Origin: a virus
UHGV virus genome: UHGV-0090440
Reading direction: 5' to 3' (one strand)
DNA: 64,000 nucleotides
How positions within the stretch are numbered: position 1 is the first letter of the stretch; every line of letters starts with the position of its first letter. A model generated the notes under the pieces. That model did no database searches. It was not told the DNA's origin and was given only the letters and a program-made list of their open reading frames with translations. A program made the position numbers and the translations under genes. This document shows positions 1 through 64,000 of this stretch, one piece after another.

Positions 1-378
1 TAGAGTAGCGATACCGCCAGCAGAAATAGTTACGTCCCTGGCTGTAATGAATGTCACCCCATTGTGACCTTCAATGCTGAGCGATACCCCATTTTCGGAG
101 GCGACGTTAACCCGGCTATAGCATTTTTCAAATGCTTTCTCTGGCACATAGACCAGATAGCCATTTTCAGCAGTGACGAGATATCCTCCTATTTGCGGTC
201 GGAATTTTTCCAAGAACGCACCATCAACACGAAGCGTCATTCCTTTTGGCTCAACGACTTCGATACTGCCAAAAATGGGCGCATAAGCTTTGCCGACAAT
301 AACAATATCTTTGATTTTCGATGCCCGAATGATGCTGTGGCATTTGTATTTGGGGAACACCTGAAAAGTGCTGACCAT
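1..378 (-). CDS. hypothetical protein, 3' end beyond window start
   Basis: Open minus-strand frame of 126 codons from ATG at 378-376 to the window edge; AGGAAGGA Shine-Dalgarno just upstream; same strand as the adjacent dut operon. Not in the supplied ORF track because it runs off the window. Confidence 0.45.
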   Translation of the reverse strand, partial: MVSTFQVFPKYKCHSIIRASKIKDIVIVGKAYAPIFGSIEVVEPKGMTLRVDGAFLEKFRPQIGGYLVTAENGYLVYVPEKAFEKCYSRVNVASENGVSLSIEGHNGVTFITARDVTISAGGIATL

Positions 379-392
379 AATCCTTCCTCTAC

Positions 393-887
393 TTAAAACT
401 TTGCGTACTGAAGCGGTGTACGCTTGATTTCAACGCGGTCTTCCGATGTGCTACCAAAGCCACCAGCGCCTCGCTCTGTTTCATCGAGTTCATCAACTTC
501 TACCAGCGATACCGGTTCAACACGCTCAAAAATGCCTTGCATGACCGCCATTCCTGGCTTGAGGCAAACGCCTTCACCACCGGGATCTGTAATCAGTTTT
601 GCCATGATTTCACCGCGATAATCGGAGTCGATAATTCCTACGCAGTTAGCCAGGCGAGTATGTTTTTTGCAGCCCAATCCGGAACGCGGATAGAGTTTCA
701 GACACCAGCCGGGCGGGATCTCCATAGCCAGTCCGGTGTACACCCACCAGCTTGAGGAAATTGCACCATTGCTATCGACACATGGTTTTATTTCAACAGC
801 CTCAAAATCCATCGCCGCCGATCCGGAGGTGGCATAAGCTGGAAGTTTTGCTGCCGGATGTAGGCGTTTCACTTTTACGTAAATCAT
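393..887 (-). CDS. dut: dUTP diphosphatase (dUTPase)
   Basis: 164-aa product with dUTPase motifs (AAKLPAYATSGSAAMDF, RSGLG, GIIDSDYRGEI); start overlaps upstream gene stop (ATGA). Confidence 0.85.
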   Translation of the reverse strand: MIYVKVKRLHPAAKLPAYATSGSAAMDFEAVEIKPCVDSNGAISSSWWVYTGLAMEIPPGWCLKLYPRSGLGCKKHTRLANCVGIIDSDYRGEIMAKLITDPGGEGVCLKPGMAVMQGIFERVEPVSLVEVDELDETERGAGGFGSTSEDRVEIKRTPLQYAKF

Positions 888-1360
888 TGTTTTTTAGCTC
901 TCTGCGTGAAGGTGTAAACCCGACGTTTGATATGTGGAACGGTAGGAACAGGAATACAGGAACTTTCAATAACTCCTTGCTCCTCCAGCGATCGCACCGC
1001 CCGCAAGAACTGCGACGTGTCGCCGCCAAACTGGCGGGCATAGGTGCTGCCGTTATGAAGTATTTGAGCTATTACCCGGGCTTTTGTCTGGCTGTCACGA
1101 TATGCGAATAGCCGCACGGCCTCTTCTGGCGCAATCGATAACTGATAGCCTTTACCGGCACGGTGTCGAATGAATCCATGCGCCAGTAGGTTTTTGAGTT
1201 CGTTACGAGTGCGAACAGATCCGTAATCCAGGAAGTGTGGATTGATAACGACTGGCTTAAACCATTCCGTAGGTGCTTTAGCTAATAGAGCTAACAGCTT
1301 CCCGGACAATCCTGGATAGGAAGACGGGTAACAATTCAGAGATGGGTAATAAGTTTTCAC
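884..1360 (-). CDS. hypothetical protein
   Basis: 158-aa ORF translationally coupled to neighbours on both sides in the operon downstream of the Cre-like gene. Confidence 0.5.
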   Translation of the reverse strand: MKTYYPSLNCYPSSYPGLSGKLLALLAKAPTEWFKPVVINPHFLDYGSVRTRNELKNLLAHGFIRHRAGKGYQLSIAPEEAVRLFAYRDSQTKARVIAQILHNGSTYARQFGGDTSQFLRAVRSLEEQGVIESSCIPVPTVPHIKRRVYTFTQRAKKQ

Positions 1361-1713
1361 CGACGCCCCCTTGCCGGATATCGACCTGCATTAGTATCCG
1401 GTGCAATAAAGCCGGTAGTGGGGCGAGTGAAAGCGAGATTAATCTTCTCGACCATAGTGCGATAATTTTCCTGATAGTGGGCCAGGAGTTTTTCGGCGGC
1501 AATGATGGTTACTTTCCGGACGTAGCTTTCTGCTTCCTCCAGATTTCGCCAGTTTTTTTCGAGGGTAAACACAGGGACGGCCTCAAGCCCGGTCATGATG
1601 CCGAATACAACGACAGCATGACTGTTCTTAACACCAGCGGCGAAGGTTACGGTGTAACCATCCACCGTGAAGCGTCTTGATTCCGTGATTTGACTCTGCA
1701 AAGCACCCTCCAA
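1357..1713 (-). CDS. hypothetical protein
   Basis: 118-aa ORF, first gene of the dut operon; operator-like motif 45 bp upstream. Confidence 0.45.
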   Translation of the reverse strand: MEGALQSQITESRRFTVDGYTVTFAAGVKNSHAVVVFGIMTGLEAVPVFTLEKNWRNLEEAESYVRKVTIIAAEKLLAHYQENYRTMVEKINLAFTRPTTGFIAPDTNAGRYPARGRR

Positions 1714-1759
1714 AATAGGCGAGGGTACTTTACAGCAAAGATAACAATCTAAAAAGATG

Positions 1760-1773
1760 TGTTAGAAATTTAA
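1760..1773 (+). promoter_or_regulatory. recurrent 14-bp motif site (TGTTAGAAATTTAA)
   Basis: One of at least 10 intergenic copies of consensus TGTTAGAAAATTAA; sits at the 3' end of the Cre-like gene, upstream of the dut operon. Confidence 0.4.
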
Positions 1774-1774
1774 T

Positions 1775-2803
1775 TTACGAATCCATCAAGCGGCTATTAG
1801 CCCCCACAGACACACCGCCACGGCGCAGATACCGCATAAGTGTTTCCGGTTTCTTCCAGGTTCCTTCCTGCATGATCTCCACCATAGACACCTGCTTTTC
1901 AGCCATATCAATAGCGGCCCCGACGCGTGCACTATGCCCGGTCCACGTCCGGTATCTTCCTTTGTTTGGCGTAGCATCCCTTTTATTCAGCAACCCCCAG
2001 GCGTCGCTGAATATTTTCTCCATTGCAGGTGCAGTAAGGGGCGTTGTCGTAATCCTGGCCTTATTGCTACGGTGTATCGGCGGGAACAGCACCGCGTCAG
2101 GATGTTCACGAAGCCCGGAAACATCCAGCCAGTCATTCAGCACAGCAGTAGTGCGACGGGAAAGCACCTTATCAAGCCCGGCGGCGGTCGTTATTGTCTT
2201 CGTGTGTGAAATATGTAGCGTGACAGTGTCACCTATTTGGTCCAGATCTCCTACACGAATACGCGAGATTTCCGACATACGCATCAGCGTATTGTATGCA
2301 ACAAAGAGAAAAGCCCGGTTGCGCTGGTCCACCAGCCGTTCTGACCTGGACAGCAGGACGTCGAGCAGTTTCAGGTCGTCCCACCGCAACGGTATAGCCT
2401 GGCCTGTTCGCTCGCCTTTTCCCGTTGCCGCTTCGCGCCGGATGCGCCGCATGGCCAGAGACACACTTTTATCGTCCGACAGCGGCGGGAGGCCACATTG
2501 CGAAAGCAGCATGTTAAGCATGGCATAGTGCTTATCAATGGTGGTCGAAGCCAGATCGGCATCATGCAACTGAAGAAAATACTCGCGGGCCATTTCTGGT
2601 GAGATCGGAAACCAGGCAAGCTGGCGAGCGTGACACCAGCGCGCCCAGGAATGAAACACCAACCGGAGGTCGCGCAGAGTATTCGGCGCATAAGCCCCCT
2701 GGTCATTCATGAACCGCATAAAGTTTTCTGCGGCTTCCTGGTACTCTTTGCCAATGTTGCGCAGAAAACCACCGGAACTGCCAGAGATAATCAACTCACT
2801 CAT
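1775..2803 (-). CDS. cre: Cre-like tyrosine site-specific recombinase
   Basis: 342 aa; colinear similarity to P1 Cre as recalled (SVSLAMRRIRRE, AYNTLMRMSEISRIRVGD, HSARVGAA, GTW, MRYLRR), covering the R..HxxR..W..Y catalytic signature. Confidence 0.9.
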   Translation of the reverse strand: MSELIISGSSGGFLRNIGKEYQEAAENFMRFMNDQGAYAPNTLRDLRLVFHSWARWCHARQLAWFPISPEMAREYFLQLHDADLASTTIDKHYAMLNMLLSQCGLPPLSDDKSVSLAMRRIRREAATGKGERTGQAIPLRWDDLKLLDVLLSRSERLVDQRNRAFLFVAYNTLMRMSEISRIRVGDLDQIGDTVTLHISHTKTITTAAGLDKVLSRRTTAVLNDWLDVSGLREHPDAVLFPPIHRSNKARITTTPLTAPAMEKIFSDAWGLLNKRDATPNKGRYRTWTGHSARVGAAIDMAEKQVSMVEIMQEGTWKKPETLMRYLRRGGVSVGANSRLMDS

Positions 2804-2954
2804 GGAACTATTTCACCTCTATATACAGATGACGCTACGCGAAAAATATAAAAATGACAGGGTAGCTATAAGTTAATTTTCAAAATACAAGCCTTTGATT
2901 CGAAGCACGTATTTTCAGTGATGTCAATACTGTTCATCTACACATGATTATAGT

Positions 2955-2988
2955 CTAACTTTAAATAATGCCAATTATTTAAAGTTAT
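2955..2988. other. candidate lox-type recombination site
   Basis: Perfect 13-bp inverted repeats TAACTTTAAATAA (2956-2968, 2975-2987) around asymmetric 6-bp core TGCCAA; as 13+8+13 it reads CTAACTTTAAATA-ATGCCAAT-TATTTAAAGTTAT, close to loxP arms (TAACTT...ATA) and spacer start (ATG). About 150 bp upstream of the Cre-like start. Confidence 0.5.
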
Positions 2989-3083
2989 AAAATGCCGATT
3001 TTTTTGTAATCCATCATAGATTGATGATGGACAGTAACACGTTGCCTTCATGGTCTTTAATTTGCGAAGTGTGGTTTCAACGG

Positions 3084-3097
3084 TTGGTTTTCTAACG
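3084..3097 (-). promoter_or_regulatory. recurrent 14-bp motif site (CGTTAGAAAACCAA, 11/14)
   Basis: Inverted relative to the site at 3172-3185; together they bracket the presumed promoter of the c1-position gene. Confidence 0.3.
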
Positions 3098-3171
3098 TTG
3101 ATGACAAAAAAATCATAGTCCGATCCTTTACTCGCTCTGTTATTCGACATAAATTTGTCATAGTAATTTTA

Positions 3172-3185
3172 TGTTAGAAAACTAA
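3172..3185 (+). promoter_or_regulatory. recurrent 14-bp motif site (TGTTAGAAAACTAA)
   Basis: Consensus match about 20 bp upstream of the RBS of the 3197-4237 gene. Confidence 0.4.
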
Positions 3186-3196
3186 ATCGCGTAGGA

Positions 3197-4237
3197 ATGA
3201 TGAGTATGAAGTCGATCGAGAAAGAGTACAAACGGTTCCTGCAAACCGCAGAACGGTGGAAAGAGCTGGTGGTCGCAAACTCTGTTTTCCATGATACCAG
3301 TTATGCTGGTGAGGAATTCCGCCATGTTGCATTAACGCATGACCAAAACATATTAGAAGAAGCTGAAAAATGTCTTGCTGAATGGAAAGCCTTCGTTGAC
3401 ATGTGCCGCGATGCCGACGGCAAAGCGTCGAACATTGTTGAGTCCGTATATTCTCCGATCCCATTCATCATTGAGGACACCAATCAAAGCACGCATGTCG
3501 TTGTGCAAAGCGCTACAACAACACGTGCATTTACACGTGAACAATTGCTAAAAAAATACGACAAAATCATAAAGAAAAGCCTGAAAAATAGGGTTTTTTC
3601 TCAAATCGTAGGTGCTCTTGAAGAAGAACAGCGCTTCTTTGAAGCTGAGCCTGAAGGCGAGATCTACCGGGCGCGTAAAGAGGCATATACAGATGTTGTG
3701 CTGACAACAAACATCGAAGGCAGTAATGCCCTTTCTCGCTTTAGAGTTGGCGCACATGGCGCATTGGTTTTCGCAAGACTACCGAAGACAACGATCCCCG
3801 TTGTCAATAATGTTGGTGAACGCCGGAGCATTACAATTTATTCTGGCGTCGAATCGGTACCTTGCAGCCTTCTCGGCGATTTTAACTTATATCGTGTTCG
3901 TGACCTGGAAAAACACCAGCCAAGCTACGTTGCGAAGTCGTATATCTTAAGGAACATCGATATTCGCAATGAAAGCCTTAAGCAGAAATCCGCTAAGATG
4001 CTGGAGGATGCCGATCCGGCTATTCGCCATATCATTGAGCGTAAGATACGTACATCACGTGAAGCAATGGCAAGGCTGGATAAAATGGATCTGGAATTGT
4101 TAGACGTAATGATGGCCTCTGGAGACGACCTGACCGGCATTAAACTGAATGAAGCTCGTAAAAAATACGGCAAAGCAATCGAAGAACGTTACGGATACAC
4201 ATTCCCCCAAACGCAGTACGCCGCGAAGCTCTGGTAA
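3197..4237 (+). CDS. hypothetical protein in the position of the P1 c1 immunity repressor
   Basis: 346-aa ORF (start may be ATG 3206, which has a better-spaced AGGA); divergent from the Cre-like gene, convergent with pacB, flanked by two motif copies, followed by an intrinsic terminator. Function inferred from position only. Confidence 0.55.
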   Translation: MMSMKSIEKEYKRFLQTAERWKELVVANSVFHDTSYAGEEFRHVALTHDQNILEEAEKCLAEWKAFVDMCRDADGKASNIVESVYSPIPFIIEDTNQSTHVVVQSATTTRAFTREQLLKKYDKIIKKSLKNRVFSQIVGALEEEQRFFEAEPEGEIYRARKEAYTDVVLTTNIEGSNALSRFRVGAHGALVFARLPKTTIPVVNNVGERRSITIYSGVESVPCSLLGDFNLYRVRDLEKHQPSYVAKSYILRNIDIRNESLKQKSAKMLEDADPAIRHIIERKIRTSREAMARLDKMDLELLDVMMASGDDLTGIKLNEARKKYGKAIEERYGYTFPQTQYAAKLW

Positions 4238-4246
4238 TCACAACCG

Positions 4247-4272
4247 GCCCCGCATCGCGGGGCTTTATATAT
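4247..4272 (+). terminator. intrinsic terminator
   Basis: GCCCCGC-ATC-GCGGGGC hairpin followed by TTTATATAT; sits between the convergent 3197-4237 and pacB genes. Confidence 0.55.
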
Positions 4273-5773
4273 CCAGATCCGGCATTTCGATATCCGCCAG
4301 AACCTGATCTCGGAAAGTTGCCATTTCGGCACCAATATCTTCATTAGCAGGCACATAGTCCACCAGCATAGTGAAGCAGTAGGTATCCCATCGGTCAGGC
4401 GATTTGATGTTTAGCTTTTGCCGCATGTGCTCTTTGCGCATCATCGCCATTTTCCCTTCTTCATTCATTAAAAAGGGGATTTTTGACGCTTGCTCTGCCG
4501 TTTTAGGGTCACTGTCTATCCGCATACGCCCTGACTTTATGGCATCACGCGCCATGATATTTGCGTAGGCACGCTGATTAACAAATCGCTCCCTGTCTTT
4601 GTTCGCAAACATGGGTTTTCCCCACCGAATACGTACCGGGTTCGCACCACGACGCACCAACTGCGCACACGTATCAGAACCAAAACCATCAGCATCAACC
4701 GCGATTGTTATATTCGGGTATTTTTCCGGCGTACATTCGTTATATATGAAGTCAGCAAAGGCCAATGGGTCCATAGTGCCAGGCATCTCCATTACCTTAA
4801 AGTTAACAACGCGCCGCTTATCCCTGTGACCTGATACCTTGCAGATGTTGAGGACCGACTTATCTCGCCCATTACCAACGTCAGCCGTTGCCACCCATCC
4901 CCAGTTTTTCTCCAACAACACCTTGCGGCGAGCAGAGCGATCGCATTCATCACGACCAAGCAAATAGCCGTTAATTTCTCGTGGGAACTGACCAAGCACC
5001 TTGACCATGTACTCAATAGAATCGCGCCCGCCATATTCCAGAAGCTTCTCCTTGATGAATTGTGGTGTGACGAACGGTGATTCTTCCGAGTTAAGAACAA
5101 TTGCTGTCCAGATCCCTTTCGGGTTGTCTGGGGTTTTTGCTCGAGAATGGTGCGAATCGTAGAAATAACCACTTGGCCTTGTTGGCTGGGATAGCATCAA
5201 CATCCGGTTATCTTCTTCAGTAAGAGCACCGGTCATTACGCCGATCGCCTTATCAGATATACCAGATGCTTCATCCAGAATTAGAAGCAAATGTGCCGCG
5301 TGTTCCCCCGCCAGCGCTTCTTCGTTGCCGAGTCGATAACCTTTGCAGAGAACTTCCCAAATCCCCTTACGGGAGCGCTCATAAAACATGGTGTCAGAGA
5401 GGACAAAATAGGTCTGCAACCACCCATGACGCTTAACTGCATTCGCCCAATACTGTTTAACGTATTTGAATACGCCTGTTTTTACCTGGCCTATCTTGTT
5501 AGCAACAATGATGACACGGGCATCGGGGAACAGGATCATAAAAATCAACAGCAACATCGCGGTAAGGGACGACTTCCCCGTTCCGTGTCCGGACGTGACG
5601 GTAGTCCTACTCCCCGTTTCCTGTACGGACTGAATGATCTGCTGCTGCTGCGGGGAGGGGAACATCCCAAAAATATCGACAACAGCCTGGGTAAAGTTGT
5701 AGCGGTATTTGATTACCATATCGCGCCAGCGTGGATCTCTGGTGACGCATTTAACCTTGCGCCCGCCAGCCAT
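4265..5773 (-). CDS. pacB: terminase large subunit (PacB-like)
   Basis: 502 aa; Walker A SGHGTGKSS, Walker B LLILDEAS, C-terminal acidic nuclease-type region (IAVDADGFG); translationally coupled to the upstream small subunit. Confidence 0.85.
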   Translation of the reverse strand: MAGGRKVKCVTRDPRWRDMVIKYRYNFTQAVVDIFGMFPSPQQQQIIQSVQETGSRTTVTSGHGTGKSSLTAMLLLIFMILFPDARVIIVANKIGQVKTGVFKYVKQYWANAVKRHGWLQTYFVLSDTMFYERSRKGIWEVLCKGYRLGNEEALAGEHAAHLLLILDEASGISDKAIGVMTGALTEEDNRMLMLSQPTRPSGYFYDSHHSRAKTPDNPKGIWTAIVLNSEESPFVTPQFIKEKLLEYGGRDSIEYMVKVLGQFPREINGYLLGRDECDRSARRKVLLEKNWGWVATADVGNGRDKSVLNICKVSGHRDKRRVVNFKVMEMPGTMDPLAFADFIYNECTPEKYPNITIAVDADGFGSDTCAQLVRRGANPVRIRWGKPMFANKDRERFVNQRAYANIMARDAIKSGRMRIDSDPKTAEQASKIPFLMNEEGKMAMMRKEHMRQKLNIKSPDRWDTYCFTMLVDYVPANEDIGAEMATFRDQVLADIEMPDLDI

Positions 5774-7137
5774 TAATCATCCTCCGGCGGTTCTATCGCG
5801 ATATCATCATCTCCGGCGTCATACCCTGCATCAGATGCATCATAATCACCGTAAATTTCAGCCGTTGCCGAAGGGTCAATATCCAGCTCTTCGTCGTTGG
5901 CCTCGAATTCTCCAGCTTTACGCTCGCCATTGCGGTCATAATCTCCGCACCCCAATTCTTCAACAATGGTTGCCACATCCGCCCGGCGCTCTGCCAGCCA
6001 TTGCGGATGGTTAGCCTGAAGCGTTGCAAACTCCCTTGCCTCTTTGTCCAGCTGTTCATCATCAACATCATTGACGTCAGAAACAGGTGGTTCGAGAAGA
6101 GTGATAGCTTTCGCCGCGCGCGCCGCGAGGATAGCCGGGACGCTGACCCCCTGGCGCTCGATGTATTCAGCAACACCGATATCATCCAGTTCCTCGCGCT
6201 CACGCATACGTATAGCGGCGGCGATAACTCTGGCTGCGCGTGCGTCAGCGCCAATGCGATATTCAATCTCTTTGCCACGCTGTTCGGCCTGTAGGCGTGC
6301 TAATTCGAGTTTTTCTCTGGCCTCAGCCTCTTTGAATGCTTGCTGGCGAGCGCTCTGACGAAGCTTTTCATCCCCCTGTCGCAGCTTTTGTTCGGACTGA
6401 TATATAGCTGCCAACCTACTGATAAAATCATTCATGTAGTAGGCCGCGTCACTGATTAGACCGAGAAGGCGCTGCCCAGGGTGCATTCCTTCTGGCTCTT
6501 TATCGCCCAAGGTGTCTATTTCCGCCTGTAGACGTTCGGCCTCCTGATCAACAATGCTTTGATACTGAAGTGCGCGCTCTTGCGCCATTTGAATTGCTAA
6601 CCGCAGGTGTTCTTCTGCGCCGTTCTTCATCATATCGCGAGCAACATTCGTAGTTGGCAATGTGGCACGCTGCACAGCACCGTCAGGGATCATTGCAGAA
6701 GATCCCTCAATTTTTGGGGCGCTTTTATCTTCTTCGGGGATCATTTTCGCCATTTTTTCGCGCAATGATCTCCTGACGGATTCTTTTATCTCATTGTTAT
6801 TATTTGAATTATTTTCATGATCCGAAGTTTTCTTTCTCGGCATACTTCGGAAAGAACCTGCGCCCTGCGAATTGTCAATTTCTGTAAATTTTGTTTTTTC
6901 TGCACCCTCTTCCTGCTTTTTTGTTGCTCTTCCTGCCCGTTTTTTTTCAGGTGATTTGGTGCTTTTTTTTGTTGTCTTTACCTGCGACCGCACCTCATTT
7001 TTTTTCATATTGAGATGCTTTCTGGCTGTATTGAAGCTAAGGCCATGCTCCTCACAGTATTCCTTTACAGTGATCCCTTTTTCTTCACGCAACGCTATAA
7101 AGCGGGCGCGGTGCTCCTCCCAATTAACCAGACTCAT
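5773..7137 (-). CDS. pacA: terminase small / pac-recognition subunit (PacA-like)
   Basis: 454 aa; N-terminal HTH-like region, long charged coiled-coil middle, acidic C-terminus; immediately upstream of the large subunit. Confidence 0.6.
   Translation of the reverse strand: MSLVNWEEHRARFIALREEKGITVKEYCEEHGLSFNTARKHLNMKKNEVRSQVKTTKKSTKSPEKKRAGRATKKQEEGAEKTKFTEIDNSQGAGSFRSMPRKKTSDHENNSNNNNEIKESVRRSLREKMAKMIPEEDKSAPKIEGSSAMIPDGAVQRATLPTTNVARDMMKNGAEEHLRLAIQMAQERALQYQSIVDQEAERLQAEIDTLGDKEPEGMHPGQRLLGLISDAAYYMNDFISRLAAIYQSEQKLRQGDEKLRQSARQQAFKEAEAREKLELARLQAEQRGKEIEYRIGADARAARVIAAAIRMREREELDDIGVAEYIERQGVSVPAILAARAAKAITLLEPPVSDVNDVDDEQLDKEAREFATLQANHPQWLAERRADVATIVEELGCGDYDRNGERKAGEFEANDEELDIDPSATAEIYGDYDASDAGYDAGDDDIAIEPPEDD
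6686..6833. other. candidate pac site
   Basis: Five GATC sites in about 150 bp inside the PacA-like gene, four embedded in TGATCY elements in both orientations; P1 pac is a cluster of Dam-methylatable TGATCA/G hexamers inside pacA (recalled). Confidence 0.35.
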
Positions 7138-7526
7138 AAAGCAACACCACGCTTTTTAACGGCGGCATTCCACAGCTTATTCGCCATGTCCACCAGCTCT
7201 CGTTGCTCTTTTCGCGCCTGTTCGACTGATTTCCTGCTACAGTTTTTAACCAGTAAACTGCCGTATTCAGGGGTTCGCCCACGCACCTTGAACTGATATC
7301 CGTTCAGGCCATGCAACCAGTATTTTCGTGGGTAAACGCGATCATCAAGCTCACAGATTGCCCTGCTTGAACGAACAAAATGACGAATGATGTTAGTTAC
7401 ACTTACTCGTGAGACATGGAGATGAGGGTATTTTTCTTTGGCGAGAATGGTAATTTCAGTGACTGTCAGATAGCAGTCAGCCCTAATCATGATATCCGCA
7501 ATTTCTGCGCTGCTGATTTGTTCCAT
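7134..7526 (-). CDS. hypothetical protein in the position of P1 lpa
   Basis: 130-aa ORF directly upstream of and overlapping the pacA-like start; motif copy about 80 bp upstream. Function inferred from position only. Confidence 0.45.
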   Translation of the reverse strand: MEQISSAEIADIMIRADCYLTVTEITILAKEKYPHLHVSRVSVTNIIRHFVRSSRAICELDDRVYPRKYWLHGLNGYQFKVRGRTPEYGSLLVKNCSRKSVEQARKEQRELVDMANKLWNAAVKKRGVAL

Positions 7527-7604
7527 TAATCCCCCGGGCAGGAAATGACCGAGGGGATGATAATGAGAATGTTAAAATTGTATAGACTGGCAAAAAGATG
7601 ATTG

Positions 7605-7618
7605 TATTAGAAAATTAA
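7605..7618 (+). promoter_or_regulatory. recurrent 14-bp motif site (TATTAGAAAATTAA)
   Basis: Upstream of the 7134-7526 gene; an inverted partial copy (ATCTAAC) lies 8 bp further on. Confidence 0.4.
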
Positions 7619-7634
7619 TACTAAATATCTAACG

Positions 7635-8027
7635 CTACCAGCGAGACAAACGAACAACATGTTTCACTTTTGCGATCCACTTTCCGCGACAACTATTGAT
7701 TACGGCCTGTGCCAGCTTCAAATTGGCTTCAAAATCAGCCTTACTACCATCAGACTCCACCAGCATTCCGCCATCTATTTCTGGTAAACATAGATAATCC
7801 TGCTCAACCTGCAGCGGCATTGATGGCTCTCTGAATGGCGTTACTTGCTCTGCTTTCCAGCGAAAGCTAACCCTCATCCCCCTGGTGGTCATTACCAGAT
7901 AGCCTGTTATAGTGCTTTTATGGCCCACATCAGTACGCGTGGCATTGCATGACACGATCTTACAGTTAGCGATAGACCACTCCATATTGGTGGCCTGTTG
8001 AGTGCTTAATTTGGTAGTCCCGTACAT
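7635..8027 (-). CDS. hypothetical protein
   Basis: 130-aa ORF translationally coupled to the upstream 191-aa ORF. Confidence 0.5.
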   Translation of the reverse strand: MYGTTKLSTQQATNMEWSIANCKIVSCNATRTDVGHKSTITGYLVMTTRGMRVSFRWKAEQVTPFREPSMPLQVEQDYLCLPEIDGGMLVESDGSKADFEANLKLAQAVINSCRGKWIAKVKHVVRLSRW

Positions 8028-8602
8028 CAGAAAGCCTCCCAGTCAGTCGCGATAATATCCACACCAGTTGCAAACCAGTCTGTCTGCGCCTGTAAATCAC
8101 CATTCATCATTACCAGGCGAGGCATCACCATCACATCGCACCCTTCCACAATATCGAATGCCTCTTCCGGCAAGAATTCGAAGAGCTTTTCTTTGCTGCC
8201 AATGCTGCCACGGAACATCGATATATAGCTCCCTTTAGGCCATGATGTCCGCCGGGCATCAAGCCCTTTCATCATCCAGTAAAAAGCCGAGGAAAAAGGG
8301 ATATTCTTTTTGCCAATGATTACATTATTCGCTTCTGTGTACTTCAGGAACTTAACTAACCTTACCATTGACTCGGATAACGCAACGTATGGCTCATGAT
8401 TGATTGCTGACACGCTTACACCGTGCAATCCAACGCTTACCACTGTCATATCGCCGCTCTGTGCGGTTTCGATATTGACGCCTTTGCGAACTAATGAGGC
8501 GTAAAGTTCCTCTCGCTTTTGGGTCCAGCGTTCCCGCCTCCCTATGAAGTCACTCAAAATGAGATCTTCTTCTGCATATGCGTTATCGTTCGCCGTTAAC
8601 AT
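8027..8602 (-). CDS. hypothetical protein
   Basis: 191-aa ORF with AAAAGGAG RBS. Confidence 0.55.
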   Translation of the reverse strand: MLTANDNAYAEEDLILSDFIGRRERWTQKREELYASLVRKGVNIETAQSGDMTVVSVGLHGVSVSAINHEPYVALSESMVRLVKFLKYTEANNVIIGKKNIPFSSAFYWMMKGLDARRTSWPKGSYISMFRGSIGSKEKLFEFLPEEAFDIVEGCDVMVMPRLVMMNGDLQAQTDWFATGVDIIATDWEAF

Positions 8603-8722
8603 AACGTCTCCTTTTTACACGCGCGACCATCTCTCGGTTAAACCGATAGAGATGTCGAAACTTCGTATTAATTAAGGGTTACAGCCTGAGCGGCTATATG
8701 ATGAATTGAAAGGAGTTGTGGC

Positions 8723-8737
8723 GGTGGTGCCTCCACC
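8723..8737. other. conserved hairpin GGTGG-TGCCT-CCACC
   Basis: One of three hairpins sharing the core GGTGCCTCC with compensatory changes in the outer stem (see 10371 and 12343). Confidence 0.4.
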
Positions 8738-8822
8738 TGCCAGGTTAGCCACTCCTGGCGACGTCACTTATCAGAACGTAGTGAATGAAAATGGCTTCGT
8801 CACGAGCGCATAGCCGCAATTA

Positions 8823-8871
8823 CCACAACGGAAACGGCGCTCGCGTTAATTAAACGCCTTTTCCTGTTGTG
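8823..8871 (-). ncRNA. structured element, family member E1
   Basis: Imperfect long inverted repeat CCACAACGGAAACGG...CCTTTTCCTGTTGTG downstream of tRNA-Ile on the transcribed strand. Confidence 0.3.
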
Positions 8872-9055
8872 CGCCGTACTCTTCCGGCTGTCACACCGAA
8901 TCGCCAGGGTGGTGAGTCCTCGGTCCGACGATATGAACGGGGCTTGCACATTCCGGCTACCTGGTTTGTTGCCTGAGCTAGGGGAAAAGGTAACCCCTTT
9001 AACGTCACCAGACCGCTAACGACGCATGTGCCATACGCCGTGTTACAACCAAATA

Positions 9056-9131
9056 TGGTGGCCCCTACCGGACTTGAACCGGTGACCGTGCGATTATGAG
9101 TCGCCAGCTCTAACCACTGAGCTAAAGGGCC
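9056..9131 (-). tRNA. tRNA-Ile (anticodon CAU, ileX-like)
   Basis: 76-nt cloverleaf by hand folding: acceptor GGCCCTT/AGGGGCC, D-arm GCTCAGTGGTTAGAGC, anticodon loop CTCATAA, T-loop TTCAAGT, encoded CCA. Near-identical to E. coli ileX as recalled; CAT could also read Met. Confidence 0.85.
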
Positions 9132-9285
9132 AGATTACTGTTAATTCCGCTTACGCTTTTTGCCAGGACCGCGTAAGGCTTTTGCTGCTTGCTCGACCCC
9201 ATATACAACCACCAGCAGAAATAAAAATGTCCACCAAGGGTTCTTATCGGCAAACGTCCAAAATTCCATCATGTTCTCTATTTGG

Positions 9286-10113
9286 TTATTTCACCGGAAC
9301 AAACGGAACAGCGGTATTACTGGTCATATACTGCGGTAGCGTTCCGTTCCATTTGTTGATCGCTTCCAACTCCATAACGCCGGGGTTCTGGCGCAGAGCC
9401 TCACCGCGTAAACGAATGGCATCAGCTTCAGCCTGGGCTTTTGTGCGAATGGCATCGGCCTGTCCGGCAGCTTCTGCGCGCAGCATGTTGGCTTCTGCTT
9501 CGCGTTGCTTGACTTCCTGCTCGCGTTGCAGAGTTTTCTGGTTCGCCGTGACTTTGGCATTAATGCTGTCGATAACGGTTGGCGGGTACTCCGGCTTGCC
9601 CACATATGAGAGGCTCATTACCTGAATACCGATGGGCGTCATTTCTTCCTGGATGTCTTTAAGAGCTGCATCCAGTAGTTCAGACTTGCCACCGTCGATA
9701 AATTTGTCGGTGGTCATTTTGCTGGCCAGTCGGTTAAGTGCGTCGGCAATCTTCTGGCGCAGATCGGTGTCGGTAATGTCATCCACGCCTTTGCGGTAGG
9801 TCTGAAATACAGTTGTGACTTTTGCCGGATCAACCTTGTAAGCTACACCAATGTGGTAACCAATTGTTGTCCCGTCGCTCATTTGGAAGCTGAACGGATC
9901 ATCATAGGTCTTCATTTGCTTAAAGGTCGGGAAGATATAAACTTCTGTGTTCCAGCCTGTCCAGTAGCGACCAACGCCAACTACTTCGCCGACACCTTTA
10001 TCATCCCCCAGCTTATTTACTTTGATCCCTACATTGCCTGGTTCTACCCGGTCGCATCCGGTCAGACATAAAGAACCAAAAATAATCGCTGCACTAATCA
10101 ACGTTTTTTTCAT
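9286..10113 (-). CDS. SPFH/band-7 domain lipoprotein
   Basis: 275 aa; signal peptide with lipobox LTGC; SPFH-type core and Ala/Glu-rich coiled-coil tail (EAEANMLRAEAAGQADAIRTKAQAEADAIR). Confidence 0.8.
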   Translation of the reverse strand: MKKTLISAAIIFGSLCLTGCDRVEPGNVGIKVNKLGDDKGVGEVVGVGRYWTGWNTEVYIFPTFKQMKTYDDPFSFQMSDGTTIGYHIGVAYKVDPAKVTTVFQTYRKGVDDITDTDLRQKIADALNRLASKMTTDKFIDGGKSELLDAALKDIQEEMTPIGIQVMSLSYVGKPEYPPTVIDSINAKVTANQKTLQREQEVKQREAEANMLRAEAAGQADAIRTKAQAEADAIRLRGEALRQNPGVMELEAINKWNGTLPQYMTSNTAVPFVPVK

Positions 10114-10330
10114 TAATCAATTTCCTGGTTTTTTCACGAAAAAAGACTACTGCAAAAGCCGGGTAAATGAGCGCGAGAAGGACTCCCAACAATACAAGTA
10201 TTGTGCTGTCAGATGAGATCATATTTGGCAAAAGCCAAACATACAGAACCAGTGACACAATCAAACAGAGGACGGCATAAATATATAGCCGCACCCATAG
10301 CGTTCGACATTTGTTCGGATTGTTCTGCAT
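10094..10330 (-). CDS. small membrane protein
   Basis: 78 aa with two hydrophobic helices; overlaps the start of the SPFH gene (operon partner). Confidence 0.5.
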   Translation of the reverse strand: MQNNPNKCRTLWVRLYIYAVLCLIVSLVLYVWLLPNMISSDSTILVLLGVLLALIYPAFAVVFFREKTRKLINEKNVD

Positions 10331-10370
10331 CCTCTCACTCCATTATTCAACGAATAAAAAAGCTGCGGTG

Positions 10371-10385
10371 CCTGGTGCCTCCAGG
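10371..10385. other. conserved hairpin CCTGG-TGCCT-CCAGG
   Basis: Second copy of the GGTGCCTCC-core hairpin; on the minus strand it is followed after 9 nt by a T6 run and lies about 45 nt upstream of the 78-aa gene start. Confidence 0.4.
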
Positions 10386-10477
10386 TGACGTTAACCAGTT
10401 AACAATTAACGCCGGGATGTTTGATTTAACCACTACGGAGGATTGTTTTAACTGTTCCGCGTGCGCTTAGCCGCATT

Positions 10478-10592
10478 CACCGCAATGGTAAGAGCACTTG
10501 GCTGGCTGGGCGGCGATGACGCCTGTACGCATTTGGTGATCCGGTTCTGCTTCCGGCATTCGCTTAATTAGCCAAATACTCTTAACGTTGCG
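10478..10592 (-). ncRNA. structured element, family member E2
   Basis: Arms CACCGCAATGGTAAGAGCACTTGG / CCAAATACTCTTAACGTTGCG enclosing internal hairpins; begins 2 nt after the 3' end of the Ser-like tRNA candidate. Confidence 0.3.
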
Positions 10593-10593
10593 C

Positions 10594-10680
10594 TGGCGGA
10601 GAGTAATGGAATCGAACCATCATCGCTTGCGCAATGGGACGGTTTTCAAGACCGCTTGAGCACCATGCTCCCTACTCTCC
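10594..10680 (-). tRNA. tRNA-Ser(UGA)-like, atypical; possible pseudogene
   Basis: 87 nt: perfect 7-bp acceptor GGAGAGT/ACTCTCC, T-arm GATGG-TTCGATT-CCATT, anticodon stem-loop GCGGT-CTTGAAA-ACCGT (anticodon TGA), 17-nt variable arm, encoded CCA; but A at position 8 and a short D-loop. Hand-folded only. Confidence 0.4.
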
Positions 10681-10802
10681 AATTGTTGTGGTTACCGGTA
10701 CTGATCTCCGGCTTAGCGACCCCGGCTACTGACTGCATTGCAGTGTGTGAACTCGCCTCGTGTGTCGCTGGGGCATTTCTTTCCGCGCATCAGTCTGCGC
10801 AT

Positions 10803-10882
10803 CAACCACAACGGAAAGAGCATTGGCTAACCAGGCTCGCCGACTCTTCACGATTATCGGCCCAATGCTCTTACCTGTTGTG
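10803..10882 (-). ncRNA. structured element, family member E3
   Basis: Arms CAACCACAACGGAAAGAGCATTGG / CCCAATGCTCTTACCTGTTGTG with a 34-nt insert. Confidence 0.3.
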
Positions 10883-11061
10883 CGCTCCGTTTCGTGGAGC
10901 TAACGGCGGGTGATCGGGCCGCACCAGACTGGACTTATTTCAGCGTTATGCTCATGCCAGAGAATCAAACTGTGATGGTCGGTGCTGAACTCCGACACAG
11001 GGTTGTAGCAAGCCCCGCAAAGCGCGCACTACTGTAGTTGCGGCACATCAGCCTGTGCATT

Positions 11062-11161
11062 CACCACAATGTTGAGAACACTGGTTGTCACGCTGCCTCG
11101 CGACCTTTATTCATAGATTGGGATATGACCCCGTTACGCCAATGTTCTCAACGTTGTAGTG
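11062..11161 (-). ncRNA. structured element, family member E4
   Basis: Arms CACCACAATGTTGAGAACACTGG / CCAATGTTCTCAACGTTGTAGTG; insert contains an AGGCAG-loop hairpin. Confidence 0.3.
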
Positions 11162-11297
11162 CCGGTTACGGTTCCGGCCAGGCTTCTTCCTCAACGGGGT
11201 GTTCTCCATACGGACTACCGTTTATTGGTCGTTCCTGCGGTTTATGTTGTGAAGCCAGATGCTTATCTTCTGGTTGCTTCAAAGAGCTGCACTTCAT

Positions 11298-11384
11298 CAC
11301 AACGGTAAGGGTACTTCGTAGGGATTCGAACCCTCTGCCAAGCTCGGCGATCTCCGACGTCGCAAAATACCCTTACCTGTTGTG
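11298..11384 (-). ncRNA. tRNA-like element E5 (no anticodon arm)
   Basis: 16-bp stem CACAACGGTAAGGGTA/TACCCTTACCTGTTGTG enclosing a D-arm-like hairpin (GCGA-CGTCGGAGA-TCGC) and a T-arm-like hairpin (GAGGG-TTCGAAT-CCCTA); starts 2 nt after the tRNA-Thr 3' end. Confidence 0.35.
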
Positions 11385-11385
11385 T

Positions 11386-11461
11386 TGGTGCCGGTTAACG
11401 GACTCGAACCGCTGACATCCTGCTTACAAGGCAGGCGCTCTACCAACTGAGCTAAACCGGC
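11386..11461 (-). tRNA. tRNA-Thr (anticodon UGU)
   Basis: 76 nt: acceptor GCCGGTT/AACCGGC, D-arm GCTCAGTTGGTAGAGC, anticodon loop CTTGTAA, T-loop TTCGAGT, encoded CCA. Confidence 0.9.
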
Positions 11462-11465
11462 AATT

Positions 11466-11552
11466 TGGTGGGGAGTGATGGAGTCGAACCACCCGAGTCG
11501 CAATGACAGTAGATTTACAGTCTACCCCGCTGCCCCTACGGACTAACTCCCC
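11466..11552 (-). tRNA. tRNA-Tyr (anticodon GUA), type II
   Basis: 87 nt: acceptor GGGGAGT/ACTCCCC, anticodon stem-loop GTAGA-CTGTAAA-TCTAC, long variable arm, T-loop TTCGACT, encoded CCA. Confidence 0.8.
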
Positions 11553-11557
11553 TAAAT

Positions 11558-11632
11558 TGGCGATGGTGGGTGGATTCGAACCACCGACCAGTTGGTTAAC
11601 AGCCAACTGCTCTACCGCTGAGCTACACCATC
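11558..11632 (-). tRNA. tRNA-Asn (anticodon GUU)
   Basis: 75 nt: acceptor GATGGTG/CACCATC, D-arm GCTCAGCGGTAGAGC, anticodon loop CTGTTAA, T-loop TTCGAAT, encoded CCA. Confidence 0.9.
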
Positions 11633-12085
11633 ACTTGCCGGGTACGTCTCCGGCGAGGGCTTCCACCTCCGTATGCTTTTCGGCGCACCGCGCCCTGGCT
11701 GCAATTCGGTAACAGGGGATGCATAACCCTGGCTTCCAGCGTGATTAGCGCCTTCAGCATGACGGGATATACCCGTTGCAAGACATTATCCCAGAAAGCC
11801 ATTAACCAATGGCTGTTACGCGGGAGGGACGTAACAGGTAAGGGCGCTGACCAGAAAGACCTGACCCTTCTCATTCATCTGGTTAATCACACCAGCGCCC
11901 TTGCCTGTTATGCCTCCCCGTTCCCTAATACACAGACGGGGACACTCTGCGGTCGATTTTTTGACGGGGGACGACTCATACCCCGTGGCGTCAGGCTTCT
12001 TAGGCCGCTACCATCATCAGATCATCGTTTGCATTTACTTTAATGGTCGGTTTCTAAACCGCCGCAAAGTCGCTAACCATGACGA

Positions 12086-12116
12086 AAACCCTAAAAAAGC
12101 CCACCCGAAGATGGGC
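12086..12116 (-). terminator. intrinsic terminator (minus strand)
   Basis: Minus strand reads GCCCATC-TTCG-GGTGGGC followed by TTTTTTAGGGTTTTC; upstream of the Asn-Tyr-Thr tRNA cluster. Confidence 0.45.
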
Positions 12117-12140
12117 AAATACGCTACGTATCACACAAGA

Positions 12141-12212
12141 AAGAAGCCGACTGCCTGAACTGGATTCACTTTCAAATGCCCGCTGAAAGGGATCACAAGT
12201 CGGCTTCTTTCT
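12141..12212. repeat. long inverted repeat with nested hairpin
   Basis: Perfect 16-bp arms AAGAAAGAAGCCGACT / AGTCGGCTTCTTTCTT separated by about 40 bp that contain a second hairpin (CTTTCA...TGAAAG). Confidence 0.4.
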
Positions 12213-12342
12213 TGATGCGGCACTCTCTCCGCCCGTCACCGCTCTGTCTCGGTTGTCGCGTTTGCCACGCCAGCCATAACGAGGTTTAAAGTCTTTGCAC
12301 GTTCCCATCACTCGACTGCCGTCTGAGGCTGTTCGTTGCAGC

Positions 12343-12357
12343 GGGGGTGCCTCCCCC
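12343..12357. other. conserved hairpin GGGGG-TGCCT-CCCCC
   Basis: Third copy of the GGTGCCTCC-core hairpin with a different, fully complementary outer stem. Confidence 0.4.
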
Positions 12358-12426
12358 TGGGGATATCCCCGGCCTTACCCCATTCTTTCAAGACACAATG
12401 CAAGGCCACATCCGCATAGGTGCATT

Positions 12427-12488
12427 ACCGCAACATTAAGGAGGCATAGGGCGGTTACCTTTTGCCCTGAGTCTCCTTAATGTTGAAG
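12427..12488 (-). ncRNA. structured element, family member E6
   Basis: Arms ACCGCAACATTAAGGAG / CTCCTTAATGTTGAAG enclosing hairpin AGGGC...GCCCT. Confidence 0.3.
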
Positions 12489-12840
12489 ATGTGCATTGAT
12501 GATTAGATGCAGCATGTACCGTTACTCTCTGCCGGACCATCATCAATGAACACCTTAAAAAGACCTTCCGTGGCTCAACATGGACTGTCGTTTACTCCGC
12601 AAAGTGCTCTCTCTGAAACCACTTTCCGCACTAAACCTGCTGAATTTTGGCCTGCACGGTGCCAAAGCGTGCTCTTGCGTTACCATACTTTTCTAACGCT
12701 TTAATTTGTTAAATGCTGGTGGGCGAACAATAACCAATAAGTGACTATCAAGCCCAGCAAGCGAAACGTGGGTGCCGCCCACCAGCAAGGAAAATTCTAT
12801 GTTAAGTTACCTTCACAATCAATACATTCGAATCGTAATT

Positions 12841-12854
12841 TTAGATTTCTAACA
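12841..12854 (-). promoter_or_regulatory. recurrent 14-bp motif site (TGTTAGAAATCTAA)
   Basis: At the 3' end of the 402-aa gene, oriented toward the tRNA cluster on the minus strand. Confidence 0.4.
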
Positions 12855-12856
12855 CA

Positions 12857-14065
12857 TTATTTCCCGTAAAGATCTTCTACACCCCCATTCTTCTTATCCC
12901 ATTCGTTCGCCCATACCCGGCAAGCGTCAATGATTTCCTGACGACGATCTCCTTGCATGAACGGAATGCTTTCATGGAAACAGCTTGGAATGCAGGCCAC
13001 ACTGAATACAGTATCAAACTCCGTCTGCTTGATTGCCTCCAGCGTCTCCGGACGCATTTTTAATTCATCGATTGGCGCATCCTTAGAGTCCATAATCCGG
13101 CGATATAAGCGCGGAAAATCCGTCTCCAGGTACGCCATAATTTTATCTGCGAGACATTCGTCTATGTCGGTATTCCAGTCCTTTTCGAAGCCCGGCAGGC
13201 GATAGTAAAGCGGCGTTCCCCATACCGATGGGATCACATCCATCGTTAACAGGCGATTGGTTCTGATTTGTTGATGGTAATTAGCCGTCAGCAGTGCTTC
13301 GCCACGCTGCCCAGTTTCCGCAACCAGGCCGTGCGGATACTCATGGATGTAGGCAATGGCATCCCGCCCATCATACATAAGTGGAAATGTCTCTGGTCTT
13401 TGTCCCATGCCACAAGCACGGTTCAGATCGTGACCAAGCTGTGAGCACTCTCGCTTTAATGTTTCGATAATGCTCTGTGCTGTAGCCAACTTTTTACGCA
13501 GTGTGACGCCTTCGCCTTGATAATCAATGCATTGCTGATTGAGCTTGGTTAAACGCTCTTTTAGTTCCCGGCGCTCTCTTTTCAGCGTGCGGTTATCCTT
13601 CTCCGCAACATCCAGCCGCTTTGTCAGGCTGGGCGGATAGTCTTTTTTGTAACGGTTCAAATCGGCTTCGGCAGATTTACGCAGTGTATTTGCCTGTTCA
13701 AGACGCGCTTCCAGATTGCCGATCTCATTACGCATATTCACGGCAAATTGATTAACTGCATCACCCAGGCTTTCAACTGTCGCTGATACGCCTGTGACTT
13801 GTGAAAAACGGATCAAGCCATCATTAACGGCTTGTTGGTATTCCTCAAACTGATCCACCAGCTTATTGTAATCAACTGCCCCATCATCAAGCAGCTTGTT
13901 GATTTCCGCCACCAGGTTATCTGTAGTGGCAATGACACTCTCGTGCAGTCGCTTTGACAGGTCATCACCCGGATTCCGTTTCTGTATAAGAGCGATTTGT
14001 GTGCGCAGCGTTTCAATTGCTGTCGAGATAATTTCCAGATTAGAAGCATCAGTGTGTTGACTCAT
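12857..14065 (-). CDS. hypothetical protein, N-terminal coiled coil with C-terminal globular domain
   Basis: 402 aa; residues 1-220 are heptad-rich and charged, C-terminal 180 aa has conserved-looking Cys/His/Trp; motif copy 25 bp upstream, terminator further upstream. Confidence 0.6.
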   Translation of the reverse strand: MSQHTDASNLEIISTAIETLRTQIALIQKRNPGDDLSKRLHESVIATTDNLVAEINKLLDDGAVDYNKLVDQFEEYQQAVNDGLIRFSQVTGVSATVESLGDAVNQFAVNMRNEIGNLEARLEQANTLRKSAEADLNRYKKDYPPSLTKRLDVAEKDNRTLKRERRELKERLTKLNQQCIDYQGEGVTLRKKLATAQSIIETLKRECSQLGHDLNRACGMGQRPETFPLMYDGRDAIAYIHEYPHGLVAETGQRGEALLTANYHQQIRTNRLLTMDVIPSVWGTPLYYRLPGFEKDWNTDIDECLADKIMAYLETDFPRLYRRIMDSKDAPIDELKMRPETLEAIKQTEFDTVFSVACIPSCFHESIPFMQGDRRQEIIDACRVWANEWDKKNGGVEDLYGK

Positions 14066-14089
14066 TGCTGTTCCCGTTACCTTGTTAAA

Positions 14090-14103
14090 TTAGTTTTCTA
14101 ACA
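14090..14103 (-). promoter_or_regulatory. recurrent 14-bp motif site (TGTTAGAAAACTAA)
   Basis: Identical to the site at 3172-3185; lies between a terminator and the 402-aa gene start. Confidence 0.4.
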
Positions 14104-14144
14104 TATTTTATTAGTTTGATGACGGTAGCGAAAGATGCAATAAA

Positions 14145-14175
14145 CAAAAAACCCGCCAATTGGCGGGTTTTTATG
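14145..14175. terminator. bidirectional intrinsic terminator
   Basis: A-run, ACCCGCCAA/TTGGCGGGT palindrome, T-run (AAAAAACCCGCCAATTGGCGGGTTTTTAT). Confidence 0.6.
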
Positions 14176-14178
14176 CAA

Positions 14179-14493
14179 TTACTGTGTTGCAGCCTGATAA
14201 ATAAGATACGAGATAAATACAGGTACGATGGCCCATTCCAGCAATGAAAGTAGCCTCATTACTGTTATTGGGGTAACTCCATCCACGTATTGTTTCTCTG
14301 ACATTTTCCCTAACCAACTAACCGACAACAGTGCCGAGTTTTCACCCAATTCCAGCTCTCTGAGCGCTTCACGGATTAACGGCGCTGTCACAGCCTTAAC
14401 CGGTGTGCTCAACGTGATACTCCGCGTCCTCCCCGCATCGTCAGCGAACGCCAGACTCACATAATATTTTTTGCTCAATGTACAAACTCCCAA
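14179..14493 (-). CDS. hypothetical protein with C-terminal hydrophobic segment
   Basis: 104-aa ORF ending in a probable transmembrane helix; followed by the terminator. Confidence 0.45.
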   Translation of the reverse strand: MGVCTLSKKYYVSLAFADDAGRTRSITLSTPVKAVTAPLIREALRELELGENSALLSVSWLGKMSEKQYVDGVTPITVMRLLSLLEWAIVPVFISYLIYQAATQ

Positions 14494-14675
14494 TCATCAG
14501 CGCTTGCACTTTCCGGGGTTATGTGAACCTTATCGCCAGTAACAATATTGCGAGCTTCAAAACTTCCATTGATACGTTTCGAGATCTCAATACATAGAGC
14601 CTGCTGCCATGAGCGACGACGAGCAATAGCATTAGTTCCTGCAGGGATAAGTTCTGCCACGTTAAGTAAACGCAA
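14475..14675 (-). CDS. hypothetical small protein
   Basis: 66-aa ORF overlapping the start of the next gene; operon context only. Confidence 0.3.
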   Translation of the reverse strand: MRLLNVAELIPAGTNAIARRRSWQQALCIEISKRINGSFEARNIVTGDKVHITPESASADDWEFVH

Positions 14676-14689
14676 AACGATTTCTCCGT

Positions 14690-14998
14690 TTAATCAAGAC
14701 AAACATACTCCGTGATAGCTTTTATGGCTTCAGCGGCACTGCGCGCCTCAAAGCAGTAGTAACCGGCTTCTGTGAGGCGCGTCATCCAGACGAGTTGTTC
14801 GGGAGTCAGGCGATTTCTCCCATGTTTCATCTCAATGCGCATTCCGTGGTATCCCCCGCAAGCAAGGTCTATAGAAAGATCGGGATATCCCTTCTTTTGG
14901 CCCTCTGCCACCATTTTTATTGCCGTCCTTATGCCTCGCAGGCCACCGTTTGGAGTGGCGTGAGTATGCTCATACACATAACGCATATTGCGATACAT
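14690..14998 (-). CDS. VRR-NUC-type small nuclease (PD-(D/E)xK)
   Basis: 102 aa with the pattern GYPDLSIDLACGGYHGMRIEMKHGRNRLTPEQ (D...E.K), typical of VRR-NUC domains. Confidence 0.55.
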   Translation of the reverse strand: MYRNMRYVYEHTHATPNGGLRGIRTAIKMVAEGQKKGYPDLSIDLACGGYHGMRIEMKHGRNRLTPEQLVWMTRLTEAGYYCFEARSAAEAIKAITEYVCLD

Positions 14999-15131
14999 CC
15001 AGTCCAGGACGCGAACCTGCTCGTAATGCTCATGGTTCCTTTTGATTAGATCTGGGTTTTTCTCCAGTTCTCTAAGAGCTGCGGCATGTGGGGATGTTTC
15101 AGAATATTCACTGCGACGCCTTCTCTTTCGC

Positions 15132-15145
15132 TCTATTTTCTAACA
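15132..15145 (-). promoter_or_regulatory. recurrent 14-bp motif site (TGTTAGAAAATAGA)
   Basis: About 135 bp upstream of the VRR-NUC gene, in transcription orientation. Confidence 0.35.
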
Positions 15146-15327
15146 CACCCATTGATAGTAAATATGCAAAATAATAACAACAACGTTAGGTTTGTAGAAT
15201 AAGAGAGATACTACTCAAGGATCATCTATATGCAACAGGTCGGATGTCCTTTTAAGGTAAAGCGTGACCTTAATCAACAAGGAGGGTAAATCGCATGGCA
15301 TTTACCCAACCTGTTATTTTTAAAGGG

Positions 15328-15582
15328 TTATATTTTATCCTGTTCGGATAATTCTTTGATTGTCTTGTCGATTGCGATCAACCAACCTTCATAGGTTAAA
15401 TCATCAACAAGTTCTACCAACTTATCATCGGTGTGAGGAAAGTATATCCAGCTCCAGTTCGCCGGGTTTTCTGCTTTTCGCAGCGTAAAAACCTTCTTGT
15501 ATCGGTGGAACTCAAGGACATACCCCTTCGATATGGAATATCCCTTTAGGTCTTCGACCGTAAACCTACGATTCTTTCGCAT
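15328..15582 (-). CDS. hypothetical protein
   Basis: 84-aa ORF, 3 bp downstream of the 144-aa ORF. Confidence 0.45.
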   Translation of the reverse strand: MRKNRRFTVEDLKGYSISKGYVLEFHRYKKVFTLRKAENPANWSWIYFPHTDDKLVELVDDLTYEGWLIAIDKTIKELSEQDKI

Positions 15583-15584
15583 GG

Positions 15585-16019
15585 CTACCCCATGATTCGA
15601 TATTTCTCTACAGACTCGTCGTAACTTGTGTACACGTATGGCTCTGTATCATCGGCATAAGGTGCGACTTCCAGAGCATGAACAGGATTGTATACCGCGT
15701 CATTTTCCAGGCGATCGCTCGAATACAGATGCCCAGCCAAAACCGTAAGCGCCGGGCGACTCATTTTGTAGATCTCTGCCACATCACTATCTACAACTTG
15801 TCCAAATGATATGTCGCCGCGCTCCAGCAATAACGTTTTAAGCGCAGGCCACCACGGCCCATAAAGGTGATAAAGCTGTGGATCTCGTTTCAGCCTTTCC
15901 ACCATGCCATTCAGATATGCATCCAGAAATGCCTCTTCACTCCTGCCATTGAGCGCCTGCGGCAAAATGTCCTCAAGGTAGGATTCCGTTGGTTTTACTG
16001 TGTCGATCAATGTTGTCAT
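15585..16019 (-). CDS. hypothetical protein
   Basis: 144-aa acidic ORF immediately downstream of darB. Confidence 0.5.
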   Translation of the reverse strand: MTTLIDTVKPTESYLEDILPQALNGRSEEAFLDAYLNGMVERLKRDPQLYHLYGPWWPALKTLLLERGDISFGQVVDSDVAEIYKMSRPALTVLAGHLYSSDRLENDAVYNPVHALEVAPYADDTEPYVYTSYDESVEKYRIMG

Positions 16020-16055
16020 TTTAATTCGGCCTCTTTCGAGGCCGCTCCATATCTG

Positions 16056-19000
16056 TTAAGCCGCCGCTTCAATGATTTTACGCACTTCATCAATTGAATA
16101 GCGCGTCGATACCATCCAGGCCGGACGGTCAAAGTCCACATCGGCAACCGGGTTAACTTCGAAGTTCCAGAAACGCCCACCGATTTTCTTGATGGCATCT
16201 TTTGCGTTGCGAATAGATGAAGATCCGGGCATATCTGCAATGAGATAAACAGCACCAGCGTCTTCACTTACGCTCCACCAGCGACCGCGGACACGTGCTT
16301 TGGCGCGAATAGGCTTATCGTTTACCACGATAATGTAATCATCATTTGCTGCCTCGTCAGCCTTGTTCTCAGCAGCATCAGCCTGTTCTTCCCGTTCAGT
16401 CTTAGCCGCCGCAAGACGTTCAGCAATCTCTGACTCCGTAGCGCCACTATTTTTAAGCGACACAAAGTCATCCCACGTTGCAGATTTCAGAGCATCAGGC
16501 AACTCTTCCACATACCCGCCCGCTTTTAAGGCGTTAGCATGGCGTATAGCCATCCCGACAAGACGATTCAAGCTATCTGCATCTGCGAAATCATCACGGG
16601 TAATGCTTTTATCCTCAAATGCATGAATTAACGCCCCCGCTTTAATCCAGACTGTTGCAGATGTTTCAAGCGGATTATCGGCATTAGAAATGCTTAGTTG
16701 CGCACTGTAAACTGACTGACCTGCCAACGAGGCAAGTGACGCCCAACCATCTGCATCACTTTGCATTTTGTACTGATCAAACAGCGCATCACGCCATGCA
16801 TTTAGCGCCATGCGTGTTTTCTCAATTTTGGTTGTGATTTTGGACGTTCGCAGTTGTTCGAACATCTGCGAAATCTCTGAACCATTGGTGAAGGCTTTCA
16901 TGCGCCCCTGGAAATCGCGGAAAGAAAGCACGCCTCGCCAGTACGTTTCCAGGCCTTCTCCATTTGGCTTGCGGAACAAGCTGCGGACATCTTCCTGAGT
17001 CACTTTTTCAAGTGAACGCCCGGAGAGATCGCGCCCTGCCATCCAGCCATCGAACGCCTTGACCACATCATCCATAGTGGCCTGAGCGCCCCATGCCTCC
17101 ATACCTTGCTCATAATCGAAGCCAAACAATGCACGGAGAAAACCTTCTGCCTCTGAAATACGAAGTGGGTTATCACCTGTCTGGATTTTCGCGACTTCGC
17201 GTTTTAATGCTTCGTCGTTTACATCAGGATAAATCCATTGTTCAGGTGCTATCTCGTCACTTCCAGATGCGCTAATTTTTTGACCAATCATCCCGCCATA
17301 GGTAAAGGCCATTTGAATCTGACCATTGGCGTTACGATAAGCCCAATAGTTTACATCCGGTGCTCCTTGCCAACCGCCACGATCTCTCCCAGTTACCCGC
17401 ATAACACCGCTACGAATAGCGTCATAGAATTGATCGCGAGAAAGAGAGGTTGAAAGCTGGTGGCTTTGAACACCACGTGCCGCTATTTCTCGTGATTCAG
17501 CCACCCCCTCTTCAAATGTTACCGCTTCAACCACTGAGTCAAACGGTAATGTCATGGTTGAGCCAGGAGAACGAGAGTGGCGACTTGCTCTATCCAGCCA
17601 GGCGACGCGGCAGGTGTATTGCGCTTTTTCGCCCTCAATTTGTGTCACGCGTACAATCGCCGTTGTCTCGTATTCAGCATCAATGACTGCACGGTAGTAA
17701 CTACCTTTATGCAACAGGATGTTCTTGCCAGTGCGCATATACTCCTGCGGGTTCTGAATAACATCGATACTGATATCCAGCACACCAGACTTAATAGCAC
17801 GCTCCACATCACCACGAGAGCGTTTCATAACAGTATCCGCGTCCTTCGCCCTGGTGATTGCAAATCGCAATTCACGCACTCTTTTTTTAGCTTTGCTTAG
17901 TGCTGAAAGCGTATATTTCTGTCCGTTTTTGTTGGTGCCGCTCTTAATCAGTCCATCCAGATCACTCTGGTATCGTTGCGCCTGCTCCATCGCGCTTTTC
18001 AGTTCTGCCTCCATCATGCCGATATCCTTCCCGGCAGCATTCGCCGCTTTCAGGTAGTTATCGAGAGCATTATTGGCTTCGCGTTGCGCTTTAAGTCGCA
18101 GGCGTTCCTCACGTTCTTTCGACTGACGAGCCATAATTGCGCGTCGTTCTTCCGGATTTGCCGCCAGCATAATGGCGCGTTCATCAGCGTCATCCGCATC
18201 ACCATTGGCGATCTCTGACATATCGGAGGTCATCACCATCTTGATCCAGTCTTTCTTACGTTTAAGCGTATCCAGACGGAAGTCATCGAATGTGCCTTTG
18301 CCACAATAATAGTGAACATTAACCTTCTCTTGCGGAGAACCTACGCGCGCACCGCGCCCATTTCGTTGGTCGATACTGGCAGGAGTCCAGGGTAGTGTCA
18401 GGTGGTGAATATCGGTCGTTCCAATATGCAGGTTGATACCTACTTCGGCTTTCTTGTTACAGATAATGATCCGCGTGCGCCCTTCGTTATAGTCGGCAGC
18501 AATACCTTCCATCCCCTCAAGGCCAGCATCATTTTTAGCAGAGAGATAATCCTCATATTGGGCCAGTTTACTGTAGTAGGTTTCCCATGCGCCTTCTTTG
18601 TATTCACCGTCTTTGTTTGGCGTCGGTTCGGTCGGTTTTTTGACCTTTTTCAGCTTAACACCACCAGCCTGGCTAACAGTCGTAGCATTGATAATGCCTA
18701 TCTCCTGCTCTGACATTTGCAACGCACTGGCAATGATGCGACGTAGTTTCTGGTGCTGGGCTTTCTCGTCGATAAAGATAATTTGCTTACCGTTCTTAAG
18801 CCCTTCACGAAGGTTCTCGATAAGTGCGGCATACTTAGGCGGGATCGGGTGTGACACCTGTTTCATGTCGATGCCTGCATCAGCAATTGCCTTGAGTATT
18901 TCAGCCTCCAGGTCAATGCTGGCACGCAATTCGACGTGATTTGGATGCTCACTAAATGTTGTAGCTACAACCTTGCTGGTACGGGTACTGACCAGGCCTC

Positions 19001-22000
19001 CGGTCGCATCCTCCTCTGCTTCTTCTGCATCGTCTGCCGCTTTCCCACCAGCCACTTTTGGTAGGTTATTAGCTATAGACTTCACCTGTTCAGTAAGCTC
19101 TACAGGGAACTGGAATGTGATAGCGCTGGCGTAAAGATCCGGGTCGATAGCGACCTTATCCATGTCGCGAATGATAGAGAAAATGAAATCATCCGGTTTC
19201 TCGCGAGTGATATTGCCTTCATCATCGACAGTGACGTCATCACCACGACTTAACTCCTGCGCGCGTTTACGAAGCTCTTCATAAGCTGCTTGCTGCTCTG
19301 GAGTCATTGGGATCTGCAAGGTGTTTTCGACGATATCCGGGATTTTTACCGTTGCACCAACATCGGAAGCCGTTTTAAGCGTTGTCCAGCGGTGGAAAAT
19401 GCCACGCAGACCATCAAGGTTCTGGAAGCCCACCAGCCCCTGTTTCTCTTCCACTTCGCCAGAAATTTTCTGGACCTGAACAGTGGCTGTTTTACCGAAC
19501 ACTCGCACAAAGTCGTCAGGGGTAATAATCCCCATGTGCATCCACTCGTGCTGAGGGATCACCGTTGACAGCATGTTGAAGGCGTCAATAGGGCTATTAA
19601 CCAGCGGAGTTGCTGTCAGCATTACGACGCCGCGCCCATTGTGACGTTTCATCATGTACGCAGCTTTTACAGCCATGTCACGGGCCATTTTGGATACCGC
19701 CGGATTAGGTAAATATGCCAGTTGCCCCGCTTCACGCCCGGCACCAAAGGAGTTGCGGTAGTTGTGCCCTTCGTCGGCAATTACGCTATCGAAGTTCATA
19801 TCCTCAAAGTACGGGATATTCTGCTTCTTCGCTGTACCGGTATTCGCGGCCTGGTCCTTAATCTTGTTCTTCTTCTGCGCATCACGGTGCTTGCCTGACG
19901 CCAGGTCAAGACGCCCCATTTCGGCGGCATTAAAGACAGCCTGCTGTGAGTTTTCTCCGATGGTTTCATCGCGCAACGGGATAGATGCGAACTGCTCTTT
20001 TGTCATGATGACCGTTCGCCAGTTCGACGATGGGATCATGTTCATGCGTTGAGCGATAACGGCACTGGCGGATTCTTTAACAACATTACGGGTGATCGGA
20101 TTGCCGTCGTTATCAAGTCGCGGGGTGCCGTCCTGGTCGAGCACTGGGGCAGTCTGAATATTTCCGTCACCATCGCGCACTTCGTCCAGACCGATAAACA
20201 TCATATTGGCGAAGGCATCTGCACTGTAGAAGCTCTGTGCCTCGTGATACCAGTTCTGGTATACGGCCTTTGGAACAACGATACAGGTACGTTTGGTTCG
20301 CCCGGTTTCAAAGTTATAGGCTTCCAGTGCCAGCGCGGTCGTCGTTTTACCCAAACCAGTTCCGAATCCCATAATCCCGCGCCCATCTTCCGACAGACGA
20401 CGAACTTCTTCGTTCTGGTAAGAAAGCGGTATACGTTTCCCGCTGATGCCTTCAAGCCCCAGGGGTGCGTCTGAATGGGTAAATGGAATATAACCGTTAA
20501 AGGCGTCGTTATAATCGCGGGCGATCTGGTCTGCCTGCGGGTGAGTTCTTAACCAGTCGTTAAAACTCGTCTCAAGCTGGGCGATTTTGTCCAGGTACTC
20601 GTTAGCGTTCTGTCCGCGCGGTTTAACACCGTTCAGGTAGTTCTCAAGCTGATTCAGGAAGCCATCTTTGTTATTCGCTTTCTTGAACTCGTTCCCGTTT
20701 TTGCCGTTTACGGTTCGTAGTTGATAGCCAGTAAATACCCCGTCCTTACCTTCGTAATCGTCCGGGGATACCAGAATGCCGTTCTCAACCTTAAGGTCGG
20801 GTTCTGTATACTTAAACTCGTCATAGCCCTGCTCTGCCAGGAACTCTTTTATCAGGCGGCGATCCAACCACCGTGCGTTAAGGTTTACCGTGACTTTGTT
20901 CAGCGGTGTAAACGTGCGTTTCTCTTCGATTTTTGAAAGCTGGCGCTCAAAGTTGGCCTTCCGCTCTCCTGTGGACGCGTCTCGCCAGCCCACCAGCAGT
21001 GCCACTTTTGATTTAATATCACCGCTGGTGGCACGGCCCATCGGTAGCAGGCAACCATATCCATCAATAGCGATATCGTCGAATTTCGCCAGGTATTCCA
21101 GTGCTTGATCGTCGTCTTCTGGCAGTTCGCCTTTAAACGCCTCGCGGAAGTCATCAAGATTGATAGGATTAAGGGCAACATCGCTGAAAAGGTGTGTCAC
21201 AACCTGTTCCGGACGAGTGAAATCAATACCAGCAGCCCCTTTGCTAACATCAAGCCGTCCGGACAGCAGATCGGATGCTTCACCGTCCTGATTGACGTTC
21301 CCGGTAAATGTCAGCCAGTTCTTCGCGCCCGCTTCGGTAATGTCGTTTAGCTTAATGGCGTGTGGTGGGCCATATTTAGCAACTTCGGCAGCCGTCAGAC
21401 GTGCGGCATCAGCCAGTTCATCATCGACGTTTTCACCAAGGTTACGCTTATCCAGCGCTTTATTGATAAGTTGCCCGATCAGCGCACCGCGCATAATGCG
21501 CTCACGGTCTTTTTCGCGTTGTTTCCCAGCAAAGCGAATCATTGCCGCTACTTCATCACTGATAACCGATGGATAGTCGGAAGCGATCGCGGATATCTGC
21601 CCCCATGACAGAGCCAGAATGCCGTTTGTTGATTGGAACGTTGTTTGCAGATCACCGAATGTCGAAACACCATATCGGCTTACATCAAGTACGGAGGATT
21701 TGGTTGTCGCATCTTTAACCCATTGCAGGCCATCAAACTCGTGCCAGATGCCACCTACAAGGCGCTTGTCTCCTACTTTGGCGCCCTGCCATGCCTGAGT
21801 AGTTACGCCAAGCAAATCCCAATTAATGCGGCTTTCAAAGCGGCGTGATAGCGCGGTTTTCATCGACTCATTGGATACACGACCGTCCTTTTTCACCACC
21901 AGAGTATTGCGGAAGCTGGTACGTTCCATGTCGCCGTAAACAAATCGCTTCCCTTCGGTTGTAAACCATTTTCCTTTGAGGAAGGTATCCCAAAGGACGT

Positions 22001-22973
22001 TTGCCGATTTGAGTGTTGAATCATCCGTGTCGGGGATCATCTCCAGGAAGGTTTCCGGGTGTTTACGCAATACCCATACGTCCACCACGGTATCTGTACC
22101 GGATTCGCTGAACGTACCGGAAGGCATACGATGTGCGCCCAAAAATTCCGCTTTACGGCTGACTTTATCGCGCAATTTTTTATATTTCGTACCATCGGTC
22201 ATGCCATTCGGCACCACCAATACGATAAGCCCACCAGGCTTAACCTTGTCGATCGTGCGCAGCACAAAGTAATTGCCAACGTTCTTCTCGTTTGCATATG
22301 CCGGATCAAGCCCGGCGACACCGGAACGCCCTTCACCAAACGGTACGTTACCAACAGCGTGATCATACATTGCGTCTTTCGCCGCCAGCGCCTCAAACGC
22401 CCCGATATTCACATCGTCTTCCGGGTGCAAAAGCTGGTTTATTCGACCGGAAATCGGAGACAGTTCGGCGCTGGTCATTATCATGCCCTGTCGTTTTGTC
22501 TCCTGGAAAATACCTGTGCCCGCTGATGGTTCCAGTACGTGCCCGCCATCAATACCGTAGTCAGCAAACAGATCCCATATACCTTCAGCCATAAACTGTG
22601 GCGTGTAGTATTCGTATTGGCTGCCCTCACCATCTGTCAGGCCGCCTTCACCGGTATACCCGGCAAGAATCTGACGCTGTTCGTCAGTTAATTTCGCCCC
22701 ATCGAAGCCGGGCGGAAGGGAATTAAGAAGCTCTACTGCGGCGTTGTTTGCTGCCCGCCGTGTTTTTTGAATACTGACACCATCGACTTTCTTAACGCCA
22801 AAGGTCGCAACAGCACGTAATTTATGCAACCGGCTAACAATCTCAATCAGTTCGCCTAAGCTGGAGGCTTCACTGATTGAATGAAGTAGTTTATCCAAAG
22901 GATTACCCCCTCTAAACCGTAAAAAATCCGCTATGCGGTACGGTTGAGAGGGTATGGAGAATGTTATTTTCAC
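16056..22973 (-). CDS. darB: DarB-like antirestriction protein (N6-adenine methyltransferase fused to DExH/SNF2-type helicase)
   Basis: 2305 aa; MTase motifs VLEPSAGTGIF (SAM-binding) and NVPFG; helicase motifs GTGLGKT (Walker A), ADEGHNYRN (DEGH), LTATPLVNSP, QRNGRGARVG (motif VI). Size and architecture match P1 DarB as recalled. Confidence 0.85.
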   Translation of the reverse strand: MKITFSIPSQPYRIADFLRFRGGNPLDKLLHSISEASSLGELIEIVSRLHKLRAVATFGVKKVDGVSIQKTRRAANNAAVELLNSLPPGFDGAKLTDEQRQILAGYTGEGGLTDGEGSQYEYYTPQFMAEGIWDLFADYGIDGGHVLEPSAGTGIFQETKRQGMIMTSAELSPISGRINQLLHPEDDVNIGAFEALAAKDAMYDHAVGNVPFGEGRSGVAGLDPAYANEKNVGNYFVLRTIDKVKPGGLIVLVVPNGMTDGTKYKKLRDKVSRKAEFLGAHRMPSGTFSESGTDTVVDVWVLRKHPETFLEMIPDTDDSTLKSANVLWDTFLKGKWFTTEGKRFVYGDMERTSFRNTLVVKKDGRVSNESMKTALSRRFESRINWDLLGVTTQAWQGAKVGDKRLVGGIWHEFDGLQWVKDATTKSSVLDVSRYGVSTFGDLQTTFQSTNGILALSWGQISAIASDYPSVISDEVAAMIRFAGKQREKDRERIMRGALIGQLINKALDKRNLGENVDDELADAARLTAAEVAKYGPPHAIKLNDITEAGAKNWLTFTGNVNQDGEASDLLSGRLDVSKGAAGIDFTRPEQVVTHLFSDVALNPINLDDFREAFKGELPEDDDQALEYLAKFDDIAIDGYGCLLPMGRATSGDIKSKVALLVGWRDASTGERKANFERQLSKIEEKRTFTPLNKVTVNLNARWLDRRLIKEFLAEQGYDEFKYTEPDLKVENGILVSPDDYEGKDGVFTGYQLRTVNGKNGNEFKKANNKDGFLNQLENYLNGVKPRGQNANEYLDKIAQLETSFNDWLRTHPQADQIARDYNDAFNGYIPFTHSDAPLGLEGISGKRIPLSYQNEEVRRLSEDGRGIMGFGTGLGKTTTALALEAYNFETGRTKRTCIVVPKAVYQNWYHEAQSFYSADAFANMMFIGLDEVRDGDGNIQTAPVLDQDGTPRLDNDGNPITRNVVKESASAVIAQRMNMIPSSNWRTVIMTKEQFASIPLRDETIGENSQQAVFNAAEMGRLDLASGKHRDAQKKNKIKDQAANTGTAKKQNIPYFEDMNFDSVIADEGHNYRNSFGAGREAGQLAYLPNPAVSKMARDMAVKAAYMMKRHNGRGVVMLTATPLVNSPIDAFNMLSTVIPQHEWMHMGIITPDDFVRVFGKTATVQVQKISGEVEEKQGLVGFQNLDGLRGIFHRWTTLKTASDVGATVKIPDIVENTLQIPMTPEQQAAYEELRKRAQELSRGDDVTVDDEGNITREKPDDFIFSIIRDMDKVAIDPDLYASAITFQFPVELTEQVKSIANNLPKVAGGKAADDAEEAEEDATGGLVSTRTSKVVATTFSEHPNHVELRASIDLEAEILKAIADAGIDMKQVSHPIPPKYAALIENLREGLKNGKQIIFIDEKAQHQKLRRIIASALQMSEQEIGIINATTVSQAGGVKLKKVKKPTEPTPNKDGEYKEGAWETYYSKLAQYEDYLSAKNDAGLEGMEGIAADYNEGRTRIIICNKKAEVGINLHIGTTDIHHLTLPWTPASIDQRNGRGARVGSPQEKVNVHYYCGKGTFDDFRLDTLKRKKDWIKMVMTSDMSEIANGDADDADERAIMLAANPEERRAIMARQSKEREERLRLKAQREANNALDNYLKAANAAGKDIGMMEAELKSAMEQAQRYQSDLDGLIKSGTNKNGQKYTLSALSKAKKRVRELRFAITRAKDADTVMKRSRGDVERAIKSGVLDISIDVIQNPQEYMRTGKNILLHKGSYYRAVIDAEYETTAIVRVTQIEGEKAQYTCRVAWLDRASRHSRSPGSTMTLPFDSVVEAVTFEEGVAESREIAARGVQSHQLSTSLSRDQFYDAIRSGVMRVTGRDRGGWQGAPDVNYWAYRNANGQIQMAFTYGGMIGQKISASGSDEIAPEQWIYPDVNDEALKREVAKIQTGDNPLRISEAEGFLRALFGFDYEQGMEAWGAQATMDDVVKAFDGWMAGRDLSGRSLEKVTQEDVRSLFRKPNGEGLETYWRGVLSFRDFQGRMKAFTNGSEISQMFEQLRTSKITTKIEKTRMALNAWRDALFDQYKMQSDADGWASLASLAGQSVYSAQLSISNADNPLETSATVWIKAGALIHAFEDKSITRDDFADADSLNRLVGMAIRHANALKAGGYVEELPDALKSATWDDFVSLKNSGATESEIAERLAAAKTEREEQADAAENKADEAANDDYIIVVNDKPIRAKARVRGRWWSVSEDAGAVYLIADMPGSSSIRNAKDAIKKIGGRFWNFEVNPVADVDFDRPAWMVSTRYSIDEVRKIIEAAA

Positions 22974-23048
22974 GGGGACGATACTACCGTCAAAATCACA
23001 TACTCCCCATAGTTTGCCTACTTATTAACCAATGACCGGAAAAAAAAT

Positions 23049-23534
23049 ATGGCAAACATTGAACCTCGCTGGCTAATTGAAGCACGTAAGCACATTGGCC
23101 TGACTGAAATAAAAGGCGCTAAACACAACCCTGAAATCGTTCAGTTTTGGCGCGACATCAAGCGCAGCGGAATTAAAGACGATGAAACGCCGTGGTGCGC
23201 AGCATTTGTCGGTGCAATGCTGGAACGTGTAGGCATCCGCTCAACAAGATTTGAGTCGGCAAAATCCTATCTGGATTGGGGCGAGAAATTAGATACACCG
23301 GCATACGGATGTATCGTTGTATTTACCCGCGTAGGCGGTGGGCACGTAGGCTTCGTTGTCGGACGCCGCGCCAATGGCGATCTGCTTGTCCTGGGTGGGA
23401 ACCAGGGGGATGCGGTTAATATTCGCGCATTCCCAACATCAAGAGTGTCTGGCTATCGCTGGCCTGCTGGCGAACCACGCAATACCGCTCTGTTACCAGT
23501 CGGAGACGCAGCAACCTCAACTAATGAGGCATGA
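23049..23534 (+). CDS. CHAP/NlpC-P60-type peptidoglycan hydrolase
   Basis: 161 aa with Cys (ETPWCAAFVG) and His (GGGHVGFVVG) arranged as in CHAP/TIGR02594-type amidases; divergent from darB. Confidence 0.65.
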   Translation: MANIEPRWLIEARKHIGLTEIKGAKHNPEIVQFWRDIKRSGIKDDETPWCAAFVGAMLERVGIRSTRFESAKSYLDWGEKLDTPAYGCIVVFTRVGGGHVGFVVGRRANGDLLVLGGNQGDAVNIRAFPTSRVSGYRWPAGEPRNTALLPVGDAATSTNEA

Positions 23535-23539
23535 AAAAA

Positions 23540-23558
23540 GCCCCGACCAGGCCGGGGC
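23540..23558 (-). terminator. intrinsic terminator (minus strand)
   Basis: Minus strand reads GCCCCG-GCCTGGT-CGGGGC followed by TTTTTT; abuts the CHAP stop codon. Confidence 0.45.
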
Positions 23559-24190
23559 ATCACGCTTCAAGTCACGATCCAATCATTACCGACTATATCA
23601 GCCGTCGATAAATCAACTTCCCGGATCTGGAGTCCATCAGTGTGCCTCCGCAATGCTGGGATTGGTAATATTGCGATACCAGGGATTAGTGTTTGGTTGT
23701 GGGGAAGTAGAGAAACGACCAGTAAGAACACCATACTGATCAGGGATCAGAGAACGGGCTTCTTTTTCGGTTGCGGCAATTGCGAAGTGATCGCAGTGTT
23801 TTTGCAGGGAGTGGAAACGCCAGATGAATTCTGGACGTGAGCAAGGATTGGCATTAACCATAGTTACGGCCTCACTAACAGGTTTAACAACCTGCTACCC
23901 GCTGTCAAACAGGTGGCAGGACGTGACAGGGTTGACAGACTGGCGTTAGTGAAACCAGCAGGCCGAAGCCTCCCCATCACGCCCCACCATAATTCGGGCG
24001 TAACGCGATTTACGGACACAAAAATACCGCAATATCGGAAATCTGCGGTTGTCCGCACTAACATTCAGGCTGTCAAACCTGGTCGCAGAATTTGCTACGA
24101 CGGCATTAATATAAGCCTGAAAACATGGAAGATCAACTAAAAATTTCAGCAATGGATGACTTCAGTCGATGATGCAGATCATACATTCCG

Positions 24191-24220
24191 ATTTAGAAAC
24201 AGGAAATTAATTTTCTAATA
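24191..24220. promoter_or_regulatory. pair of inverted motif copies (ATTTAGAAACAGGA weak; TATTAGAAAATTAA strong on minus)
   Basis: TTAGAAA and TTTCTAA half-sites 8 bp apart in the 700-bp non-coding gap between the CHAP gene and the 320-aa gene. Confidence 0.35.
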
Positions 24221-24274
24221 CAAATCATCGAGCGAGCATTTGCCGATCATTGGGAAGTTTTGTAGGCACACAGG

Positions 24275-25237
24275 TCATCCCCTAAATCCCGCAGGGATTG
24301 ACCAATCCTCCCGGTCAAATTCAGACCGATAGCCACGCTGTTTCATCAGGTCAAAGGCTTCACCAATGGTTGCACACCCCTGGGAGCCAGAATAATCCAT
24401 TGAGAAATCCAGGACACTGGATTGTTTAGGCTTATTCACTGCGGTAGCGGCACTACGTATCCATGCAAATTTTTTTGCCAGCTTTTCAGCGGTACGATAC
24501 AGAGCCTGCCGTTTTGCGTGCCCCTCGTCTGAACGACGCTTTGCAGCTCTCGCTTTTGCCGCCGCCAGGCAGCGGTTGGTATGTTCTTCCCTGATTACTG
24601 GTTTTTTATCCAGCGCCCCATTATCCGCTTGAGAACTATCTGCTGGTGAAGCCTTTGGCTGAACCGCGCATGATCTTTCTCTTCTTTTTGCTATAGAGTG
24701 ACTCTTATTTTCTATTGGCTGTTCATTTTGAACATGGGGGGACTTGTTCAAAATGAACAGGGGGTTCCCAGTTTCAAAAAAATAACGAACCTTTGAAATC
24801 AACTGCTTAACCAGTTTTGTGGCGTTGGCAAATTTGATGCCCTGCTTACCCCCTATCTCCATTGCTGCATGAATGAAGTGGAGAAATTGTGTCGTAAACC
24901 GATATACGTTACACACCTGGGCATTGTTATTCGCTACCTGATGTTGCCTAACAAGCATTCCGCACTTCGTCGCTTCAGCAAATGCCCGGCGTACAGTAGA
25001 AATACTGCGTCCTGTAATCTCGGACATATCAGCATATGAGCGACGGATCATGTATTCATCGGTAGCCCCTGCCAGGTTGGCGAACTCGGCAATAATAGCG
25101 CTATGTGAAGGGGAAAGAAGACCGCTATGACGAGCAAAAAAACTCAACTGATGACCTTTGATTTTTTTGTGGTATTCAGTGTTGTTTTTATACTCAGAAG
25201 TGTTGAAAGTTACTGAAACTGAATTTAAAATATTCAT
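24275..25237 (-). CDS. HTH-containing protein with basic C-terminal half; candidate replication or regulatory protein
   Basis: 320 aa; probable HTH (MSEITGRSISTVRRAFAEATKCGML), Lys/Arg-rich C-terminal region; coding sequence carries two 15-bp palindromes. Confidence 0.55.
   Translation of the reverse strand: MNILNSVSVTFNTSEYKNNTEYHKKIKGHQLSFFARHSGLLSPSHSAIIAEFANLAGATDEYMIRRSYADMSEITGRSISTVRRAFAEATKCGMLVRQHQVANNNAQVCNVYRFTTQFLHFIHAAMEIGGKQGIKFANATKLVKQLISKVRYFFETGNPLFILNKSPHVQNEQPIENKSHSIAKRRERSCAVQPKASPADSSQADNGALDKKPVIREEHTNRCLAAAKARAAKRRSDEGHAKRQALYRTAEKLAKKFAWIRSAATAVNKPKQSSVLDFSMDYSGSQGCATIGEAFDLMKQRGYRSEFDREDWSIPAGFRG
24720..24764. repeat. tandem pair of palindromes TGTTCA-N3-TGAACA each followed by a G-run
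   Basis: TGTTCATTTTGAACAtgggggg (24720-24741) and TGTTCAAAATGAACAggggg (24745-24764) inside the 320-aa ORF. Confidence 0.45.
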
Positions 25238-25300
25238 CAGATAGTTCCGTGAAAAAATCTATCTACCGTATAAATCTATGCCAGTGGATTTATACACCCA

Positions 25301-25332
25301 AAAGCCGCTTCTCAGCGGCTTTTGCTTTTTTT
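25301..25332. terminator. intrinsic terminator-like hairpin
   Basis: AAAGCCGC-TTCTCA-GCGGCTTT followed by TGCTTTTTTT on the plus strand; separates the 332-aa and 320-aa genes. Confidence 0.4.
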
Positions 25333-25410
25333 GGCAGTCGCTACCGGAGCAGTGACCGCGATCCTACTCGATCACATCGGACAGAATCAACAGTGTATAT
25401 AAATACACTA

Positions 25411-25424
25411 TGTTAGAAATTTAA
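25411..25424 (+). promoter_or_regulatory. recurrent 14-bp motif site (TGTTAGAAATTTAA)
   Basis: Identical 14-mer to the site at 1760-1773. Confidence 0.4.
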
Positions 25425-25437
25425 TTTCATTCTGCGG

Positions 25438-26436
25438 TTATGCCCGTCGTGAAACGAAGAGTAATGGGGTAGTATTTTTGCTCTCCTTCGGCGATAACTC
25501 CGGCTCTTTCTTGCCTGATATCGGCAAGCCATAAGTCGCATTTGCCCCCAGTGATTCAAGCATCGCAGCCACTATGCGAGCATCATCTTCAGACTGCATA
25601 CGGCAGAGCGCCCGGCGCTGTTCTGCGCTAATAAAAACAGGCATTTCCTGGATAGCGTCACGCAAAATCCGGCGGCATTGCTTTGCATTTTCCCCCTGGC
25701 TTTCCATCATCGCTGTTTGAGTGCGCAGCTTATCTCGAAGCTGTATGTTTTCCACTTCAAGGAGCATCAATTCTGACTCAAGGGCTTCACGCTGTGCTGA
25801 CTCGAAAATAGCCTGCTGATTCTTCATTGCTGAAAAGTGGTGAACAAGATCCGTAGCCGCGTTATCGGTAAAACCTTGTTCGATAAGTGCCGCATGAATA
25901 GCCGCGTCGCGCTCTTCTGCTGATTCCAGCATCAGGCTTTTCTTGTCCAGACTGATATAGTTAGGCACAGTTACGTAATCAAAGCCGTGAAAAGACTTTA
26001 CCAGGGATACAGATGAATCTGGGCCAGATGTAGCCCATGACCAACCACCAGCACCTGAATTAATCATTCCCTGTACAATACGCCCGGTGTCTGTATCCAG
26101 TATTTCCTGCGTATGGGTAACAATGCCGTTGTCGTCAATCGAAATGTCGATAGTCCTGTTTGATGGCACGTTCTCCAATACAACAGGTTTCCCATCAACC
26201 ATCACAACAGAGACTTCCGGCAGGTTCAGGCTTTTCGTTTTGTTATAGTGCATCGCCCGGCGACCATGACCGTAATAGCCATACATCTCACCAAGTGCGA
26301 TACGCTCTTTTGTTTCTGGCGAGTTGAATGTGTCTCGCACCGACTGAATAACGTAATTTCGGTTGTTCTGCGGTGTGTGTTTGCGGATTTTCTCTACCAG
26401 GGAGAAGCGATCCGTAACAGTGTTCAGTGATTGCAT
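25438..26436 (-). CDS. virion morphogenesis protein (prohead protease or scaffold candidate)
   Basis: 332 aa directly downstream of the portal candidate; C-terminal coiled coil. Function inferred from gene order. Confidence 0.35.
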   Translation of the reverse strand: MQSLNTVTDRFSLVEKIRKHTPQNNRNYVIQSVRDTFNSPETKERIALGEMYGYYGHGRRAMHYNKTKSLNLPEVSVVMVDGKPVVLENVPSNRTIDISIDDNGIVTHTQEILDTDTGRIVQGMINSGAGGWSWATSGPDSSVSLVKSFHGFDYVTVPNYISLDKKSLMLESAEERDAAIHAALIEQGFTDNAATDLVHHFSAMKNQQAIFESAQREALESELMLLEVENIQLRDKLRTQTAMMESQGENAKQCRRILRDAIQEMPVFISAEQRRALCRMQSEDDARIVAAMLESLGANATYGLPISGKKEPELSPKESKNTTPLLFVSRRA

Positions 26437-26449
26437 TATTTCCCTCCGG

Positions 26450-28132
26450 TTAATTGCTCATCACAAATTTTGCAAAGTTTATTAACTGTTCTGGCGTCCA
26501 GTTTTCCGGATCGTCACCGGACGACAACGGCGCGGATTCGTACATACCATGCTCGTTGTTTTGCTCTGATTCATTCGCCTTAAACTCTTTGATCATGGTG
26601 TTGAGAGTGTCATCGTCGATGTGCAACTGCTCGGTGAACAGATAACGCATAAACGCGTCACTACCAGCCAGTTTCGGGTTGTTCTGGATCTGGTCCATAA
26701 TTTGGGAGATGACAGCAACAAAGTTGGCGCGTGCATCCAGTTCCCGGTTTTCCTCTTCCTGAATAGCAGTGTTCATTGAGTTGAATTGCACGTCATAAGG
26801 GCGGTTTTTTTCGGTGTAAACCTTGCCGTATTTATAAGCGAGGTGAATGTCCAGAAGCCGATAAATAGTTCGCTGGGCGGCCTGTCTGATCCAGTTCGCG
26901 CGTAAGGCGGCCTGGATAGCTGTTTGCTGCCAACCGCCTTCTCCAAGTCCACCACTCATCTGATCAGCCCAGCCAAGCATTGTTGCGTCAATACCGAGGC
27001 TTGCCGCGAGCTGTCGGAGATGAAACATAACGTCTTCGATACCACTGATATCTGCGGGTATAGATTGCGTATCAATGGTGATCCCGTTCTTCCCATCCCC
27101 CATGACGGGTATCAGATGGTTAAGCACAGTTGGAATAGCGTTGGCATTAATCGACCTTTGCGCCACCAGGTCACTATGACGCTTCAATGCCTGGCTGACG
27201 CCACGCGTATAGTTCGCCGCATTAACCGGGTCAAGTGTGTTCGTCGTAAGAGCAATCAGGCGGTCAATTTTGGCTGCATTATTTCGCGTTGATTTCAGCG
27301 CGGCGAGCGAAGCACATAAATTAAGGTAAGGTTCATAGCTGTATTCCAGGAATGAAGTTCCGTAATTCTGCGTCTCCATTAACGGCTTATCAGCTTGATC
27401 ACTTAACAGTGAGTACCCTTTTGTGCCGTAGCTAACCGGAATAACTTTATGCTGTGGCGTCCAATAGGGATTTTTCATGGAAACCAGATTCCACGGTTCG
27501 GTTATTACTCTGCGCAAACTATGCGTATCCAGGATGTAATCACCACTGAATCCAACCAGCTGGCTGCCGCGATAAAATTCCTGGACGAAATGTGGCAGAG
27601 TGTAATAACTGGACTCAATGCCTGTTATCCCCCTGCCCTGTTCAGCATAAGGTCGGACATAAGACACCCCAAAGATCGCCATGATCATGGCCCATGAAGG
27701 AAGTCCGTCATTAATCATCGCCCCCAAATCAGCGGTTAACTCTTCACATCTACTTACTGCCTCGGCATCGGAACCATCCTTTGGCGAAAGGATGAATGCC
27801 TGTCCGTTTTTTTTTGAAGGCGCAAGCGCATGTGCAATGTGAATGTTTAAAGCCGTCGAGATAGTCGGGCTTTTAGCCATCGTTTCCAGGATGTTGTACT
27901 TTTGCAGGCGCTCGCCGGGCAGTTCAGCGGATAAAGAAATTGAATCTGCCTCACTCGTCATGCCATCGCTATTGCTCCCCAGGATGCCTGGACGTAAAGC
28001 AGACAGGCCGGAACGAGCAACGACACTATGTCCGCTCGTAAAAACGACCGGATCGGCGGGCGTAACATCACCACCGTTGAAGGCTTTCTTCAATGCTGAC
28101 AGAAAGCCTTTGTTTTTGTCTTTCGTTGCCAT
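26450..28132 (-). CDS. portal protein candidate
   Basis: 560 aa; size and position (upstream of protease/scaffold candidate) fit a portal. Not confirmed by motif. Confidence 0.4.
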   Translation of the reverse strand: MATKDKNKGFLSALKKAFNGGDVTPADPVVFTSGHSVVARSGLSALRPGILGSNSDGMTSEADSISLSAELPGERLQKYNILETMAKSPTISTALNIHIAHALAPSKKNGQAFILSPKDGSDAEAVSRCEELTADLGAMINDGLPSWAMIMAIFGVSYVRPYAEQGRGITGIESSYYTLPHFVQEFYRGSQLVGFSGDYILDTHSLRRVITEPWNLVSMKNPYWTPQHKVIPVSYGTKGYSLLSDQADKPLMETQNYGTSFLEYSYEPYLNLCASLAALKSTRNNAAKIDRLIALTTNTLDPVNAANYTRGVSQALKRHSDLVAQRSINANAIPTVLNHLIPVMGDGKNGITIDTQSIPADISGIEDVMFHLRQLAASLGIDATMLGWADQMSGGLGEGGWQQTAIQAALRANWIRQAAQRTIYRLLDIHLAYKYGKVYTEKNRPYDVQFNSMNTAIQEEENRELDARANFVAVISQIMDQIQNNPKLAGSDAFMRYLFTEQLHIDDDTLNTMIKEFKANESEQNNEHGMYESAPLSSGDDPENWTPEQLINFAKFVMSN

Positions 28133-28196
28133 GAATCACCGCAAATTGTTTCCAGTTTTGCGGCAGCATAATCAGTATGTGATTTCAGCGGTTGGT

Positions 28197-29582
28197 TTAG
28201 TTTTCTGTACGGCAATTATTTGGAACTGTAGAATTTTCAAACATAGCAAAGTTCAGACCTTTCCCTTCGCCAAATTCACCCTCAATCTCATCGGAAACGG
28301 CAGACAAAATGCTACGCAGATCGACATCTCCGCCGCCGAACATATCGCCTAACGCTTGTTGCTGGTGAATAAGCTCATCGTTAATTTTTTGCGCCAGTTT
28401 CTTGAAAGCGGCCCCCATACGCTTAGCGCTTCTGTTGTTGGCAACAATAAACAGAGCAAGCGCTTCCGCTTCCGGAGTGCTATCTCCAAACAATCCACGC
28501 TGTGCGATCACCTCTTCTACTGCCTGACCGTTATCTTTTGCTTCACGAACAAGGTTAATTGCTTCCTGTAGCGCGGCAATAGCCTGTTTATCCAGACCAT
28601 TCAATTGCTCTATGCCGTCTACCAGTCCGGTTACCGTGTCATGGTGAACATCGCCTGAAAGTGACTGCATTTGCGCAAAATCGCTGGCTGCCGTATTTAA
28701 TGCGGTAAGGATGTTACGCATTTCCGGATCTGGCTCTTCCGCCACCAGCCGAACAAGCCTTTCATCCTTGTACGCTTTGGCAAAAATTGCATTCTGGATG
28801 CGGTCGATAAGTTGTTTCGTTGGACGCCCATCGGCAGTAAGCAAACCTGCCGTCGCCGTATCACCTATTTCGCGCAAAAACGCACGAATAAACGCATCAT
28901 TGGACCGCGCCAGTAGATTTCCATCATCTGAAGGATTAAATAGCGCCATGACGCTCTCAGTGAGAAATTGCGCATCCGCATACGCTTTTTCACTTGCAGC
29001 CATCTCTTGCAGATCGCTGATGTTTGAATCGCGGGCAAATTGAGCGCGGTCTACATCTGTGAGTCTTTCTCGCACCAGTACGGGCATAGACATTTGCGAA
29101 ATTTCGTCAGGATTCAGACCAAACTCTTTCGCATGGTCGATCAGGTACTGGCGATATTCATCCGCCTGCCCTTGCTCATAGGCACGCCAGATACCCATGC
29201 TCCTTCCGTTGCCGGATTCAACAACGTTGTCCGGACCAACTATCGGCGCTCCGTGGCTGCTCATGCCGGAATCCGTTAATTGTGCCGGGCGTAAATTGGA
29301 GGCAATACGGTTAACCTGGAGTTTGCTTGATAGCCGTGTACGGTCACGTGGCTGGAGTTCTTCCGGGAAGGCCGGATTAATCGTACCGTCAAGGTTGTTC
29401 GAAATGATCAGACTGCTGGCATCAACGACCTTAAAAGCCGTCTTTACCTCTGCCCCTTTACTGGTGACTACGTAACTACTGCGCCCCTGGCGTGTTTCTC
29501 GCCTCTCTAATGAAGAAACCAGCGCAATAACACTGTTAATGTCTGCTGCTTCGGATAGCGCGGAAGTAACTGACTTGTTCAA
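28197..29582 (-). CDS. hypothetical virion-associated protein
   Basis: 461-aa ORF in the same operon. Confidence 0.5.
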   Translation of the reverse strand: MNKSVTSALSEAADINSVIALVSSLERRETRQGRSSYVVTSKGAEVKTAFKVVDASSLIISNNLDGTINPAFPEELQPRDRTRLSSKLQVNRIASNLRPAQLTDSGMSSHGAPIVGPDNVVESGNGRSMGIWRAYEQGQADEYRQYLIDHAKEFGLNPDEISQMSMPVLVRERLTDVDRAQFARDSNISDLQEMAASEKAYADAQFLTESVMALFNPSDDGNLLARSNDAFIRAFLREIGDTATAGLLTADGRPTKQLIDRIQNAIFAKAYKDERLVRLVAEEPDPEMRNILTALNTAASDFAQMQSLSGDVHHDTVTGLVDGIEQLNGLDKQAIAALQEAINLVREAKDNGQAVEEVIAQRGLFGDSTPEAEALALFIVANNRSAKRMGAAFKKLAQKINDELIHQQQALGDMFGGGDVDLRSILSAVSDEIEGEFGEGKGLNFAMFENSTVPNNCRTEN

Positions 29583-29675
29583 AATACACTCCCCTTACAT
29601 AGAAAGCAGGAAGTGTAAAAAGTGTGTGATTTATGGACTTGCAGGAAAGTGAAAGGGGCATTTCAGCCCCTTTGA

Positions 29676-30044
29676 TTAGCCTGCATAACCGTTGGCTTTC
29701 ACCCAGCTTATGGTCTGCTCTTTAGCCTGTTCCAACGTAAGGAACTCGCCTACATAGTTTGAGATCCCACGTAGCGCATCAATAAATTCCATTTGTGTGG
29801 ACTTTGTGAACACACCGCCCAGGAAGTCAGTCACTATCTTAGGGACTTCATCTACAACAGGATCAGTCTGTTGTTGCGGTTCCGCTGCCGGTTGCGCGGC
29901 AGTCCCCAGGCCCAATTTCAGCATCACATCAACAATCTGCTTACCAATGGTGACGCGTTGCAATACTGGCGCAGTTTTCTGCGCCTGCATTAGATCTGAT
30001 AGCTCTTTACCTAATTTCAGGCGGTCTAAAACAGAGATGGTCAT
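29676..30044 (-). CDS. hypothetical protein
   Basis: 122-aa ORF overlapping the upstream gene stop by 1 nt. Confidence 0.45.
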   Translation of the reverse strand: MTISVLDRLKLGKELSDLMQAQKTAPVLQRVTIGKQIVDVMLKLGLGTAAQPAAEPQQQTDPVVDEVPKIVTDFLGGVFTKSTQMEFIDALRGISNYVGEFLTLEQAKEQTISWVKANGYAG

Positions 30045-31969
30045 TAAGCACCTCCCTGCTGAATTTCAGCCAGAATGTTGATCAGGTAGTCAACTGCTGC
30101 ACCCACAGTGGCTTCGTTCTCGTCGTATCGACCTGCACTGATTAGAGCATTTGCTGCTTCCTGTACATGATCAAGTTCAGTACTGATGACCGTCAGATCG
30201 CGGGATGTAAACTGCTCCGGCACGGATTTCAGGTACTCCAGCGCTTTATCTGCCTCCTGATCAGCTTCACTTGCTGATTCACCCGCTTCTTCTGGCTCCG
30301 GCTCCTGTTCTGGTGCTGGTTGTGGTTGTGATTCTGGCTCAACCACATGCTCTGTTTTTACTTCGCTTGAATAATTTTGAAGGGCGTTATACACGTCCAT
30401 AATGAAAAGGTTCTCCCCATCACCAAGTGGATACGCCACGTTTGGAAACGCTTTGCGGAAAAGAATTTTCACTTGCGCCTTGAATGTTTTCAGGTCACTG
30501 CCAAACAGGTCCACATAGCCATCAATATGTTTAGACATGCTGGACACAACCAATTGGCCTGCAAAATCTTTCAGCTCATCTTCATCAGGAAGATAGAGCA
30601 ACTCGTACTGGCTGACTTCTTTATCTGTCAGTTTACGGTCATACGTAATGATACCGTGACGAGCATATCCGTAATACTGATCAGCCTGGTCAGGACGATC
30701 AAGCACGGCTTTATTTCCATCCGGCACAGCACCAACACCAGCCGGGCGAGATTGAAGTGCATAGTGGTATTTACCTACATCTTGGCTCTCTGGTTGTGAT
30801 ACTGGGTTCGTCTCGGGGGCTGTCTGTGGTGGTTCGGAGTCTTCCTGCTGGCCTGGTAACACATCAACTTTATATTTATCTGCGTTATGCTCTCGGTAGG
30901 CTTTAAGTAATTTGGTTGCAGCATCTGCCAAACTGCCTCCTTTGACAGCACTGGCATCAATACTGAATTTACCTTCAGGTGCTACTATCGTAACGAAATT
31001 GTCACTGCCGGACGTGACATAATTAACTTCAGCGCCATTATCCAGCACTGTTTTTCCGTCAATGGCAAGATTATGTTTTACATGTCGCAGCTGGTCACTA
31101 AACGCTCGCTCCTTCGTTTTTTCACCTTTAGCAGACAACAATTTATCGCGTTTTTCTTGTAATTCCTCGTTGATGGCTTTCTGGGCATCAAGTTTTTTTT
31201 GCATCTCCGTAAGAGCAGCACGCTTTTCAGTCAGCCCACGTTGCGCAACGTCCACCTGATCAATTGTTATTGACCGTTCTTCTGCCAGTTTATCTGCTTC
31301 ATTGAGATAACTCTCAATATCTGCCTTCATTTTGTCCTGGCGCTCTTTTGCTTTCTTAAATTTTTCGCTGTTACGCTCAATCAAATTAGATAGCGCCTGG
31401 CATACCTGGCTTAAAGAAACATCTCTCCCACCAATCGGGGCGACAACGTGAGTTACGTTACGCTTATTAAGTAAAAACTGAAATGCAACAAGCTCGTCGT
31501 TACTCTTTATTTTTGCCCCGTCAGCTGTTGGAGAGTGGAAAATTATGCTTGTACTCTGCCCGTCAGTAAGCGGTATCTGCGCGGTCAAAACAGGGATATT
31601 AGCTACCCGACGTACACGACCGATAATCGCACCACCAATACAATTACGTCCATTTTCATCGGTCCCGGCTTCATCAGTCCCTGCCATAATATTCGTACCA
31701 TTCAGGCCACGATTCAGCGCACGGACGAAAGCTCGCATTGTTTGAGCTAACCGAATTCTGGTTGTAGTTATGGACTCAAACATAGCTTCGTCAGACACAA
31801 CCAGAATTTCATTGCCCATATAGGCAAGCTCAATATCTTCTAAGGTCGCCGCCTCAAAAATCAGGTCATCTTCGCTTAATTCTTCTGAAGACCAGCGACC
31901 TGGCATATAGCCGGGGATCGTATCAGCAAAAGTAGACTGAATATTAATTCGTAAAGGATTGTTAATCAT
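30044..31969 (-). CDS. large coiled-coil protein in the DarA position (internal head protein candidate)
   Basis: ORF track start 32008; ATG 31969 preferred (GGAGG 6 nt upstream, no overlap with upstream stop), giving 641 aa. P1 DarA is about this size as recalled; assignment is by context and length. Confidence 0.4.
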   Translation of the reverse strand: MINNPLRINIQSTFADTIPGYMPGRWSSEELSEDDLIFEAATLEDIELAYMGNEILVVSDEAMFESITTTRIRLAQTMRAFVRALNRGLNGTNIMAGTDEAGTDENGRNCIGGAIIGRVRRVANIPVLTAQIPLTDGQSTSIIFHSPTADGAKIKSNDELVAFQFLLNKRNVTHVVAPIGGRDVSLSQVCQALSNLIERNSEKFKKAKERQDKMKADIESYLNEADKLAEERSITIDQVDVAQRGLTEKRAALTEMQKKLDAQKAINEELQEKRDKLLSAKGEKTKERAFSDQLRHVKHNLAIDGKTVLDNGAEVNYVTSGSDNFVTIVAPEGKFSIDASAVKGGSLADAATKLLKAYREHNADKYKVDVLPGQQEDSEPPQTAPETNPVSQPESQDVGKYHYALQSRPAGVGAVPDGNKAVLDRPDQADQYYGYARHGIITYDRKLTDKEVSQYELLYLPDEDELKDFAGQLVVSSMSKHIDGYVDLFGSDLKTFKAQVKILFRKAFPNVAYPLGDGENLFIMDVYNALQNYSSEVKTEHVVEPESQPQPAPEQEPEPEEAGESASEADQEADKALEYLKSVPEQFTSRDLTVISTELDHVQEAANALISAGRYDENEATVGAAVDYLINILAEIQQGGA

Positions 31970-32582
31970 GCTCATCCTCCAGGCGCGCGATTTCTTCTTT
32001 AAGAGCACGTGTCTTAGCTACTTCCTGAGACAAGGCAGCTTTAACGTTACCCGTATCTTGCATTACTTTGTCTGACTTGCTCTGGAGTTTAGACAGTTTG
32101 TCGTTAGCATTAGCGATATCTTCACGGAGTGCATCACGTGATTCTTTCGCTTCAGCTAATCTCTGAGCGTTGGATTTAACTCCCTGCCGCTTCTTATTTT
32201 CGTCATCAATATTTTTTGCTGCACGAGCAAGTTTTCGAGCTAATGACTTCTGGAAAGAAGTTGCTCCGCGATTAAATAAAGCCGCAAGAGATTGCCCCAA
32301 AGCCGACATTGTTTTTACTGGCTTGAACGGTACTGTTTTACCATTCAGTTTGATCCCAGATATATCACCGGTATCGTTAACCTGAACTTCCATTGTCTGT
32401 TCATCAAGACCAATAAGGGTAAACGTGCGCGTCATGATCCCATCTTTCTTCCTGCCATTACTTGCAGGGACCACCCTCGCTATCTTGTAACCACCTTTGC
32501 TGATTTCTTTGACGAGTTTTGCCAGCCCCTTTTCGTTTAACTCATCATAATTAAGAAGAACATAATTATTCTTATTTGACAT
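31962..32582 (-). CDS. hypothetical protein
   Basis: ORF track start is GTG 32597; ATG 32582 with AAGGAG 6 nt upstream preferred (206 aa). Confidence 0.5.
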   Translation of the reverse strand: MSNKNNYVLLNYDELNEKGLAKLVKEISKGGYKIARVVPASNGRKKDGIMTRTFTLIGLDEQTMEVQVNDTGDISGIKLNGKTVPFKPVKTMSALGQSLAALFNRGATSFQKSLARKLARAAKNIDDENKKRQGVKSNAQRLAEAKESRDALREDIANANDKLSKLQSKSDKVMQDTGNVKAALSQEVAKTRALKEEIARLEDEHD

Positions 32583-33018
32583 CCCAGTCTCCTTCACGCT
32601 TTTCGATCGTAAACTGGCGCTCTATGCAGTCATTGATAGGGAAAATGCGATAAAGCGGATTCAGTCGGCAGTTACCGTTAGTCAATGTGACTTTCAGATC
32701 CCACTTCGTTGGCTCAAGATATTTCGTATCGATGAGCAAATACTCTTCTCTCTCACCGCGTTTTGAGGCGTCAACTGGTCGCGTTTTCCCTGAAATAACC
32801 ACAGATGGATTTTTCAGGTCTTGCAACCAATATTCGATTTGAGCATTGCTGACCCAGCTTCGCTTAACACGTAGCGAAACAGGAAATGCTATAGCGGATT
32901 CTTTCACTACAGCGTCACCAATACTCAAAATCTCAACACTCTTGCGACGAAAAATGAAACGGTCAATGATGGCAACAAATGCCATGATAAAAATGAAATA
33001 ATTCCCAAAGTTACCCAT
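32572..33018 (-). CDS. membrane-anchored protein (antiholin-position candidate)
   Basis: 148 aa with one N-terminal transmembrane helix; coupled to the upstream 108-aa membrane protein. Confidence 0.35.
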   Translation of the reverse strand: MGNFGNYFIFIMAFVAIIDRFIFRRKSVEILSIGDAVVKESAIAFPVSLRVKRSWVSNAQIEYWLQDLKNPSVVISGKTRPVDASKRGEREEYLLIDTKYLEPTKWDLKVTLTNGNCRLNPLYRIFPINDCIERQFTIEKREGDWDVK

Positions 33019-33344
33019 TATTTCTCTCCACCTTTTCCCCCATTCGCTATTACGCTTAAGAGATTCAAGACGTTACTAGCTCTGGACTTCAAGCCCTGTA
33101 AAATTTCTCTTCCGTTGTTACTGGCAATCAGAACAACGCAGAAAATGATACCTTCAGGCCATTCCTGGCTAACCGCCACCCCATACCCCGCAAGCCCGGC
33201 TGTTACCGCAGTAAACAATTCACTCGCAAGATTGAGCAGGGACGCAGAAATGCGCCCGTCTCTAACTCCGAGAAGGAATACGCCGGTTCCACTTAGTAGG
33301 GATGTTATGACTACTACAGCCAGATTTTCATAATCTGCAAACAT
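33018..33344 (-). CDS. holin candidate
   Basis: 108 aa with about three hydrophobic helices and a charged C-terminus (KGGEK); first gene of the long minus-strand operon. Confidence 0.4.
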   Translation of the reverse strand: MFADYENLAVVVITSLLSGTGVFLLGVRDGRISASLLNLASELFTAVTAGLAGYGVAVSQEWPEGIIFCVVLIASNNGREILQGLKSRASNVLNLLSVIANGGKGGEK

Positions 33345-33449
33345 ACCCCTCCAGAAATAACATCTAATGCGCCACTAACTTAGTCAGTTTGTTATTTCCT
33401 TACAGGACATCTTCTAAAATCTCCCTCCTTAACATACAAGGGGGAACAT

Positions 33450-34010
33450 ATGCTTATTGGATACATTCGCGTATCAACTAATGACCAAAACACAGCTTTA
33501 CAACGAAACGCCCTTGAAAGCGCAGGATGTGAGCTAATTTTTGAGGATAAGGCGAGCGGCAAAAAGGCTGAACGCCCTGGGTTAAAAAAGGTTCTCCGTA
33601 TGCTTTCCAGAGGTGACACCCTAGTCGTATGGAAGTTAGATCGTCTTGGGCGCAGTATGCGTCACTTGGTTGTGCTGGTGGAAGAGCTTCGTGACATAGG
33701 CATTAACTTCCGGAGTCTCACTGACTCCATCGACACCAGTACACCAATGGGGCGCTTTTTCTTTCACGTAATGGGGGCGCTGGCAGAAATGGAACGTGAA
33801 CTTATTGTTGAACGTACACGAGCTGGACTTGATGCAGCTCGCGCAGAAGGTCGAATAGGTGGGCGTCGGCCTAAATACCAGGAAGAAACATGGCAGCAAA
33901 TGCGGCGATTGCTGGAGAAGGGCATCCCCCGTAAGCAGGTTGCAATCATCTATGATGTGGCTGTTTCCACTCTTTATAAGAAGTTTCCGGCGTCATCATT
34001 TCAATCCTAA
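33450..34010 (+). CDS. cin: Cin-type serine DNA invertase
   Basis: 186 aa; MLIGYIRVSTNDQ catalytic-serine N-terminus, C-terminal HTH; near-colinear with P1 Cin as recalled; sits directly beside an invertible segment. Confidence 0.9.
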   Translation: MLIGYIRVSTNDQNTALQRNALESAGCELIFEDKASGKKAERPGLKKVLRMLSRGDTLVVWKLDRLGRSMRHLVVLVEELRDIGINFRSLTDSIDTSTPMGRFFFHVMGALAEMERELIVERTRAGLDAARAEGRIGGRRPKYQEETWQQMRRLLEKGIPRKQVAIIYDVAVSTLYKKFPASSFQS

Positions 34011-34147
34011 ACCTTGGTTTAAGAGAACTCGGTACCAGCGGTGAAAAGATCCCCCTGTTGAGCACGGCTAACACATGGAGTGCGCGCCAGACTTTCAACG
34101 GCGGGATCACCGGGGCGCTGACAGGGAACGCCGACACCGCGACGAAA
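34011..34147 (+). repeat. left 137-bp inverted repeat of the C-segment (contains cix core)
   Basis: Exact reverse complement of 40067-40203 by direct comparison; starts with AAACC-TT-GGTTT (34011-34020), a hix/gix/cix-type crossover core. Confidence 0.85.
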
Positions 34148-36463
34148 CTTGCGACGGCAAGAAACATCAACGGTGTTAAATTTGATGGTTCTGTGGACAT
34201 TTCGATACCAACAATTACGTCCAGAGGGCGTGTTACTGCGCTCACCGGTACAACACAAGGTGCTGCTACTGGATTGCAAATGTATGAGGCGTACAACAAC
34301 GGCTATCCTTCTGCTTACGGGAATGTGCTTCATCTTAAGGGCGCAACGGCAGTTGGTGAAGGTGAGTTGTTCATAGGTTGGAGCGGTACAAGTGGCGCTC
34401 ATGCACCTGTACATGTACGTTCGCGACGAGATACTGATACAGCCAGTTGGTCAGAGTGGGCGCAGGTCTACACATCGAAGGATTCCATCCCTGGTGTAAA
34501 TACCACGGGCAACCAGAACACAACCGGAAACGCGGCGTCTGCAACGAAATTACAAACGGCAAGAACTATTGGTGGTGTTTCATTTAATGGCACCGCAAAC
34601 ATCGACCTGCCGGGCGTGAATAAAACAGGCAATCAGAGCACTACCGGCAATGCAGCTACAGCCACAAAACTGCAAACAGCACGCACCATTAATGGGGTTT
34701 CATTTGACGGAACGGCTAATATTTCTCTGTCACCGGCAAATATTGGTTGCCCGGCATCTCCTACTGGTTGGCTTGAAACAGGTGATAATGGAGCATCAAT
34801 AACAACAGAGCAATTAGTGACTCTGCTACGAGATAATGGTGCTTTTAATGCAAAGGTATGGATAGCGCGTTGTGCCTGGGCGTATGCAAATAGTGCATCC
34901 ATACCAGACAGCGAAACAGGATGCGGCATTATTCCACTGGCTGGCGCAGTTATAGAGGTATTTAATAATAGCAGTAGCACGAGTTATTTTACCATTCGTA
35001 TAACAACGGCAACGACGACAAGTGTATCTGGCGCACTCACTAATGCTGAATTTATCTATGTGTCTAATGGCACAAGTTATTCACCAGGATGGCGCAGAGC
35101 GTATAACACTAAAAACAAACCTACTGCGGCTGATGTCGGAGCTTTACCACTATCTGGAGGAGCGTTAACTGGCGGATTAACTGCTGCTGGCGAGATTATT
35201 TCCAAATCGGCGAATGGTCTGCGCATTGCCTATGGCAACTATGGATTCTTTATCCGTAATGACGGCGGCAGCACATATTTCATGCTAACAGCATCAGGAG
35301 ATACGTTAGGTTCATGGAACAGTTTGCGACCGATTACAATTAATAATACCAGCGGTGTTGTGTCTATTGGTAATGGACTAAATGTTACTGGTGGCGTTAA
35401 TGGTAGTTTGAACGGTAATGCAGCGACAGCGACCAAGTTACAAACCGCTAGAACTATAAATGGGGTGTCGTTTGATGGTTCTAAAAATATTGAGCTAACG
35501 GCGGAAGATTTAAATCTTGAGCAAACTGTAGAATTAGCCGCAGGAGCATTGCAGAAAAACCAGAACGGCGCAGATATTCCGGGAAAAGATACCTTCACTA
35601 AAAATATTGGTGCATGTCGCGCTTTTCACAGTTCTATTAGTACAGGTGCAGGGAACTGGACAACGGCACAATTGATTGAATGGCTGGATTCTCAAGGGGC
35701 ATTCAATCACCCATACTGGATGTGCAAATGTTCATGGTCATACGGCAGTAATAAAATTATTACTGACACCGGATGTGGACTTATTCACCTTGCGGGTTGC
35801 GTTATTGAAGTTATGGGCTATAAAGGCGCCATGACCATTCGTATAACCACACCGAGTACCTCTAACGGTGGTGGCACTACGAATGCGCAATTTATATATA
35901 TTAACCACGGTTCAGAGTATTTACCTGGCTGGCGACGTGACTACAACACGAAAAACCAGCAGCCTGCATTTGCTTTAGGGCAGACAGGAAGCATAGTTGG
36001 AAATGACAAAGCTGTTGGATGGAACTCGATTAGCGGGGTTTATAACGCTAATATTGGTGGATCATCTACGTTGATTCTCCATTTTTATATGGGAGCTGGT
36101 AGTTGTCCGGCTGTTCAGTTCCGCGTGAATTATAAGAACGGCGGTATTTATTATCGTTCTGCGCGTGACGGTTATGGTTTTGAAGCCGACTGGTCGGAAT
36201 TTTATACTACAACACGTAAACCATCTGCGGGAGATGTTGGGGCATATACCAAAGCAGAATGTGATTCACGATTTATTACAGGTATTCGATTAGGTACAAA
36301 ATCGTCTGTGCAAACATGGAATGGTCCTGGATGGAACGATAAATCTGGTTATGTTGTTACTGCCTCAATTAACTCAAATAAGGACGAACTTATTGATACA
36401 ACTCAGGCAAGGCCGCTGCAGTATTGTATCAATGGTACATGGTATAACGCGGGAAGTATTTAA
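34058..36463 (+). CDS. alternative tail-fibre C-terminal cassette (Sv'-like), silent in this orientation
   Basis: 801-aa frame beginning with TTG inside the inverted repeat; first 30 aa identical to residues about 420-450 of the 1286-aa fibre; contains [15 protein letters not shown](N/G)GVSFDG repeats. Confidence 0.7.
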
Positions 36464-36465
36464 TT

Positions 36466-36999
36466 ATGCAGCATTTAAAAAACATCAGATCAGGTAATCC
36501 AAAAACTGTTAAACAATATGAATTGACGCGACAATTTGGTGTTGTCTGGTTGTATTCTGAAGACGGTAAAAACTGGTATGAGGAACAAAAGAACTTCCAG
36601 GATGACACTATAAAAATTGCTTACACATCAGATGGAGTTATTGTGGCTATAAATAAAGACGTATCTACAATAAATCCAGAAGGTTTAAGTGTGGTTGAGG
36701 TTGCTGACATTACCGCAAATCGCCGTGCTGACATTTCTGGTAAATGGATGTTCAAAGATGGCGTAGTGATAAAGCGAACTTATACCGAGGAAGAACAGAG
36801 GCAACAAGCTGAAAATGAAAAGCAAAGCCTATTGCAACTTGTCAGGGATAAAACCCAACTGTGGGACTCACAGCTACGGCTGGGCATCATTTCCGATGAG
36901 AATAAACAGAAATTAACCGCGTGGATGCTATATGCGCAGAAAGTAGAATCTACAGATACCTCCATCCTGCCAGTAACGTTTCCCGAACAACCAGAATGA
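36466..36999 (+). CDS. tail-fibre assembly chaperone (U'-like), alternative copy
   Basis: 177 aa; strongly similar to the 37027-37554 product (GNPKTV.QY.LT..F...W...[19 protein letters not shown]). Confidence 0.75.
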
Positions 37000-37026
37000 G
37001 AAAAGGCCCGTTATCGGGCCTTATTT

Positions 37027-37554
37027 TTACTCAGGTTTTTGTGGCCATTCTGGCTTTGACGTATCCACGCGGCTTACAAGAACGCTGTAGCGTTCCCATG
37101 CTTCCAGTCGGCTGTGGTCCTCATCCGTTGCCATATTCAGCCTTACTGCACGCTCTAGTAGTTGAATGACTGATTCAGCATCAGCAAGAAGTCTGGCTTT
37201 CTGATTTTCTACCTGCTGCTGTAATTCCTCTGCCGTATAAATACGTTTAATAACTGCGCCATCCTTAAACATCCAGTTACCAGAAATGTCGGCACGTCGG
37301 TTAGCAGTAATATCCGGCACTTCAACAACACTTAATCCATCCGGTCTGATAGCTGTTACATCCTTTTCCACATAGCGGATGATGTTATCTTTGTCATACG
37401 CTAATTTTATCGTGTCATCCTGGAAGTTCTTTTGTTCCTCATACCAGTTTTTACCGTCTTCTGTAAAAAACCAGATGACATCAAAATGTTTCGTCAGCTG
37501 GTATTGCTCAACTGTTTTTGGATTACCCGCTGTTATATTGATCAAATGCTGCAT
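37027..37554 (-). CDS. tail-fibre assembly chaperone (U-like), expressed copy
   Basis: ORF track start 37629; ATG 37554 preferred ([13 protein letters not shown], 5 bp after the fibre stop), about 175 aa. Confidence 0.75.
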
Positions 37555-37558
37555 AAAT

Positions 37559-40500
37559 TTAAACCTGTGCCACGTTATACCATGTTCCATTAATCTGTTT
37601 CTGAACCGGCCTGTAATATACACCTCCAATATTATCGGCAGAATTCGAGCCGGTATCCTGGACTATAATGCCAGTATAAACGCAGCCTGATGGTGCCTGA
37701 TGCGTCCATGTCGAGGTGTTATTTGCTGGTTTATATGTAGATGCTCCACCAAGTCGCATGTCTCTTACATAACGAGAATCAAAGTTACCGTAATCCGAGG
37801 GGTTAACACGCCCTGTAATATTTATGGTTTTATTACTTTGAATGCTGCCGGAGACAAAGCGCATAACATGAACGTTATTAGCATAAACGTCCAGATTACC
37901 GTCGCCATTTTGTTTAAAGCCCGTGTCATTATCACCCAAAACAATCGAGTTACCGCCAAGAGCACTGGATGTTCCGATGCCCAGTGCACCATTCAATTGA
38001 CCGCCAGATAATGACAACGCCCCAACCTCAGCAGCAGTCGGTTTAATGTGCGAACTGTAAATTACATATACAGTTCCATCTGTCAGGCCTGTTGGTTTAT
38101 TCGCTGTATAAGTTGGTGATGTATGAATCGTTACGCTGGCGTTACTGGTATAATCCCACTGAATATTAACACCTGTGGCGTAATTACCTATTTCAACATA
38201 AACATCATAGGTATCACCGGATGTATTCACCCATGCAAAATTAGTAAATCCAACCGAGGTCCGTCGCCATAATGCACCAGTAATACCTTTTGGATTTCCA
38301 TTTCCTGCACGCAGAACCAGCTCAGAGATGCCTGCTTGCTGCGGGGAGCCAACGTTAAACCCTGCACCACCAATCAGGCTTATGTAAACCACGGAACTGG
38401 CCTGTGGCATGGTTACAGTTGCCAGTTTGAACCATCCAGCACCACCACTAAAAGACATTGTTGTGGAGTTGATCGTGCCTATAGACCGTGGGTTAAGTTC
38501 AATATCTTTAGAACCATCAAACGAGACGCCGTTGATAGTACATGCTGTCTGCAACTTGGTCGCTGTCGCTGCATTACCGGTAGTGTTCTGATTACCTGTT
38601 TTATTCACACCTGGCAGGTCGATATTGGCACTACCATCGAATGACACTCCGCCTATTGTGCGTGCTGTTTGCAGTTTTGTTGCAGTTGCAGCATTACCGT
38701 TCAAACTACCATTGATGCCGCCAGTAACATCCAGACCATGCCCCATGCTTATCCGACCAGTTCTAAGATTAAGCGTAAAGGGACGTAGTGGCCCTATATC
38801 ACCATTTTCCCCCTCATTCTCTCGTGTAGGGATGATATGCAGGCATTCTTCAGAACGACGAAAAATAGCACCAAAAGATGAATTAAATATCCTTAGTGCA
38901 TTGACTGTCGATATTTTTACTTCACTGCTGAAAAGGGCTTTAACAAGGACAGACAAAGCATCCCATTTAAGATTCATCAGGTCTTTTGTTGTGGTGCTCT
39001 GGCGACTTCTCCATTTGAAATATTCATTGCCGTTGTCGCCTGTTTCAAACCACATGTATGAATCAGTATCGCTGTCGGCATCATTTTTAAAACCAATCTT
39101 CGCCCAGTCAGTATTCCGAATCCAGGCAAGGATTGAGTCGTTTTCAAAAGTAAGTCCACCGGACAAGGTATCGCCTGTCTTTTGAACCGCGTTATCAGCC
39201 TTGTTTACCGTTTCCTGTAGATTTAAATCTTCCGCCGTTAGCTCAATATTTTTAGAACCATCAAACGACACCCCATTTATAGTTCTAGCGGTTTGTAACT
39301 TGGTCGCTGTCGCTGCATTACCGGTTGTGTTCTGATTACCTGTTTTATTCACACCTGGCAGGTCGATATTGGCACTACCATCGAATGACACTCCGCCTAT
39401 TGTGCGTGCTGTTTGCAGTTTTGTTGCAGTTGCAGCATTTCCTGAAAGGCTTGAAACAAACTGATGTGAGCAGTAATAACCACGTCCATTTTTAAAATCC
39501 AGAATGGTTTGAGTATTTGTACTTTCTGCTACTGGATCTGTGGCCCCCCACTTATAGGTGGCTTGACCAACGGTATAGTCAGTAGTAGGAACAATTACGT
39601 TCAAGCCCTCCTCAGCAAATATCTTGATAGGAAATGCTCTGGCTTCAACGTAAAATACACTACACAAATCGTCATCTTTCACACTTGAAATAATCGAGTG
39701 TATAGCTCGCTCAGTAGTAGAATATATTGAGAAAAAACCAGCTGCATATGAACCGCGATCAGACCAACCGCCAGGCATAACAAAACCATTAAATTCACAA
39801 TTATTCATGGCGTATCCGCCAGCTGAGGAATAAGTAGTTATCACAACTCGTGAGGCTAATTCATCGGTACTGCCTCCAGATCGGCGAAAGACTATAGGAT
39901 ACCACTTACCGCTTACTGCATTTGCAGGCGCTGAAAAAGTGTATTTTCTCATCCCTTTTTTATTGTCTATTTCGCTTTTGCTGTAAACGTCCAGATCTTT
40001 AGGAGTCAACGTAATGTCAGCCGAACCATCGAACCTGACGCCATTAATGTTTATGGCTGTTTTCAATTTCGTCGCGGTGTCGGCGTTCCCTGTCAGCGCC
40101 CCGGTGATCCCGCCGTTGAAAGTCTGGCGCGCACTCCATGTGTTAGCCGTGCTCAACAGGGGGATCTTTTCACCGCTGGTACCGAGTTCTCTTAAACCAA
40201 GGTATTGGATAACGGCCAGTGTGCTTGTTTTAGCCAGAATATCTCGACCGACTGACGTTAAATCAGTCTGCGCTACCGTATCCTTACCAGTGAAATAAGG
40301 CAGTTTGTTTGCGCCTGTCGCAAGACCAGCAAGCGCGGTTAAAGTTGCATCAAGTGGCTGTTTCCCTGCCAGCGCATTTGTCATTGTTGTCGCAAAGTTC
40401 GGGTCATTGCCCAGTGCTGCTGCAAGCTCATTCAGGGTATCAAGAGCTTCAGGTGATGAGCCGACCAATGCAGAGATAGCAGCCCGTACGTAAGCAGTCG

Positions 40501-41419
40501 TAGCGATCTGCGTATTGTTTGTGCCCTGTGCAGCCGTAGGCGCAGTAGGGACACCCGTTAATGCAGGGCTTGCCAAAGGCGCTTTGAGAGCCAAGGCATT
40601 GTTGATAGTTGTGCTGTAATTCGGGTCGTTATTGATCGCAGCCGCTATTTCTTTCAGCGTATCCAGTGTGCCAGGCGCACCGTTGATAAGTGCAGTTATA
40701 GCTGCCTTAACAAAGGCTGTATTTGCGATCTGCGTGCTGTTTGTGCCTTGTGAGGCCGTAGGCACTGTCGGCGTACCTGACAGATGCGGACTATTGAGCG
40801 GAGCTTTTGTATCAACCAAATCATGAAGAGTTTTGACAGCCAGAGGTGTAGCCGCTTTTCTTTCTTCTGTACTGCTTATTTCATTAGAGAATTCGACACC
40901 AACAGCACGGTTAACTCGGTATTTAAGCACAATCATTTCTTTAGTCACAGCCGTTGCGCCGCCAGGCACGATAACTCGACATAATTCAATTTGATTCTGC
41001 CCAATAGCATTGTCCGTACGCGCGAAAATTCTTGCAGCACTGACAGAAGATGCGCTATCTACCTGTGTCGTTTTTACACCATGTTCAAAATTGGCTTCCA
41101 GCACAATAATGTTGGTAGCCCCAGCCTTTACCGAGACAGTCACATCTTCTATTTGCTGAACGGATATCTGAACATTATTTACATCTACTGAAGCAGCCCC
41201 TTTACCTTCTGAGTTTTCAGAAGTTATACGGACGCTCAACCCTGTGCCGGGAACTGGTTCAAATCCACAGTAAAAGCCCGGCAAAACAATATTTTTAAGT
41301 TTTCTGTTAAGAGCAGAACTACTATAGAGTTCGAAATATTGAACATCAGCAAGCAACGGCTGTGAGACACCAGAGGATAGTGTCATTATGTTGTTCGTTT
41401 TATCAGCACCCATAATCAA
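37559..41419 (-). CDS. tail fibre (constant N-terminal part fused to current variable C-terminal part)
   Basis: 1286 aa; the invertible-segment junction falls at about residue 407-450; repeated [41 protein letters not shown] blocks. Confidence 0.8.
38553..38695. repeat. direct repeat copy A inside the tail-fibre gene
   Basis: About 143 bp, near-identical (one mismatch seen by eye) to 39297-39439. Confidence 0.7.
39297..39439. repeat. direct repeat copy B inside the tail-fibre gene
   Basis: Partner of 38553-38695, 744 bp away and in frame. Confidence 0.7.
40067..40203 (-). repeat. right 137-bp inverted repeat of the C-segment (contains cix core)
   Basis: Reverse complement of 34011-34147; lies inside the tail-fibre gene at the constant/variable junction. 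Confidence 0.85.
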
Positions 41420-41862
41420 CCCTCAACTTGCTCGATTGTCATGAGAATACTGTAACGTTTACCTTTATAGAGGGTGTCTTGCTGGGTGCAAAGCACAGCA
41501 AAAGCCTGTTCCTCAGCATCAACAAGCACAAGCGTGTTAAAGTCGTAAGGCGTGTTATCCGGCATTTTTTCTTGAGGGAAGGCTGCATTGATAGTGATAA
41601 TCCCATCCACACTGGACAATATCAGATCGGACGCAGCAAACTGTTGAGCGTTACTCAATTTAAAATTGAGTGGAATGTCCGCTATATTCCAGCCTCCTGC
41701 ACCATTAGCAGTTACCAGACTAGATTTGCACCAATACGCCTTAGAGATAACAAAACGCGCACCTTTGCCGATCGCCGACTCAGCGCGGCGTGAATAATAG
41801 TAGGAAAGCAATTGCGCCTTATACAGGCGGTTACCATCTCTTACCTTTAAATTTTCAGCCAT
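41416..41862 (-). CDS. tail-fibre-associated structural protein (R-position)
   Basis: 148 aa immediately upstream of, and overlapping, the tail-fibre gene. Confidence 0.4.
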   Translation of the reverse strand: MAENLKVRDGNRLYKAQLLSYYYSRRAESAIGKGARFVISKAYWCKSSLVTANGAGGWNIADIPLNFKLSNAQQFAASDLILSSVDGIITINAAFPQEKMPDNTPYDFNTLVLVDAEEQAFAVLCTQQDTLYKGKRYSILMTIEQVEG

Positions 41863-41956
41863 ACGAACATAGCCCCTTCATAAGCAATGAACCAAAGGAG
41901 AGTATGCTCAGTTTGTGATTTCCGTTGTTCTTCCCCCAAATGCGGGGGAAGAATTA

Positions 41957-42802
41957 TTAAACAGGTTGAAGGTGGTAATCCAAAGGCCACGCATCGAGTG
42001 GGGTTACATCAAGATGTAATTGCTTTTCTGCCGTTCGGTTCGGTATGGCGTTAAGAGAAATATTGTCTACCTGGCAGGAGGTATCACTACGGGATAGCAT
42101 ATCAGCCATACTCTCAGTAACATAAACACCTTCAATTACCGAAACATCCGTAGACAAGCAATTTAGTATTTCTGCCACTTCAGGGAATACAGCACTAAGC
42201 CGAAACGAGACGCCATCAAAAACAATATGCAATGGCAACAAAGGGGCTATTACTGTTTCGAAGTCAGATAACAATTTCTGCACAGCGGCTTCTTTATCCT
42301 GCTCTCCATATGAGCGATATAGCTTGTTCTGATCAACAACGACCAGCCCCCTTGATGTCAGGAAGAACTCACCGAATTGAGCCTGTGCCGTAGGTATTTC
42401 TATTTCGGTCGCAAAATATGAACCATAGGGGTGTTTTTCTATATTTACAGGTGCATACAGCGGTTCCCAACTAACTGGAATACAACCGAATTCACGCCAA
42501 AATGTCTGCTCAATAGGCAAGATAGTGCCTTTAAAGTGCACTTCATCTAAACGTTGCGCCAGCAGCATTGGCCTACGGTCCTTATCTTTTTCAGTGATAA
42601 CGAAAAAACGCCCGTATTCAGCAATGCGGGCATCCATATCCTCACTGTCCATAGTGAAGAAGGATTTTCTGTTACTTATTCTTGTTAATATTGGTTCTAC
42701 TGCCTCATTCCAGACATCCTGTAAAGCGTCTATAAATGCACTCCAGAGATGTGAATCCTGTTTTACTTTAGTTAATCGTTCCTTAAGCCAATTATCTTTC
42801 AT
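41957..42802 (-). CDS. baseplate-associated protein candidate
   Basis: 281-aa ORF between the baseplate J-like gene and the fibre module. Confidence 0.4.
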   Translation of the reverse strand: MKDNWLKERLTKVKQDSHLWSAFIDALQDVWNEAVEPILTRISNRKSFFTMDSEDMDARIAEYGRFFVITEKDKDRRPMLLAQRLDEVHFKGTILPIEQTFWREFGCIPVSWEPLYAPVNIEKHPYGSYFATEIEIPTAQAQFGEFFLTSRGLVVVDQNKLYRSYGEQDKEAAVQKLLSDFETVIAPLLPLHIVFDGVSFRLSAVFPEVAEILNCLSTDVSVIEGVYVTESMADMLSRSDTSCQVDNISLNAIPNRTAEKQLHLDVTPLDAWPLDYHLQPV

Positions 42803-42812
42803 GCTAACCTCA

Positions 42813-44243
42813 TTACGGGTAAGAAATGCTGAACGTTGAAGATTTTACGTTAAGATAAATGAAGTCATTAAAGTAAACAGCATCTTTCATATTTTGTATT
42901 GTTATGTCGTAAGACAGAAACATATCCAGAGACTCTATTACTCGCCAAATATCTTTAACTTTTACCTGTGCATAACATTGTTGGGAATCATCATCACTCT
43001 GTAGTAATAAGCTGAATGATGACGAATCACGGCCAAAATTATCTTCCAACGCTGCTTTAATAGCATTTTGAGCATCGTCTATCAGAACATTTTTACGTAC
43101 AATACCTATAAAATTTATAGTAAATGGCTGTTCATTTGTATCTACATACTCGAACCGCTTGTTCAATTCATTTGGCACATTCTCCAGGGCTTTCAGTATT
43201 TCTGATTTTAGCTGAGCCTGGCTTACACCCGGCTTATGTCCGCAAAAGAAAATTTTGTTGATGTTTCGAACGTCAAACCCAGTTATTTTCTCTTGTAACG
43301 CTTCGCCCCAAACGTTCAACCATGAAGTTCCATGAACAACATTCTGAATGAATTGGCGATAATCACCGCCCCATACCACTTGTTCATCGTATGCAACATA
43401 ATACTGAGCACGATTTCGAGTTTCTTCTGTAGTTTCCATACCACTACCACCGGTAATGATCGAATCAGTTTTAAACTCTAGTGACTCCACATATTGAGCG
43501 ATATTTCCAGCCGGTTCTAACTTTTGTCCTTCAGCCAAAGTATAGTCGCCAAGGCTAGCCATAACATCGATTCGAACCTGACAGCCTGCTGGAGGCATCA
43601 TACCCATAGAACCATCACCAAACTTGACTCCAAGTTGTTCTGTAGGTTTATATGCCAATGAATAGTGCTTACTCTTGTCTCTGGACATTCTAAATAATGG
43701 GTTATATGTCCATTTTTCTTCTACTCCATCTGTAATAACATAAACATCCAGGCTAGAGACTTCTTTTGTTAACTCTCTGGAAAGCAACAATGTCAGAAAT
43801 AAAGTTTCCTTCTCAATATCAAATGTAATGCTAACAGCTTCATGCTGTTTAGTTTCTACGCCAGAAACAGTTCCTCCAGCAGGAATTACAACACTGTTAA
43901 TAATTGCCAAAGGTGTTTGGTCATTGGCAAGCAATTCAGCCCCGGCTGGTAACGTAATATCCCGATCAGTTTTATTGGTTATAGACGTTGTTCCGTATGA
44001 AGCACTAACAAATCGCCCTACGTAGCCACGGTCTTCAGCAACCGCTAAAATACTTGAGCGACGCGTTGCCGTTGAAATAAGTCCCTCAGTGAGGCCGCGG
44101 CTTGCAAATGTACGGGCAATATAAATAAGCTGCGATCCGAATATAGCGTGCATCTGCACAAACTGACTATTTACAAATCGTGACCACCATGTGTTTTCAT
44201 TTAACTTGGCGTTAAATTTGTCCAGTAATTCTGTAATCGTCAC
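42813..44243 (-). CDS. baseplate J-like protein
   Basis: 476 aa; N-terminal region (ILAVAEDRGYVGRFVSASYGTTSIT) fits the Baseplate_J family pattern; overlaps the upstream gene (ATGA-type coupling). Confidence 0.55.
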   Translation of the reverse strand: MTITELLDKFNAKLNENTWWSRFVNSQFVQMHAIFGSQLIYIARTFASRGLTEGLISTATRRSSILAVAEDRGYVGRFVSASYGTTSITNKTDRDITLPAGAELLANDQTPLAIINSVVIPAGGTVSGVETKQHEAVSITFDIEKETLFLTLLLSRELTKEVSSLDVYVITDGVEEKWTYNPLFRMSRDKSKHYSLAYKPTEQLGVKFGDGSMGMMPPAGCQVRIDVMASLGDYTLAEGQKLEPAGNIAQYVESLEFKTDSIITGGSGMETTEETRNRAQYYVAYDEQVVWGGDYRQFIQNVVHGTSWLNVWGEALQEKITGFDVRNINKIFFCGHKPGVSQAQLKSEILKALENVPNELNKRFEYVDTNEQPFTINFIGIVRKNVLIDDAQNAIKAALEDNFGRDSSSFSLLLQSDDDSQQCYAQVKVKDIWRVIESLDMFLSYDITIQNMKDAVYFNDFIYLNVKSSTFSISYP

Positions 44244-44614
44244 GCGCCCACCCCACTTGATTTCTGCATAACAATATCCATGCTCCCACCTTTCGCATAA
44301 AAACTAATTAATAAAGAATCTTCAGAAATTGATGTGCAACGAATCCCCTGCACATCCAAACCTGGCAAGTCTTGTCGTAGTTTTTTCATCATTCTCCCTT
44401 CAATAGCCACTTCAACTATGTGCGAAGTTTCAGAGCCGAATGGTTCATGCTTAAATTCTTCCATTGGACTCCCCCAAGAGGGTAAACCATAAACACTCCC
44501 TTCAGGGGTTCGTAGCCACTCGTCAAGTCGGGCCATCCATGCTGCGGTACTTCCTTCTGCAATAATGACACCGCTCTCATTCGTTTGAAGTCTTGCGTCT
44601 ATTTCGTAAAGCAT
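44240..44614 (-). CDS. baseplate wedge protein (gp25/GPW-like) candidate
   Basis: 124 aa, directly downstream of the tape-measure candidate and upstream of the J-like gene. Confidence 0.4.
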   Translation of the reverse strand: MLYEIDARLQTNESGVIIAEGSTAAWMARLDEWLRTPEGSVYGLPSWGSPMEEFKHEPFGSETSHIVEVAIEGRMMKKLRQDLPGLDVQGIRCTSISEDSLLISFYAKGGSMDIVMQKSSGVGA

Positions 44615-44619
44615 CAGTA

Positions 44620-47600
44620 TTAATCCTCAAGCAGAGCATCCAGCGACTGGTCATTAATAGTTGTGCTCGCACGTGGTCGCGGCTGCGGCTGCGATGTTTT
44701 GACAACATTATCCGGATCGCCTTTTGTATTGTTCTTGTTCACATTCAGCAGATCGTTCAGGATAGAGCAGATGTTATCCAGCGCCTTCAACATAGCAGGA
44801 TCGTTATTTATAGTGTCAGTAGTTAATGGTTGTCTTATTCCGCTTCGTGCGAGATCGGTTACAGTAGGGAGTTGTGGCGGCATAGCAAGAAAAGGTTCTT
44901 GCACAGCTGAAGCAGAGCCAAATATGGCGTTATTGGCACCAGTTGCTATTCCCCTAATGCTATTAGCGGTTTGTTGAATCCCCCCATTCAGCCAGTCTCC
45001 AACATTTCTTGTTAATGGGCTAATAGCTCGCGCAATCGCACTATTCTGCCCAGTAGACTGCATTACAAGATCGTTCAATATCCCTGTACTATCAATCCCC
45101 CCAACAAGTCGTGAAAGGTTATCGCCAACGGCAGGAATTACTGCGGTTCCTGTCTGTTTAAGCCCTGACACCGTGGAATCAAATAGCGAACCAAAGAAGC
45201 TCTTATCCTCACCTGTAACCACCTTGTAGCCGTTGTCATAAATCTGCACATCACTTGGTGCCGTGATAGTTCGTTTTCCAGAGGTAACTACTGGCGCAGC
45301 TCCCGCCATAGCCTGGTTGATTGCTAGAGCCTGCTCCTGCTGTGGGGTTTTCGGTGCTGGCGCTGCAGATGAAAAGCCCTCCATAGCCTGGCTGATTGCT
45401 AGAGCCTGCTCCTGCTGTGGGGTTTTCGGTGCTGGCGCTGCAGATGAAAAGCCCGCCATAGCCTGGCTGATTGCTAGAGCCTGCTCCTGCTGTGGAGTTT
45501 TCGGAGTAGAAGGGGATACTTGATCTCCCGGAAGTAGATCAATGATTTCTGTATCGTGATTAACAGTGCGTTTTTGTTGTATGGCTGTTGCGATATCAGC
45601 CACTTGAGAAGCTTTTTTAAATCCAAAAGATTTACCGGTTAAGCCGGATATCTTTTCAGTAAGAGCCTGATCCATCCCTTTCGCTTTTTCGGAAAGCGAA
45701 GATATAGAACCAAACGAAGTAGCCAACGCAAAATCCTTTACCAGGTCCAGACTTGTTCCAGCAAGGCTGGTAGCCGCGCCGCCAAATAAATTACTTGCAC
45801 CACTGATTCCGCTTTCATTTATTGTGATTAACCGCTCAAGCAAACTCGATGGAGAGCCGGTATTAACATCAGCGTTCTCTGGATTAATCGGTTGTGGTTG
45901 GTTACCTGTTTTTTGTGGCTTTTTGACTGCCTGGGCATGTTGTGCAACCTCAATTGGCTGTTGTGTTGCTGTCGGAACGGCATTCAAAACTGGTTGAGCT
46001 GGAGATTTTCCATTAGCATATTTTACCTTGCGACCAACACTATATTGCGAATCGCGGGCAATTAGCTGACCACCATTTTCTTTCTGAATTTTATTAATCC
46101 GCGCCAATGTTTCGTCAGAGAATTGTCCCTCCCATCGACCAGTGTTTGTGTTAAATGCTCCAAGTGCGTTCTTAATGAACTCATTATTAACTGCCGGATT
46201 TCCGCCTTCTTTCGTCGCAATTGCACGAACTAATTGCGTCATAACCTCTGGTTTGCTGACATCTATTTTTTCATTAGGCGATACACCAAGATATTTACTG
46301 ACGTTATCAATATATTGGTTAGTATTGTTCTCATTTGGCGGTGCCCATTTTGAAATGATGCTGGATACCGTCTGTAACTTCTGATATCCCGCTGCGGCAC
46401 TGGTGCCGTTGTAATAGCTGGAAACCTGGTTTGCCAGTGCCCTGATCCCTTCTTCAGGTGTGTTAAATCGCGCAAAACGTTGTTCACCTTTTGCATTTGG
46501 CGATTCCAGCGTCGCCCCTTCCTGGTTGGCAAAAACAAGATTGCCGAGATTATTATTTCGGTAATTGCGGTTTTTAGAGTTGCTGCCGCCAATATTCAGA
46601 TCCGCTGCAATGGTGTTGTTGGCAGGTGAACTAAATTCAGTTGGAGAAGTATACCCGTGCTCACCAACTCCATCCTCGCCATTACGCCCACCTTGTAATT
46701 GTTCACCTAGAGAATGAATCGCATCGACAGTTTTTTTGGTGCCGTCTTCAACAGCTTTTTTTACTTGTTTCGTGTTTTCGTCAGTGGATAAAAATGTATC
46801 CTTAAGGCTACCAAAAACAGATTTGGTGATATCTACCGCGCCGTTAACACCACGAGCAATATCTCCGGTATCAAAATTCTGAAGTTTTTCACCTGCTCTT
46901 TCAAATCCTAGCGCAGAAATTCCTTTCCCTATCAAGTTCGTTGCGCCCGACACCAAGCCCCCCATATCGAGCACATTAGCTGTTGCGTAAGCCGTTTTTT
47001 GCTGTTCGGCTACAGCATCATCGTCACTTAATCCAAAGGCTGCCTTTTGCGCATCTGTATCAGTGTAACCATCTATAGCGTCATATCCCGCCATAGCCAG
47101 CGAACCGATGATAGGGATAGCTCTTGCAGCTGTAGAAGCAGCTGATTTAACACCTATTTTTGCAGCACTTTTGAGGGCTACGGATTCGGTTTTTTTCTTT
47201 GCAACAGTTTCACCTGTTTTAACTGTGGCCTCTTCGGCAACAACACCTGCTGGCTTAACTGCCTTTGCTGTGTTTTTTGTTTCTTTAGCAATACCCTTAG
47301 ATGCGTCGCTTGTGGTGCTGATGTCTTTGGCTTTACTAACCTTTGTTTTAACAGTCTTTGCAGCTCCGGCACCAGCTCCAGCAGCAGCGGTTCCGGCAGC
47401 GGCTTTTTCACCAACAGAAAGGGCTTTTTTCCCCAGATTGCGACCTTTCCTTTTCGGTTTGTTCCGTTTATTTTTACCAGCCTGATCGCCAATATTGATT
47501 TTATTTCTTCTGCTTGCTCGATTTCTCCAGAGATCACTTAAGCCGAACTTATTCCCAGAAGATACTGATTTGCGTAGCTTAACTACTTCGTCGGAGACAT

Positions 47601-48600
47601 TTTCCAGACCATCAATTATTTTGTTGTCATTGGTCTGAAGAATTTTTGTTTGCTCTTCTACTGCTTGTGCTGATTTTGTCTCAACAGCATTATTAAATGC
47701 TGTTGCAGAGGTTGCTTTTTGAGTATTAACCACCGCCGGATAAGTGATAGCTGGAGATGTCTCTTTCGAAGGTGAAGCCTCACCTTTCCCCTTTTCTACC
47801 CATTCTTTAAGAGATTCTGCTTTACCTGTGATCTCTTTAGTAATGTCGTACATGCCGCGAGCAGCCATCCACAACGGACCACCAGCGCCAACACCTGCGG
47901 CATCTGTTAAAGACTCTTCACTGGAAGACTGATTGCCATCTACCCCTATAATGGAGCCTAATTTCCGGAGGAAGCCTTCTTGTAGTTTGGCGTCGGCCTT
48001 ATGTGCTTTCTGCCATTCTTTTTTTCTGGCTATATCTTCGTTGTTTTTCTGGGATACAAAGCGTCCGTTACTATCCCGAAGCGGTCCTTTTTGGCTTTGG
48101 GGGGATTGTGGTTCAAGAGGAGCAGAATTAGCGGCTACTGGCACAGAACCTTTCAACTTTTGGGCTGACTGGCGTGATGACGCAAAATGAACGCGCTCTG
48201 ATGTGTTGGTTGCAACAATGAGACGTTCTTCTCCGTTGTTGATCAGCGTCCTCCCTTTTTTCATCGGAAGGCGTTTTATATATGGGTTAGCTTGGGTGTT
48301 CTTGGCATCATCAGAGACATAGGGTTCGCTTGCTATGAGTCTACGGGATAGTCTTTGACTTACTTTACCTTGATTTTCACCAAGTTGAGTTATAGACCCT
48401 CTACCAGAGAGAATGGCGTCTTTGATCTCAGCAAGAGCGTTAAGTTCGTTTGTGCTCGCCCCCTGAATAGCGTCAATTATTGCGATACGGTCTTTATTCT
48501 CTTTCAAAATAACCTCTCTTTTGCCAGCGGCGATCAACGTTTCCCGGCTTGAGCTTTGTATTTTTCTTCCAGGGCTTTTGACATATGGAGTGCTCGCCAT
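44620..48600 (-). CDS. tail tape-measure / injection protein candidate
   Basis: 1326 aa, long low-complexity regions, internal 25-aa tandem repeats, position upstream of baseplate genes. Confidence 0.55.
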   Translation of the reverse strand: MASTPYVKSPGRKIQSSSRETLIAAGKREVILKENKDRIAIIDAIQGASTNELNALAEIKDAILSGRGSITQLGENQGKVSQRLSRRLIASEPYVSDDAKNTQANPYIKRLPMKKGRTLINNGEERLIVATNTSERVHFASSRQSAQKLKGSVPVAANSAPLEPQSPQSQKGPLRDSNGRFVSQKNNEDIARKKEWQKAHKADAKLQEGFLRKLGSIIGVDGNQSSSEESLTDAAGVGAGGPLWMAARGMYDITKEITGKAESLKEWVEKGKGEASPSKETSPAITYPAVVNTQKATSATAFNNAVETKSAQAVEEQTKILQTNDNKIIDGLENVSDEVVKLRKSVSSGNKFGLSDLWRNRASRRNKINIGDQAGKNKRNKPKRKGRNLGKKALSVGEKAAAGTAAAGAGAGAAKTVKTKVSKAKDISTTSDASKGIAKETKNTAKAVKPAGVVAEEATVKTGETVAKKKTESVALKSAAKIGVKSAASTAARAIPIIGSLAMAGYDAIDGYTDTDAQKAAFGLSDDDAVAEQQKTAYATANVLDMGGLVSGATNLIGKGISALGFERAGEKLQNFDTGDIARGVNGAVDITKSVFGSLKDTFLSTDENTKQVKKAVEDGTKKTVDAIHSLGEQLQGGRNGEDGVGEHGYTSPTEFSSPANNTIAADLNIGGSNSKNRNYRNNNLGNLVFANQEGATLESPNAKGEQRFARFNTPEEGIRALANQVSSYYNGTSAAAGYQKLQTVSSIISKWAPPNENNTNQYIDNVSKYLGVSPNEKIDVSKPEVMTQLVRAIATKEGGNPAVNNEFIKNALGAFNTNTGRWEGQFSDETLARINKIQKENGGQLIARDSQYSVGRKVKYANGKSPAQPVLNAVPTATQQPIEVAQHAQAVKKPQKTGNQPQPINPENADVNTGSPSSLLERLITINESGISGASNLFGGAATSLAGTSLDLVKDFALATSFGSISSLSEKAKGMDQALTEKISGLTGKSFGFKKASQVADIATAIQQKRTVNHDTEIIDLLPGDQVSPSTPKTPQQEQALAISQAMAGFSSAAPAPKTPQQEQALAISQAMEGFSSAAPAPKTPQQEQALAINQAMAGAAPVVTSGKRTITAPSDVQIYDNGYKVVTGEDKSFFGSLFDSTVSGLKQTGTAVIPAVGDNLSRLVGGIDSTGILNDLVMQSTGQNSAIARAISPLTRNVGDWLNGGIQQTANSIRGIATGANNAIFGSASAVQEPFLAMPPQLPTVTDLARSGIRQPLTTDTINNDPAMLKALDNICSILNDLLNVNKNNTKGDPDNVVKTSQPQPRPRASTTINDQSLDALLED
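45305..45504. repeat. 75-bp in-frame tandem repeat, about 2.7 copies
   Basis: Units at 45305-45379, 45381-45455 and partial 45456-45504, differing by 1-3 nt; encode the repeated APAPKTPQQEQALAISQAM(A/E)GFSSA block. Confidence 0.8.
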
Positions 48601-48654
48601 TGTGGCAATTGTTCAACGTCACTAACGGGCTGATATCCATACAGAGTCAGGTTG

Positions 48655-49476
48655 TTAATAATGGTTAGCCATCCATTCAGATCTAATTGATGGGATAAAC
48701 TCTCTATTGAGAAAGGGGACGTACAGTGTGGTTGTCACATCTGCACCCTCCTTAGCGTTTTTGCAATGTTGCGGAGGCAGGATCAGTCGGCTTGAGCCTC
48801 TCTCAATAGACATTTTCAGGCCGTGGCGTAGGTCTTTTTGCATAAGCTGTATGCGAGCCACAAGCGGGGTAAATTCGGTTTCAAGCGCCATGCTTTCAAT
48901 GATGTCAAAGCGTCGGTTAGCGGCCTGCGTGAAGTCCTCCGGATCGTCTTCAAGCGCCGTGCATAAAGCGAGTTCAGCAATTCGCATCCGTGCTACGCCA
49001 GCACTGTATTCGGGAGTTTTCATATCAGGAAGTGACGCTCGCATTCGTTCAAGGAGTTCCGCGCCTTTCCCGGTTAATGGTTTAAGTATCCAGTCAGTTG
49101 GTACTCCATTTACTGGTACGTTGGTTTTCACGTAAGGAGGTACAGTGAGTATTTCTACTGTTTGGGCCAGGTCGCTCAGGTTAATATCTGCATGATGCGT
49201 ATTACCGCAGTGACTGCACTCATAGGAGTAGGTCATTACTGCATCGGGGCGCGAATTAACAAATATCCACCAAAGAGCAGTTCTGCGGTCCTGAACTGTC
49301 CAGTTAGCACTGTCGTTAATTTCACCATCCTGCATAGAGTTAAGGTACTCTGTAGTCGTTGCCTCATCTTCTGCCGGGTTCAGGTCAGAATATTTCAGCG
49401 CATCCTTCACGGTAGGGGCGTGGAACTGAATTTCTGTCTCAGGACGGGAAGGCAATGGGAATTTTGGAATGTTCAA
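48655..49476 (-). CDS. hypothetical protein (first gene of tape-measure/baseplate operon)
   Basis: 273-aa ORF divergent from the repA region. Confidence 0.5.
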   Translation of the reverse strand: MNIPKFPLPSRPETEIQFHAPTVKDALKYSDLNPAEDEATTTEYLNSMQDGEINDSANWTVQDRRTALWWIFVNSRPDAVMTYSYECSHCGNTHHADINLSDLAQTVEILTVPPYVKTNVPVNGVPTDWILKPLTGKGAELLERMRASLPDMKTPEYSAGVARMRIAELALCTALEDDPEDFTQAANRRFDIIESMALETEFTPLVARIQLMQKDLRHGLKMSIERGSSRLILPPQHCKNAKEGADVTTTLYVPFLNREFIPSIRSEWMANHY

Positions 49477-49581
49477 TTATTCCTCCGAAAAGCAGGTATC
49501 TGTTCATTTTCCAGAGGATAGGGAGTGTGTGATTTGCGATGGGGATTGAATGAAGATCTTTGCCGGTCGAGAAGCGATTAT

Positions 49582-49860
49582 TGAGGGTGATTTTTACACC
49601 TTAAGTGACGCTACTCACATATCCACAGAGTATTTTTATAAACCTTTTTCCATTTTTAATCCTTTTTAGATCCTTTTTAGGCGTCGCTGGAGCCAGTAGT
49701 GGCGCGGGCTGTAGAGGAGGCTGGTGTAAGATTTGCCCTCAATTAAATACGATCGGTGTAAGATTTGCCCTCAGAAGGTGTAAGATTTGCCCTCAAAAGG
49801 TGTAGTAATTGCCCTCAAAGTGGTGTAAAAATTGCCCTCACCATTTGAAGGATCACACAG
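49582..49860. promoter_or_regulatory. plasmid replication origin region (oriR-like)
   Basis: Inverted iteron (49582-49600), DnaA-box-like ATATCCACA (49619-49627), AT-rich tract with GATC sites (49555, 49669, 49751, 49850), then five direct 19-bp iterons overlapping the repA promoter. Confidence 0.6.
49723..49840 (+). repeat. five direct 19-bp iterons GGTGTAAGATTTGCCCTCA (incC-like)
   Basis: Copies at 49723, 49755, 49777, 49799 and 49822, with 1-3 substitutions each. Confidence 0.8.
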
Positions 49861-49864
49861 GGTT

Positions 49865-50620
49865 ATGAACAGAGCGGAATTAACAGCAAAAGCCGTCAGC
49901 CTGATTGAGTCAGCGACACCTATTAGTCGTAGTCTGGCACAAGCCAATGAGATCACGGAGGCTGCTTATCACCTGACTCGCGACCAAAAGCGACTGTTGT
50001 TTATTGTGGTGGGAAGACTTCGCTATGCTTCTAAGGATGGCGTTCTTGGTTCAGGTGCCTGTGAGTTGACGGTCAACGAATATGCAGAGATGTATAATTT
50101 GCCCTCTGCTGAAGCCAGCAAGGATATTCGTAAGGCCATTTCAGGGCTTAGCGAGAAGAAAGTTACGATATATAACCCTGATGAATCGACCGAATCAGAA
50201 GACAGTTATGAGTCTTATCCCTGGATGATTAAGGATGCCTATTCACCACGGCGCGGGACTTACATTATTCATCTTAATCCATATCTCATGCCGTTTTTTA
50301 CTCTGCTTGATAAGAGATTCACAAGGCTGAATTTTACCGAAGTATCTCGCCTTACAAATCCTTATTCTATGCGGCTTTATGAGTCCTTATGCCAGTACAG
50401 GAAGGATGATGGAAGCGGCTTTGCCATACTTGGCGTCGAATGGATGCGGGAGCGTTATGGGTTACCAAAAAGCTATCAGCGGTATGCCGAATTTAAGAGA
50501 AGTTTTTTAACGAAGGCTGTAGCAGAGATTGAAAAAAATACAAAAATGAAAATAGTCTTCTCAGAGGTGACGGAAGGCGGCAAAGTTACCAGGATAAAAT
50601 TTACCTATCAGCAGTCTTAA
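49865..50620 (+). CDS. repA: iteron-binding replication initiator (RepA-like)
   Basis: ORF track start is TTG 49832 inside the last iteron; ATG 49865 preferred (252 aa); flanked on both sides by iterons, as in P1/F-type replicons. Confidence 0.7.
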   Translation: MNRAELTAKAVSLIESATPISRSLAQANEITEAAYHLTRDQKRLLFIVVGRLRYASKDGVLGSGACELTVNEYAEMYNLPSAEASKDIRKAISGLSEKKVTIYNPDESTESEDSYESYPWMIKDAYSPRRGTYIIHLNPYLMPFFTLLDKRFTRLNFTEVSRLTNPYSMRLYESLCQYRKDDGSGFAILGVEWMRERYGLPKSYQRYAEFKRSFLTKAVAEIEKNTKMKIVFSEVTEGGKVTRIKFTYQQS

Positions 50621-50914
50621 GGGCAATTTTTACACCCCTCTCAAGGTGTAGAATTTGCCCTTAACGATCGGCAATTGAGGGCAATTTTTACATCTTAATT
50701 GCATGTATCTCGTTATTAGCAAGTTGTGTTTTTATATAACGTATTGATATGTAAGGATTATGTAAAAATCGCCCTCAACCAATATCGTGCGTATCGTGCA
50801 TTCTTATTGCGCTTTTTTATTATCATTCACTGTGTTAACTGATTGATATTATTGAAATATGTAAAGAATGCCTTCATTGCTGATGGATTGATGATGTAAA
50901 AAATGCCCTCAACA
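50621..50914. repeat. downstream iteron array (incA-like copy-control locus)
   Basis: At least six iteron copies in both orientations (50621, 50646, 50677, 50760, 50860, 50896), consensus ATGTAAAAATNGCCCTCA. Confidence 0.7.
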
Positions 50915-51001
50915 TTGCGCTACCTTCCCTACCCGCTATCGTTGAGGTCGTGGGTGCTGACGGGAAATGAGCAACCCTCCAGCACACATAATTAAAGCTA
51001 T

Positions 51002-51709
51002 TCAGAATTTGATCACTCCACTCACAGCCCCCTTTAACGCGCTTGTAGCCATGCCAGCGGCACCGTTGACCAAAGCAGAAACACCTGAGCCTGCGGATGT
51101 GTATTTCTGGAAAGTGATTGGATATGACAAGAACTCTGACACCTGGTCTCGTGAGCGGGTGATTTCCCCAAGTTGAGTGGGGAATACGCGCATTTCCTCT
51201 TCCAGTTCTTTACCGCCATCCTGAGTTACCCGGTAGAGCCGGATCTTCATTAGATATTCAGGAGGAAGGTTTATTGTTCCGTCCGGGTTTGTCACGCGGG
51301 AACGACGCTCTTTGAACCAGTTCATGATCTTGCCGTCTTCGGTATCCCTTACGGTCATCGTGACTGGTCCGGCGGTGACGTAGGTTGGCTTGCTGAACTC
51401 TACGCTACCTATCACCTTGTTTTCTGTCTCGATATTTCCGCTGCTGTAGGTGATATCCTTCACGAACATATCGAAACCGTTCAGACCGTCCACTTCAACC
51501 GTCCACTGCCATCCCTGGGCGTAACGAATACGCATAGCGGCAGCAACAATATTTTTCCCGTAGGCAATATCGCTGCTGTAGTTCCCACTTACCCCGCCGC
51601 CGGATATTGCTTTATCCAGAATGTCGCTAATGAGGTTGCTGGTGAATGATTTTGTGTTAAATGACAGTGCGGTGGTCAACGTTCTGCCAACGCTGCTGAA
51701 AATACTCAC
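51002..51709 (-). CDS. virion structural protein
   Basis: 235 aa, last gene of the head/tail operon. Confidence 0.45.
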   Translation of the reverse strand: MSIFSSVGRTLTTALSFNTKSFTSNLISDILDKAISGGGVSGNYSSDIAYGKNIVAAAMRIRYAQGWQWTVEVDGLNGFDMFVKDITYSSGNIETENKVIGSVEFSKPTYVTAGPVTMTVRDTEDGKIMNWFKERRSRVTNPDGTINLPPEYLMKIRLYRVTQDGGKELEEEMRVFPTQLGEITRSRDQVSEFLSYPITFQKYTSAGSGVSALVNGAAGMATSALKGAVSGVIKF

Positions 51710-51724
51710 TCTGCGCCTCCAGCG

Positions 51725-52285
51725 TTAAAAAATGGTAGCCCCCGGAATAATCGCCCGGTTTGAGGACATTTTTTCTTCAATCTCCTGAACGCGGGCATAT
51801 AACGTGGCTTCATCAGGTAGATCTGAGTAGTCAAATTTCCCGTCGATGGACGCTCGACGCTGGCGGGCGACATTTCTGACATTGATAAGCGCCTCCAGGT
51901 ATTCTTCCAACATACCAATGATTGCAGGCGGCACTTGCCATTCGTCCAGTTTTCTGTCGCGGAGATTAACCAGATACAGCATCCGAAAAGGCCATCGTTC
52001 TGAACCTGTCAGCTCTAATTCAATAAAGCCGGATAGTTCATCCGAATAGACCAAAAGGCCATTGCTGTCGGTGACGTGAACAAGGGATAGATAATCTTCC
52101 GGCAATGGGATTGCGGTGCCACCAGCTTTTTCGAGTTTTAGTGTCTTCACTACCCCGGCCCTGTCCTGATACGTGGTCAGCGCTTTAATCAGGAAGGCTT
52201 TCAGCGTGTCTTCTTCACGCACAAGCAGTGGGTTAAATCGCGTTTTAACGCTTTCTAATAATTCGGTTGGTGTCATCGTAGCCAC
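51725..52285 (-). CDS. virion structural or assembly protein
   Basis: 186-aa ORF in the operon. Confidence 0.45.
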   Translation of the reverse strand: MATMTPTELLESVKTRFNPLLVREEDTLKAFLIKALTTYQDRAGVVKTLKLEKAGGTAIPLPEDYLSLVHVTDSNGLLVYSDELSGFIELELTGSERWPFRMLYLVNLRDRKLDEWQVPPAIIGMLEEYLEALINVRNVARQRRASIDGKFDYSDLPDEATLYARVQEIEEKMSSNRAIIPGATIF

Positions 52286-52330
52286 AACTCAAATTCAGAG
52301 GAAATCCCGTCCGGAAGGACGGGAAAGAGA

Positions 52331-52822
52331 TCACTCTACCCAGTTGTAAACAATACGCAGGGAAGGTTTCACGACTGCCGTTACGTCTTCGGAAGAGAAG
52401 TCCACGGCGTCGGAATACACTTTGCAGTGAGAGTAGGTACGAATCAGACCTTTGTGGTTGCCGCTGTTGGATTCAGCCGCCGCCTGGAAGGTGATATCAA
52501 GATACTCTTTGCCATAAACCATTTGTTTAACGGCTGCGAGTACATCCCCTTCGATTGTCTCAGAGCAGGTGACCTGGAACTCACCAGAGTTGCGCAATGG
52601 CCCGTGTTGGTTGAACTTCATGCCGCCGGGGGCATAATCCTCCACGTCTTCGCGTGTCATTTCCGGTAACTGAGTGGTACGAACAAGTACAGACAGTTTT
52701 TCGTAACCTTTAATAGTCATCCAGAATTCTGAACCAATAAGTTTTTCGCCTGCTGCCAGGTTTTTATTAAACCGGGATTTCAGGAAGGCGATATCGGCTT
52801 TTGTATTTGCAAAACCGGACAT
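52331..52822 (-). CDS. tail tube protein candidate
   Basis: 163 aa, downstream of the sheath candidate. Size and context only. Confidence 0.35.
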   Translation of the reverse strand: MSGFANTKADIAFLKSRFNKNLAAGEKLIGSEFWMTIKGYEKLSVLVRTTQLPEMTREDVEDYAPGGMKFNQHGPLRNSGEFQVTCSETIEGDVLAAVKQMVYGKEYLDITFQAAAESNSGNHKGLIRTYSHCKVYSDAVDFSSEDVTAVVKPSLRIVYNWVE

Positions 52823-52830
52823 AATTACTC

Positions 52831-53421
52831 CTACACAAAAACAGATGATATGTTGCTACGGTTAATCGAGGTGTTTCCGCTGCATTGCAGGGTTACCGTG
52901 TTATGAGTGAAATAGCCTTCCGGTGTGCGCGGGGCGTCCAGTTGGTAACTCACGCTTTTGATAACAACGTCGGTAAGGGCTATGTTCCTACCTATGTTTA
53001 ACGTTACTGTCTCCGGGCGACGACCGAATGGCGCTACATTGTTCAGTTCCGGCGATTCCATCTTCAGCAATGCTGTAATGGCTGCGTTCACTTCAAGTTG
53101 CGCGTTCGTTGTCGCCATGAAATCAATTACCAGATTAAATTCAGGCGGTTGCTGACCTTCCCAAACAAGCATTGAGTTGAAGAGGGTTTTTGTTGTTACG
53201 CCGGTTGCGGTCTGAAGCGTATCTGCAAGAGAGCCAGCCGCAGCGCTAATACCACCAAGCAAACCTCCTACTGACTGGTTTTCAAATGGTGATTGCCACA
53301 TTGATGATAGTTCTGCGGTAGATCCTTCACCGATATAACCGACGACCATATCCTCTGAAGAGAGGATATAAACCTTCATTAACGGACTTATTCCGTCAGG
53401 CATTATCGCGCCGCAAATCAA
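52831..53421 (-). CDS. virion structural protein
   Basis: 196-aa ORF in the operon. Confidence 0.45.
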   Translation of the reverse strand: MICGAIMPDGISPLMKVYILSSEDMVVGYIGEGSTAELSSMWQSPFENQSVGGLLGGISAAAGSLADTLQTATGVTTKTLFNSMLVWEGQQPPEFNLVIDFMATTNAQLEVNAAITALLKMESPELNNVAPFGRRPETVTLNIGRNIALTDVVIKSVSYQLDAPRTPEGYFTHNTVTLQCSGNTSINRSNISSVFV

Positions 53422-53470
53422 ACGCTATTTCTCCCTGGTAGAGGCCACCTTTGCAGGCGGCCTATGTCAC

Positions 53471-54211
53471 TTACAAACCGCGTTTTTTGCGAATGCGCAT
53501 TGATTTTTTGCGGTTGATATTCGCTACGGATGTATGTGCTTTGCGGCGTGCTTTTTTCAGCGCCTGTTTTTGCAATGACGTCATGCGGCGAGGACGCGGG
53601 CGTTTACGGATGATGGTAACCTTGCCATCACGAACCACTTTTTTACGTACCGCTTCCAGCATTGCGCTATCACCACCAGCAACGGTGTAAATGGCAATAG
53701 CTGTTTCCATCATGTCGGTGTCGCTTTCGGAAAGAGCGTCAAAAACACGTTCGGCAGCTGAGTCATCTTCATCGTCGATCATTTCGGTTACATCGTCCTG
53801 ATCAGCGCCAAGCGCAACAGCTGCATCAGCAAGAGCTGCGAGAGCATCGTTATAAGCATCGATTTGTTCATCGGTGAAATCGGTGCCTTCATCGATATCA
53901 GCCAGGCCAGCCATAGTGATTGCTAATGCATCAAATGAGTCAGCCTCCGGATCACCATCTTCAACCCAACCAGCAAGCATGGACGCTGCCAGGCTGCGCA
54001 TATCACCTTGTGCACGGGATTCAACCGCTTCCATCATCGCGGTTTCAATGTCGTCTTTGGGCTTTGGTTGAGTGTCCTTTCCTTTCTGTCCTGCGCTTTC
54101 CAGCATGGCGTTATCATTATTGTCCTGAGTGGATTTATCACCGCTTTCAAAGCAGCCAGAACCGAAAATCGCACGCATAAACGGATCAGCAGTATAATTT
54201 TTCATATTCAA
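53471..54211 (-). CDS. acidic protein with strongly basic C-terminal tail
   Basis: 246 aa; Asp/Glu-rich core, Lys/Arg-rich C-terminus (IRKRPRPRRMTSLQKQALKKARRKAH); possible scaffold or internal protein. Confidence 0.45.
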   Translation of the reverse strand: MNMKNYTADPFMRAIFGSGCFESGDKSTQDNNDNAMLESAGQKGKDTQPKPKDDIETAMMEAVESRAQGDMRSLAASMLAGWVEDGDPEADSFDALAITMAGLADIDEGTDFTDEQIDAYNDALAALADAAVALGADQDDVTEMIDDEDDSAAERVFDALSESDTDMMETAIAIYTVAGGDSAMLEAVRKKVVRDGKVTIIRKRPRPRRMTSLQKQALKKARRKAHTSVANINRKKSMRIRKKRGL

Positions 54212-54248
54212 ACCTCTCTCCCCCGCATCATTTAGCGGGGGTTATAAA

Positions 54249-55907
54249 TCAGCGCATCAGAATTGGCTTACCGACGATTCGGCGAGCTGTACCGGTCGGA
54301 CAAACAGACCAGGCCACTTCCCACAGATCGATGTCCTTTTGGACAACCTGAACAACATATGGATCTTCACCCTGGGACTTGTCACGTGGAGTAACCAGCG
54401 CACCGGCTGCAACGTAACGGTCAAGCAATTCAGTCATTGCTTTCATTAGCGCTTCTTTGGTAATGCCATCCGGTTCGTGCTTAATCGCCTGAGCAACTTC
54501 GTAGAAATTGCGTGCGATAGCGTTCATCAGGGACGATACGTGCTGGAATCGCAGATAGTTGTTTTTGCTGTAAGTTGTTAAAGAGTCGTCAATGTAAACG
54601 GACCCGTCAGCAGCAACTGAAACTGGATTAATGCGCGCAAGAACGAACGCTTCACGATCAACTGCACCGATATTTGGAATTCGGGCAATGTTCTGTCGAT
54701 CAATAATCGCGCGTGATATACCTGCCGGTGCGTAATGCCAACCACCAACATCCGGTACCAGCGCCACTCCTTTTGCCTTCGCTACGAATGCGTCGCAGCT
54801 AATGCCATAGACGACATTCATTCCAGTGAAAGTATCTCGGCAGGAGAGCGGGAAGTAGTAACGGCTTGGTTGATGTGAGCCGCCAAAACTATGGCTTTTC
54901 GCTTCTGAAATAGCGTTTTCAGGTGTCTGGTTGCCCTTCAGGTCATAGAACATGTCTACGCGAACATCTTCAGCCAGCTTTTTGATTGCGGCTAAGGCGG
55001 ATGCGTCATAACAACCCAATGACAGCAATGCGGTGTAATTAACCTCTGAAGCTTCGAGAACCTTTAATGCTTCCAGATAGTCTGCAGCGGCAATTTCGGA
55101 CAGATTTCCATCAGTACCACCTTCAAAAGCCACATCCTCAAAAATGAGTTGAGCAGCGGATGCTTCTGCATTATCTGCCAGTACGGCACCAATGCGAGTG
55201 GACTGGCTTTCAAGCAGTGTCGGAATCCATGCTGGTTGGCCCATGTCGTTGGTGCCTTCTGGATTGAAAGACACCTGGTGGCTTTCCAGCACCTCAATGG
55301 ACCCATCGGTTTGTTTTTCTTTCAGCGTCAGCGTAAAGAGTTTGCTTTCTTCATCATCGCGAGTTAGTGATAACGTGCGATTTTGAGATGCATCACCATC
55401 TTTGATGAAGAATAATGCCTTCTCTCCACCTTTAATCTGGGGCGTCTCTTTGGGTGTGAAGGTCACTGATTGAGTCGTTGCAGTTGGAGCAACACCAACG
55501 CTTAATGTGTCACCTAGATTTGCTGTGGTTTCAGTAGGTTCAACGGAAAGTTCTTTGCTCGCCTTTGCCGCTTTTGCTTTGCCCACAACGGAAACAGAAA
55601 TACCCGGCACCTTCATGTCTTTAGCGCAAACTCGAACGACATATCCAGAGCCGCCTTTTACTGCACGCTCCACGTGGCGATATGGTTCAAATGCCGCGCC
55701 CAGGCGAGGGTGAATCGGTGAACCTAATACGCTTTGATAAGTCGTATCGTCAACTTTCAGTACCTTACCCGGTGCGCCACGACGCGATATTACAAGCCCA
55801 GCAAAGACGGATGCGCCACCGCTGGTATTGGTGAGGGTAGCGTCAGCATTTACTGACATTACAGCAACGCCAGCTGCCTGCCCTACCGAAAAACTAATCT
55901 TATTCAT
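54249..55907 (-). CDS. tail sheath protein candidate
   Basis: 552 aa major structural ORF after the capsid candidate and Ig-like gene; could alternatively be the capsid protein. Confidence 0.4.
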   Translation of the reverse strand: MNKISFSVGQAAGVAVMSVNADATLTNTSGGASVFAGLVISRRGAPGKVLKVDDTTYQSVLGSPIHPRLGAAFEPYRHVERAVKGGSGYVVRVCAKDMKVPGISVSVVGKAKAAKASKELSVEPTETTANLGDTLSVGVAPTATTQSVTFTPKETPQIKGGEKALFFIKDGDASQNRTLSLTRDDEESKLFTLTLKEKQTDGSIEVLESHQVSFNPEGTNDMGQPAWIPTLLESQSTRIGAVLADNAEASAAQLIFEDVAFEGGTDGNLSEIAAADYLEALKVLEASEVNYTALLSLGCYDASALAAIKKLAEDVRVDMFYDLKGNQTPENAISEAKSHSFGGSHQPSRYYFPLSCRDTFTGMNVVYGISCDAFVAKAKGVALVPDVGGWHYAPAGISRAIIDRQNIARIPNIGAVDREAFVLARINPVSVAADGSVYIDDSLTTYSKNNYLRFQHVSSLMNAIARNFYEVAQAIKHEPDGITKEALMKAMTELLDRYVAAGALVTPRDKSQGEDPYVVQVVQKDIDLWEVAWSVCPTGTARRIVGKPILMR

Positions 55908-55974
55908 GCTGGTTCTTATCCTCTAAAGCGAGAGAACGAGGCAAGGCTGCCCACGGTTAATGGGCAGCCTCTGA

Positions 55975-56253
55975 TCAGGATTCGCTTACCGTGAAGGTAT
56001 CGCCTACGGTTACTTCTTTCGTAGTTGGTTCAACACTGACGGTGCTTACGCTTTTATGTGCCTCCCTAACAGTGACTGTGCACTGTGCGGTTTTATTGCC
56101 GTCATTTGTTTTGATTGTCAGCACTGCCTCCCCGGCCTTAAGAGCGGTACATGTAGTGCCATCAACCTGGACAATATCAGGGTGATCTGACTCAACAGTG
56201 AAAGATTTGTCTGTTGCGTCAGGTGGCGTGATAGTTACTTGAATGTTTGCCAT
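55975..56253 (-). CDS. bacterial Ig-like (Big_2) domain protein, virion decoration candidate
   Basis: 92 aa with the alternating-strand Big_2 pattern (TVT..V.VDG..A.KAGEAVLTIKT.DG..A.CTVTV). Confidence 0.55.
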   Translation of the reverse strand: MANIQVTITPPDATDKSFTVESDHPDIVQVDGTTCTALKAGEAVLTIKTNDGNKTAQCTVTVREAHKSVSTVSVEPTTKEVTVGDTFTVSES

Positions 56254-56261
56254 TTTTTCTC

Positions 56262-56290
56262 CTGGACGCCCCTTAATCAGGGGCGTGTTT
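56262..56290. other. GC hairpin between capsid-candidate and Ig-like genes
   Basis: GACGCCCC-TTAATCA-GGGGCGTG followed by TTTTTGCC on the plus strand; on the minus-strand mRNA it lies just before the Ig-like gene RBS. Confidence 0.35.
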
Positions 56291-56399
56291 TTGCCTTACT
56301 TCTGCTTTGTTTTTTTCTGTGCCTTTGAAGTGTTCGCGGCGATAGTTTCACCTTCATCTACGTCAAGTGACGTTGGTGATACCGACACGTTCGCCACCA

Positions 56400-58097
56400 T
56401 CACTTTTTTTCGTTAACCTTGCCTGTCAGCATGTCGATAGCACCTTCTTTGGCACGAGTCAGACGCAGGCGGGTGAAGTAGTTTTCACCGTTGCGAGGAT
56501 GTACTTCGTTGATAGCACTGCCCCAGAGAGTGGTACGGTTAACGAGAGACGGATTGGTTTCGTGAACGTAAGGGATTGCTGGGACTGCATCACCAGCAAT
56601 CAGACCGGCTTTACCGATGCCTTCGCCACGCCCATAGAAGAAGATGTCATCCAGCCCGAAGTCATATCCCTGTGCCAGGAATTGCTCACAGACAGGTTGC
56701 GGCACTTCGTAAATACGAATCGTGCCAAACAGGGTGCCGATGTACTGTACATACGGCGACTGAACGTAACCTGGTGCGATCTGGAAGTGCTGTGGAGGCA
56801 GAGAGCGCAGGAAGTTCGCGGCGTCACTACCAGCAAAGCCGCCACGAATACCCGTTGTCAGGGTACGATTTGCCATTTCTTGAGACAGAGCGTTTACTGC
56901 GTGACGCAGGAGGCCGACCCAGGACTCATAGTTTTGAGCTTCCGGCAGAGCCACATCAAATTCACGACCATAAACGGTATGGAATACCAGGGTGCGCAGA
57001 CGCATGATGTCGGTTTCATGGGAGATCCAGTTACGCATCGCGGAGAACTGAAGTGCCGCTAATTCAAGGCCGTGCTCACGGCTTAAATCGGATGCGGACA
57101 TTACCGTGTGTTCGGAAGCAAGTACGTACTGGGACGGACGAACTTCGTACTTACGCATAGCCTGGTTGATCACCGGAATCAGGCTTGGATTGCGCTCGAT
57201 GTTAATTTCGACCTGAACAGCAATTTCAGTACCTACTGGCGGAGCCTGGGTAAATGTAATGTCAATGACACCAGTGTCATAGGCAACTTTGGCAGTCGCT
57301 GAGAAAGTATTACCTTTGCTGTCTTTAGCATTGAAATAAAGGTTGCCATCGCCGTCGTCAACTTTGGACGGTTTGCGGTTGATCAGCAGTTTGTTATAAC
57401 CAGCGCGAAGCGGGCAGGATTGTCCCTCAAATTTTTGGATGTTGAACTGGAAGGTTTTGGTGCTGCCATCCCCTTTAGTGGAAAGGGCATACAGGCGCTT
57501 CATTTGAGAATAAACACCAGCTGACTGCATATTCAGTTCGTCACCTTGGTTGAAGGTGCCGAATTTTGTGCCTGCTACGTTGACCAGTTCATAAATATTT
57601 GACTCGTCACGATCACAAGGAACAAAAGTACAGGCATCACTGGTAGCAGCGCCCAGAGAAGCAGGCAGAATTAGAGCAGCATATTGAGCAACTTTCATTA
57701 CGCCGTCAGAGCTACGCATTGATTGCGCGACAGACTCAAACATTGCCTTACCCGTGCCTTCATGGGTATCACTGGCACATTCAGTCATCAGGCGTTCAAG
57801 AGCCAGGTGTGCGTTCGCCAGGATGTCACTTGCCGGGTAATGACCATGTTGACGTTTATACTCATGCAGAGACATAGCCCACCCACCAGTGATCTGACGA
57901 GCGACCTCTGGATTTACGCCTTCAAACATAGGCACTTTCTGGATTGCTTTATCCAGGTTTTCCATCATTACTGCCTGGTCAGCAATCATGTTGCCTGCTG
58001 CATCGGTGGTCGGATCGACGGTCATAGCCATGACGCTTGCCGCCCGATTCATAATCTCGCGCTCGCGATCACGAGCTGGCTGAATGTTTTTATTCAC
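56400..58097 (-). CDS. major capsid protein candidate
   Basis: 565 aa, first gene of the operon; could alternatively be the sheath. Confidence 0.4.
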   Translation of the reverse strand: MNKNIQPARDREREIMNRAASVMAMTVDPTTDAAGNMIADQAVMMENLDKAIQKVPMFEGVNPEVARQITGGWAMSLHEYKRQHGHYPASDILANAHLALERLMTECASDTHEGTGKAMFESVAQSMRSSDGVMKVAQYAALILPASLGAATSDACTFVPCDRDESNIYELVNVAGTKFGTFNQGDELNMQSAGVYSQMKRLYALSTKGDGSTKTFQFNIQKFEGQSCPLRAGYNKLLINRKPSKVDDGDGNLYFNAKDSKGNTFSATAKVAYDTGVIDITFTQAPPVGTEIAVQVEINIERNPSLIPVINQAMRKYEVRPSQYVLASEHTVMSASDLSREHGLELAALQFSAMRNWISHETDIMRLRTLVFHTVYGREFDVALPEAQNYESWVGLLRHAVNALSQEMANRTLTTGIRGGFAGSDAANFLRSLPPQHFQIAPGYVQSPYVQYIGTLFGTIRIYEVPQPVCEQFLAQGYDFGLDDIFFYGRGEGIGKAGLIAGDAVPAIPYVHETNPSLVNRTTLWGSAINEVHPRNGENYFTRLRLTRAKEGAIDMLTGKVNEKK

Positions 58098-58226
58098 GGT
58101 TAAGCCCTAAATTCGGGCGCGGCGTGAAGGTTCTTTTGACGGGCTAACAATACCTACTTTGTGATTTAGTCAATAGTTTTAGTAAAATAAAATCTATTAA
58201 CAGTCACGTTGTTATGTGATTTAATT

Positions 58227-58240
58227 TTAATTTTCTAACA
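58227..58240 (-). promoter_or_regulatory. recurrent 14-bp motif site (exact consensus TGTTAGAAAATTAA)
   Basis: In the divergent region between the capsid-candidate operon and the 58256 gene, 16 bp before the latter's ATG. Confidence 0.4.
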
Positions 58241-58255
58241 CAAAATATTAGAGTT

Positions 58256-58648
58256 ATGGCGTATCGAATCTTTGTTTCGTATAAAAATGGCGCTAAGAGC
58301 CACTCTCTGAACACAACAAGTCGCTTTCTTGTTGAGGCGCAGTTGGCATCAATTCTTGCCGAAAGTGAGATACTCTCGCTCGCTGAACGGATCGTTATCC
58401 AGTTTTCTGGTAGAGATATACTCAATGTCCCCACCCTCACCCCGGCATCCGAAGTTATGGAATCAATTAAATGGCCTGTATGCGGATGTCCTGCCAGGGT
58501 TGAAGAGCCGGTAACTGCAACGCTCTACATGCCGAAAGCTGTAAGAGATTGGCTTGCTATGGTTGGCAATGGGAAAGTCAGTGCTGGACTTCGCAAGTTA
58601 ATTGAAATGGCAGATATTCCTGAGTTAAAAAATGCATGGCGACAATGA
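58256..58648 (+). CDS. hypothetical protein
   Basis: 130-aa ORF. Confidence 0.5.
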   Translation: MAYRIFVSYKNGAKSHSLNTTSRFLVEAQLASILAESEILSLAERIVIQFSGRDILNVPTLTPASEVMESIKWPVCGCPARVEEPVTATLYMPKAVRDWLAMVGNGKVSAGLRKLIEMADIPELKNAWRQ

Positions 58649-58664
58649 GTAAACAAGGGACAAA

Positions 58665-59123
58665 ATGAGTCACGTTAACCCCTCAAAAACACAATATCGC
58701 TTAATGCTGGCGATCGCGTCAGCTATACCAACCAGCCTGAATCCCCCGACAGGCTATCCCGCTGTTGTTGATGATTGTTTTCAGTATTACGGAGAAGACA
58801 TCCTGAGCCAGTCAAAAGCGCTCAAGCAGTTATGTAAGGCAGGTATTCTTCACTGTATCGGAGATCCGGACGATTTTGTTGTTATGCTGGCGGATCGTGA
58901 CTCTTTTCTACTGTCCTGGAAAGCTGGTGCGCGCGAAGCACGTTTGGGGAATGGTATTGGTTACATAGACTATAGCGATTGCCCGCTGGCATTTGCTGGT
59001 GGATATATGCATTGGCATGAGCGAAATAGGGGCCGTCAGCGTCAGTATCGTTTGAGTGACTTTAACGTCTGTCACGGTTTCGAAGAAGCTGACAGCCAGG
59101 ACATCTGGCTTCAGGAGCCTTGA
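58665..59123 (+). CDS. hypothetical protein
   Basis: 152-aa ORF coupled to the 58256 gene. Confidence 0.5.
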   Translation: MSHVNPSKTQYRLMLAIASAIPTSLNPPTGYPAVVDDCFQYYGEDILSQSKALKQLCKAGILHCIGDPDDFVVMLADRDSFLLSWKAGAREARLGNGIGYIDYSDCPLAFAGGYMHWHERNRGRQRQYRLSDFNVCHGFEEADSQDIWLQEP

Positions 59124-59443
59124 TCCCCCTTCCCTTCCCAAATCTCCCTGTTTTTTTGGTTATTCAGTGCGTTTCGTTGGTTGCATTCGTCGATCGTGCT
59201 GAATAACTGTTCAGCGTATGTCGGATACTTGTTTAACAGCACTGGCGTGTCTTCTGGCACTAAACAAGGGGAGTAGTCAATCAGATTTGCCTGCGGCCTG
59301 CTGGTGGCTTCTACGGTAATTTTCACTGGCACGCTGGTTGATGGCTTTTGCCCGTTCCCGCTGCATCCTGATAACGTCATCAGGCACACGTACATCGTTA
59401 ATCCCAGCACGGCGTAACGCATTTTCAAGACGAGTGATTTCAT
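59111..59443 (-). CDS. o-spanin candidate (outer-membrane lipoprotein)
   Basis: 110 aa; signal peptide with lipobox LSGC, Pro-rich mature part; starts inside the i-spanin gene in another frame and extends past it. Confidence 0.5.
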   Translation of the reverse strand: MKSLVLKMRYAVLGLTMYVCLMTLSGCSGNGQKPSTSVPVKITVEATSRPQANLIDYSPCLVPEDTPVLLNKYPTYAEQLFSTIDECNQRNALNNQKNREIWEGKGDQGS

Positions 59444-59735
59444 TCTGGCTTTCCTCCCGTTGTTTGATTAGGTTGGCATTCAGTTCTGCTGTTTTGCGTT
59501 GGTACTCCTTTTCCAGTGCTTTAATTCTTTCGTTTTCGGTCAGCAAGGCTGAGCGAGCGTTCTCACTTAACTGTAATGCTGTAGAAAGCGTGTTGTTCGT
59601 GCTTTCCAGTTGTGATTTTGAGTCTTCAAGCGATCGGACATACCTGATGTGTTCGATAACTGCCGTCGTTGTTCGGTAAATTCCAGAAATGGCTAAAAGA
59701 GCAATTACAATCAAAATTATCTTTTTCAAAACCAT
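59277..59735 (-). CDS. i-spanin candidate
   Basis: 152 aa; N-terminal transmembrane anchor then charged coiled coil, as in Rz-type spanins. Confidence 0.5.
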   Translation of the reverse strand: MVLKKIILIVIALLAISGIYRTTTAVIEHIRYVRSLEDSKSQLESTNNTLSTALQLSENARSALLTENERIKALEKEYQRKTAELNANLIKQREESQNEITRLENALRRAGINDVRVPDDVIRMQRERAKAINQRASENYRRSHQQAAGKSD

Positions 59736-59805
59736 CCTCTTCAGGTTTACTATTGGTGTTAAACATGTACCAATTTACATCCTTTTGTGTTCCTAAGTGG
59801 TGTTG

Positions 59806-60609
59806 CTATTGTTCCTTTTTGGTGTTCTTTTGGAGCGCATCGATAACGCCTTGTGGCATGATTAAACTGATTGCCGGACTCATTACTGCATCATCCAGTA
59901 GAGAACCAGTTAACGTGATGGCGACAGCGTTCTCTAAACCTTTGGTTGCCTGAGTGGTTGACGTTTTAATGCGACCTGTAAGGGCTACGACACTCTCACT
60001 TGCTGAGTTAATTTCGGAGAGTAAAACTTCGGCGGCTGTCACTGCTTCCCGTAGAGCATCAATTTCATCCTGAGTAATGACCGGAGCCTGAGCGCCCCCA
60101 GCACCACCCTGTCCACTATTGCTATCACCACCAGCACTTCCAGCAGCTTCTATTTTTGCGTTAATGGCGTTCATGGCAGTTTTCAGAGCATCAAGTTTTA
60201 GCGCCGTCAATGCGTCCGTTAGAGATTGCGGAATGGAAACATTCCCCATCCCCTCAACAAGGGCGAAAGCAGGTATGGGGGCCAGCTCGTTACCTTTTAC
60301 GTAGCATTCCCAGCCAATCTTCATCTGTAACAGCTCTGATGGCTTGGTGTATGGGGAAAGAGAATCAGCCAGTAATGAAGACGCTTTGCTGGCCTCATTT
60401 AGCTGTTCAGAAAAGCCAAGCAATTGAGTAGTCCAGGCCGAAACAGAATCAGGATAGGTTTTATCGGCGTGAACTATTCCCTGTATGGCGCTGGCGAGTG
60501 ATGAGGCTTTTACAGACGCTGCCCGGCTTATGGTTATAGATTCTGGTGTAGAGATACCGGCATCTGACAGAATTTTGAAGGCTTTAACTTCACCTATTGA
60601 ATCAAGCAT
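59806..60609 (-). CDS. tail/baseplate-associated protein candidate
   Basis: ORF track start 60708; ATG 60609 overlapping the PAAR stop preferred (268 aa); Gly-rich linker. Confidence 0.4.
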   Translation of the reverse strand: MLDSIGEVKAFKILSDAGISTPESITISRAASVKASSLASAIQGIVHADKTYPDSVSAWTTQLLGFSEQLNEASKASSLLADSLSPYTKPSELLQMKIGWECYVKGNELAPIPAFALVEGMGNVSIPQSLTDALTALKLDALKTAMNAINAKIEAAGSAGGDSNSGQGGAGGAQAPVITQDEIDALREAVTAAEVLLSEINSASESVVALTGRIKTSTTQATKGLENAVAITLTGSLLDDAVMSPAISLIMPQGVIDALQKNTKKEQ

Positions 60610-60893
60610 TATGCAACCTGAAAAATATCCTCGCCGTTGGCGATAACAGAACCACAAGAAAGCGGATCGCCTACACAGACAACTCCCTTTCCACCTATCG
60701 AAAACCATACTCGCGTCGATACAGCTGCCCCTGGATGTGCACTGTTACCGTCCGTGTGACTGGGAAACATGGCACCATCTACAACAATTGGCTTACCGTT
60801 AACGGTGAACCAGGGAACAGTTTCAGCTACCAGTCGCGGCGGAAATCCTCCGTGACCAGAACAAAGGGTGTCGCTGGTGGCTATTGCGCTCAT
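60609..60893 (-). CDS. PAAR-repeat spike-tip protein
   Basis: 94 aa with PAAR-like Gly/Pro/His/Cys pattern (CSGHGGFPP, PSHTDGNSAHPGA, CVGDPLSCGS). Confidence 0.55.
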   Translation of the reverse strand: MSAIATSDTLCSGHGGFPPRLVAETVPWFTVNGKPIVVDGAMFPSHTDGNSAHPGAAVSTRVWFSIGGKGVVCVGDPLSCGSVIANGEDIFQVA

Positions 60894-60974
60894 TCTTCAC
60901 CTCCGGGTTATCCTCCTATTGTCATCACTTTGTTATTTCGTCATTCAAACTGAGAGTTAAATTTCGGAATATTT

Positions 60975-61135
60975 CTGTATTCTCACTTCATTCTCAAATA
61001 AATCTCACTGTCAGACCATAATTCATTGGGTGATTAAGGTATTCTCAAAATGAACTCAATAATCACTCCTTTTTATCTCTTTTGGTGTGGATTTTTGGGT
61101 GCTTCTCTTTTAAAATTGCATTTTGGTTCTCAAAT
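60975..61135. promoter_or_regulatory. parC-like centromere/promoter region
   Basis: Iterated (A/G)TTCTCA(A/C) elements (60978, 60990, 61040, 61125) plus degenerate copies, upstream of parM. Confidence 0.45.
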
Positions 61136-61159
61136 GTGTCTCAGAAGTGGAGCAAGAAG

Positions 61160-62116
61160 ATGCGCATTTTTATCGATGATGGTTCAACCAATATCAAAAT
61201 GCTGTGGGAGCACGACGGGGAAACTCGCACTCACATCAGCCCTAACAGCTTTAAGCGCGGATGGTCAGCAACATTTGGTGCTGGCAAGCCGTTTAACTAT
61301 GTCATTGACGACGAAAAGTATTCGTATGATTTGATCTCGCCAGATGTTCTGCCGACGAATAACGTGGAATGGCAATACAGCCCGCTTAACGTCCTGGCTG
61401 TTCACCATGCCCTGCTGACAAGTGGCATTGAGCCGCAGGAAGTAGAAATTGTGGTCACGCTGCCTCTGGCGGAGTTTTACGACGACGACGCGCAATACAA
61501 TCTCGATAACATCGAGCGCAAGAAAGCCAGTCTTATGCGCCCCGTCACGCTGAATAAAGGCAATGTGTTCACGATTAAGAAAGTTACGGTACGACCGGAG
61601 TCTATTCCGGCAGGAATTGGCCTGTGCGACAATCTGAACCCTGCCCATTCTGTTCTTATCGTCGATTTGGGTGGAACTACCCTTGATGTTTCAATGGTCG
61701 CCGGGCAAATGACGGCAGTTTCCCGTGTTTTTGGCGATTCGAATCTTGGTGTATCACTGGTCACCAGGGAAGTAAGGCAAGCACTTGCAAGGGCCAATAC
61801 CGAAACGTCAAATTACAATGTCGATCAGCTCATTATTAACCGCCACGATGAAGATTATCTGAACGACAATATCAATGACCCATCAGCGATTGATGATGTG
61901 AAAAAGGCCATTGCCGCAAGCATTGACCGTTTGTGTACCCGCGTTCTTGATGTGATTGGCGACTTTAAAGGATATACGCATGTCATGGTGATCGGTGGTG
62001 GCGCACCGCTGGTGGCAGATGCAATTCGCGAGCAAGTTAATATTCGTGATGACCGTTTCTTCGTGGCGGATGACCCGCAACTTGCTCTTGTTCATGGCCT
62101 GAAAGCAATCGGTTAA
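61160..62116 (+). CDS. parM: ParM/StbA actin-like partition ATPase
   Basis: ORF track start 61082; ATG 61160 (MRIFIDDGSTNIKM) preferred; near-colinear with R1 ParM as recalled (ISPNSFKR, VNVLAVHHALLTSG, LIVDLGGTTLDVS, YTHVMVIGGGA). Confidence 0.85.
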   Translation: MRIFIDDGSTNIKMLWEHDGETRTHISPNSFKRGWSATFGAGKPFNYVIDDEKYSYDLISPDVLPTNNVEWQYSPLNVLAVHHALLTSGIEPQEVEIVVTLPLAEFYDDDAQYNLDNIERKKASLMRPVTLNKGNVFTIKKVTVRPESIPAGIGLCDNLNPAHSVLIVDLGGTTLDVSMVAGQMTAVSRVFGDSNLGVSLVTREVRQALARANTETSNYNVDQLIINRHDEDYLNDNINDPSAIDDVKKAIAASIDRLCTRVLDVIGDFKGYTHVMVIGGGAPLVADAIREQVNIRDDRFFVADDPQLALVHGLKAIG

Positions 62117-62123
62117 CGAGGTA

Positions 62124-62468
62124 ATGTCCATGTCTCAGGAACGTAAGAAAGTGATGATTTATCTTCGCCCAGAGGCTTATGCCAATGAAAAGGCGGCGAG
62201 CGAGAAGATAAAAAAACATAGCGATATGGCAAGAACCGCATTGTTGGCAGGGCTTGCGCTGGGAGAAGTCGATAGCAGGCTTCCAGGATTACTGGCTTCC
62301 CTGCTGACCGAAGATAATAATCCGGAGCTGATCCGAAAAATGCTGGCATCCTTCCTGGAACTACCAGCTGCGGCTGAGGAGCGCCCTGCCTCCATTGAGC
62401 CAGCGAAGGAGCAAGTTGTTGCCAAAAGCGCGTCGGCGCGCAATCTGGCTGACTCTCTACCTGATTGA
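62124..62468 (+). CDS. parR: ParR-like centromere-binding protein
   Basis: 114 aa directly after parM; shares the ALLAGLAL...LLASLLTE pattern with R1 ParR as recalled. Confidence 0.6.
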   Translation: MSMSQERKKVMIYLRPEAYANEKAASEKIKKHSDMARTALLAGLALGEVDSRLPGLLASLLTEDNNPELIRKMLASFLELPAAAEERPASIEPAKEQVVAKSASARNLADSLPD

Positions 62469-62486
62469 CAGAAGATGTGCTGGTTT

Positions 62487-62512
62487 AAGGCTGCAAATTG
62501 CAGCCTTTTTTA
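62487..62512 (+). terminator. intrinsic terminator
   Basis: AAGGCTGCA-AAT-TGCAGCCTT followed by TTTTTAT, 20 bp after the parR stop. Confidence 0.6.
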
Positions 62513-62520
62513 TGCCTTAA

Positions 62521-62592
62521 TGGTGCCTAATTGGTGTTAATCTGGCACCAGTTAGGTGCTGTTATGGTGCAGTTTTGTATCTGGTTCCAATT
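62521..62592. promoter_or_regulatory. candidate operator/centromere for the ParA system
   Basis: Repeated TGGTGC/GCACCA elements (62521, 62544, 62555, 62565) and TGGTTCCAATT (62582-62592). Confidence 0.35.
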
Positions 62593-62755
62593 TGGGGCTG
62601 ATTTCGTGTTAAACAGGATGCAATATAAGGTGTATTTGGTCTGATTGATGTTATACTTTGCCAAACATTCATGACTCCATTATAGAGCCTGTCCCGCATC
62701 AAAAAGGCTCTTATCTGGAACCGTTTTGATACCAAAATCACACCGAGGAACGGAT

Positions 62756-63397
62756 ATGATTATATTGGTAGCCAGCCAAAAAGGTGGCTGTGGCAAATCA
62801 ACCACCAGCGTAAATATTTGTGCGGAGCTTGCCCGCGCAAATAAGGACGTAGTTCTACTTGATGCAGATAAGCAAGGAACATCTGCCCGTTGGGCATCGG
62901 ACCGTAATGCGGCAGAGGTTTCTCCAGTAATTCATTGCGTCCAGAAGTTTGGGAATATTCGTGAAACACTTCTTGATCTGGACAAGCGTTATGAATTTGT
63001 GGTTGTTGATACCGCTGGTCGTGATAGCAAAGAAATGCGCACCGGTATTACTGCGGCGGATGTTTTGCTTGTTCCATTCAGGCCATCTCAGCCAGATTTA
63101 GACACTCTGGCGCATTTTGTTGAAGTCTTTGAAGAGGCTTTGGATCTGATGCCTAATCCTAGCATTAAGGCGTGCGCAGTCTTAACAATGGCCCCATCCA
63201 ATCCGGTTGTGAATGAAGCCAATGAGGCCAAAGAGTACCTGGCTGAATATCCGCAACTGAAGTTGCTGAAAACCATCATTCGCGATCGCAAGGTTTACCG
63301 CGATTGTATGGCTGAAGGGAAGGGCGTTGTTGAGATGGACAACGGGAAAGCTAAAGGTGAAATCCAGATGTTGGTTAAGGAGTTATTAAGTGATTAA
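62756..63397 (+). CDS. parA: ParA/ParF-type partition ATPase
   Basis: ORF track start 62726; ATG 62756 preferred (GAGGAA RBS); deviant Walker A KGGCGKST; about 213 aa. Confidence 0.8.
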   Translation: MIILVASQKGGCGKSTTSVNICAELARANKDVVLLDADKQGTSARWASDRNAAEVSPVIHCVQKFGNIRETLLDLDKRYEFVVVDTAGRDSKEMRTGITAADVLLVPFRPSQPDLDTLAHFVEVFEEALDLMPNPSIKACAVLTMAPSNPVVNEANEAKEYLAEYPQLKLLKTIIRDRKVYRDCMAEGKGVVEMDNGKAKGEIQMLVKELLSD

Positions 63398-63677
63398 GCC
63401 TCGTAAATCGGTAAAAGCCCCCGAAGTAAAAGACCTCGATCTTGAACGCCGAATTGAGGCTTTTGCCAGCAAAGCTGATTTGGTGCCGGGTGAGCAACCA
63501 GAAGACAACAAAGTGCTCGATAAGGACGCCCCACGTGATTTTAAATCCATTCGTGTTGGCTTCAATGAATACGAGTACCAGGTACTTGATGCGTTAAGCA
63601 AAAAGCATAATCGCAGCAAATTGAATATGATCCGCCATGCTATCCTCATGTTAGCGGAGTCTGAGGAAGCAAAATAA
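63390..63677 (+). CDS. small ribbon-helix-helix partition adaptor (ParG-like)
   Basis: 95 aa, GTG start overlapping the parA stop with AAGGAG RBS; C-terminus fits an RHH fold (KLNMIRHAILMLAE). Confidence 0.55.
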   Translation: MIKPRKSVKAPEVKDLDLERRIEAFASKADLVPGEQPEDNKVLDKDAPRDFKSIRVGFNEYEYQVLDALSKKHNRSKLNMIRHAILMLAESEEAK

Positions 63678-63721
63678 AGTCTTTCAGGGTGGTTTTAGAA
63701 CTTAAAAAATCTTGAACCAAA

Positions 63722-63777
63722 GATGCACCAATACACTACTAATTTGGTGCACCTTTACATCCTTTTTGGTTCCAATT
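63722..63777. promoter_or_regulatory. candidate downstream centromere-like site
   Basis: Palindrome GCACCAAT...ATTTGGTGC (63725-63751) and a second copy of TGGTTCCAATT (63767-63777). Confidence 0.3.
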
Positions 63778-63946
63778 GTGTACCATTTTTCATTAATTTA
63801 CTTATGCGCAAAAGTGGGCTTCATGAAAAAGCTCATTATTGAAATAACGATAGAAAGCAATTTCTAATCAACTAGTGGTTGTCAGCCTATTCGGCTTATA
63901 AGATCATACGCTGTTATACGTTTTTTACGCTTTGAGGAATCCACAA

Positions 63947-64000
63947 TGAGTGAGGCAGAAGCCCGCCCGACTAACTTTATTCGTCAGATCATCGATGAAG
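63947..64000 (+). CDS. glnS: glutaminyl-tRNA synthetase-like ORF, first 18 codons only
   Basis: Translation MSEAEARPTNFIRQIIDE matches the E. coli GlnRS N-terminus as recalled; truncated by the window end. Confidence 0.55.

Follow-up and report, generated by a model that had tools for sequence, protein, structure and literature searches.

A dispersed asymmetric motif in a relative of phage D6: predicted operators of a D6-type C1 immunity repressor

The window, i.e. the whole 64-kb stretch of viral DNA analyzed here, is a close relative of Escherichia phage D6 (89-98% identity) and, judging by its sequence, is a P1-like plasmid-phage, D6 being a distant relative of P1. A short asymmetric motif recurs across it, and its sites are probably operators at which the D6-type C1 immunity repressor, the product of 3197-4237, is inferred to bind; we put the probability of this reading at about 0.85. 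It draws on the homology of this product to C1, the occurrence of the sites at positions equivalent to those of P1 operators, the mutual absence of the two motifs from the window and P1, and the association of the new motif with D6-type C1. These observations agree with the sequence-only reading of this DNA, which had proposed immunity-repressor operators with the 3197-4237 product as predicted binder.

Statistics and anatomy of the motif

The sequence-only reading listed ten close matches to a 14-bp motif and called for a search against shuffled controls. When both strands of the window were searched with TGTTAGAAAATTAA, allowing up to two mismatches, nine matches were recovered, with the 14-mer at 1760 (+), 3172 (+), 7605 (+), 12841 (-), 14090 (-), 15132 (-), 24207 (-), 25411 (+) and 58227 (-). 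This is far over chance for the composition: dinucleotide shuffles gave a mean of 0.52, with none of 100 shuffles reaching nine, and a Markov null derived from the window's own intergenic sequence gave an expectation of 0.12. The tenth listed match, at 3084, has three mismatches, a class that overall occurs at background level; it is a plausible weak site because its core, TTTTCTAA, is kept in four genomes while the flanks have diverged. Two sites had been offered as weaker. The one at 24191, which has six mismatches, is the degenerate partner, in inverted orientation, of the site at 24207, and no counterpart of it was seen in the relatives scanned. The one at 63857 is unsupported, its otherwise invariant core being broken.

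All nine matches lie within the non-coding 12.5% of the window (P ~7e-9) when 15095-15183 is taken as non-coding; under the D6 annotation, which extends the pmgM ORF over 15129-15147, where D6 and the window differ by a 1-bp indel, the count is eight of nine. The earlier statement that all sites are intergenic is thus clear for eight, and with this pmgM caveat the nine strong sites, which are spread over 56 kb, and the 15 found in D6 are intergenic.

Two bases upstream and three downstream of the 14-mer could be added to the motif, an extension that had previously been missed, to give a 19-bp asymmetric element without a dyad, TGTGTTAGAAAATTAATTT. In column counts over 41 distinct site sequences from four genomes TTAG and A16 are invariant, and the sites take the asymmetric form T(G/A)T(G/A)TTAGAAA(A/T)(T/C)TAA(T/A)(T/A)T, 17-19 bp in length. 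As had been noted from the sequence alone, they occur in both orientations, and some are paired or inverted: they face toward some downstream genes and away from others, and inverted abutting pairs with a 15-bp offset are seen in the window (7603/7618), in D6 (64114/64129 and 80707/80722) and several more times in relatives. The scan for the motif covered D6, CP104667, CP026818, L015, Leclercia NZ_CP042508 and Citrobacter NZ_CP099368, as well as P1 and an unrelated enterobacterial plasmid segment.

The geometry of the sites relative to promoters, which were identified at the consensus level only, is heterogeneous, which counts against the operator reading: the best promoter-like match precedes some sites by 20-50 bp, while at lpa the site itself precedes the best -35 match by 19 bp. 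Given that TGTTAGAAA resembles an extended -10, that five or six sites face the downstream gene and that the element is AT-rich, it might be proposed that the motif is itself a core promoter element (TGnTAGAAA as extended -10) or the target of a nucleoid protein of the host. However, three or four sites (1758, 7603, 25409, and 58224 relative to orf52) face away from the gene needing a promoter, inverted abutting pairs exist, and the 19-bp conservation reaches well past a -10 hexamer. Moreover, neither P1, which shares the host and gene order, nor the unrelated enterobacterial plasmid segment contains the motif, and to our knowledge it has no match to the IHF, CRP or LexA consensus. Such an origin of the motif is accordingly regarded as very unlikely.

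Positions of the predicted operators

In P1, C1 acts at 22 dispersed asymmetric 17-bp operators and has RepL and Lpa under its control (PMC8546580). The P1 record annotates C1 operators at c1, lpa, ban (tRNA operon), pmgR, O26/Oppp, c4, repL, dmt and ref; Obanab is followed there by tRNA genes, tci and ban, and Oc4 lies 99 bp before a1. The resemblance to the P1 C1 distribution suggested by the sequence-only reading is borne out by seven of the nine window sites, which occupy equivalent loci (c1 3170, lpa 7603, tRNA operon 12838, pmgS 14087, pmgM 15129, c4-icd 24204 and repL 25409); D6 has sites at two more such loci outside the window (hrdC-dmt 64114/64129 and ref 76630). The predicted sites and the presumed repressor gene are as follows:

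1758..1776, plus strand: predicted operator TGTGTTAGAAATTTAATTT, PWM score 30.3; shares bases with the dre stop codon (dre 1775-2803, minus) and precedes the minus-strand orf117-orf116-dut operon by 45-57 bp; kept in D6 (89946), CP104667, CP026818 and L015
3084..3097, minus strand: weak candidate operator CGTTAGAAAACCAA, between rox and c1
3170..3188, plus strand: predicted operator TATGTTAGAAAACTAAATC, preceding the possible start codons of c1 by 9-18 bp
3197..4237, plus strand: c1, presumed cognate repressor of 346 aa, 99% identical to D6 C1
7603..7621, plus strand: predicted operator TGTATTAGAAAATTAATAC, preceding lpa (7134-7526, minus) by 77 bp; equivalent to P1 Olpa
7618..7636, minus strand: weaker inverted partner AGCGTTAGATATTTAGTAT, PWM score 11.4; GTTAG core kept in four genomes
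12685..12698, minus strand: weak candidate operator CGTTAGAAAAGTAT, about 150 bp downstream of the 12838-12856 site
12838..12856, minus strand: predicted operator TGTGTTAGAAATCTAAAAT; equivalent to P1 Oban
14087..14105, minus strand: predicted operator TATGTTAGAAAACTAATTT, between pmgR and pmgS; follows a terminator-like hairpin and precedes the start of pmgS by 7-22 bp; equivalent to P1 OpmgR; kept in D6, CP104667 and CP026818
15129..15147, minus strand: predicted operator TGTGTTAGAAAATAGAGCG, PWM score 17.6, at the pmgM 5' end, the O26/Oppp region of P1; core kept in D6 (with the 1-bp indel) and CP104667
24204..24222, minus strand: predicted operator TGTATTAGAAAATTAATTT, followed after about 90 bp by the c4 a1b1 targets, C4 RNA and icd; equivalent to P1 Oc4 (Op51)
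25409..25427, plus strand: predicted operator TATGTTAGAAATTTAATTT, between pro and repL and preceding repL (24275-25237, minus) by 172 bp; equivalent to P1 OrepL (Op53); kept in D6 and CP026818
58224..58242, minus strand: predicted operator TGTGTTAGAAAATTAAAAT, the sole exact match to the 14-mer, without a P1 equivalent; precedes orf52 (58256, plus) by 14 bp and the capsid gene 23 by 127 bp; kept in D6 (54201) and CP104667

The 3170-3188 site stands out as a fully conserved island in an alignment of diverged c1 upstream regions and is the predicted c1 autoregulatory site, the positional equivalent of P1 Oc1 (Oc1a/b in the P1 record). Similarly, the 7603-7621 site is kept in four genomes as an island in a diverged lpa upstream region, the lpa product being identified by a match to PF25716 (E=4e-56), and together with its partner at 7618-7636 it is a predicted bivalent operator. 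The 12838-12856 site lies just upstream of a promoter-like TTGATT-17-TAGAAT (12822-12794), a candidate promoter at the head of the minus-strand tRNA operon. The assignment of the c4 region is supported by Rfam matches to C4 at 23909-23994 and to c4-a1b1 at 24062-24114, both on the minus strand. Two further sites had escaped the sequence-only reading, namely the inverted partner at 7618-7636 and the conserved weak site at 12685-12698, which has counterparts at an equivalent distance in CP104667 and CP026818.

The C1 homologue and a lineage-associated motif

The product of 3197-4237 shares 21% identity with P1 C1 (BLASTP, E=3e-8); both match PHROG 1678 (E=5e-170 and E=3e-140 respectively), and homologues of the window protein carry PF27008 Phage_P7_repressor_C1. 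Against NCBIfam NF041318 phage_rep_C1, the P1 C1 equivalog model, it scores 25.7 bits (E=7e-6), under the cut-off of 500. It is therefore classed from sequence as a C1 homologue outside the equivalog group, in keeping with a different specificity for DNA. A structure model of the protein was too poor in quality for a DNA-binding fold to show. A search at the P1-equivalent position turned up no Lxc homologue, and Lxc was likewise not found in the published analysis of a D6-like plasmid (PMC6799933); further, no ORF in the rox-c1 interval fits coi. Thus, the circuit departs from that of P1, possibly including the binder.

The P1 operator consensus ATTGCTCTAATAAATTT has no match in the window at up to three mismatches, so the sites are not operators of P1 specificity; conversely, the D6-type motif has no match in P1, Leclercia, Citrobacter or the unrelated plasmid. 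The distinct specificity anticipated by the sequence-only reading is thereby supported. When the P1 operator is read on its other strand, as AAATTTATTAGAGCAAT, the invariant TTAG is seen to be common to both families. Among the genomes examined the motif was seen only where C1 is 43-99% identical: TRTTAGAAAWYTAA is present in those with C1 69-99% identical, and in a contig whose C1 has 43% identity the GTTAGAAAA core is still present at c1, at lpa, downstream of the recombinase and at pdcB. In Leclercia and Citrobacter (C1 29-30% identical) CCTTAGAAT is found at equivalent positions, including a TTAGAAT site at the position of the 1758-1776 operator candidate, and all eight TTAGAAT heptamers in the 84-kb Citrobacter plasmid lie between annotated genes.

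These patterns bear on the possibility that the sites are bound by a phage regulator other than C1, such as a further repressor or an early activator from elsewhere in D6-type genomes. Many D6-lineage genes are of unknown function, and the motif tracks the entire D6-type backbone as much as it does c1. Nevertheless, a site directly before c1 is what autoregulation predicts, nine loci (seven in the window, two in D6) coincide with members of the P1 C1 regulon as established by experiment, and a related TTAGA-core motif at the same loci in distant C1 lineages is expected of a diverging repressor-operator pair. No alternative candidate was identified. We regard another regulator as unlikely and favor C1.

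Three operator forms can be recognized, those outside P1 being predicted: ATTAGAGCAAT in P1, TGTGTTAGAAAATTAA in D6 and CCTTAGAAT in Leclercia and Citrobacter. Together with the conserved regulon loci (c1, lpa, repL, c4, tRNA operon, pmgR/S, dmt and ref), they raise the possibility, which we hold to be evenly balanced, that the C1 repressors of the P1 supercluster all read a TTAG(A) core, with lineage-specific flanks setting immunity specificity and the regulon architecture remaining fixed down to ~21% repressor identity. If so, these phages would offer a natural series of mutually orthogonal repressor-operator pairs, usable for mapping how one C1 molecule reads an asymmetric site.

A separate box at the late operons

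The sequence-only reading had named a late-promoter element as the alternative, in which the motif would be the activator box of Lpa-dependent late promoters. It is, after all, a dispersed conserved element with one site upstream of the capsid gene; the Lpa of the window is only 31% identical to P1 Lpa, and the P1 -22 box AAGTGACTT is unenriched in the window. Lpa in fact diverges in parallel with C1 (37% identity to Citrobacter Lpa), and lineage association alone therefore cannot tell the two regulators apart. What separates them is where the sites lie, how they are oriented and that the late operons have a box of their own. This box, AAATCACA-N7-TAnnnT, resembles the AAGTGACTT-N4-TAnnnT of P1 and occurs eight times in the late operons, against 1.8 expected, always directed toward the late gene; its genes are darB, orf16, prt, ddrB (with a box also upstream of ddrA), lydA, R, pmgB and 23, gene 23 having its own at 58147-58167. 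In contrast, TGTTAGAAA lies in both orientations upstream of early and immunity genes (c1, lpa, repL, c4 and the tRNA operon), and the motif is absent from those late operons, excepting the capsid/orf52 divergent region. The putative morphogenetic genes pmgS and pmgM do carry it, and their P1 counterparts carry C1 operators. Finally, the Citrobacter plasmid has the D6-type late box without the motif.

A function as a Lpa-dependent late-promoter box was ruled out, to within a negligible residual chance, by the mixed orientation, the early and immunity positions and the separate late box. Both kinds of element are conserved and dispersed in a P1-family genome, but P1 late promoters (-22 box AAGTGACTT, 4 bp, -10) are oriented, at a fixed distance to the -10 and upstream of morphogenesis and lysis operons, a role that in the window falls to AAATCACA-N7-TAnnnT and not to the motif.

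A model for repression in the plasmid prophage

Under C1 control of the sites, the repressor in the plasmid prophage would keep the virus dormant, acting at these dispersed operators by blocking sigma-70 promoters or as a roadblock. P1 C1 binds as a monomer per site, and by analogy one repressor monomer may occupy each site here. The repressed units would be c1 itself (autoregulation), the repL lytic replicon, the c4-icd immunity-I operon, the tRNA operon, pmgS, pmgM, the orf117-dut operon and orf52-53, while repression of lpa could hold off all late genes through its product. Loss of repressor activity would then jointly derepress all these units.

Comparison with known operator systems

The lambdoid CI/Cro operators are dyad-symmetric, dimer-bound and clustered at two loci (OL and OR). 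The predicted operators resemble them as sites of an immunity repressor that define heteroimmunity groups and include repressor autoregulation, but differ in being asymmetric and scattered over at least 56 kb. The Leclercia and Citrobacter phage-plasmids (NZ_CP042508 and NZ_CP099368) share gene order, C1 homologues and a TTAGAA-core motif in corresponding intergenic regions, after the recombinase and before c1, lpa, pmgS, ref and rdgC-dam; their sites, predicted here and absent from the record annotation, differ in having CCTTAGAAT(T/C)(T/G)A flanks as opposed to the D6-type TGTGTTAGAAAATTAA.

The closest parallel is with the C1 operators of P1 and P7, from which the D6-type sites differ in several respects. 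The sequences are unrelated beyond TTAG(A), and the AT-rich arm flanks the other side of the core; paired sites overlap in P1, at an 11-bp offset, whereas D6-type pairs abut with 15 bp between 19-mers; C1 has 283 aa in P1 and 346 aa in the window; and the dut operon and orf52-53 are extra targets here, with no Lxc/Coi counterpart detected. Both systems, however, have a homologous repressor and asymmetric sites of ~17-19 bp in both orientations, with TTAG as the most conserved bases; in both about ten to fifteen or more sites are scattered genome-wide, at c1, lpa, repL, c4, the tRNA operon, pmgR/S, dmt and ref, and include bivalent inverted pairs.

Identity of the window and its relatives

In a megablast search with the first 12 kb, and in a full blastn search, the window matched Escherichia phage D6 (MF356679), a plasmid prophage distantly related to P1, at 89-98% identity. 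Coordinates were converted by setting window 2972 to D6 1, with window 1-2971 corresponding to the end of the D6 record, and gene names were taken over from the D6 annotation. A tblastn search with the window C1 matched 149 plasmid records; E. coli, Salmonella and Shigella commonly carry plasmid prophages of this D6-like type. About 0.8 kb of D6 (19859-20689), containing orf17 and the antirepressor orf18, which follow icd, is missing at window about 23633-23637; the immunity-I region of the window therefore possesses the C4 RNA and icd, and lacks an ant gene. The Chi octamer GCTGGTGG occurs 30 times in the whole window, against 1.7 expected, and related plasmids are similarly enriched. ARAGORN recovered five minus-strand tRNA genes (Met, Ser, Thr, Tyr and Asn), four of which are also detected by Rfam on the same strand; the D6 GenBank record has three tRNAs, given as plus strand, with neither a Tyr nor a Met tRNA listed.

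tRNA genes predicted by ARAGORN
9056-9131, minus, tRNA gene
10594-10680, minus, tRNA gene
11386-11461, minus, tRNA gene
11466-11552, minus, tRNA gene
11558-11632, minus, tRNA gene

A recurrent asymmetric motif in intergenic DNA

The sequence-only reading had pointed to a repeated 14-bp motif, and the repetition is real: the window contains nine matches of TGTTAGAAAATTAA with at most two mismatches, as against a mean of 0.52 in dinucleotide shuffles (0 of 100 reached nine) and 0.12 expected under a null with the composition of the window's own intergenic sequence (44% G+C). All nine lie in non-coding DNA, which constitutes 12.5% of the window, and in D6 15 of 15 strong sites are intergenic in a genome with an intergenic share of 10%. 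Alignment of the sites lengthens the motif by two bases upstream and about three downstream, and 41 distinct site sequences from four genomes yield the consensus TGTGTTAGAAAATTAATTT, in which TTAG and A16 never vary and T3, G4, A9, A10 and A11 hardly do. The element shows no dyad symmetry. Five or six sites have the TGTTAGAAA motif pointing at the downstream gene, and three or four have it facing the other way. Matches with exactly three mismatches are, as a class, at background level; two of them, 3084-3097 and 12685-12698, retain the GTTAGAAAA core and have conserved counterparts in relatives. As for two weaker sites proposed earlier, that at 24191 is a degenerate partner site for which the scanned relatives have no equivalent, and that at 63857 departs from the invariant core and is not supported.

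Positions of the predicted operators relative to those of P1

The P1 record used as reference (AF234173) has annotations for C1 operators as well as for late promoters, which align to ATTGCTCTAATAAATTT and to AAGTGACTT-N4-TAnAAT, respectively. Most of the predicted operators could be matched by position to one of these P1 operators.

Predicted operators and their P1 equivalents
1758-1776, between dre and the orf117-dut operon; without P1 counterpart
3170-3188, 9-18 bp before c1; P1 Oc1
7603-7621, with inverted partner site 7618-7636, upstream of lpa (PF25716); P1 Olpa
12838-12856, heads a promoter-like TTGATT-17-TAGAAT and the five minus-strand tRNA genes; P1 Obanab
14087-14105, between pmgR and pmgS; P1 OpmgR
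15129-15147, start of pmgM; P1 O26/Oppp region
24204-24222, about 90 bp before the a1b1 targets (24062-24114), C4 antisense RNA (23909-23994) and icd; P1 Oc4
25409-25427, upstream of repL; P1 OrepL
58224-58242, 14 bp before orf52; without P1 counterpart
D6 64114/64129 (outside the window), inverted pair before hrdC-dmt; P1 Odmt
D6 76630 (outside the window), before ref; P1 Oref
D6 75978 and pair 80707/80722 (outside the window), further sites

In P1, Obanab heads the tRNA-tci-ban operon and Oc4 lies 99 bp before a1. In the D6 annotation pmgM extends across the predicted operator at 15129-15147 (region compared, window 14998-15183), and a 1-bp indel between the window and D6 in the A-run of this site changes the reading frame. 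Thus either pmgM starts further downstream than annotated, or it is frameshifted in one of the two genomes.

A separate late box

It had also been suggested that the motif might be a late-promoter element. The regions upstream of the D6 late operons have another box in common, distinct from the motif: AAATCACA-N7-TAnnnT, with at most one mismatch, occurs eight times in the window, against 1.8 expected, and in all eight cases faces a late gene, namely darB, orf16 (a peptidoglycan hydrolase), prt, ddrB (upstream of ddrA), lydA, R, pmgB and the capsid gene 23.

Late boxes of the window
22949-22969, minus, late box
22993-23013, plus, late box
28165-28185, minus, late box
29612-29632, minus, late box
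33377-33397, minus, late box
41901-41921, minus, late box
49515-49535, minus, late box
58147-58167, minus, late box

This box resembles the -22 box of the P1 late promoter (AAGTGACTT-N4-TAnnnT), and probably represents the D6-type Lpa-dependent late promoter. The motif is located in front of immunity and early genes, lpa itself among them, and the capsid region has both elements, with the late box at 58147-58167 and the predicted operator beside the divergent orf52. Given the separate late box, the mixed orientation of the motif and its placement at immunity and early genes, its interpretation as a late-promoter element was rejected. The Citrobacter phage-plasmid retains D6-type late boxes and lacks the motif. 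In the window the P1 operator has no match and the P1 late box is not enriched.

The predicted C1 repressor

The product of 3197-4237, the predicted C1, has 346 residues and is 99% identical to D6 C1. It aligns with P1 C1 at 21% identity over 267 residues (E=3e-8), and both proteins match PHROG 1678 (5e-170 for the window C1, 3e-140 for P1 C1); its database homologues carry PF27008 (Phage_P7_repressor_C1). Against the NCBI P1 C1 equivalog model it scores 25.7 bits, with a cut-off of 500, and is therefore a distant homologue of P1 C1. Such distant homology fits an altered DNA specificity. A search of the PDB found no relative of C1, and an AlphaFold2 model from an 8-sequence alignment gave a fold of too low confidence for use (mean pLDDT 65, pTM 0.42).

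The Enterobacter IncF plasmid NZ_CP058198 matches C1 residues 207-345 only (20001-20417), with an IS5 transposase gene about 60 bp away and a terminase gene adjoining. Given this partial match on an IncF plasmid and the neighboring transposase, it is probably a fragment rather than a natural C1 chimera, and resembles what is left of a D6-like element; this plasmid segment was used solely as a negative control for the motif.

Conservation and divergence of the operator

Upstream of c1 and lpa in four genomes with C1 proteins 69-99% identical to that of the window, the motif stands out as a fully conserved island between flanks that have diverged. In CP104667 (C1 79.5%) and CP026818 (C1 69%) it occurs at orthologous loci, often as inverted pairs with a 15 bp offset, and a metagenomic contig with a C1 43% identical has the GTTAGAAAA core at the c1, lpa, recombinase-downstream and pdcB positions. 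Just past rox (window about 2960-2995) the window and D6 have AAGTTATAAAA, and CP104667 and CP026818 have AAGTTAGAA, which creates an additional GTTAGAA core beside rox.

No match of the degenerate 14-mer TRTTAGAAAWYTAA occurs in P1, in either the Leclercia or the Citrobacter phage-plasmid, or in the unrelated IncF plasmid segment. The Leclercia and Citrobacter elements, whose C1 proteins are 29-30% identical to that of the window, possess CCTTAGAAT(T/C)(T/G)A at positions equivalent to the D6-type sites. This TTAGAAT motif came to light only when counting was confined to intergenic regions; in the 84-kb Citrobacter plasmid all eight heptamers lie between annotated genes, six of them before c1, lpa, a pmgS-like gene, ref and rdgC-dam and after the recombinase gene, and the other two downstream of the pmgS-like and pro genes. 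Enrichment of 8-mers at the Leclercia locus was discarded as an operator finder, as it yielded Chi and TGATCA clusters instead. The TGATCA hexamers of Leclercia pE1_003 are clustered with 12-bp spacing between pacA and parM (17039-17080 and 16788-16810 of the locus) and could be a pac site or centromere.

On its other strand the P1 operator reads AAATTTATTAGAGCAAT, and the bases best conserved in it, ATTAG.G.A, overlap the TTAG that never varies in D6-type sites. The simplest reading is of a homologous repressor-operator pair that has kept the TTAG(A) core, with divergence of the flanks and hence of immunity specificity. The window Lpa is 31% identical to that of P1 and 37% to that of Citrobacter, and diverges alongside C1; therefore, lineage association by itself cannot separate these regulators. 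The two can be told apart by position, by orientation and by the distinct late box.

Proposed regulation and comparison with P1

The P1-equivalent positions, the C1 homologue and the separate late box support the sequence-only reading of the sites as repressor operators unlike those of P1. Full-text literature searches, which did not reach the D6 genome paper, returned nothing relevant on D6-type operators or the motif string; that paper may describe them, and the D6 GenBank records by the same authors annotate the rox and cix sites and not the operators. The operator set reveals no new regulatory principle. The predicted operator sequence defines the immunity group of D6-like plasmid prophages, predicts prophage-silenced genes, including lpa, repL, the tRNA operon and the dut operon, and accounts at the sequence level for the expected lack of cross-repression between D6-type and P1-type elements. 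It also offers a second, possibly third, specificity class for the study of asymmetric-site recognition by C1-type repressors.

In P1, 22 dispersed asymmetric operators are bound by C1, which has RepL and Lpa under its control (PMC8546580). We infer C1 binding, stoichiometry and repression at the window sites from this analogy: C1 bound in the lysogen would regulate its own gene and silence early units, among them lpa, repL and the immunity-I operon. Scans for sigma-70 consensus promoters found no uniform operator-promoter geometry, only a loose one. In these scans the 12838 site abuts a -35 element and the c4 site a possible TTTCCT-17-TATGAT promoter. At c1, pmgS and orf52 the distance from site to start codon is 7-22 bp, so that these sites must overlap the promoter or leader. 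No Lxc homologue was found at the P1-equivalent position, where the gene at 15328-15582 has no similarity to P1 Lxc; a published study of a D6-like plasmid likewise reports none (PMC6799933). The interval of roughly 200 bp between rox and c1 leaves no room for a coi-like ORF. Paired operators overlap in P1, whereas D6-type pairs abut. The sites most likely form the heteroimmune counterpart to be expected of the P1 C1 operator network.

Follow-up and report, generated by a model that had tools for sequence, protein, structure and literature searches.

Identification of a D6-Type Dre/rox Module

The locus described herein is almost certainly a Dre/rox module for site-specific recombination, carried by a P1-like plasmid prophage of the phage D6 type from Enterobacteriaceae. 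It lies within a 64-kb window (the whole 64,000-nucleotide stretch of virus DNA that was analyzed, UHGV-0090440). The module comprises the gene dre (1775..2803, minus strand), which encodes a 342-aa Cre-type tyrosine recombinase and is a natural allele of phage D6 Dre, and the site rox (2956..2987, no strand assigned). The site is 32 bp long, TAACTTTAAATAATGCCAATTATTTAAAGTTA, has perfect inverted arms, occurs once in the window, and matches the rox of D6 exactly. The Dre/rox pair is already known and in wide use, and the locus has little value as a discovery. Dre and rox of phage D6 were reportedly described by Sauer and McDermott in 2004. Since that year, Dre/rox has been a standard orthogonal partner of Cre/lox, with applications in mouse lineage tracing, zebrafish, yeast Sc2.0-type designs, and bacteria.

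Our identification of the pair as Dre/rox is based on GenBank record AY753669, which covers the immC region of D6, and on later papers. When positions 1700-3200 of the window were searched by megablast, D6 was the only phage among the matching phage records, with DNA identities of 96.8-97.2%. The D6 features underlying this match are annotated as “dre: tyrosine recombinase” and “region of crossover (rox) site for Dre recombinase.” Likewise, AY753669 carries a misc_recomb feature, “rox,” given as the crossover site for Dre, whose sequence equals the 32-mer of the window base for base, and the alignment of the intergenic regions of the window and D6 runs through the 32-bp rox without any change. 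PMC4777119 and two other papers print this 32-mer as the sequence of rox. What marks the locus as Dre/rox is a protein near-identical to AAV84949, an identical target, the gene order of D6, and specificity residues of the Dre type.

The window shares with D6 Dre/rox (AY753669, MF356679) the rox site, the 152-bp gap between this site and the gene, the neighboring genes, and 337 of 342 protein residues. In contrast, five amino acid substitutions, approximately 3% DNA divergence, and a few indels elsewhere separate the two, and the window belongs to a D6-like plasmid prophage rather than to D6 itself.

Architecture of the Recombinase and Its Target

The product of dre matches the chains of Cre crystal structures from end to end (residues 22-341 against residues 21-340 of Cre, E ~1e-67), and its homology to Cre is accordingly full length and spans both domains, as is characteristic of a Cre-type system. 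Identity to Cre is 40% in a global alignment with a Cre reference sequence whose residues 21-340 agree with the PDB alignment. Membership in the tyrosine recombinase superfamily is evident both from the score against PF00589 (Phage_integrase), which is 59.3 bits over residues 159-327 compared to a cut-off of 27.1, and from the presence of the R-K-H-R-(H/W) residues and the tyrosine nucleophile. In the alignment, all seven catalytic residues of Cre are retained as R175, E178, K202, H290, R293, W316, and Y325, whose Cre counterparts are R173, E176, K201, H289, R292, W315, and Y324. In addition, the catalytic Arg, His, Arg, Trp, and Tyr positions of Dre as listed in PMC4777119 agree with the window protein. 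These data bear out the initial annotation, which had recognized a diverged Cre homologue that keeps the catalytic signature.

A repeat search revealed that rox has a 14-4-14 layout, in which arms at 2956-2969 and at 2974-2987, with 100% complementarity to each other, flank an asymmetric core, GCCA (2970-2973), and the site reads TAACTTTAAATAAT-GCCA-ATTATTTAAAGTTA. It is located upstream of dre, 152 bp from the ATG at position 2803. Thus, rox has the attributes of a Cre-type target, which is approximately 32-34 bp in length, has inverted arms of 13-14 bp and a short asymmetric spacer, and resides beside the recombinase gene. The same layout is given in the literature: PMC4777119, a study devoted to rox variants in which Sauer and McDermott 2004 is cited, reports inverted repeats of 14 bp around an asymmetric spacer of 4 bp, and PMC12331466 describes the rox of D6 as 32 bp arranged as 14-4-14.

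The lox-type site that had been noted approximately 150 bp upstream of the gene is therefore real and is 32 bp long. Its arms are perfect and its core is asymmetric, as had been stated, but the proposed division into 13-bp arms and a TGCCAA core leaves each arm one base short. The likenesses that rox shares with P1 loxP (TAACTT, ATA, and ATG at the start of the spacer) had also been recognized, and are as described in PMC4777119. The two sites differ in layout, with 13-8-13 (34 bp) for loxP compared to 14-4-14 (32 bp) for rox. No match to loxP itself (ATAACTTCGTATA-ATGTATGC-TATACGAAGTTAT) was found in the window at three or fewer mismatches. This result, together with an identity to Cre of only 40%, rules out P1 Cre/loxP.

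The rox palindrome is far above chance. Its 32-mer is present as a single copy in the 64-kb window and gave no matches in 100 shuffles at three or fewer mismatches, and the 13-nt half-site occurs at only two places in the window, both of them arms of rox, compared to 0.12 expected. Two perfect inverted repeats in the window combine arms of 14 nt or more with a spacer no longer than 10 nt, compared to none in 30 composition-preserving block shuffles. A further perfect inverted repeat besides rox, with 14-nt arms and a 10-nt spacer, is located at 24721-24758, near the repL region as judged by collinearity. Elsewhere in the window, a 26-bp perfect palindrome is present at 14147-14172.

Specificity of the Window Allele

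Because the locus is Dre/rox, the earlier pairing of this recombinase with this site is correct. Dre acts on rox in Escherichia coli and in mammalian cells (PMC4957104), and D6 Dre recombines rox and not loxP, while Cre does not recombine rox (PMC4957104, PMC12331466). The suggestion of a cognate pair with a new specificity therefore holds to the extent that Dre/rox is distinct from Cre/loxP, but the specificity is not new, having been published in 2004 and put to routine use. Similarly, the proposed value as an orthogonal Cre/lox-type tool corresponds to how Dre/rox is already used, as Cre and Dre do not cross-react (PMC12331466, PMC4957104).

Specificity positions of Cre include K43, R259, and G263, at which Dre and Panto have R, P, and K (PMC4957104). 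The window protein retains all three Dre-type residues (R44, P259, and K263). An alignment with D6 Dre (AAV84949) has 337 of 342 residues identical (98.5%) without gaps, and the five differences (window/D6) are Q102/H, G128/E, Q160/L, I190/T, and G270/V. These positions align with R101, A127, I158, T188, and R270 of Cre, and none coincides with a catalytic residue or with one of the three specificity positions that were checked. Among 39 related loci, G128 does not occur at all, and Q160 and I190 each occur in a single locus.

Given these five differences from the D6 reference, including one residue absent from the 39 other loci and two that are rare, it might be argued that the substitutions alter target specificity or activity, such that the window encodes not plain Dre but a novel variant tool. 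We consider this very improbable. The adjoining site is an unchanged wild-type rox, and the substitutions leave R44, P259, K263, and every catalytic residue unaltered. Moreover, the exact window protein is already public on 26 contigs of up to approximately 90 kb, where it is named “tyrosine-type recombinase/integrase,” and it is thus apparently carried by maintained plasmid prophages. With rox and the specificity residues unaltered, there is no sign of changed specificity, and we rejected this explanation as unlikely. Activity of the window allele is assumed, because five positions differ from the D6 Dre that was assayed. Judged by sequence, the five substitutions are ordinary allelic variation within Dre.

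Distribution and Natural Variants

The dre-rox segment was found on 144 PLSDB plasmids from Escherichia (118), Salmonella (16), Shigella (9), and Enterobacter (1), and the plasmids among those listed are mostly approximately 90 kb in size. Among 5426 complete E. coli genomes, 124 carry the segment, the best match reaching 99.1%, and 124 of its 127 places in these genomes are on plasmids. The other three are on records labeled as chromosome, and could reflect integration, co-integration, or assembly labeling. The 90%-identity cluster that holds the window protein has 845 members.

The chromosome-labeled records, and a Pfam family that is named “Phage integrase,” would be in keeping with a recombinase that is an integrase inserting the element at a chromosomal site, with the palindrome serving as an attP core. 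We see next to no chance of this, given that 124 of the 127 places are on plasmids of approximately 90 kb, that the protein aligns with Cre end to end, and that the site is a symmetrical, single-copy, 32-bp lox-type element. In published assays, furthermore, D6 Dre recombines rox with rox in E. coli, Bacillus subtilis, and mammalian cells without any accessory protein or further DNA site (PMC4777119, PMC4957104, PMC12331466). An integrase acting at attP was rejected based on the plasmid location and these assays.

The initial annotation had also proposed examining whether the site is conserved beside homologues of the gene. This analysis was conducted with a comparative set of 36 viral-contig loci, five plasmid loci drawn from lower identity bands, and the D6 immC record. 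A rox-type site is present 151-153 bp upstream of the start codon in each of the 41 loci that have the whole gene. Most loci carry wild-type rox, over a range of protein identity of 89-99%. About a dozen loci (L003, L010, L012, L017-L019, L021, L029-L031, and L040) have one A-to-G change in the gene-distal arm, TAACTTTAGATAAT. Two E. coli genomes with Dre/rox, one of which carries a single point mutation, have been reported (PMC4957104), and the “one point mutation” of E. coli DEC12A mentioned by Karimova et al. may correspond to TAACTTTAGATAAT. Variants of the rox spacer are present in three loci (L022, L031, and L034), the last of which encodes a protein with 70% identity.

The two most distant loci, L036 and L037 (IMG/VR contigs 3300013827_000026 and 3300025735_000294; recombinases 56% identical to Dre), carry the site TAACTTTATATAATGTCAGTTATATAAAGTTA, which has an identical A-to-T change in both arms. 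This site is located at 1317-1350 in L036, and lies 151 bp upstream of the recombinase gene. Matched changes in the two arms are expected when half-sites bound by a protein co-evolve with the recombinase. The nearest plasmid-encoded protein to the L036/L037 recombinase is only 58% identical, and the site string is in none of the papers searched.

A Cre-type pair with a site close to rox has been described from Pantoea sp. aB. The arms of its site, pox, are one base off those of rox, and either recombinase, Panto or Dre, acts on rox as well as on pox (PMC4957104). Panto is 52% identical to Dre and has another spacer (PMC4957104), whereas the window has wild-type rox and a 99% Dre. When L036/L037 were compared with the published Panto/pox, a candidate site in the Karimova 2016 supplement, seen in garbled OCR text, was similar but not identical. 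L036 and L037 may represent an uncharacterized recombinase/site pair of the Dre/Panto clade.

A Candidate Promoter Overlapping rox

A candidate sigma-70 promoter for dre (2947..2974, minus strand) matches the consensus at 11 of 12 positions. The -35 element, TTGGCA (2974..2969), consists of the rox core extended by one base at either end, the -10 element is TATAAT (2952..2947), and the 16-bp gap between them includes the gene-proximal arm of rox. Although no other sigma-70 match in the 64-kb window reaches 11/12, shuffles average 1.2 such matches per window, and the promoter-like sites in the region (two compared to 2.1 expected) are not above chance. Because the number of matches is at the chance level, the case for a promoter comes from its position and from conservation of the -10 element. 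TATAAT is kept in all loci of the Dre clade despite divergent flanking sequences and is missing in L036 and L037. The natural spacer variants of rox do not strictly preserve the -35 hexamer.

If this element is used, dre would be transcribed from a promoter whose -35 element and spacer lie inside rox, and bound Dre may limit its own synthesis; the sequence arrangement thus suggests that Dre could repress its own gene. We regard as possible, though somewhat doubtful, the fuller proposal that rox doubles as the core of the dre promoter, that Dre occupying rox shuts off dre transcription, and that spacer variants alter crossover compatibility and expression together. No description of a rox-embedded dre promoter was found in a search of literature other than the 2004 primary paper. 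In P1, by contrast, four cre promoters are annotated, all of them outside lox.

We give no credence to the notion that the palindrome is mainly an operator or promoter element with an incidental likeness to lox, because, although a near-consensus promoter overlaps rox and rox sits between the divergent genes dre and c1, the crossover role is annotated and documented by experiment (AY753669, PMC4777119, PMC4957104, PMC12331466), the -35 element is not strictly kept in the spacer variants, and a promoter role would add to the crossover role rather than replace it. The published recombination assays already speak against it as the sole explanation.

Genomic Context and Proposed Roles

The order of genes in the window, dut-orf3-orf2-dre-rox-c1-pacB-pacA-lpa, is the order annotated in AY753669. 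Collinearity with the 91-kb D6 genome extends over the entire window and across the rox junction, at 89-98% identity and with a few indels, and indicates that the window is part of a D6-like plasmid prophage of the P1 family. A c1-type prophage repressor gene (3197..4237, plus strand) reads away from rox and corresponds to D6 c1 (AAV84948 / D6_1) by position and by 97% DNA identity. It is followed by the terminase genes pacB (4265-5773, minus strand) and pacA (5773-7137, minus strand), which were assigned by synteny with their D6 namesakes; pacA lies 2.8-4.2 kb from rox.

This organization resembles that of P1 Cre/loxP, which shares with the window the fold family, the catalytic residues, and the placement of the site between the recombinase gene and c1-pacB-pacA. 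According to the P1 annotation (NC_005856), lox lies between cre and these genes, and pac is inside pacA, approximately 4 kb from lox. However, P1 carries cra between lox and cre, with a gap of 435 bp, whereas the window has no cra and a gap of 152 bp. In addition, the coi/imcAB genes found between c1 and lox in P1 are absent between c1 and rox in the window. A search of pacA for P1-type clusters of pac hexamers (TGATCA/G) yielded only single hexamers, at 6545 and 7339. The distance from rox to pac is consequently an estimate, as pac itself was not pinpointed.

Based on homology with Cre, one Dre monomer would occupy each 14-bp arm, and four monomers would synapse two rox sites. Tyr325, together with R175, K202, H290, R293, and W316, would then cleave and exchange strands around the short asymmetric core, and this exchange would pass through a Holliday junction.

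Because the layout of the window is the same as that of P1, the likely roles of Dre/rox are, by analogy, to cyclize terminally redundant DNA and, as the initial annotation had also suggested, to resolve plasmid dimers. In the first of these, the module would circularize terminally redundant linear phage DNA after infection, as suggested by a distance of approximately 4 kb between rox and pacA, which would place rox inside the redundancy of the first headful. In the second, it would resolve dimers of the plasmid prophage to monomers and thereby permit partition. To our knowledge, these two functions have been demonstrated for P1 Cre only, and not for D6.

Other Features of the Window

A 16-mer motif, TGTTAGAAAAYTAAAT, is present at positions 1760, 3172, 7605, 12839, 14088, 24205, 25411, and 58225. 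These eight copies at three or fewer mismatches compare to 1.7 expected, and none of 100 shuffles reached eight. One copy abuts the stop codon of dre, and another is located 10 bp before the start of c1. The motif is a candidate operator for the D6-type C1 repressor, and differs from the P1 C1 operator.

Several segments depart from D6. The region at 9274-10363 has no match in D6 and holds an ORF of 275 aa (9286..10113, minus strand) with a lipoprotein-like N-terminus (LTGC). A tRNA-Met gene (9056-9131) lies just upstream of this region and a tRNA-Tyr gene is present at 11466-11552; the D6 record annotates neither of these tRNA genes. At approximately 23637 and approximately 28185-28237, the window lacks D6 19860-20688 (orf17 and the anti-repressor orf18) and D6 25242-26351 (orf23 and orf24). 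The segment at 34600-40010, which includes the tail-fiber genes and the Cin-invertible segment, is 71-81% identical to D6 or has no match, with parts of it inverted. Such strong divergence is expected for a host-range cassette.

Implications

This locus illustrates that a true recombinase/target pair can be recognized from raw sequence alone. What is mildly new herein is the rox-embedded candidate promoter, the natural rox variants, and the metagenomic relative pair, and the remainder is already known. The practical additions are a catalogue of natural rox variants and a series of Dre alleles of 89-99% identity that keep rox. Finally, the relative with 56% identity and a symmetric change in the arms of its site may offer a candidate further tool or a subject for studies of recombinase specificity.

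Follow-up and report, generated by a model that had tools for sequence, protein, structure and literature searches.

A conserved cluster of GATC elements inside pacA is a probable pac site of a D6-like, P1-related phage-plasmid

The pacA locus of a D6-like plasmid prophage

The stretch of viral DNA considered here, 64 kb long and referred to throughout as the window, is, on sequence evidence, a plasmid prophage of the phage D6 type, D6 itself being a plasmid prophage related to P1. Nearly the full length of the window is collinear with Escherichia phage D6, and the segment that carries pacB and pacA (window 4265-7137) is 98.9% identical to that of D6. The genes and sites of the locus are the following.

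5773-7137, minus strand: pacA, which codes for the 454-aa small subunit of the terminase ('pacase A'); an open reading frame annotated in D6, 98.9% identical to D6 pacA, with a PHROG terminase match at E=2e-184.
4265-5773, minus strand: pacB, the large terminase subunit, 502 aa; annotated in D6, matched by the PHROG terminase large subunit and 56% identical to P1 PacB.
7134-7526, minus strand: lpa, the late promoter activator, 130 aa; Pfam PF25716 at E=4e-56 and D6 annotation; it adjoins the 5' side of pacA, as it does in P1.
2956-2987, plus strand: rox, the Dre recombination site and counterpart of P1 lox; an exact 32-bp match, annotated in D6.

The gene order lpa-pacA-pacB-c1-rox-dre equals the P1 order lpa-pacA-pacB-c1-lox-cre. 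Followed along the transcription of pacA, rox lies 3.7 kb downstream of a cluster of GATC sites in that gene, past pacB and c1, and the lytic replicon of D6 (repL) is located away from the pacA cluster. D6 encodes an adenine methylase of the D12 class (Dam family; Pfam E=2e-56), the gene for which sits just past the end of the window. The same methylase gene is intact in the E. coli plasmid CP125036.1, probably the source of the window; its PacA shows 100% identity across the 94% of the protein that was aligned, and it matches the last 200 nt of the window exactly.

The window PacA is so divergent from other PacA proteins that D6 was its sole match in a tblastn search of 50,697 phage records. 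A Pfam search with the protein gave no match, and no solved structure was found for it. Both tblastn and Pfam are blind to its kinship with P1 PacA, so that a direct pairwise comparison was needed: the two proteins align end to end with 21% identity (E=4e-11). This alignment and the PHROG terminase match uphold an earlier, sequence-only reading of the DNA, which had called the gene PacA-like, and they identify the 454-aa product as a true, very divergent PacA. In a published survey, the D6-type ('P1-g2') phage-plasmids are said to have pacB homologues only and no pacA (PMC7969092). Neither of the two D6 GenBank records carries a pac site annotation; an earlier description in print is possible.

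Five GATC elements within pacA

The cluster consists of five GATC tetramers, at window positions 6688, 6701, 6739, 6767 and 6819, all of them within the pacA open reading frame (5773-7137, minus strand). The five sites within 150 bp that had been noticed from the sequence are thus all present, and so are the four TGATCY hexamers, two on each strand: TGATCC on the minus strand at 6687-6692 and 6738-6743, TGATCT on the plus strand at 6766-6771 and TGATCC on the plus strand at 6818-6823. The remaining site, at 6701, reads GGATCT, which brings the tally to three TGATCC, one TGATCT and one GGATCT. The conserved unit exceeds the hexamer and takes the form AATGATCCC(Y), with the complement (R)GGGATCATT. 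The elements are numbered along pacA, and the list includes three conserved islands that lie close to or between them. The 'versions' are the distinct D6-lineage sequences described below.

6686-6824, no strand assigned: candidate pac recognition region, with five conserved GATC elements, pacA nt 314-452 of 1365; drawn from the counts and the conservation.
6818-6824, plus strand: element 1, pacA nt 314-320; TGATCCG on the plus strand and CGGATCA on the sense strand; codes for S/A/E-D-H; the run is invariant in three lineages and the GATC is present in 26 of 26 versions.
6764-6772, plus strand: element 2, pacA nt 366-374; AATGATCTC on the plus strand, AGGGATCATT on the sense strand of relatives; GATC in 25 of 26 versions; an encoded residue varies (R/G) and the DNA is retained.
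6737-6745, minus strand: element 3, pacA nt 393-401; an exact AATGATCCC; codes for (K/E)-M-I-P; forms an inverted pair with element 2.
6698-6706, plus strand: element 4, with its GATC at 6701-6704 (pacA nt 434-437); degenerate, GAAGATCCC on the plus strand, also given as AGGGATCTTC; a full AGGGATCATT in the L006 lineage; GATC in 26 of 26 versions, with variable flanks.
6686-6694, minus strand: element 5, pacA nt 444-452; an exact AATGATCCC; codes for (A/Q)-M-I-P; forms an inverted pair with element 4.
6872-6890, minus strand: conserved island without GATC, AATTTACAnAAAnTGACAA, pacA nt 248-266; situated a short way upstream of the elements, with invariant runs where the surrounding segment varies.
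6838-6843, minus strand: conserved island ATGCCG, pacA nt 295-300; invariant.
6795-6800, minus strand: conserved island ATAACA, which falls within the 52 AT-rich bp that separate element 1 from element 2; the start of a weak IHF-like sequence, TAACAATGAGATA.

Along pacA the elements are interleaved in orientation (← ← → ← →), the gaps from GATC to GATC measure 52, 28, 38 and 13 bp, and the whole span is about 137 bp. The L006 lineage has two perfect inverted repeats of 10 nt, one made by elements 2 and 3 across a spacer of 18 nt and the other by elements 4 and 5 across one of 3 nt; compared with that lineage, the window has one change in element 2 and a degenerate element 4. The sequence-only reading had described two oppositely oriented pairs. 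This is not the conserved layout, since the site at 6701 is a full element in relatives and the orientations interleave: the appearance of two opposed pairs came about because this fifth site had been left out. The island AATTTACAnAAAnTGACAA may also be part of the site.

Density of GATC and chance expectation

The window holds 226 GATC sites in total, as expected from shuffled sequences (230±14). The cluster is its densest spot, with ∼37 sites per kb against 3.5 per kb, and the only spot with at least three TGATCY in 150 bp. GATC density at the cluster does stand above the genome background, but at least five GATC in 135 bp arise somewhere in 64 kb in 21% of uniform placements and in 17% of dinucleotide shuffles. 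For four TGATCY in 138 bp the rate is lower, at about 2% of nulls. The exact 9-mer AATGATCCC has two copies in the 64-kb window, both in the cluster, and in the complete 91,159-bp genome of D6 the pacA locus is the sole cluster of five GATC and the sole place where this 9-mer is found. By itself the density of GATC is not significant, so that it is conservation which bears the weight of the argument.

Conservation within the D6 lineage

The pacA genes of the D6 lineage that were gathered from plasmids and IMG/VR amount to 30 distinct sequences, with PacA identity down to 68-74%. For the segment compared, pacA nt 230-500, they provide 26 distinct versions, down to 63% nucleotide identity. All five GATCs are retained in 24 of the 26, and the other two each lack one through a T-to-C change; these natural variants mean that not every site is indispensable. 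None of the 26 versions has gained a GATC elsewhere in nt 230-500.

Nowhere is PacA less conserved than in the segment that bears the cluster: across three lineages, 10-35% of positions are invariant in aa 51-150, compared with 75-100% in the C-terminal half. Within this variable segment the GATC columns are invariant in 20 of 20 cases, against 40% of the other columns in the same three lineages, and the probability that five random 4-mers would all be invariant is 3e-5. There are eight invariant runs of at least six bases in nt 230-500, four of which contain a GATC (CGGATCA, GATCATT, AAATGATCCC and AATGATCCC) and four of which do not (AATTTACA, TGACAA, ATGCCG and ATAACA). Further 3' in pacA (nt 589-1261), by contrast, the three lineages have no GATC in common.

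The relation of the elements to the reading frame separates constraint on the DNA from constraint on the protein: (i) third-codon positions are invariant in 11 of 11 cases in the element cores, compared with 8 of 58 outside the cores in nt 267-472 (Fisher p=4e-8), (ii) the GATCs occur in three codon phases, GAT-C, xGA-TCx and xxG-ATC, and (iii) neighbouring residues vary (K/E, A/Q, R/G, S/A/E) with the bases of the motif kept. Selection therefore acts on the DNA, and by this comparison the cluster is under purifying selection at the DNA level.

Recurrence and co-variation across the P1 supercluster

A scan based on PacB, with one genome per species, returned 21 loci, and 12 of these yielded a full-length pacA upstream of pacB. 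With P1 and two distant plasmids added, 11 distinct PacA lineages could be compared, many of them only 21-33% identical to the window PacA. Over these 11 lineages, pacA nt 130-480 has a 4-fold higher density of GATC than the remainder of the gene, with 70 sites against 44 (binomial p=2e-13); of the 70, 67 are of the TGATC type, compared with 22 of the 44 elsewhere. Every one of the 11 PacA lineages examined has a cluster of TGATC-type GATC sites at the corresponding position of pacA. Most follow the P1 plan, in which 3-7 copies of TGATCA at ∼12-nt spacing are followed by a gap of 65-150 bp and then by 1-4 more; in its layout, the D6 lineage stands apart from the others compared.

The type of element varies together with a motif near the N-terminus of PacA. 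The motif NTARKHL goes with TGATCC elements, both in the D6 lineage and in a Buttiauxella relative, which is only 27% identical, and the motifs NTARRYL or NTARREL go with TGATCA elements. This co-variation fits a direct read-out of the flanks by PacA, and it may represent a single evolutionary switch. In all 11 lineages the clustered elements have the GATC core, whatever their flanks. A fixed GATC with switching flanks is the pattern that would be expected from a fixed external requirement such as methylation.

A probable pac site and how it may work

The cluster is probably the pac site, or at least the recognition part of the pac site, of a D6-like phage-plasmid of the P1 supercluster. The pac reading is well supported by the comparative evidence, with a resemblance to P1 that is only partial in architecture, and the D6-like cluster most likely works like P1 pac. 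PacA binding, cleavage, the direction of packaging and the dependence on methylation are proposed for the candidate site by analogy.

In the proposed mechanism, the N-terminal helix-turn-helix of PacA would bind the five GATC elements inside its own gene, the consensus element being AATGATCCC with the complement GGGATCATT, elements 2/3 and 4/5 forming inverted pairs and element 1 standing single. PacA together with PacB would then cut the concatemeric DNA close by. Headful packaging would run along the transcription of pacA, to lower window coordinates and via pacB, c1 and rox, if the direction known from P1 applies, and rox would end up in the terminal redundancy, like lox in P1. Cleavage is probably gated, as it is in P1, through methylation of the adenines in the GATC cores, for which the host Dam and the Dam-family enzyme of the phage would be responsible; gating of this kind is suggested by the biology of P1 (PMC10028697), by the near-invariant GATC cores of the D6 lineage and by the methylase that the phage encodes. 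A broader evolutionary reading is put forward tentatively, as one that is quite possible: the D6 lineage may have re-coded a P1-type pac into asymmetric inverted pairs of AATGATCCC that are read by an NTARKHL PacA, with GATC fixed in all lineages of the supercluster that were examined.

The regulatory part of this mechanism would fall away if the cluster were a pac recognition site without regulatory methylation, with GATC merely the core of the sequence that PacA reads. Conservation of sequence alone leaves a protein contact and a methyl-group requirement inseparable, and the co-variation of the flanks with the PacA motif points to direct read-out by the protein. Such a site nevertheless seems unlikely, given that the GATC core is retained in 11 of 11 lineages despite the switches in its flanks, as a fixed constraint such as Dam would give, that the P1 homologue is methylation-dependent (PMC10028697) and that D6 encodes a Dam-family methylase of its own.

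It is improbable that the cluster is a Dam/SeqA-responsive regulatory element with no part in packaging, whether for the timing of pacA/pacB expression, as an internal or antisense promoter, or for replication-linked sequestration. Clustered, conserved GATCs are typical of SeqA- or Dam-controlled regions, and the sites do lie within an operon that needs late expression. A consensus scan of 6400-7300, however, found no sigma-70-like promoter on either strand, and an internal or antisense promoter was rejected on this result. The elements also reach past GATC to a 9-10-mer that co-varies with PacA, their position is orthologous to the mapped pac site of P1, and the lytic replicon repL is elsewhere in D6. 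Scarcely credible, finally, is the idea that there is no cis element at all and that the cluster arose by chance together with constraint on the protein, in which M-I-P and D-H peptides are repeated: null sequences do reach five GATC in 135 bp at the rates given above, and two elements code for the M-I-P tripeptide, but the invariant synonymous positions, the three reading phases and the neighbouring residues that change with the motif bases kept effectively refute the explanation by peptides, and the pattern is seen again in PacA genes of 21-33% identity.

Significance of a pac site in D6-like phage-plasmids

Phage-plasmids of the D6 type are common in E. coli, Salmonella and Shigella, with 141 plasmid records matched. 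If the cluster is their pac site, the packaging start that it marks would predict which DNA these phage-plasmids transduce and would allow D6-based phagemids that are orthogonal to P1. The co-varying pairs of terminase and pac element would provide a natural series for the study of small-terminase specificity and of methylation gating. Should the re-coding reading hold, the statement that P1-g2 elements are without a pacA homologue (PMC7969092) would be corrected, gating by methylation would be ancestral and conserved, with the identity of the element as a tunable layer of specificity, and D6 pac/PacA and P1 pac/PacA would form an orthogonal pair for the packaging of phagemids.

Comparison with known systems

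A pac site located inside the small-terminase gene and read by the DNA-binding domain of the small terminase is a feature of P22 (gene 3), SPP1 (gene 1) and Sf6. The likeness to the D6-like cluster lies in this embedding; the sequences are unrelated, and the pac sites of P22, SPP1 and Sf6 are not known to have GATC repeats or methylation gating. GATC clusters under the control of Dam and SeqA are found at oriC, at P1 oriR and at the IS10 and pap promoters. They share with the D6-like cluster a dense, conserved set of GATC sites whose methylation state is informative, but they belong to origins or promoters, whereas the present cluster is linked to a terminase gene by location and by co-variation.

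The TGATCA arrays of other plasmid prophages of the P1 supercluster (Pantoea, Enterobacter, Xenorhabdus, Serratia and Erwinia; loci L012-L021 and L030) appear to be the same kind of site as the D6-like cluster: they lie in the same gene and in the same region of it (nt 130-480), and the GATC core is constant. These prophages mostly have the P1-like plan with TGATCA and a PacA of the NTARRYL/NTARREL type, in contrast with the D6 lineage and the locus L032, which have TGATCC and NTARKHL.

Work on the pac site of P1 itself by Sternberg and Coulby (1987/1988) and by Skorupski and colleagues (1994) has been summarised (PMC10028697). The annotation of the P1 record NC_005856 puts pac cleavage at 90804-90813 (pacA nt 276-285) and an IHF site at nt 256-268; the sequence has four TGATCA at pacA nt 194-234, and TGATCG, TGATCA, TGATCA and TGATCG at nt 324-381. 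P1 pac is described as a site of about 161 bp with seven TGATCA/G hexamers, at which Dam methylation controls the binding and cleavage by pacase and in whose action IHF and HU assist (PMC10028697). Its termini have also been recovered by PhageTerm (PMC5557969).

Two of the conserved islands in the D6 lineage, both upstream of the elements, resemble the P1 cleavage region: P1 has ATGCCG directly beside its cleavage sites, the complement of TGACAA is found there as the cleavage core TTGTCA, and together they make up the 12 nt spanning those sites. The resemblance was retained as no more than a weak lead, at least two such matches being found in 3.5% of shuffles and other lineages being without them.

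The P1-like architecture proposed from the sequence alone stands as far as the position in pacA, the order of the genes and the GATC repeats are concerned. Both sites occupy the 5' third of pacA with pacB next to it (hexamers at nt 194-381 in P1, elements at nt 314-452 in the D6-like gene), both consist of repeated short elements that each contain a Dam GATC, and both have their cognate PacA/PacB pacase on the same element. In either case the recombination site for Cre or Dre lies a few kb off, downstream of pacA-pacB, and P1 and D6 each have a Dam-family methylase of their own. Headful packaging by PacA/PacB is known for P1 and would by extension apply to the D6-like phage.

The proposal does not hold for the TGATCA/G hexamers, the 4+3 layout or the ∼90-bp spacer. 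The P1 element is the palindromic TGATCA/G, whereas the D6-like element is the asymmetric TGATCC/T within the 9-mer AATGATCCC, none of the five sites being TGATCA/G. There are seven elements in P1 and five in the D6-like cluster, and the 4+3 arrays of P1 around a spacer of ∼90 bp (a central gap of 96 nt) contrast with interleaved inverted pairs in which the largest gap is 52 bp. P1 has an annotated IHF site, and none was clearly recognisable in the D6-like cluster: a scan of pacA nt 100-520 for the IHF consensus WATCAANNNNTTR, with up to one mismatch allowed, gave no match there and did recover the known P1 site, and the IHF-like candidate TAACAATGAGATA (pacA nt 339-351) is weak and falls short of the consensus at that threshold. 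With neither the TGATCA/G elements nor the 4+3 layout of P1, the D6-like cluster is therefore classed as a variant, rather than a member, of the P1-type pac site, and it extends the P1 paradigm without overturning it.

Variation and conserved bases at the candidate pac site

The five GATC elements of the candidate pac site lie within the − strand gene pacA, at nt 314-452 (window 6686-6824). Among 26 distinct versions of pacA nt 230-500, two natural D6-lineage versions from IMG/VR contigs, L047 and L061, lack one GATC apiece (at pacA nt 368 and 396, respectively). The loss is in both cases a T-to-C change giving GACC, which in L061 also replaces isoleucine by threonine in PacA. These may be tolerated variants, or the contigs may derive from decaying prophages.

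Further conserved features of pacA are:

6872-6890: invariant island AATTTACAnAAAnTGACAA, GATC-free, just upstream of the GATC elements
6838-6843: invariant island ATGCCG, GATC-free, just upstream of the GATC elements
7072-7075 (pacA nt 63): sixth conserved GATC, AGGGATCAC, in the part coding for the N-terminal helix-turn-helix (K-G-I-T)

The protein is also conserved at pacA nt 63, so that conservation of the sixth GATC is uninformative on its membership of pac. The P1 cleavage sites are spanned by the bases ATGCCG and TTGTCA, the former being identical to the island at 6838-6843 and the latter the complement of TGACAA in the island at 6872-6890. The two islands may therefore be where cleavage occurs or where a host factor acts, although the statistical support is weak.

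GATC clustering and terminator-like matches

The second-densest GATC cluster of the window (44715-44856) has four sites in 142 bp, inside a homologue of D6 orf40, a sit-like tail transglycosylase. All four sites are RGATCG, spaced by 36, 48 and 54 nt, a motif unlike the pac elements, and the cluster is probably a coding repeat or due to chance.

A scan of window 6400-7300 gave six terminator-like matches where 1.3 were expected. Five of the six are on the + strand, antisense to pacA, and one of these (6705-6719) falls between two GATC elements. The antisense strand is rich in T, which may account for the excess.

Neighbouring genes and divergence from D6

The following features accompany the packaging module in the window:

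1775-2803, − strand: 342-aa ORF at the position of D6 dre (Cre-like recombinase)
2956-2987: exact 32-bp rox site
8027-8602, − strand: 191-aa ORF, D6 orf6, annotated as hypothetical
9056-11632, − strand: five tRNA genes (Met, Ser(tga), Thr, Tyr, Asn)
~62900-64000: phage-borne glutaminyl-tRNA synthetase gene, running off the window end

The exact rox site and the ORF at the dre position together indicate that the window spans the D6 'immC' region. In the orf6 product, Pfam PF11195 (E=1e-9) marks a Thoeris anti-defense 2-like (Tad2-like) domain, and orf6 may be an anti-defence gene adjoining the packaging module. In the probable source plasmid, CP125036.1, an intact Dam-family methylase gene directly follows the glutaminyl-tRNA synthetase gene, just beyond the window end (CP125036.1 23641-26256); the PLSDB gene table does not list this methylase gene.

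In the stretch of the D6 record examined, the annotated tRNAs are limited to Ser, Thr and Asn, and blastn of window 9137-11790 against D6 gave no long match; the tRNA island therefore differs from that of D6. The tail-fibre and cin-invertible region (34485-40023, named from the D6 annotation) shows 78% identity to D6 or no match, and is thus much more divergent than the rest of the window, at 95-98% identity.

PacA in D6-like phage-plasmids

The D6-like (P1-g2) phage-plasmids have been stated to encode pacB homologues only (PMC7969092). At odds with this, the D6-like phage studied here shows full-length PacA homology, at 21% identity.

Follow-up and report, generated by a model that had tools for sequence, protein, structure and literature searches.

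Introduction

Phage T4 carries two stable hairpin RNAs of unknown function, species 1 and 2 (rnaC and rnaD), within its tRNA cluster; RNase III cleavage of species 1 is a classical example. Bacterial Y RNAs (YrlA) combine a long terminal stem with a tRNA-like module. In rRNA operons, flanking sequences pair into long stems around the structured 16S and 23S RNAs, and these stems are cut by RNase III. In the early RNase III sites of T7, with R1.1 as the archetype, the lower and upper stems are separated by an interruption where the enzyme cuts. RNase III processing in lambda was reportedly the subject, by its title, of a study by Daniels, Subbarao, Blattner, and Lozeron (Virology 167:568, 1988).

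The rules for recognition by E. coli RNase III are defined by base pair position (PMC1540722). The proximal box consists of G-C at position 1 (pb1), A-U or U-A at pb2, A-U at pb3, and A-U or U-A at pb4, with G-C or C-G at pb2 acting as an antideterminant. The distal box is U-A over U.G, both boxes fall within an 11-bp helix, and full contacts need a long duplex (PMC1540722). A processing signal of this type is expected to be a stem of about two turns, roughly 20 to 22 bp. Here, we describe hairpins in a tRNA-containing region of the window, by which we mean the whole 64-kb stretch of viral DNA that was analyzed. The region is the tRNA-bearing part of the ban operon in a D6/P1-like phage-plasmid. 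Its hairpins belong to a widespread phage RNA family and are most likely a signal of a known kind rather than a novel type of tRNA-like RNA.

Results

The region contains the following features, listed by position:

8824-8871 (-): E1, a short member of 48 nt with the foot CACAAC/GUUGUG, a bulged A, and a loop of 9 nt; it lies downstream from tRNA-Met/Ile2(CAU)
9056-9131 (-): tRNA with a CAU anticodon, annotated as tRNA-Ile2 in P1
9141-10330 (-): three ORFs, encoding a 43-amino-acid product, an SPFH/Band 7 lipoprotein, and a 78-amino-acid membrane protein
10481-10592 (-): E2, a 112-nt hairpin beginning 1 nt past the CCA of tRNA-Ser
10594-10680 (-): tRNA-Ser(UGA), type II, tRNA-Sec-like in Rfam and below threshold
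10807-10882 (-): E3, a 76-nt hairpin, homologue of lambda 44786-44862 (96% identity)
11062-11161 (-): E4, 100 nt (core 11065-11158), with two internal hairpins
11298-11384 (-): E5, an 87-nt hairpin beginning 1 nt past the CCA of tRNA-Thr and enclosing a small hairpin and a T-arm-like hairpin, AGGGUUCGAAUCCCU
11386-11461 (-): tRNA-Thr (ARAGORN, Rfam)
11466-11552 (-): tRNA-Tyr (ARAGORN, Rfam)
11558-11632 (-): tRNA-Asn (ARAGORN, Rfam)
11830-11912 (-): E6, with an extra base on both arms and thus no bulge; outer pairing reaches 11823-11919
12099-12116 (-): terminator-like hairpin with a U-run, upstream of E6 within the leader of the operon, corresponding to part of the region annotated in P1 as dicF-like
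12431-12485 (-): E7, a diverged possible member, CAACAUUAAGGAG.../...CUCCUUAAUGUUG, followed by a GGUAAUGC tail
12794-12822 (-): sigma-70-like promoter match, the only one in the region, upstream of all minus-strand features

The original prediction described four canonical tRNAs and an atypical Ser-like candidate in 3.7 kb of noncoding DNA. ARAGORN identified five tRNAs, each encoded by the minus strand (Met/Ile2-CAU, Ser-UGA, Thr, Tyr, and Asn). Four of the five passed the Rfam tRNA threshold, while the Ser gene matched best as tRNA-Sec and stayed below threshold, as its description as atypical would lead one to expect. The supposed noncoding character did not hold, since about 1.2 kb is coding; the SPFH/Band 7 lipoprotein gene alone (9286-10113, minus strand) encodes 275 amino acids with a Pfam E value of 8e-31. 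The first gene downstream of the tRNA island encodes a Tad2-like anti-defense domain.

The six related long hairpins that had been predicted were recovered at all six loci (E1 to E6), with arms close to CACAACGGTAAGAGCA / TGCTCTTACCTGTTGTG, and E7 was added as a diverged seventh. The arm motif has nine matches in the 64-kb window, compared with 1.95 expected, and seven of these nine fall within this region. The elements share a plan in which a 6-bp foot (CACAAC/GUUGUG), often with a bulged A, leads into an upper stem of at least 13 bp capped by a variable branched insert; the stem duplex reaches 19 to 21 bp or more and is shorter in E1 and E7. One or two internal hairpins had been proposed for each element; folding confirmed them inside E2 to E6, and the first of those in E4 contains the T-loop-like GGGGUCAUAUCCC. 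As noted previously, two of the hairpins directly follow tRNAs: a single spacer base separates E5 and E2 from the encoded CCA of tRNA-Thr (11386) and of the Ser-like tRNA (10594), respectively. Minus-strand folding energies for E1 to E6 ranged from -24 to -53 kcal/mol, with z-scores from -3.2 to -6.6. E6 was the sole copy with greater stability on the plus strand, a point that counts against a signal acting in the minus-strand transcript. On an arm-only covariance model, E1 scored 25.7 bits on the minus strand (E = 3.6e-4) versus 20.9 bits on the plus strand, and E7 was weak, at 8 to 11 bits.

The GGUAAUGC tail that follows E7 is the same as the tail following E1 and E2. Units of about 110 nt flanking these three elements on the downstream side are paralogous and align with one another. 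They partially match STnc100 (RF02076), at 37.1 bits against a gathering threshold of 47 and over model positions 31 to 147 of 206. In lambdoid prophages, the small RNAs STnc100 and PasD lie in the vicinity of Q, tRNAs, and TerB (bioRxiv 10.64898/2026.05.13.724894); the likeness concerns the flanking units and not the hairpins themselves.

Comparison with relatives, which the original prediction had proposed, revealed that the arms are conserved as pairs. In a set of 62 distinct arm pairs, which are related by descent so that the counts are not independent events, 92.7% of arm cells were paired, compared with 79.5% in shuffles and 33 to 54% in slid controls. Changes on both sides were seen at 15 of the 21 pairs, in 173 cells, and none of 500 shuffles reached these values. 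Of 385 element places from 137 sources, 341 were informative, and in 325 of these the greater stability lay on the strand that encodes the nearest tRNA. Counting only unique tRNA-oriented elements, the tRNA strand was favored by 73 to 8, with a mean ddG of -5.0 kcal/mol. In addition, the outer stem contained 122 G.U or U.G pairs versus 25 A.C or C.A mismatches. This roughly 5:1 preference on the transcribed strand, together with the strand bias in energy, indicates selection on RNA. These results demonstrate that the hairpins are RNA structures selected on the transcribed (minus) strand.

The paired arms carry RNase III determinants in a unique register. When 24 registers and orientations were scanned, the best scored 0.79 and the next 0.49. 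In the best register, pb1 (column 12) is G-C in 55 of the 62 sequences, and pb2 (column 11) is A-U in all 62, with no G-C or C-G antideterminant. The rule for pb3 (column 10) fits only half, with A-U in 32 of 62 and G-C in 29, and pb4 (column 9) is U-A in 50 and either U-A or A-U in 52. The distal box follows at the correct spacing in the upper stem, with U.G at column 17 in 34 (55%) and U-A at column 18 in 60. At least four of the six rules hold in 60 of the 62 sequences, and the arms of 19 to 21 bp are long enough for full contacts. In the window, E1 and E7 have upper stems too short or too diverged for a distal box. Columns 15 to 18, CAUU/AGUG with its wobble included, are identical to the upper stem of T7 R1.1. 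The near-invariant foot CACAAC/GUUGUG and its bulged A lie outside the published RNase III rules.

The lambda homologue of E3 sits in the Q-dependent late leader, 7 nt past tR', and has the same arms, bulged A, and insert as E3. It and tR' are the only long inverted repeats in that leader. By its position and the title of the 1988 paper, this hairpin is presumably the RNase III site of Daniels et al. The insert of E2 (10505-10569) corresponds to sequence just downstream of the hairpin in lambda and is 98 to 100% identical to the lambda-type leaders L012 and L014. Family members occur in 78 P1/D6-like and 13 SSU5-like contexts, in lambdoid phages, and, in other prophages, just past the gene for the CI repressor. 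A feature special to phage-plasmid tRNA islands was thus rejected, as the family is common to lambdoid and SSU5-like phages, and its presence in unrelated phage types implies a host factor.

Several homology breakpoints fall inside the arms. Similarity between the window and P1 ends at 10496, in the left arm of E2, and restarts at 10864, in the right arm of E3. A block shared with the SSU5-like phage-plasmid L011 begins at 10571, in the right arm of E2, and ends at 10825, in the left arm of E3; similarity picks up again at 11366, in the right arm of E5. Homology to lambda in a prophage whose Q module is different begins exactly at the hairpin, and hybrid hairpins with arms from different paralogues were also seen. 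Breakpoints of this kind explain the combination of conserved arms and swapped inserts.

E5 had been proposed to fold as an acceptor-like stem with D-like and T-like arms. The T-like arm stood: AGGGUUCGAAUCCCU is a strict T-loop motif, and the T-arm with its UUCRANY loop directly adjoins the 3' arm, as stacking on the terminal stem requires. The D-like arm proved to be merely a small hairpin, and neither ARAGORN nor the Rfam tRNA model called E5 as a tRNA, even at E ≤ 10. The best local alignment of the E5 insert to 71 coresident phage tRNAs scored 23; shuffled queries averaged 17.4 and peaked at 23. The T-loop hairpin is therefore the only solid part of the tRNA likeness of E5, and a tRNA with a cloverleaf was rejected for want of a tRNA-model match. 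Of 110 unique elements, 12 contain a strict T-loop hairpin in the sense orientation and none in antisense, where shuffles predict 0.14; these hairpins come from two unrelated insert lineages. The E5 insert is nearly invariant across at least 80 copies. An intact tRNA was not found inside any element.

Discussion

We consider it probable that the hairpins are host RNase III processing signals in a long minus-strand polycistronic transcript. Of the roles suggested in the original prediction, a processing signal is the best supported, given RNA-level selection on the transcribed strand and the RNase III determinants in a single register. The transcript, which would carry both tRNAs and accessory genes, would be the equivalent of the P1 ban operon. 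Cuts are predicted at ...CACAAC(A)GG|UAAG... on the 5' arm and at ...CUUACC|GUUGUG on the 3' arm, opposite the bulged A; in E5, these would fall at 11376/11375 and 11304/11303, respectively. Cleavage might detach a tRNA located 1 nt upstream from the RNA that follows it, so that a trailer some 10 nt long would be left to be trimmed by exonucleases. Against this reading, 3' maturation of E. coli tRNAs does not ordinarily depend on RNase III. Cleavage could also uncouple adjacent cassettes and release the capped upper hairpin. The arms may double as crossover points between phages, because arms of about 20 nt are common to many temperate phages.

The breakpoints inside the arms, the start of homology at the lambda hairpin, and the hybrid hairpins could instead suggest that the arms are DNA-level recombination joints, or linkers, for swapping cassettes of tRNAs, SPFH/Tci genes, and small RNAs, with the RNA hairpin incidental. 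We find this unlikely, in that a DNA joint requires neither pairing between arms nor positions tolerant of G.U, and both the G.U excess and the strand bias favor selection on RNA; the breakpoints may be a consequence and not the function, because any conserved functional site turns into a crossover point. The inverted termini around variable interiors and the many copies across phage genomes also recall selfish palindromic repeats of the MITE/REP type that spread by transposition. Such a mobile palindrome was rejected and is highly unlikely, as the copies are confined to one 3.7-kb stretch of the window, show no evident target-site duplications in their flanks, are oriented with transcription, and occupy fixed functional positions after tR', tRNA CCA ends, and CI genes.

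The elements seem quite unlikely to encode stable, structured small RNAs whose excised capped hairpins act themselves. T-loop carriers might mimic tRNAs or act as decoys for tRNA-binding enzymes or tRNA-targeting defense nucleases, a role with which the sense-only strict T-loops, the near invariance of the E5 insert, the Tad2-like domain next to the island, and the precedent of the T4 hairpin RNAs would agree. Nevertheless, inserts are otherwise highly variable and are exchanged freely between orthologous positions, they match neither tRNA nor Y RNA models, their similarity to tRNAs stops at the T-arm, and E5 varies too little for covariation of its internal hairpins. For the same lack of tRNA similarity beyond the T-arm, we find no support for the suggestion that the family arose as tRNA-derived pseudo-elements, and the lambda late-leader homologue has no tRNA nearby. 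Several copies sit in operon leaders just past promoter-proximal terminators, as might sites for another factor (in antitermination, or an RNA-stability protein) or terminators. Termination, also suggested in the original prediction, finds no support in the stems, which are followed by GUGAAUGC-type tails and not by U-runs; in an intrinsic terminator scan, none of E1 to E7 was a minus-strand terminator-like site, and the sole overlap (8843-8857) was a small stem on the plus strand, within the loop of E1. Lambda, P1, and SSU5-like phages are not known to share any phage-encoded protein, and the conserved pairs fit the RNase III rules and no other motif known to us, which makes another factor or a terminator very improbable.

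As putative RNase III sites, the hairpins resemble the T7 early sites in their layout, in which lower and upper stems are interrupted at the point of cleavage and the upper stem contains both boxes, and in the 4-bp CAUU/AGUG with its U.G wobble; both are repeated along one polycistronic transcript. There is no overall sequence homology between them, a small loop closes the upper stem in T7 where this family has branched inserts of 30 to 80 nt, and T7 sites part mRNAs, not tRNAs. The family may also be likened to the stems of rRNA operons, although the RNA that it encloses is short and variable and never an intact tRNA. E5 and L014-type elements share with YrlA an end-to-end long stem around T-loop hairpins. 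However, the stem does not resemble the Ro-binding helix in sequence, a tRNA-like module is absent from most of the family, and no Y RNA family was among the Rfam matches in the region at E ≤ 10; identity with a bacterial Y RNA was rejected on the lack of a covariance-model match. T4 species 1 and 2 are likewise long-hairpin, non-tRNA RNAs among phage tRNA genes, but they are discrete stable species, while the elements described here are known from their sequence. Lambda has just one copy, in its late leader and away from any tRNA, whereas in the window seven copies are interspersed among tRNAs and accessory genes.

A hairpin family among the tRNA genes

The window is a D6/P1-like phage-plasmid. 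Its 3.7-kb tRNA region is similar to phages D6, P1, P7, and RCS47 and to approximately 1,100 enterobacterial plasmids, most of them non-mobilizable. ARAGORN found five tRNAs here, four of them above the Rfam tRNA threshold, in line with the original prediction of four canonical tRNAs and an atypical Ser-like one. The best Rfam match of tRNA-Ser(UGA) was tRNA-Sec, whose score of 44.6 bits fell short of the 47-bit cut-off; in the ARAGORN drawing, the tRNA is a normal Ser cloverleaf of type II. This tRNA accompanies the hairpins described below in P1-like and SSU5-like phage-plasmids alike. The region had also been called noncoding, which is only partly correct: three minus-strand open reading frames (ORFs), one with an SPFH/Band 7 domain, occupy 9141-10330.

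A repeat finder and a fuzzy arm search recovered all six of the related long hairpins first noticed in this region (E1 to E6), plus a diverged seventh (E7). The family has conserved arms around variable inserts.

Features of the tRNA region (tRNAs as called by ARAGORN)
8824-8871, minus strand, hairpin E1
9056-9131, minus strand, tRNA with CAU anticodon
10481-10592, minus strand, hairpin E2
10594-10680, minus strand, tRNA-Ser-UGA
10807-10882, minus strand, hairpin E3
11062-11161, minus strand, hairpin E4
11298-11384, minus strand, hairpin E5
11386-11461, minus strand, tRNA-Thr
11466-11552, minus strand, tRNA-Tyr
11558-11632, minus strand, tRNA-Asn
11830-11912, minus strand, hairpin E6
12431-12485, minus strand, diverged seventh hairpin E7

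The arm motif has nine matches in the window, versus 1.95 expected, and seven of the nine lie within this region. Minus-strand folding energies range from -24 to -53 kcal/mol (z-scores, -3.2 to -6.6), and every hairpin except E6 is more stable on this strand than on the plus strand. E5 and E2 do start next to a tRNA 3' end, one base after the CCA of tRNA-Thr and of tRNA-Ser, respectively. The hairpins are thus real and exceed chance expectation. No Rfam family covers them at the gathering threshold or at an E value of ≤10; the matches obtained were the tRNAs, C4/c4-a1b1 elsewhere in the window, a subthreshold STnc100, and chance miRNA-type matches.

Several other features were seen around the hairpins. 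Three paralogous units of ~110 nt (8715-8822, 10364-10484, and 12335-12430, minus strand) follow E1, E2, and E7, respectively, and share conserved ends, GUUGCGGUGAAUGC... and ...CAGGUGGAGGCACCACCGC.GCAAC. The unit next to E2 matches STnc100 at 37.1 bits, below the threshold of 47; STnc100, like PasD, is a small RNA of prophages that binds Hfq (bioRxiv 10.64898/2026.05.13.724894). The homologous stretch of P1 is the C1-controlled ban operon, consisting of promoter P1ban, a "dicF-like" leader, tRNA-Asn, tRNA-Thr, tciABC, tRNA-Ile, and ban. Despite that label, the Rfam DicF model has no match in the operon leader of the window. The minus strand of this leader contains a promoter-like site (12794-12822), a strong terminator-like hairpin bearing a U-run (12116 to 12099), and, at 12136-12214, a perfect hairpin whose arms are 17 bp long. 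Downstream of the island, the first ORF (191 amino acids, 8027-8602, minus strand) encodes a Tad2-like (Thoeris anti-defence 2-like) domain (PF11195; E = 1e-9), and the island may therefore be part of an early counter-defence operon. Elsewhere, Rfam places the known C4 antisense RNA and its a1/b1 targets, of the P1/P7-type immI region, at 23909-24114 (minus strand).

The same hairpins occur in lambda and other temperate phages

P1 (AF234172) carries E3-, E4-, E5-, and E6-type copies. SSU5/pHCM2-like phage-plasmids, with examples from Shigella, Klebsiella, and E. coli, have three or four such hairpins each, together with the tRNA set of the window (Ser-UGA, Thr, Tyr, and Asn). A search of E. 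coli genomes revealed 96% identity between E3 and a 77-nt element of lambda prophages. In lambda itself this homolog lies at 44786-44862, 7 nt past the U-run of tR', so that it is the first RNA made after Q-modified polymerase passes the 6S RNA terminator. Another prophage, whose Q/PR'/tR' module differs, is homologous to lambda from exactly the hairpin start onward, and a further lambda-type leader has two hairpins ~350 nt apart.

The exact arm pattern was present in at least 120 viral contigs of IMG/VR; among the matches listed, marker proteins identified 78 as P1/D6-like and 13 as SSU5-like. In the unclassified contigs examined, the hairpins lie immediately 3' of a CI-type (HTH plus Peptidase_S24) repressor gene and on its strand (L020, 6592-6757; L028, 5996-6161; also L024, L030, L136, and L013). 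In two contigs of this kind, the 5' end of tRNA-Arg(UCU) lies directly against a hairpin. One RNA hairpin family is thus common to lambda, P1/D6-like, SSU5-like, and other enterobacterial temperate phages, always at the borders of accessory cassettes.

The hairpins are RNA structures on the transcribed strand

The two strands were compared at 385 element places; of 341 informative cases, 325 were more stable on the strand that carries the nearest tRNA. Unique tRNA-oriented elements favored the tRNA strand by 73 to 8 (mean difference, 5 kcal/mol), and their outer stems contained 122 G.U/U.G pairs versus 25 A.C/C.A mismatches. Elements were detected with a Python arm search and RNAfold instead of a covariance model; an arms-only model detected only the short E1, because the long inserts exceed the model window.

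In 41 elements, the 5' arm has an A bulged after base six. With this bulge taken out, 62 distinct arm pairs gave a gap-free alignment. The 21-pair helix was 92.7% paired, compared with 79.5% in shuffles and 33 to 54% in slid controls, and both sides had changed at 15 pairs (173 cells). None of 500 shuffles matched any measure of pairing or covariation. Because the arm pairs share descent, none of these counts represents independent events; even so, the strength of the signal, together with the slid controls, makes a chance origin unlikely. The family is therefore an RNA structure formed on the transcribed strand.

The conserved helix resembles an RNase III site

The minimal E. coli RNase III site is an 11-bp helix whose 4-bp proximal box reads, from the scissile bond, pb4 A-U/U-A, pb3 A-U, pb2 A-U/U-A, and pb1 G-C, with G-C at pb2 strongly inhibitory; the distal box is U.G and then U-A (Pertzev and Nicholson, PMC1540722). 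A position-specific in vivo scoring matrix has also been published (PMC6212723); we scored the hairpins by the qualitative rules of PMC1540722. The register was rebuilt from the numbering in that paper (pb2 = 9:30; middle box = 12:27 and 13:26; 28-nt product), was checked on the natural T7 R1.1 sequence, AAGGUCAUUC-GCAA-GAGUGGCCUUUAU, and sets the distal box at base pairs 9 and 10.

RNase III determinants in the aligned arm helix (62 distinct arm pairs)
Column 9, pb4: U-A in 50
Column 10, pb3: A-U in 32, G-C in 29
Column 11, pb2: A-U in 62
Column 12, pb1: G-C in 55
Column 17, distal box: U.G in 34
Column 18, distal box: U-A in 60

Among 24 registers and orientations, the predicted one scored 0.79 and the runner-up 0.49; 60 of the 62 sequences agreed with at least four of the six rules. 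Columns 15 to 18 (CAUU/AGUG) are identical in T7 R1.1. The determinant match predicts exact scissile bonds: the 5' arm would be cut at CACAAC(A)GG|UAAG and the 3' arm at CUUACC|GUUGUG, opposite the bulged A, an arrangement reminiscent of T7 cleavage sites, where the helix is interrupted. For E5 the predicted bonds are 11376/11375 on the 5' arm and 11304/11303 on the 3' arm, and for the lambda hairpin they would lie near 44794/44795 and 44856/44857. For the lambda late-leader RNase III site, our literature search found only a citation of a 1988 lambda paper (Daniels et al., PMID 2849240), and we infer that the RNase III sites of that paper belong to the late-leader hairpin.

Judged from these sequence features, the best explanation is that the hairpins are a family of RNase III-type processing stems, homologous to the lambda late-leader hairpin. 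A signal of this kind is already known; the members are new, and no new class of RNA is involved. The RNase III rules do not account for the bulged A or for the foot, CACAAC/GUUGUG, which hardly varies; pb3 (about half), the short E1, the diverged E7, and the plus-strand fold of E6 fit poorly.

The reading of E5 as a tRNA-like structure without an anticodon arm held in part. E5 encloses a small hairpin and a strict T-loop hairpin, AGGGUUCGAAUCCCU, the latter stacked on the long stem, but neither ARAGORN nor Rfam calls it a tRNA. In a second, unrelated insert lineage, from lambdoid prophages, GUAGAGUUCGACUCUCUAC adjoins the 5' arm. Of 110 unique elements, 12 have a strict T-loop motif on the sense strand and 0 have one on the antisense strand (shuffles, 0.14); most family members have no such module, and the inner helices of E5 vary too little for covariation testing. 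No element encloses a called tRNA, and a tRNA-derived origin of the inserts found no support, as similarity to co-resident tRNAs beyond the T-arm did not exceed that of shuffled controls. RNase III might excise the capped upper hairpins as stable RNAs of ~60 to 75 nt, the T-loop-bearing ones (E5 and the lambdoid type of L014) acting as tRNA mimics, a minority reading that we regard as improbable. Such RNAs might, for instance, titrate enzymes that bind tRNAs or act as decoys for defence nucleases that target tRNAs, and they might act jointly with the phage tRNAs and the neighboring Tad2-like gene. Processing by RNase III offers a concrete, testable mechanism in place of the puzzling tRNA-like description.

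Readings of the hairpins as Y RNA/YrlA, as MITE/REP elements, and as terminators were each rejected. No Y RNA family was among the Rfam matches up to an E value of 10; the copies keep to a single region of the window, follow the direction of transcription, and lack duplicated flanks; and the stems have no U-run after them. The foot resembles the RYYYAAC/GTTRRRY cores of integron attC sites without fitting them, and there is no integrase nearby.

Annotated ORFs overlie the hairpins

GenBank annotates this family as protein-coding ORFs. In P1 (AF234172, 3660-4229), upl and plp lie over hairpins but are annotated on the other strand from the tRNAs, with plp also overlapping tRNA-Thr; their homologue in the window (11038-11415, plus strand) has no Pfam match. 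ORFs of the upl/plp type are probably not genes. In lambda (J02459), within 44621-44946 (822-1147 of our extract), orf-64 overlaps 6S RNA, tR', and the hairpin start. Given these annotations and the lack of an Rfam family, recognizing the hairpins would correct such entries and be useful for annotation.

Homology breakpoints fall within the arms

Homology between phages breaks within the arms. Similarity between the window and P1 ends at 10496, in the left arm of E2, and resumes at 10864, in the right arm of E3; the tRNA-Ser segment thus lies between two half-hairpins that correspond to one single hairpin in P1. An SSU5-like plasmid shares a block from 10571 (right arm of E2) to 10825 (left arm of E3), and similarity resumes at 11366 (right arm of E5). 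The shared 20-nt arms thus serve as crossover points and give rise to chimeric hairpins, which explains why conserved arms carry variable inserts. We take this role to follow from the conservation of a functional RNA site, although it could be a selected property in itself. On the RNase III reading, the hairpins punctuate the tRNA/accessory operon while doubling as mosaic joints, marking both the probable cut points of phage polycistronic RNAs and the exchange points of tRNA and moron cassettes.

The insert of E2 is the sequence that normally follows the lambda hairpin. In the lambda leader, the hairpin and tR' are the sole long inverted repeats. The 3' arm of the lambda hairpin can pair instead with CAGCACAAC, 67 nt downstream, and the segment enclosed by this alternative pairing is the one found as the insert of E2 in the window.
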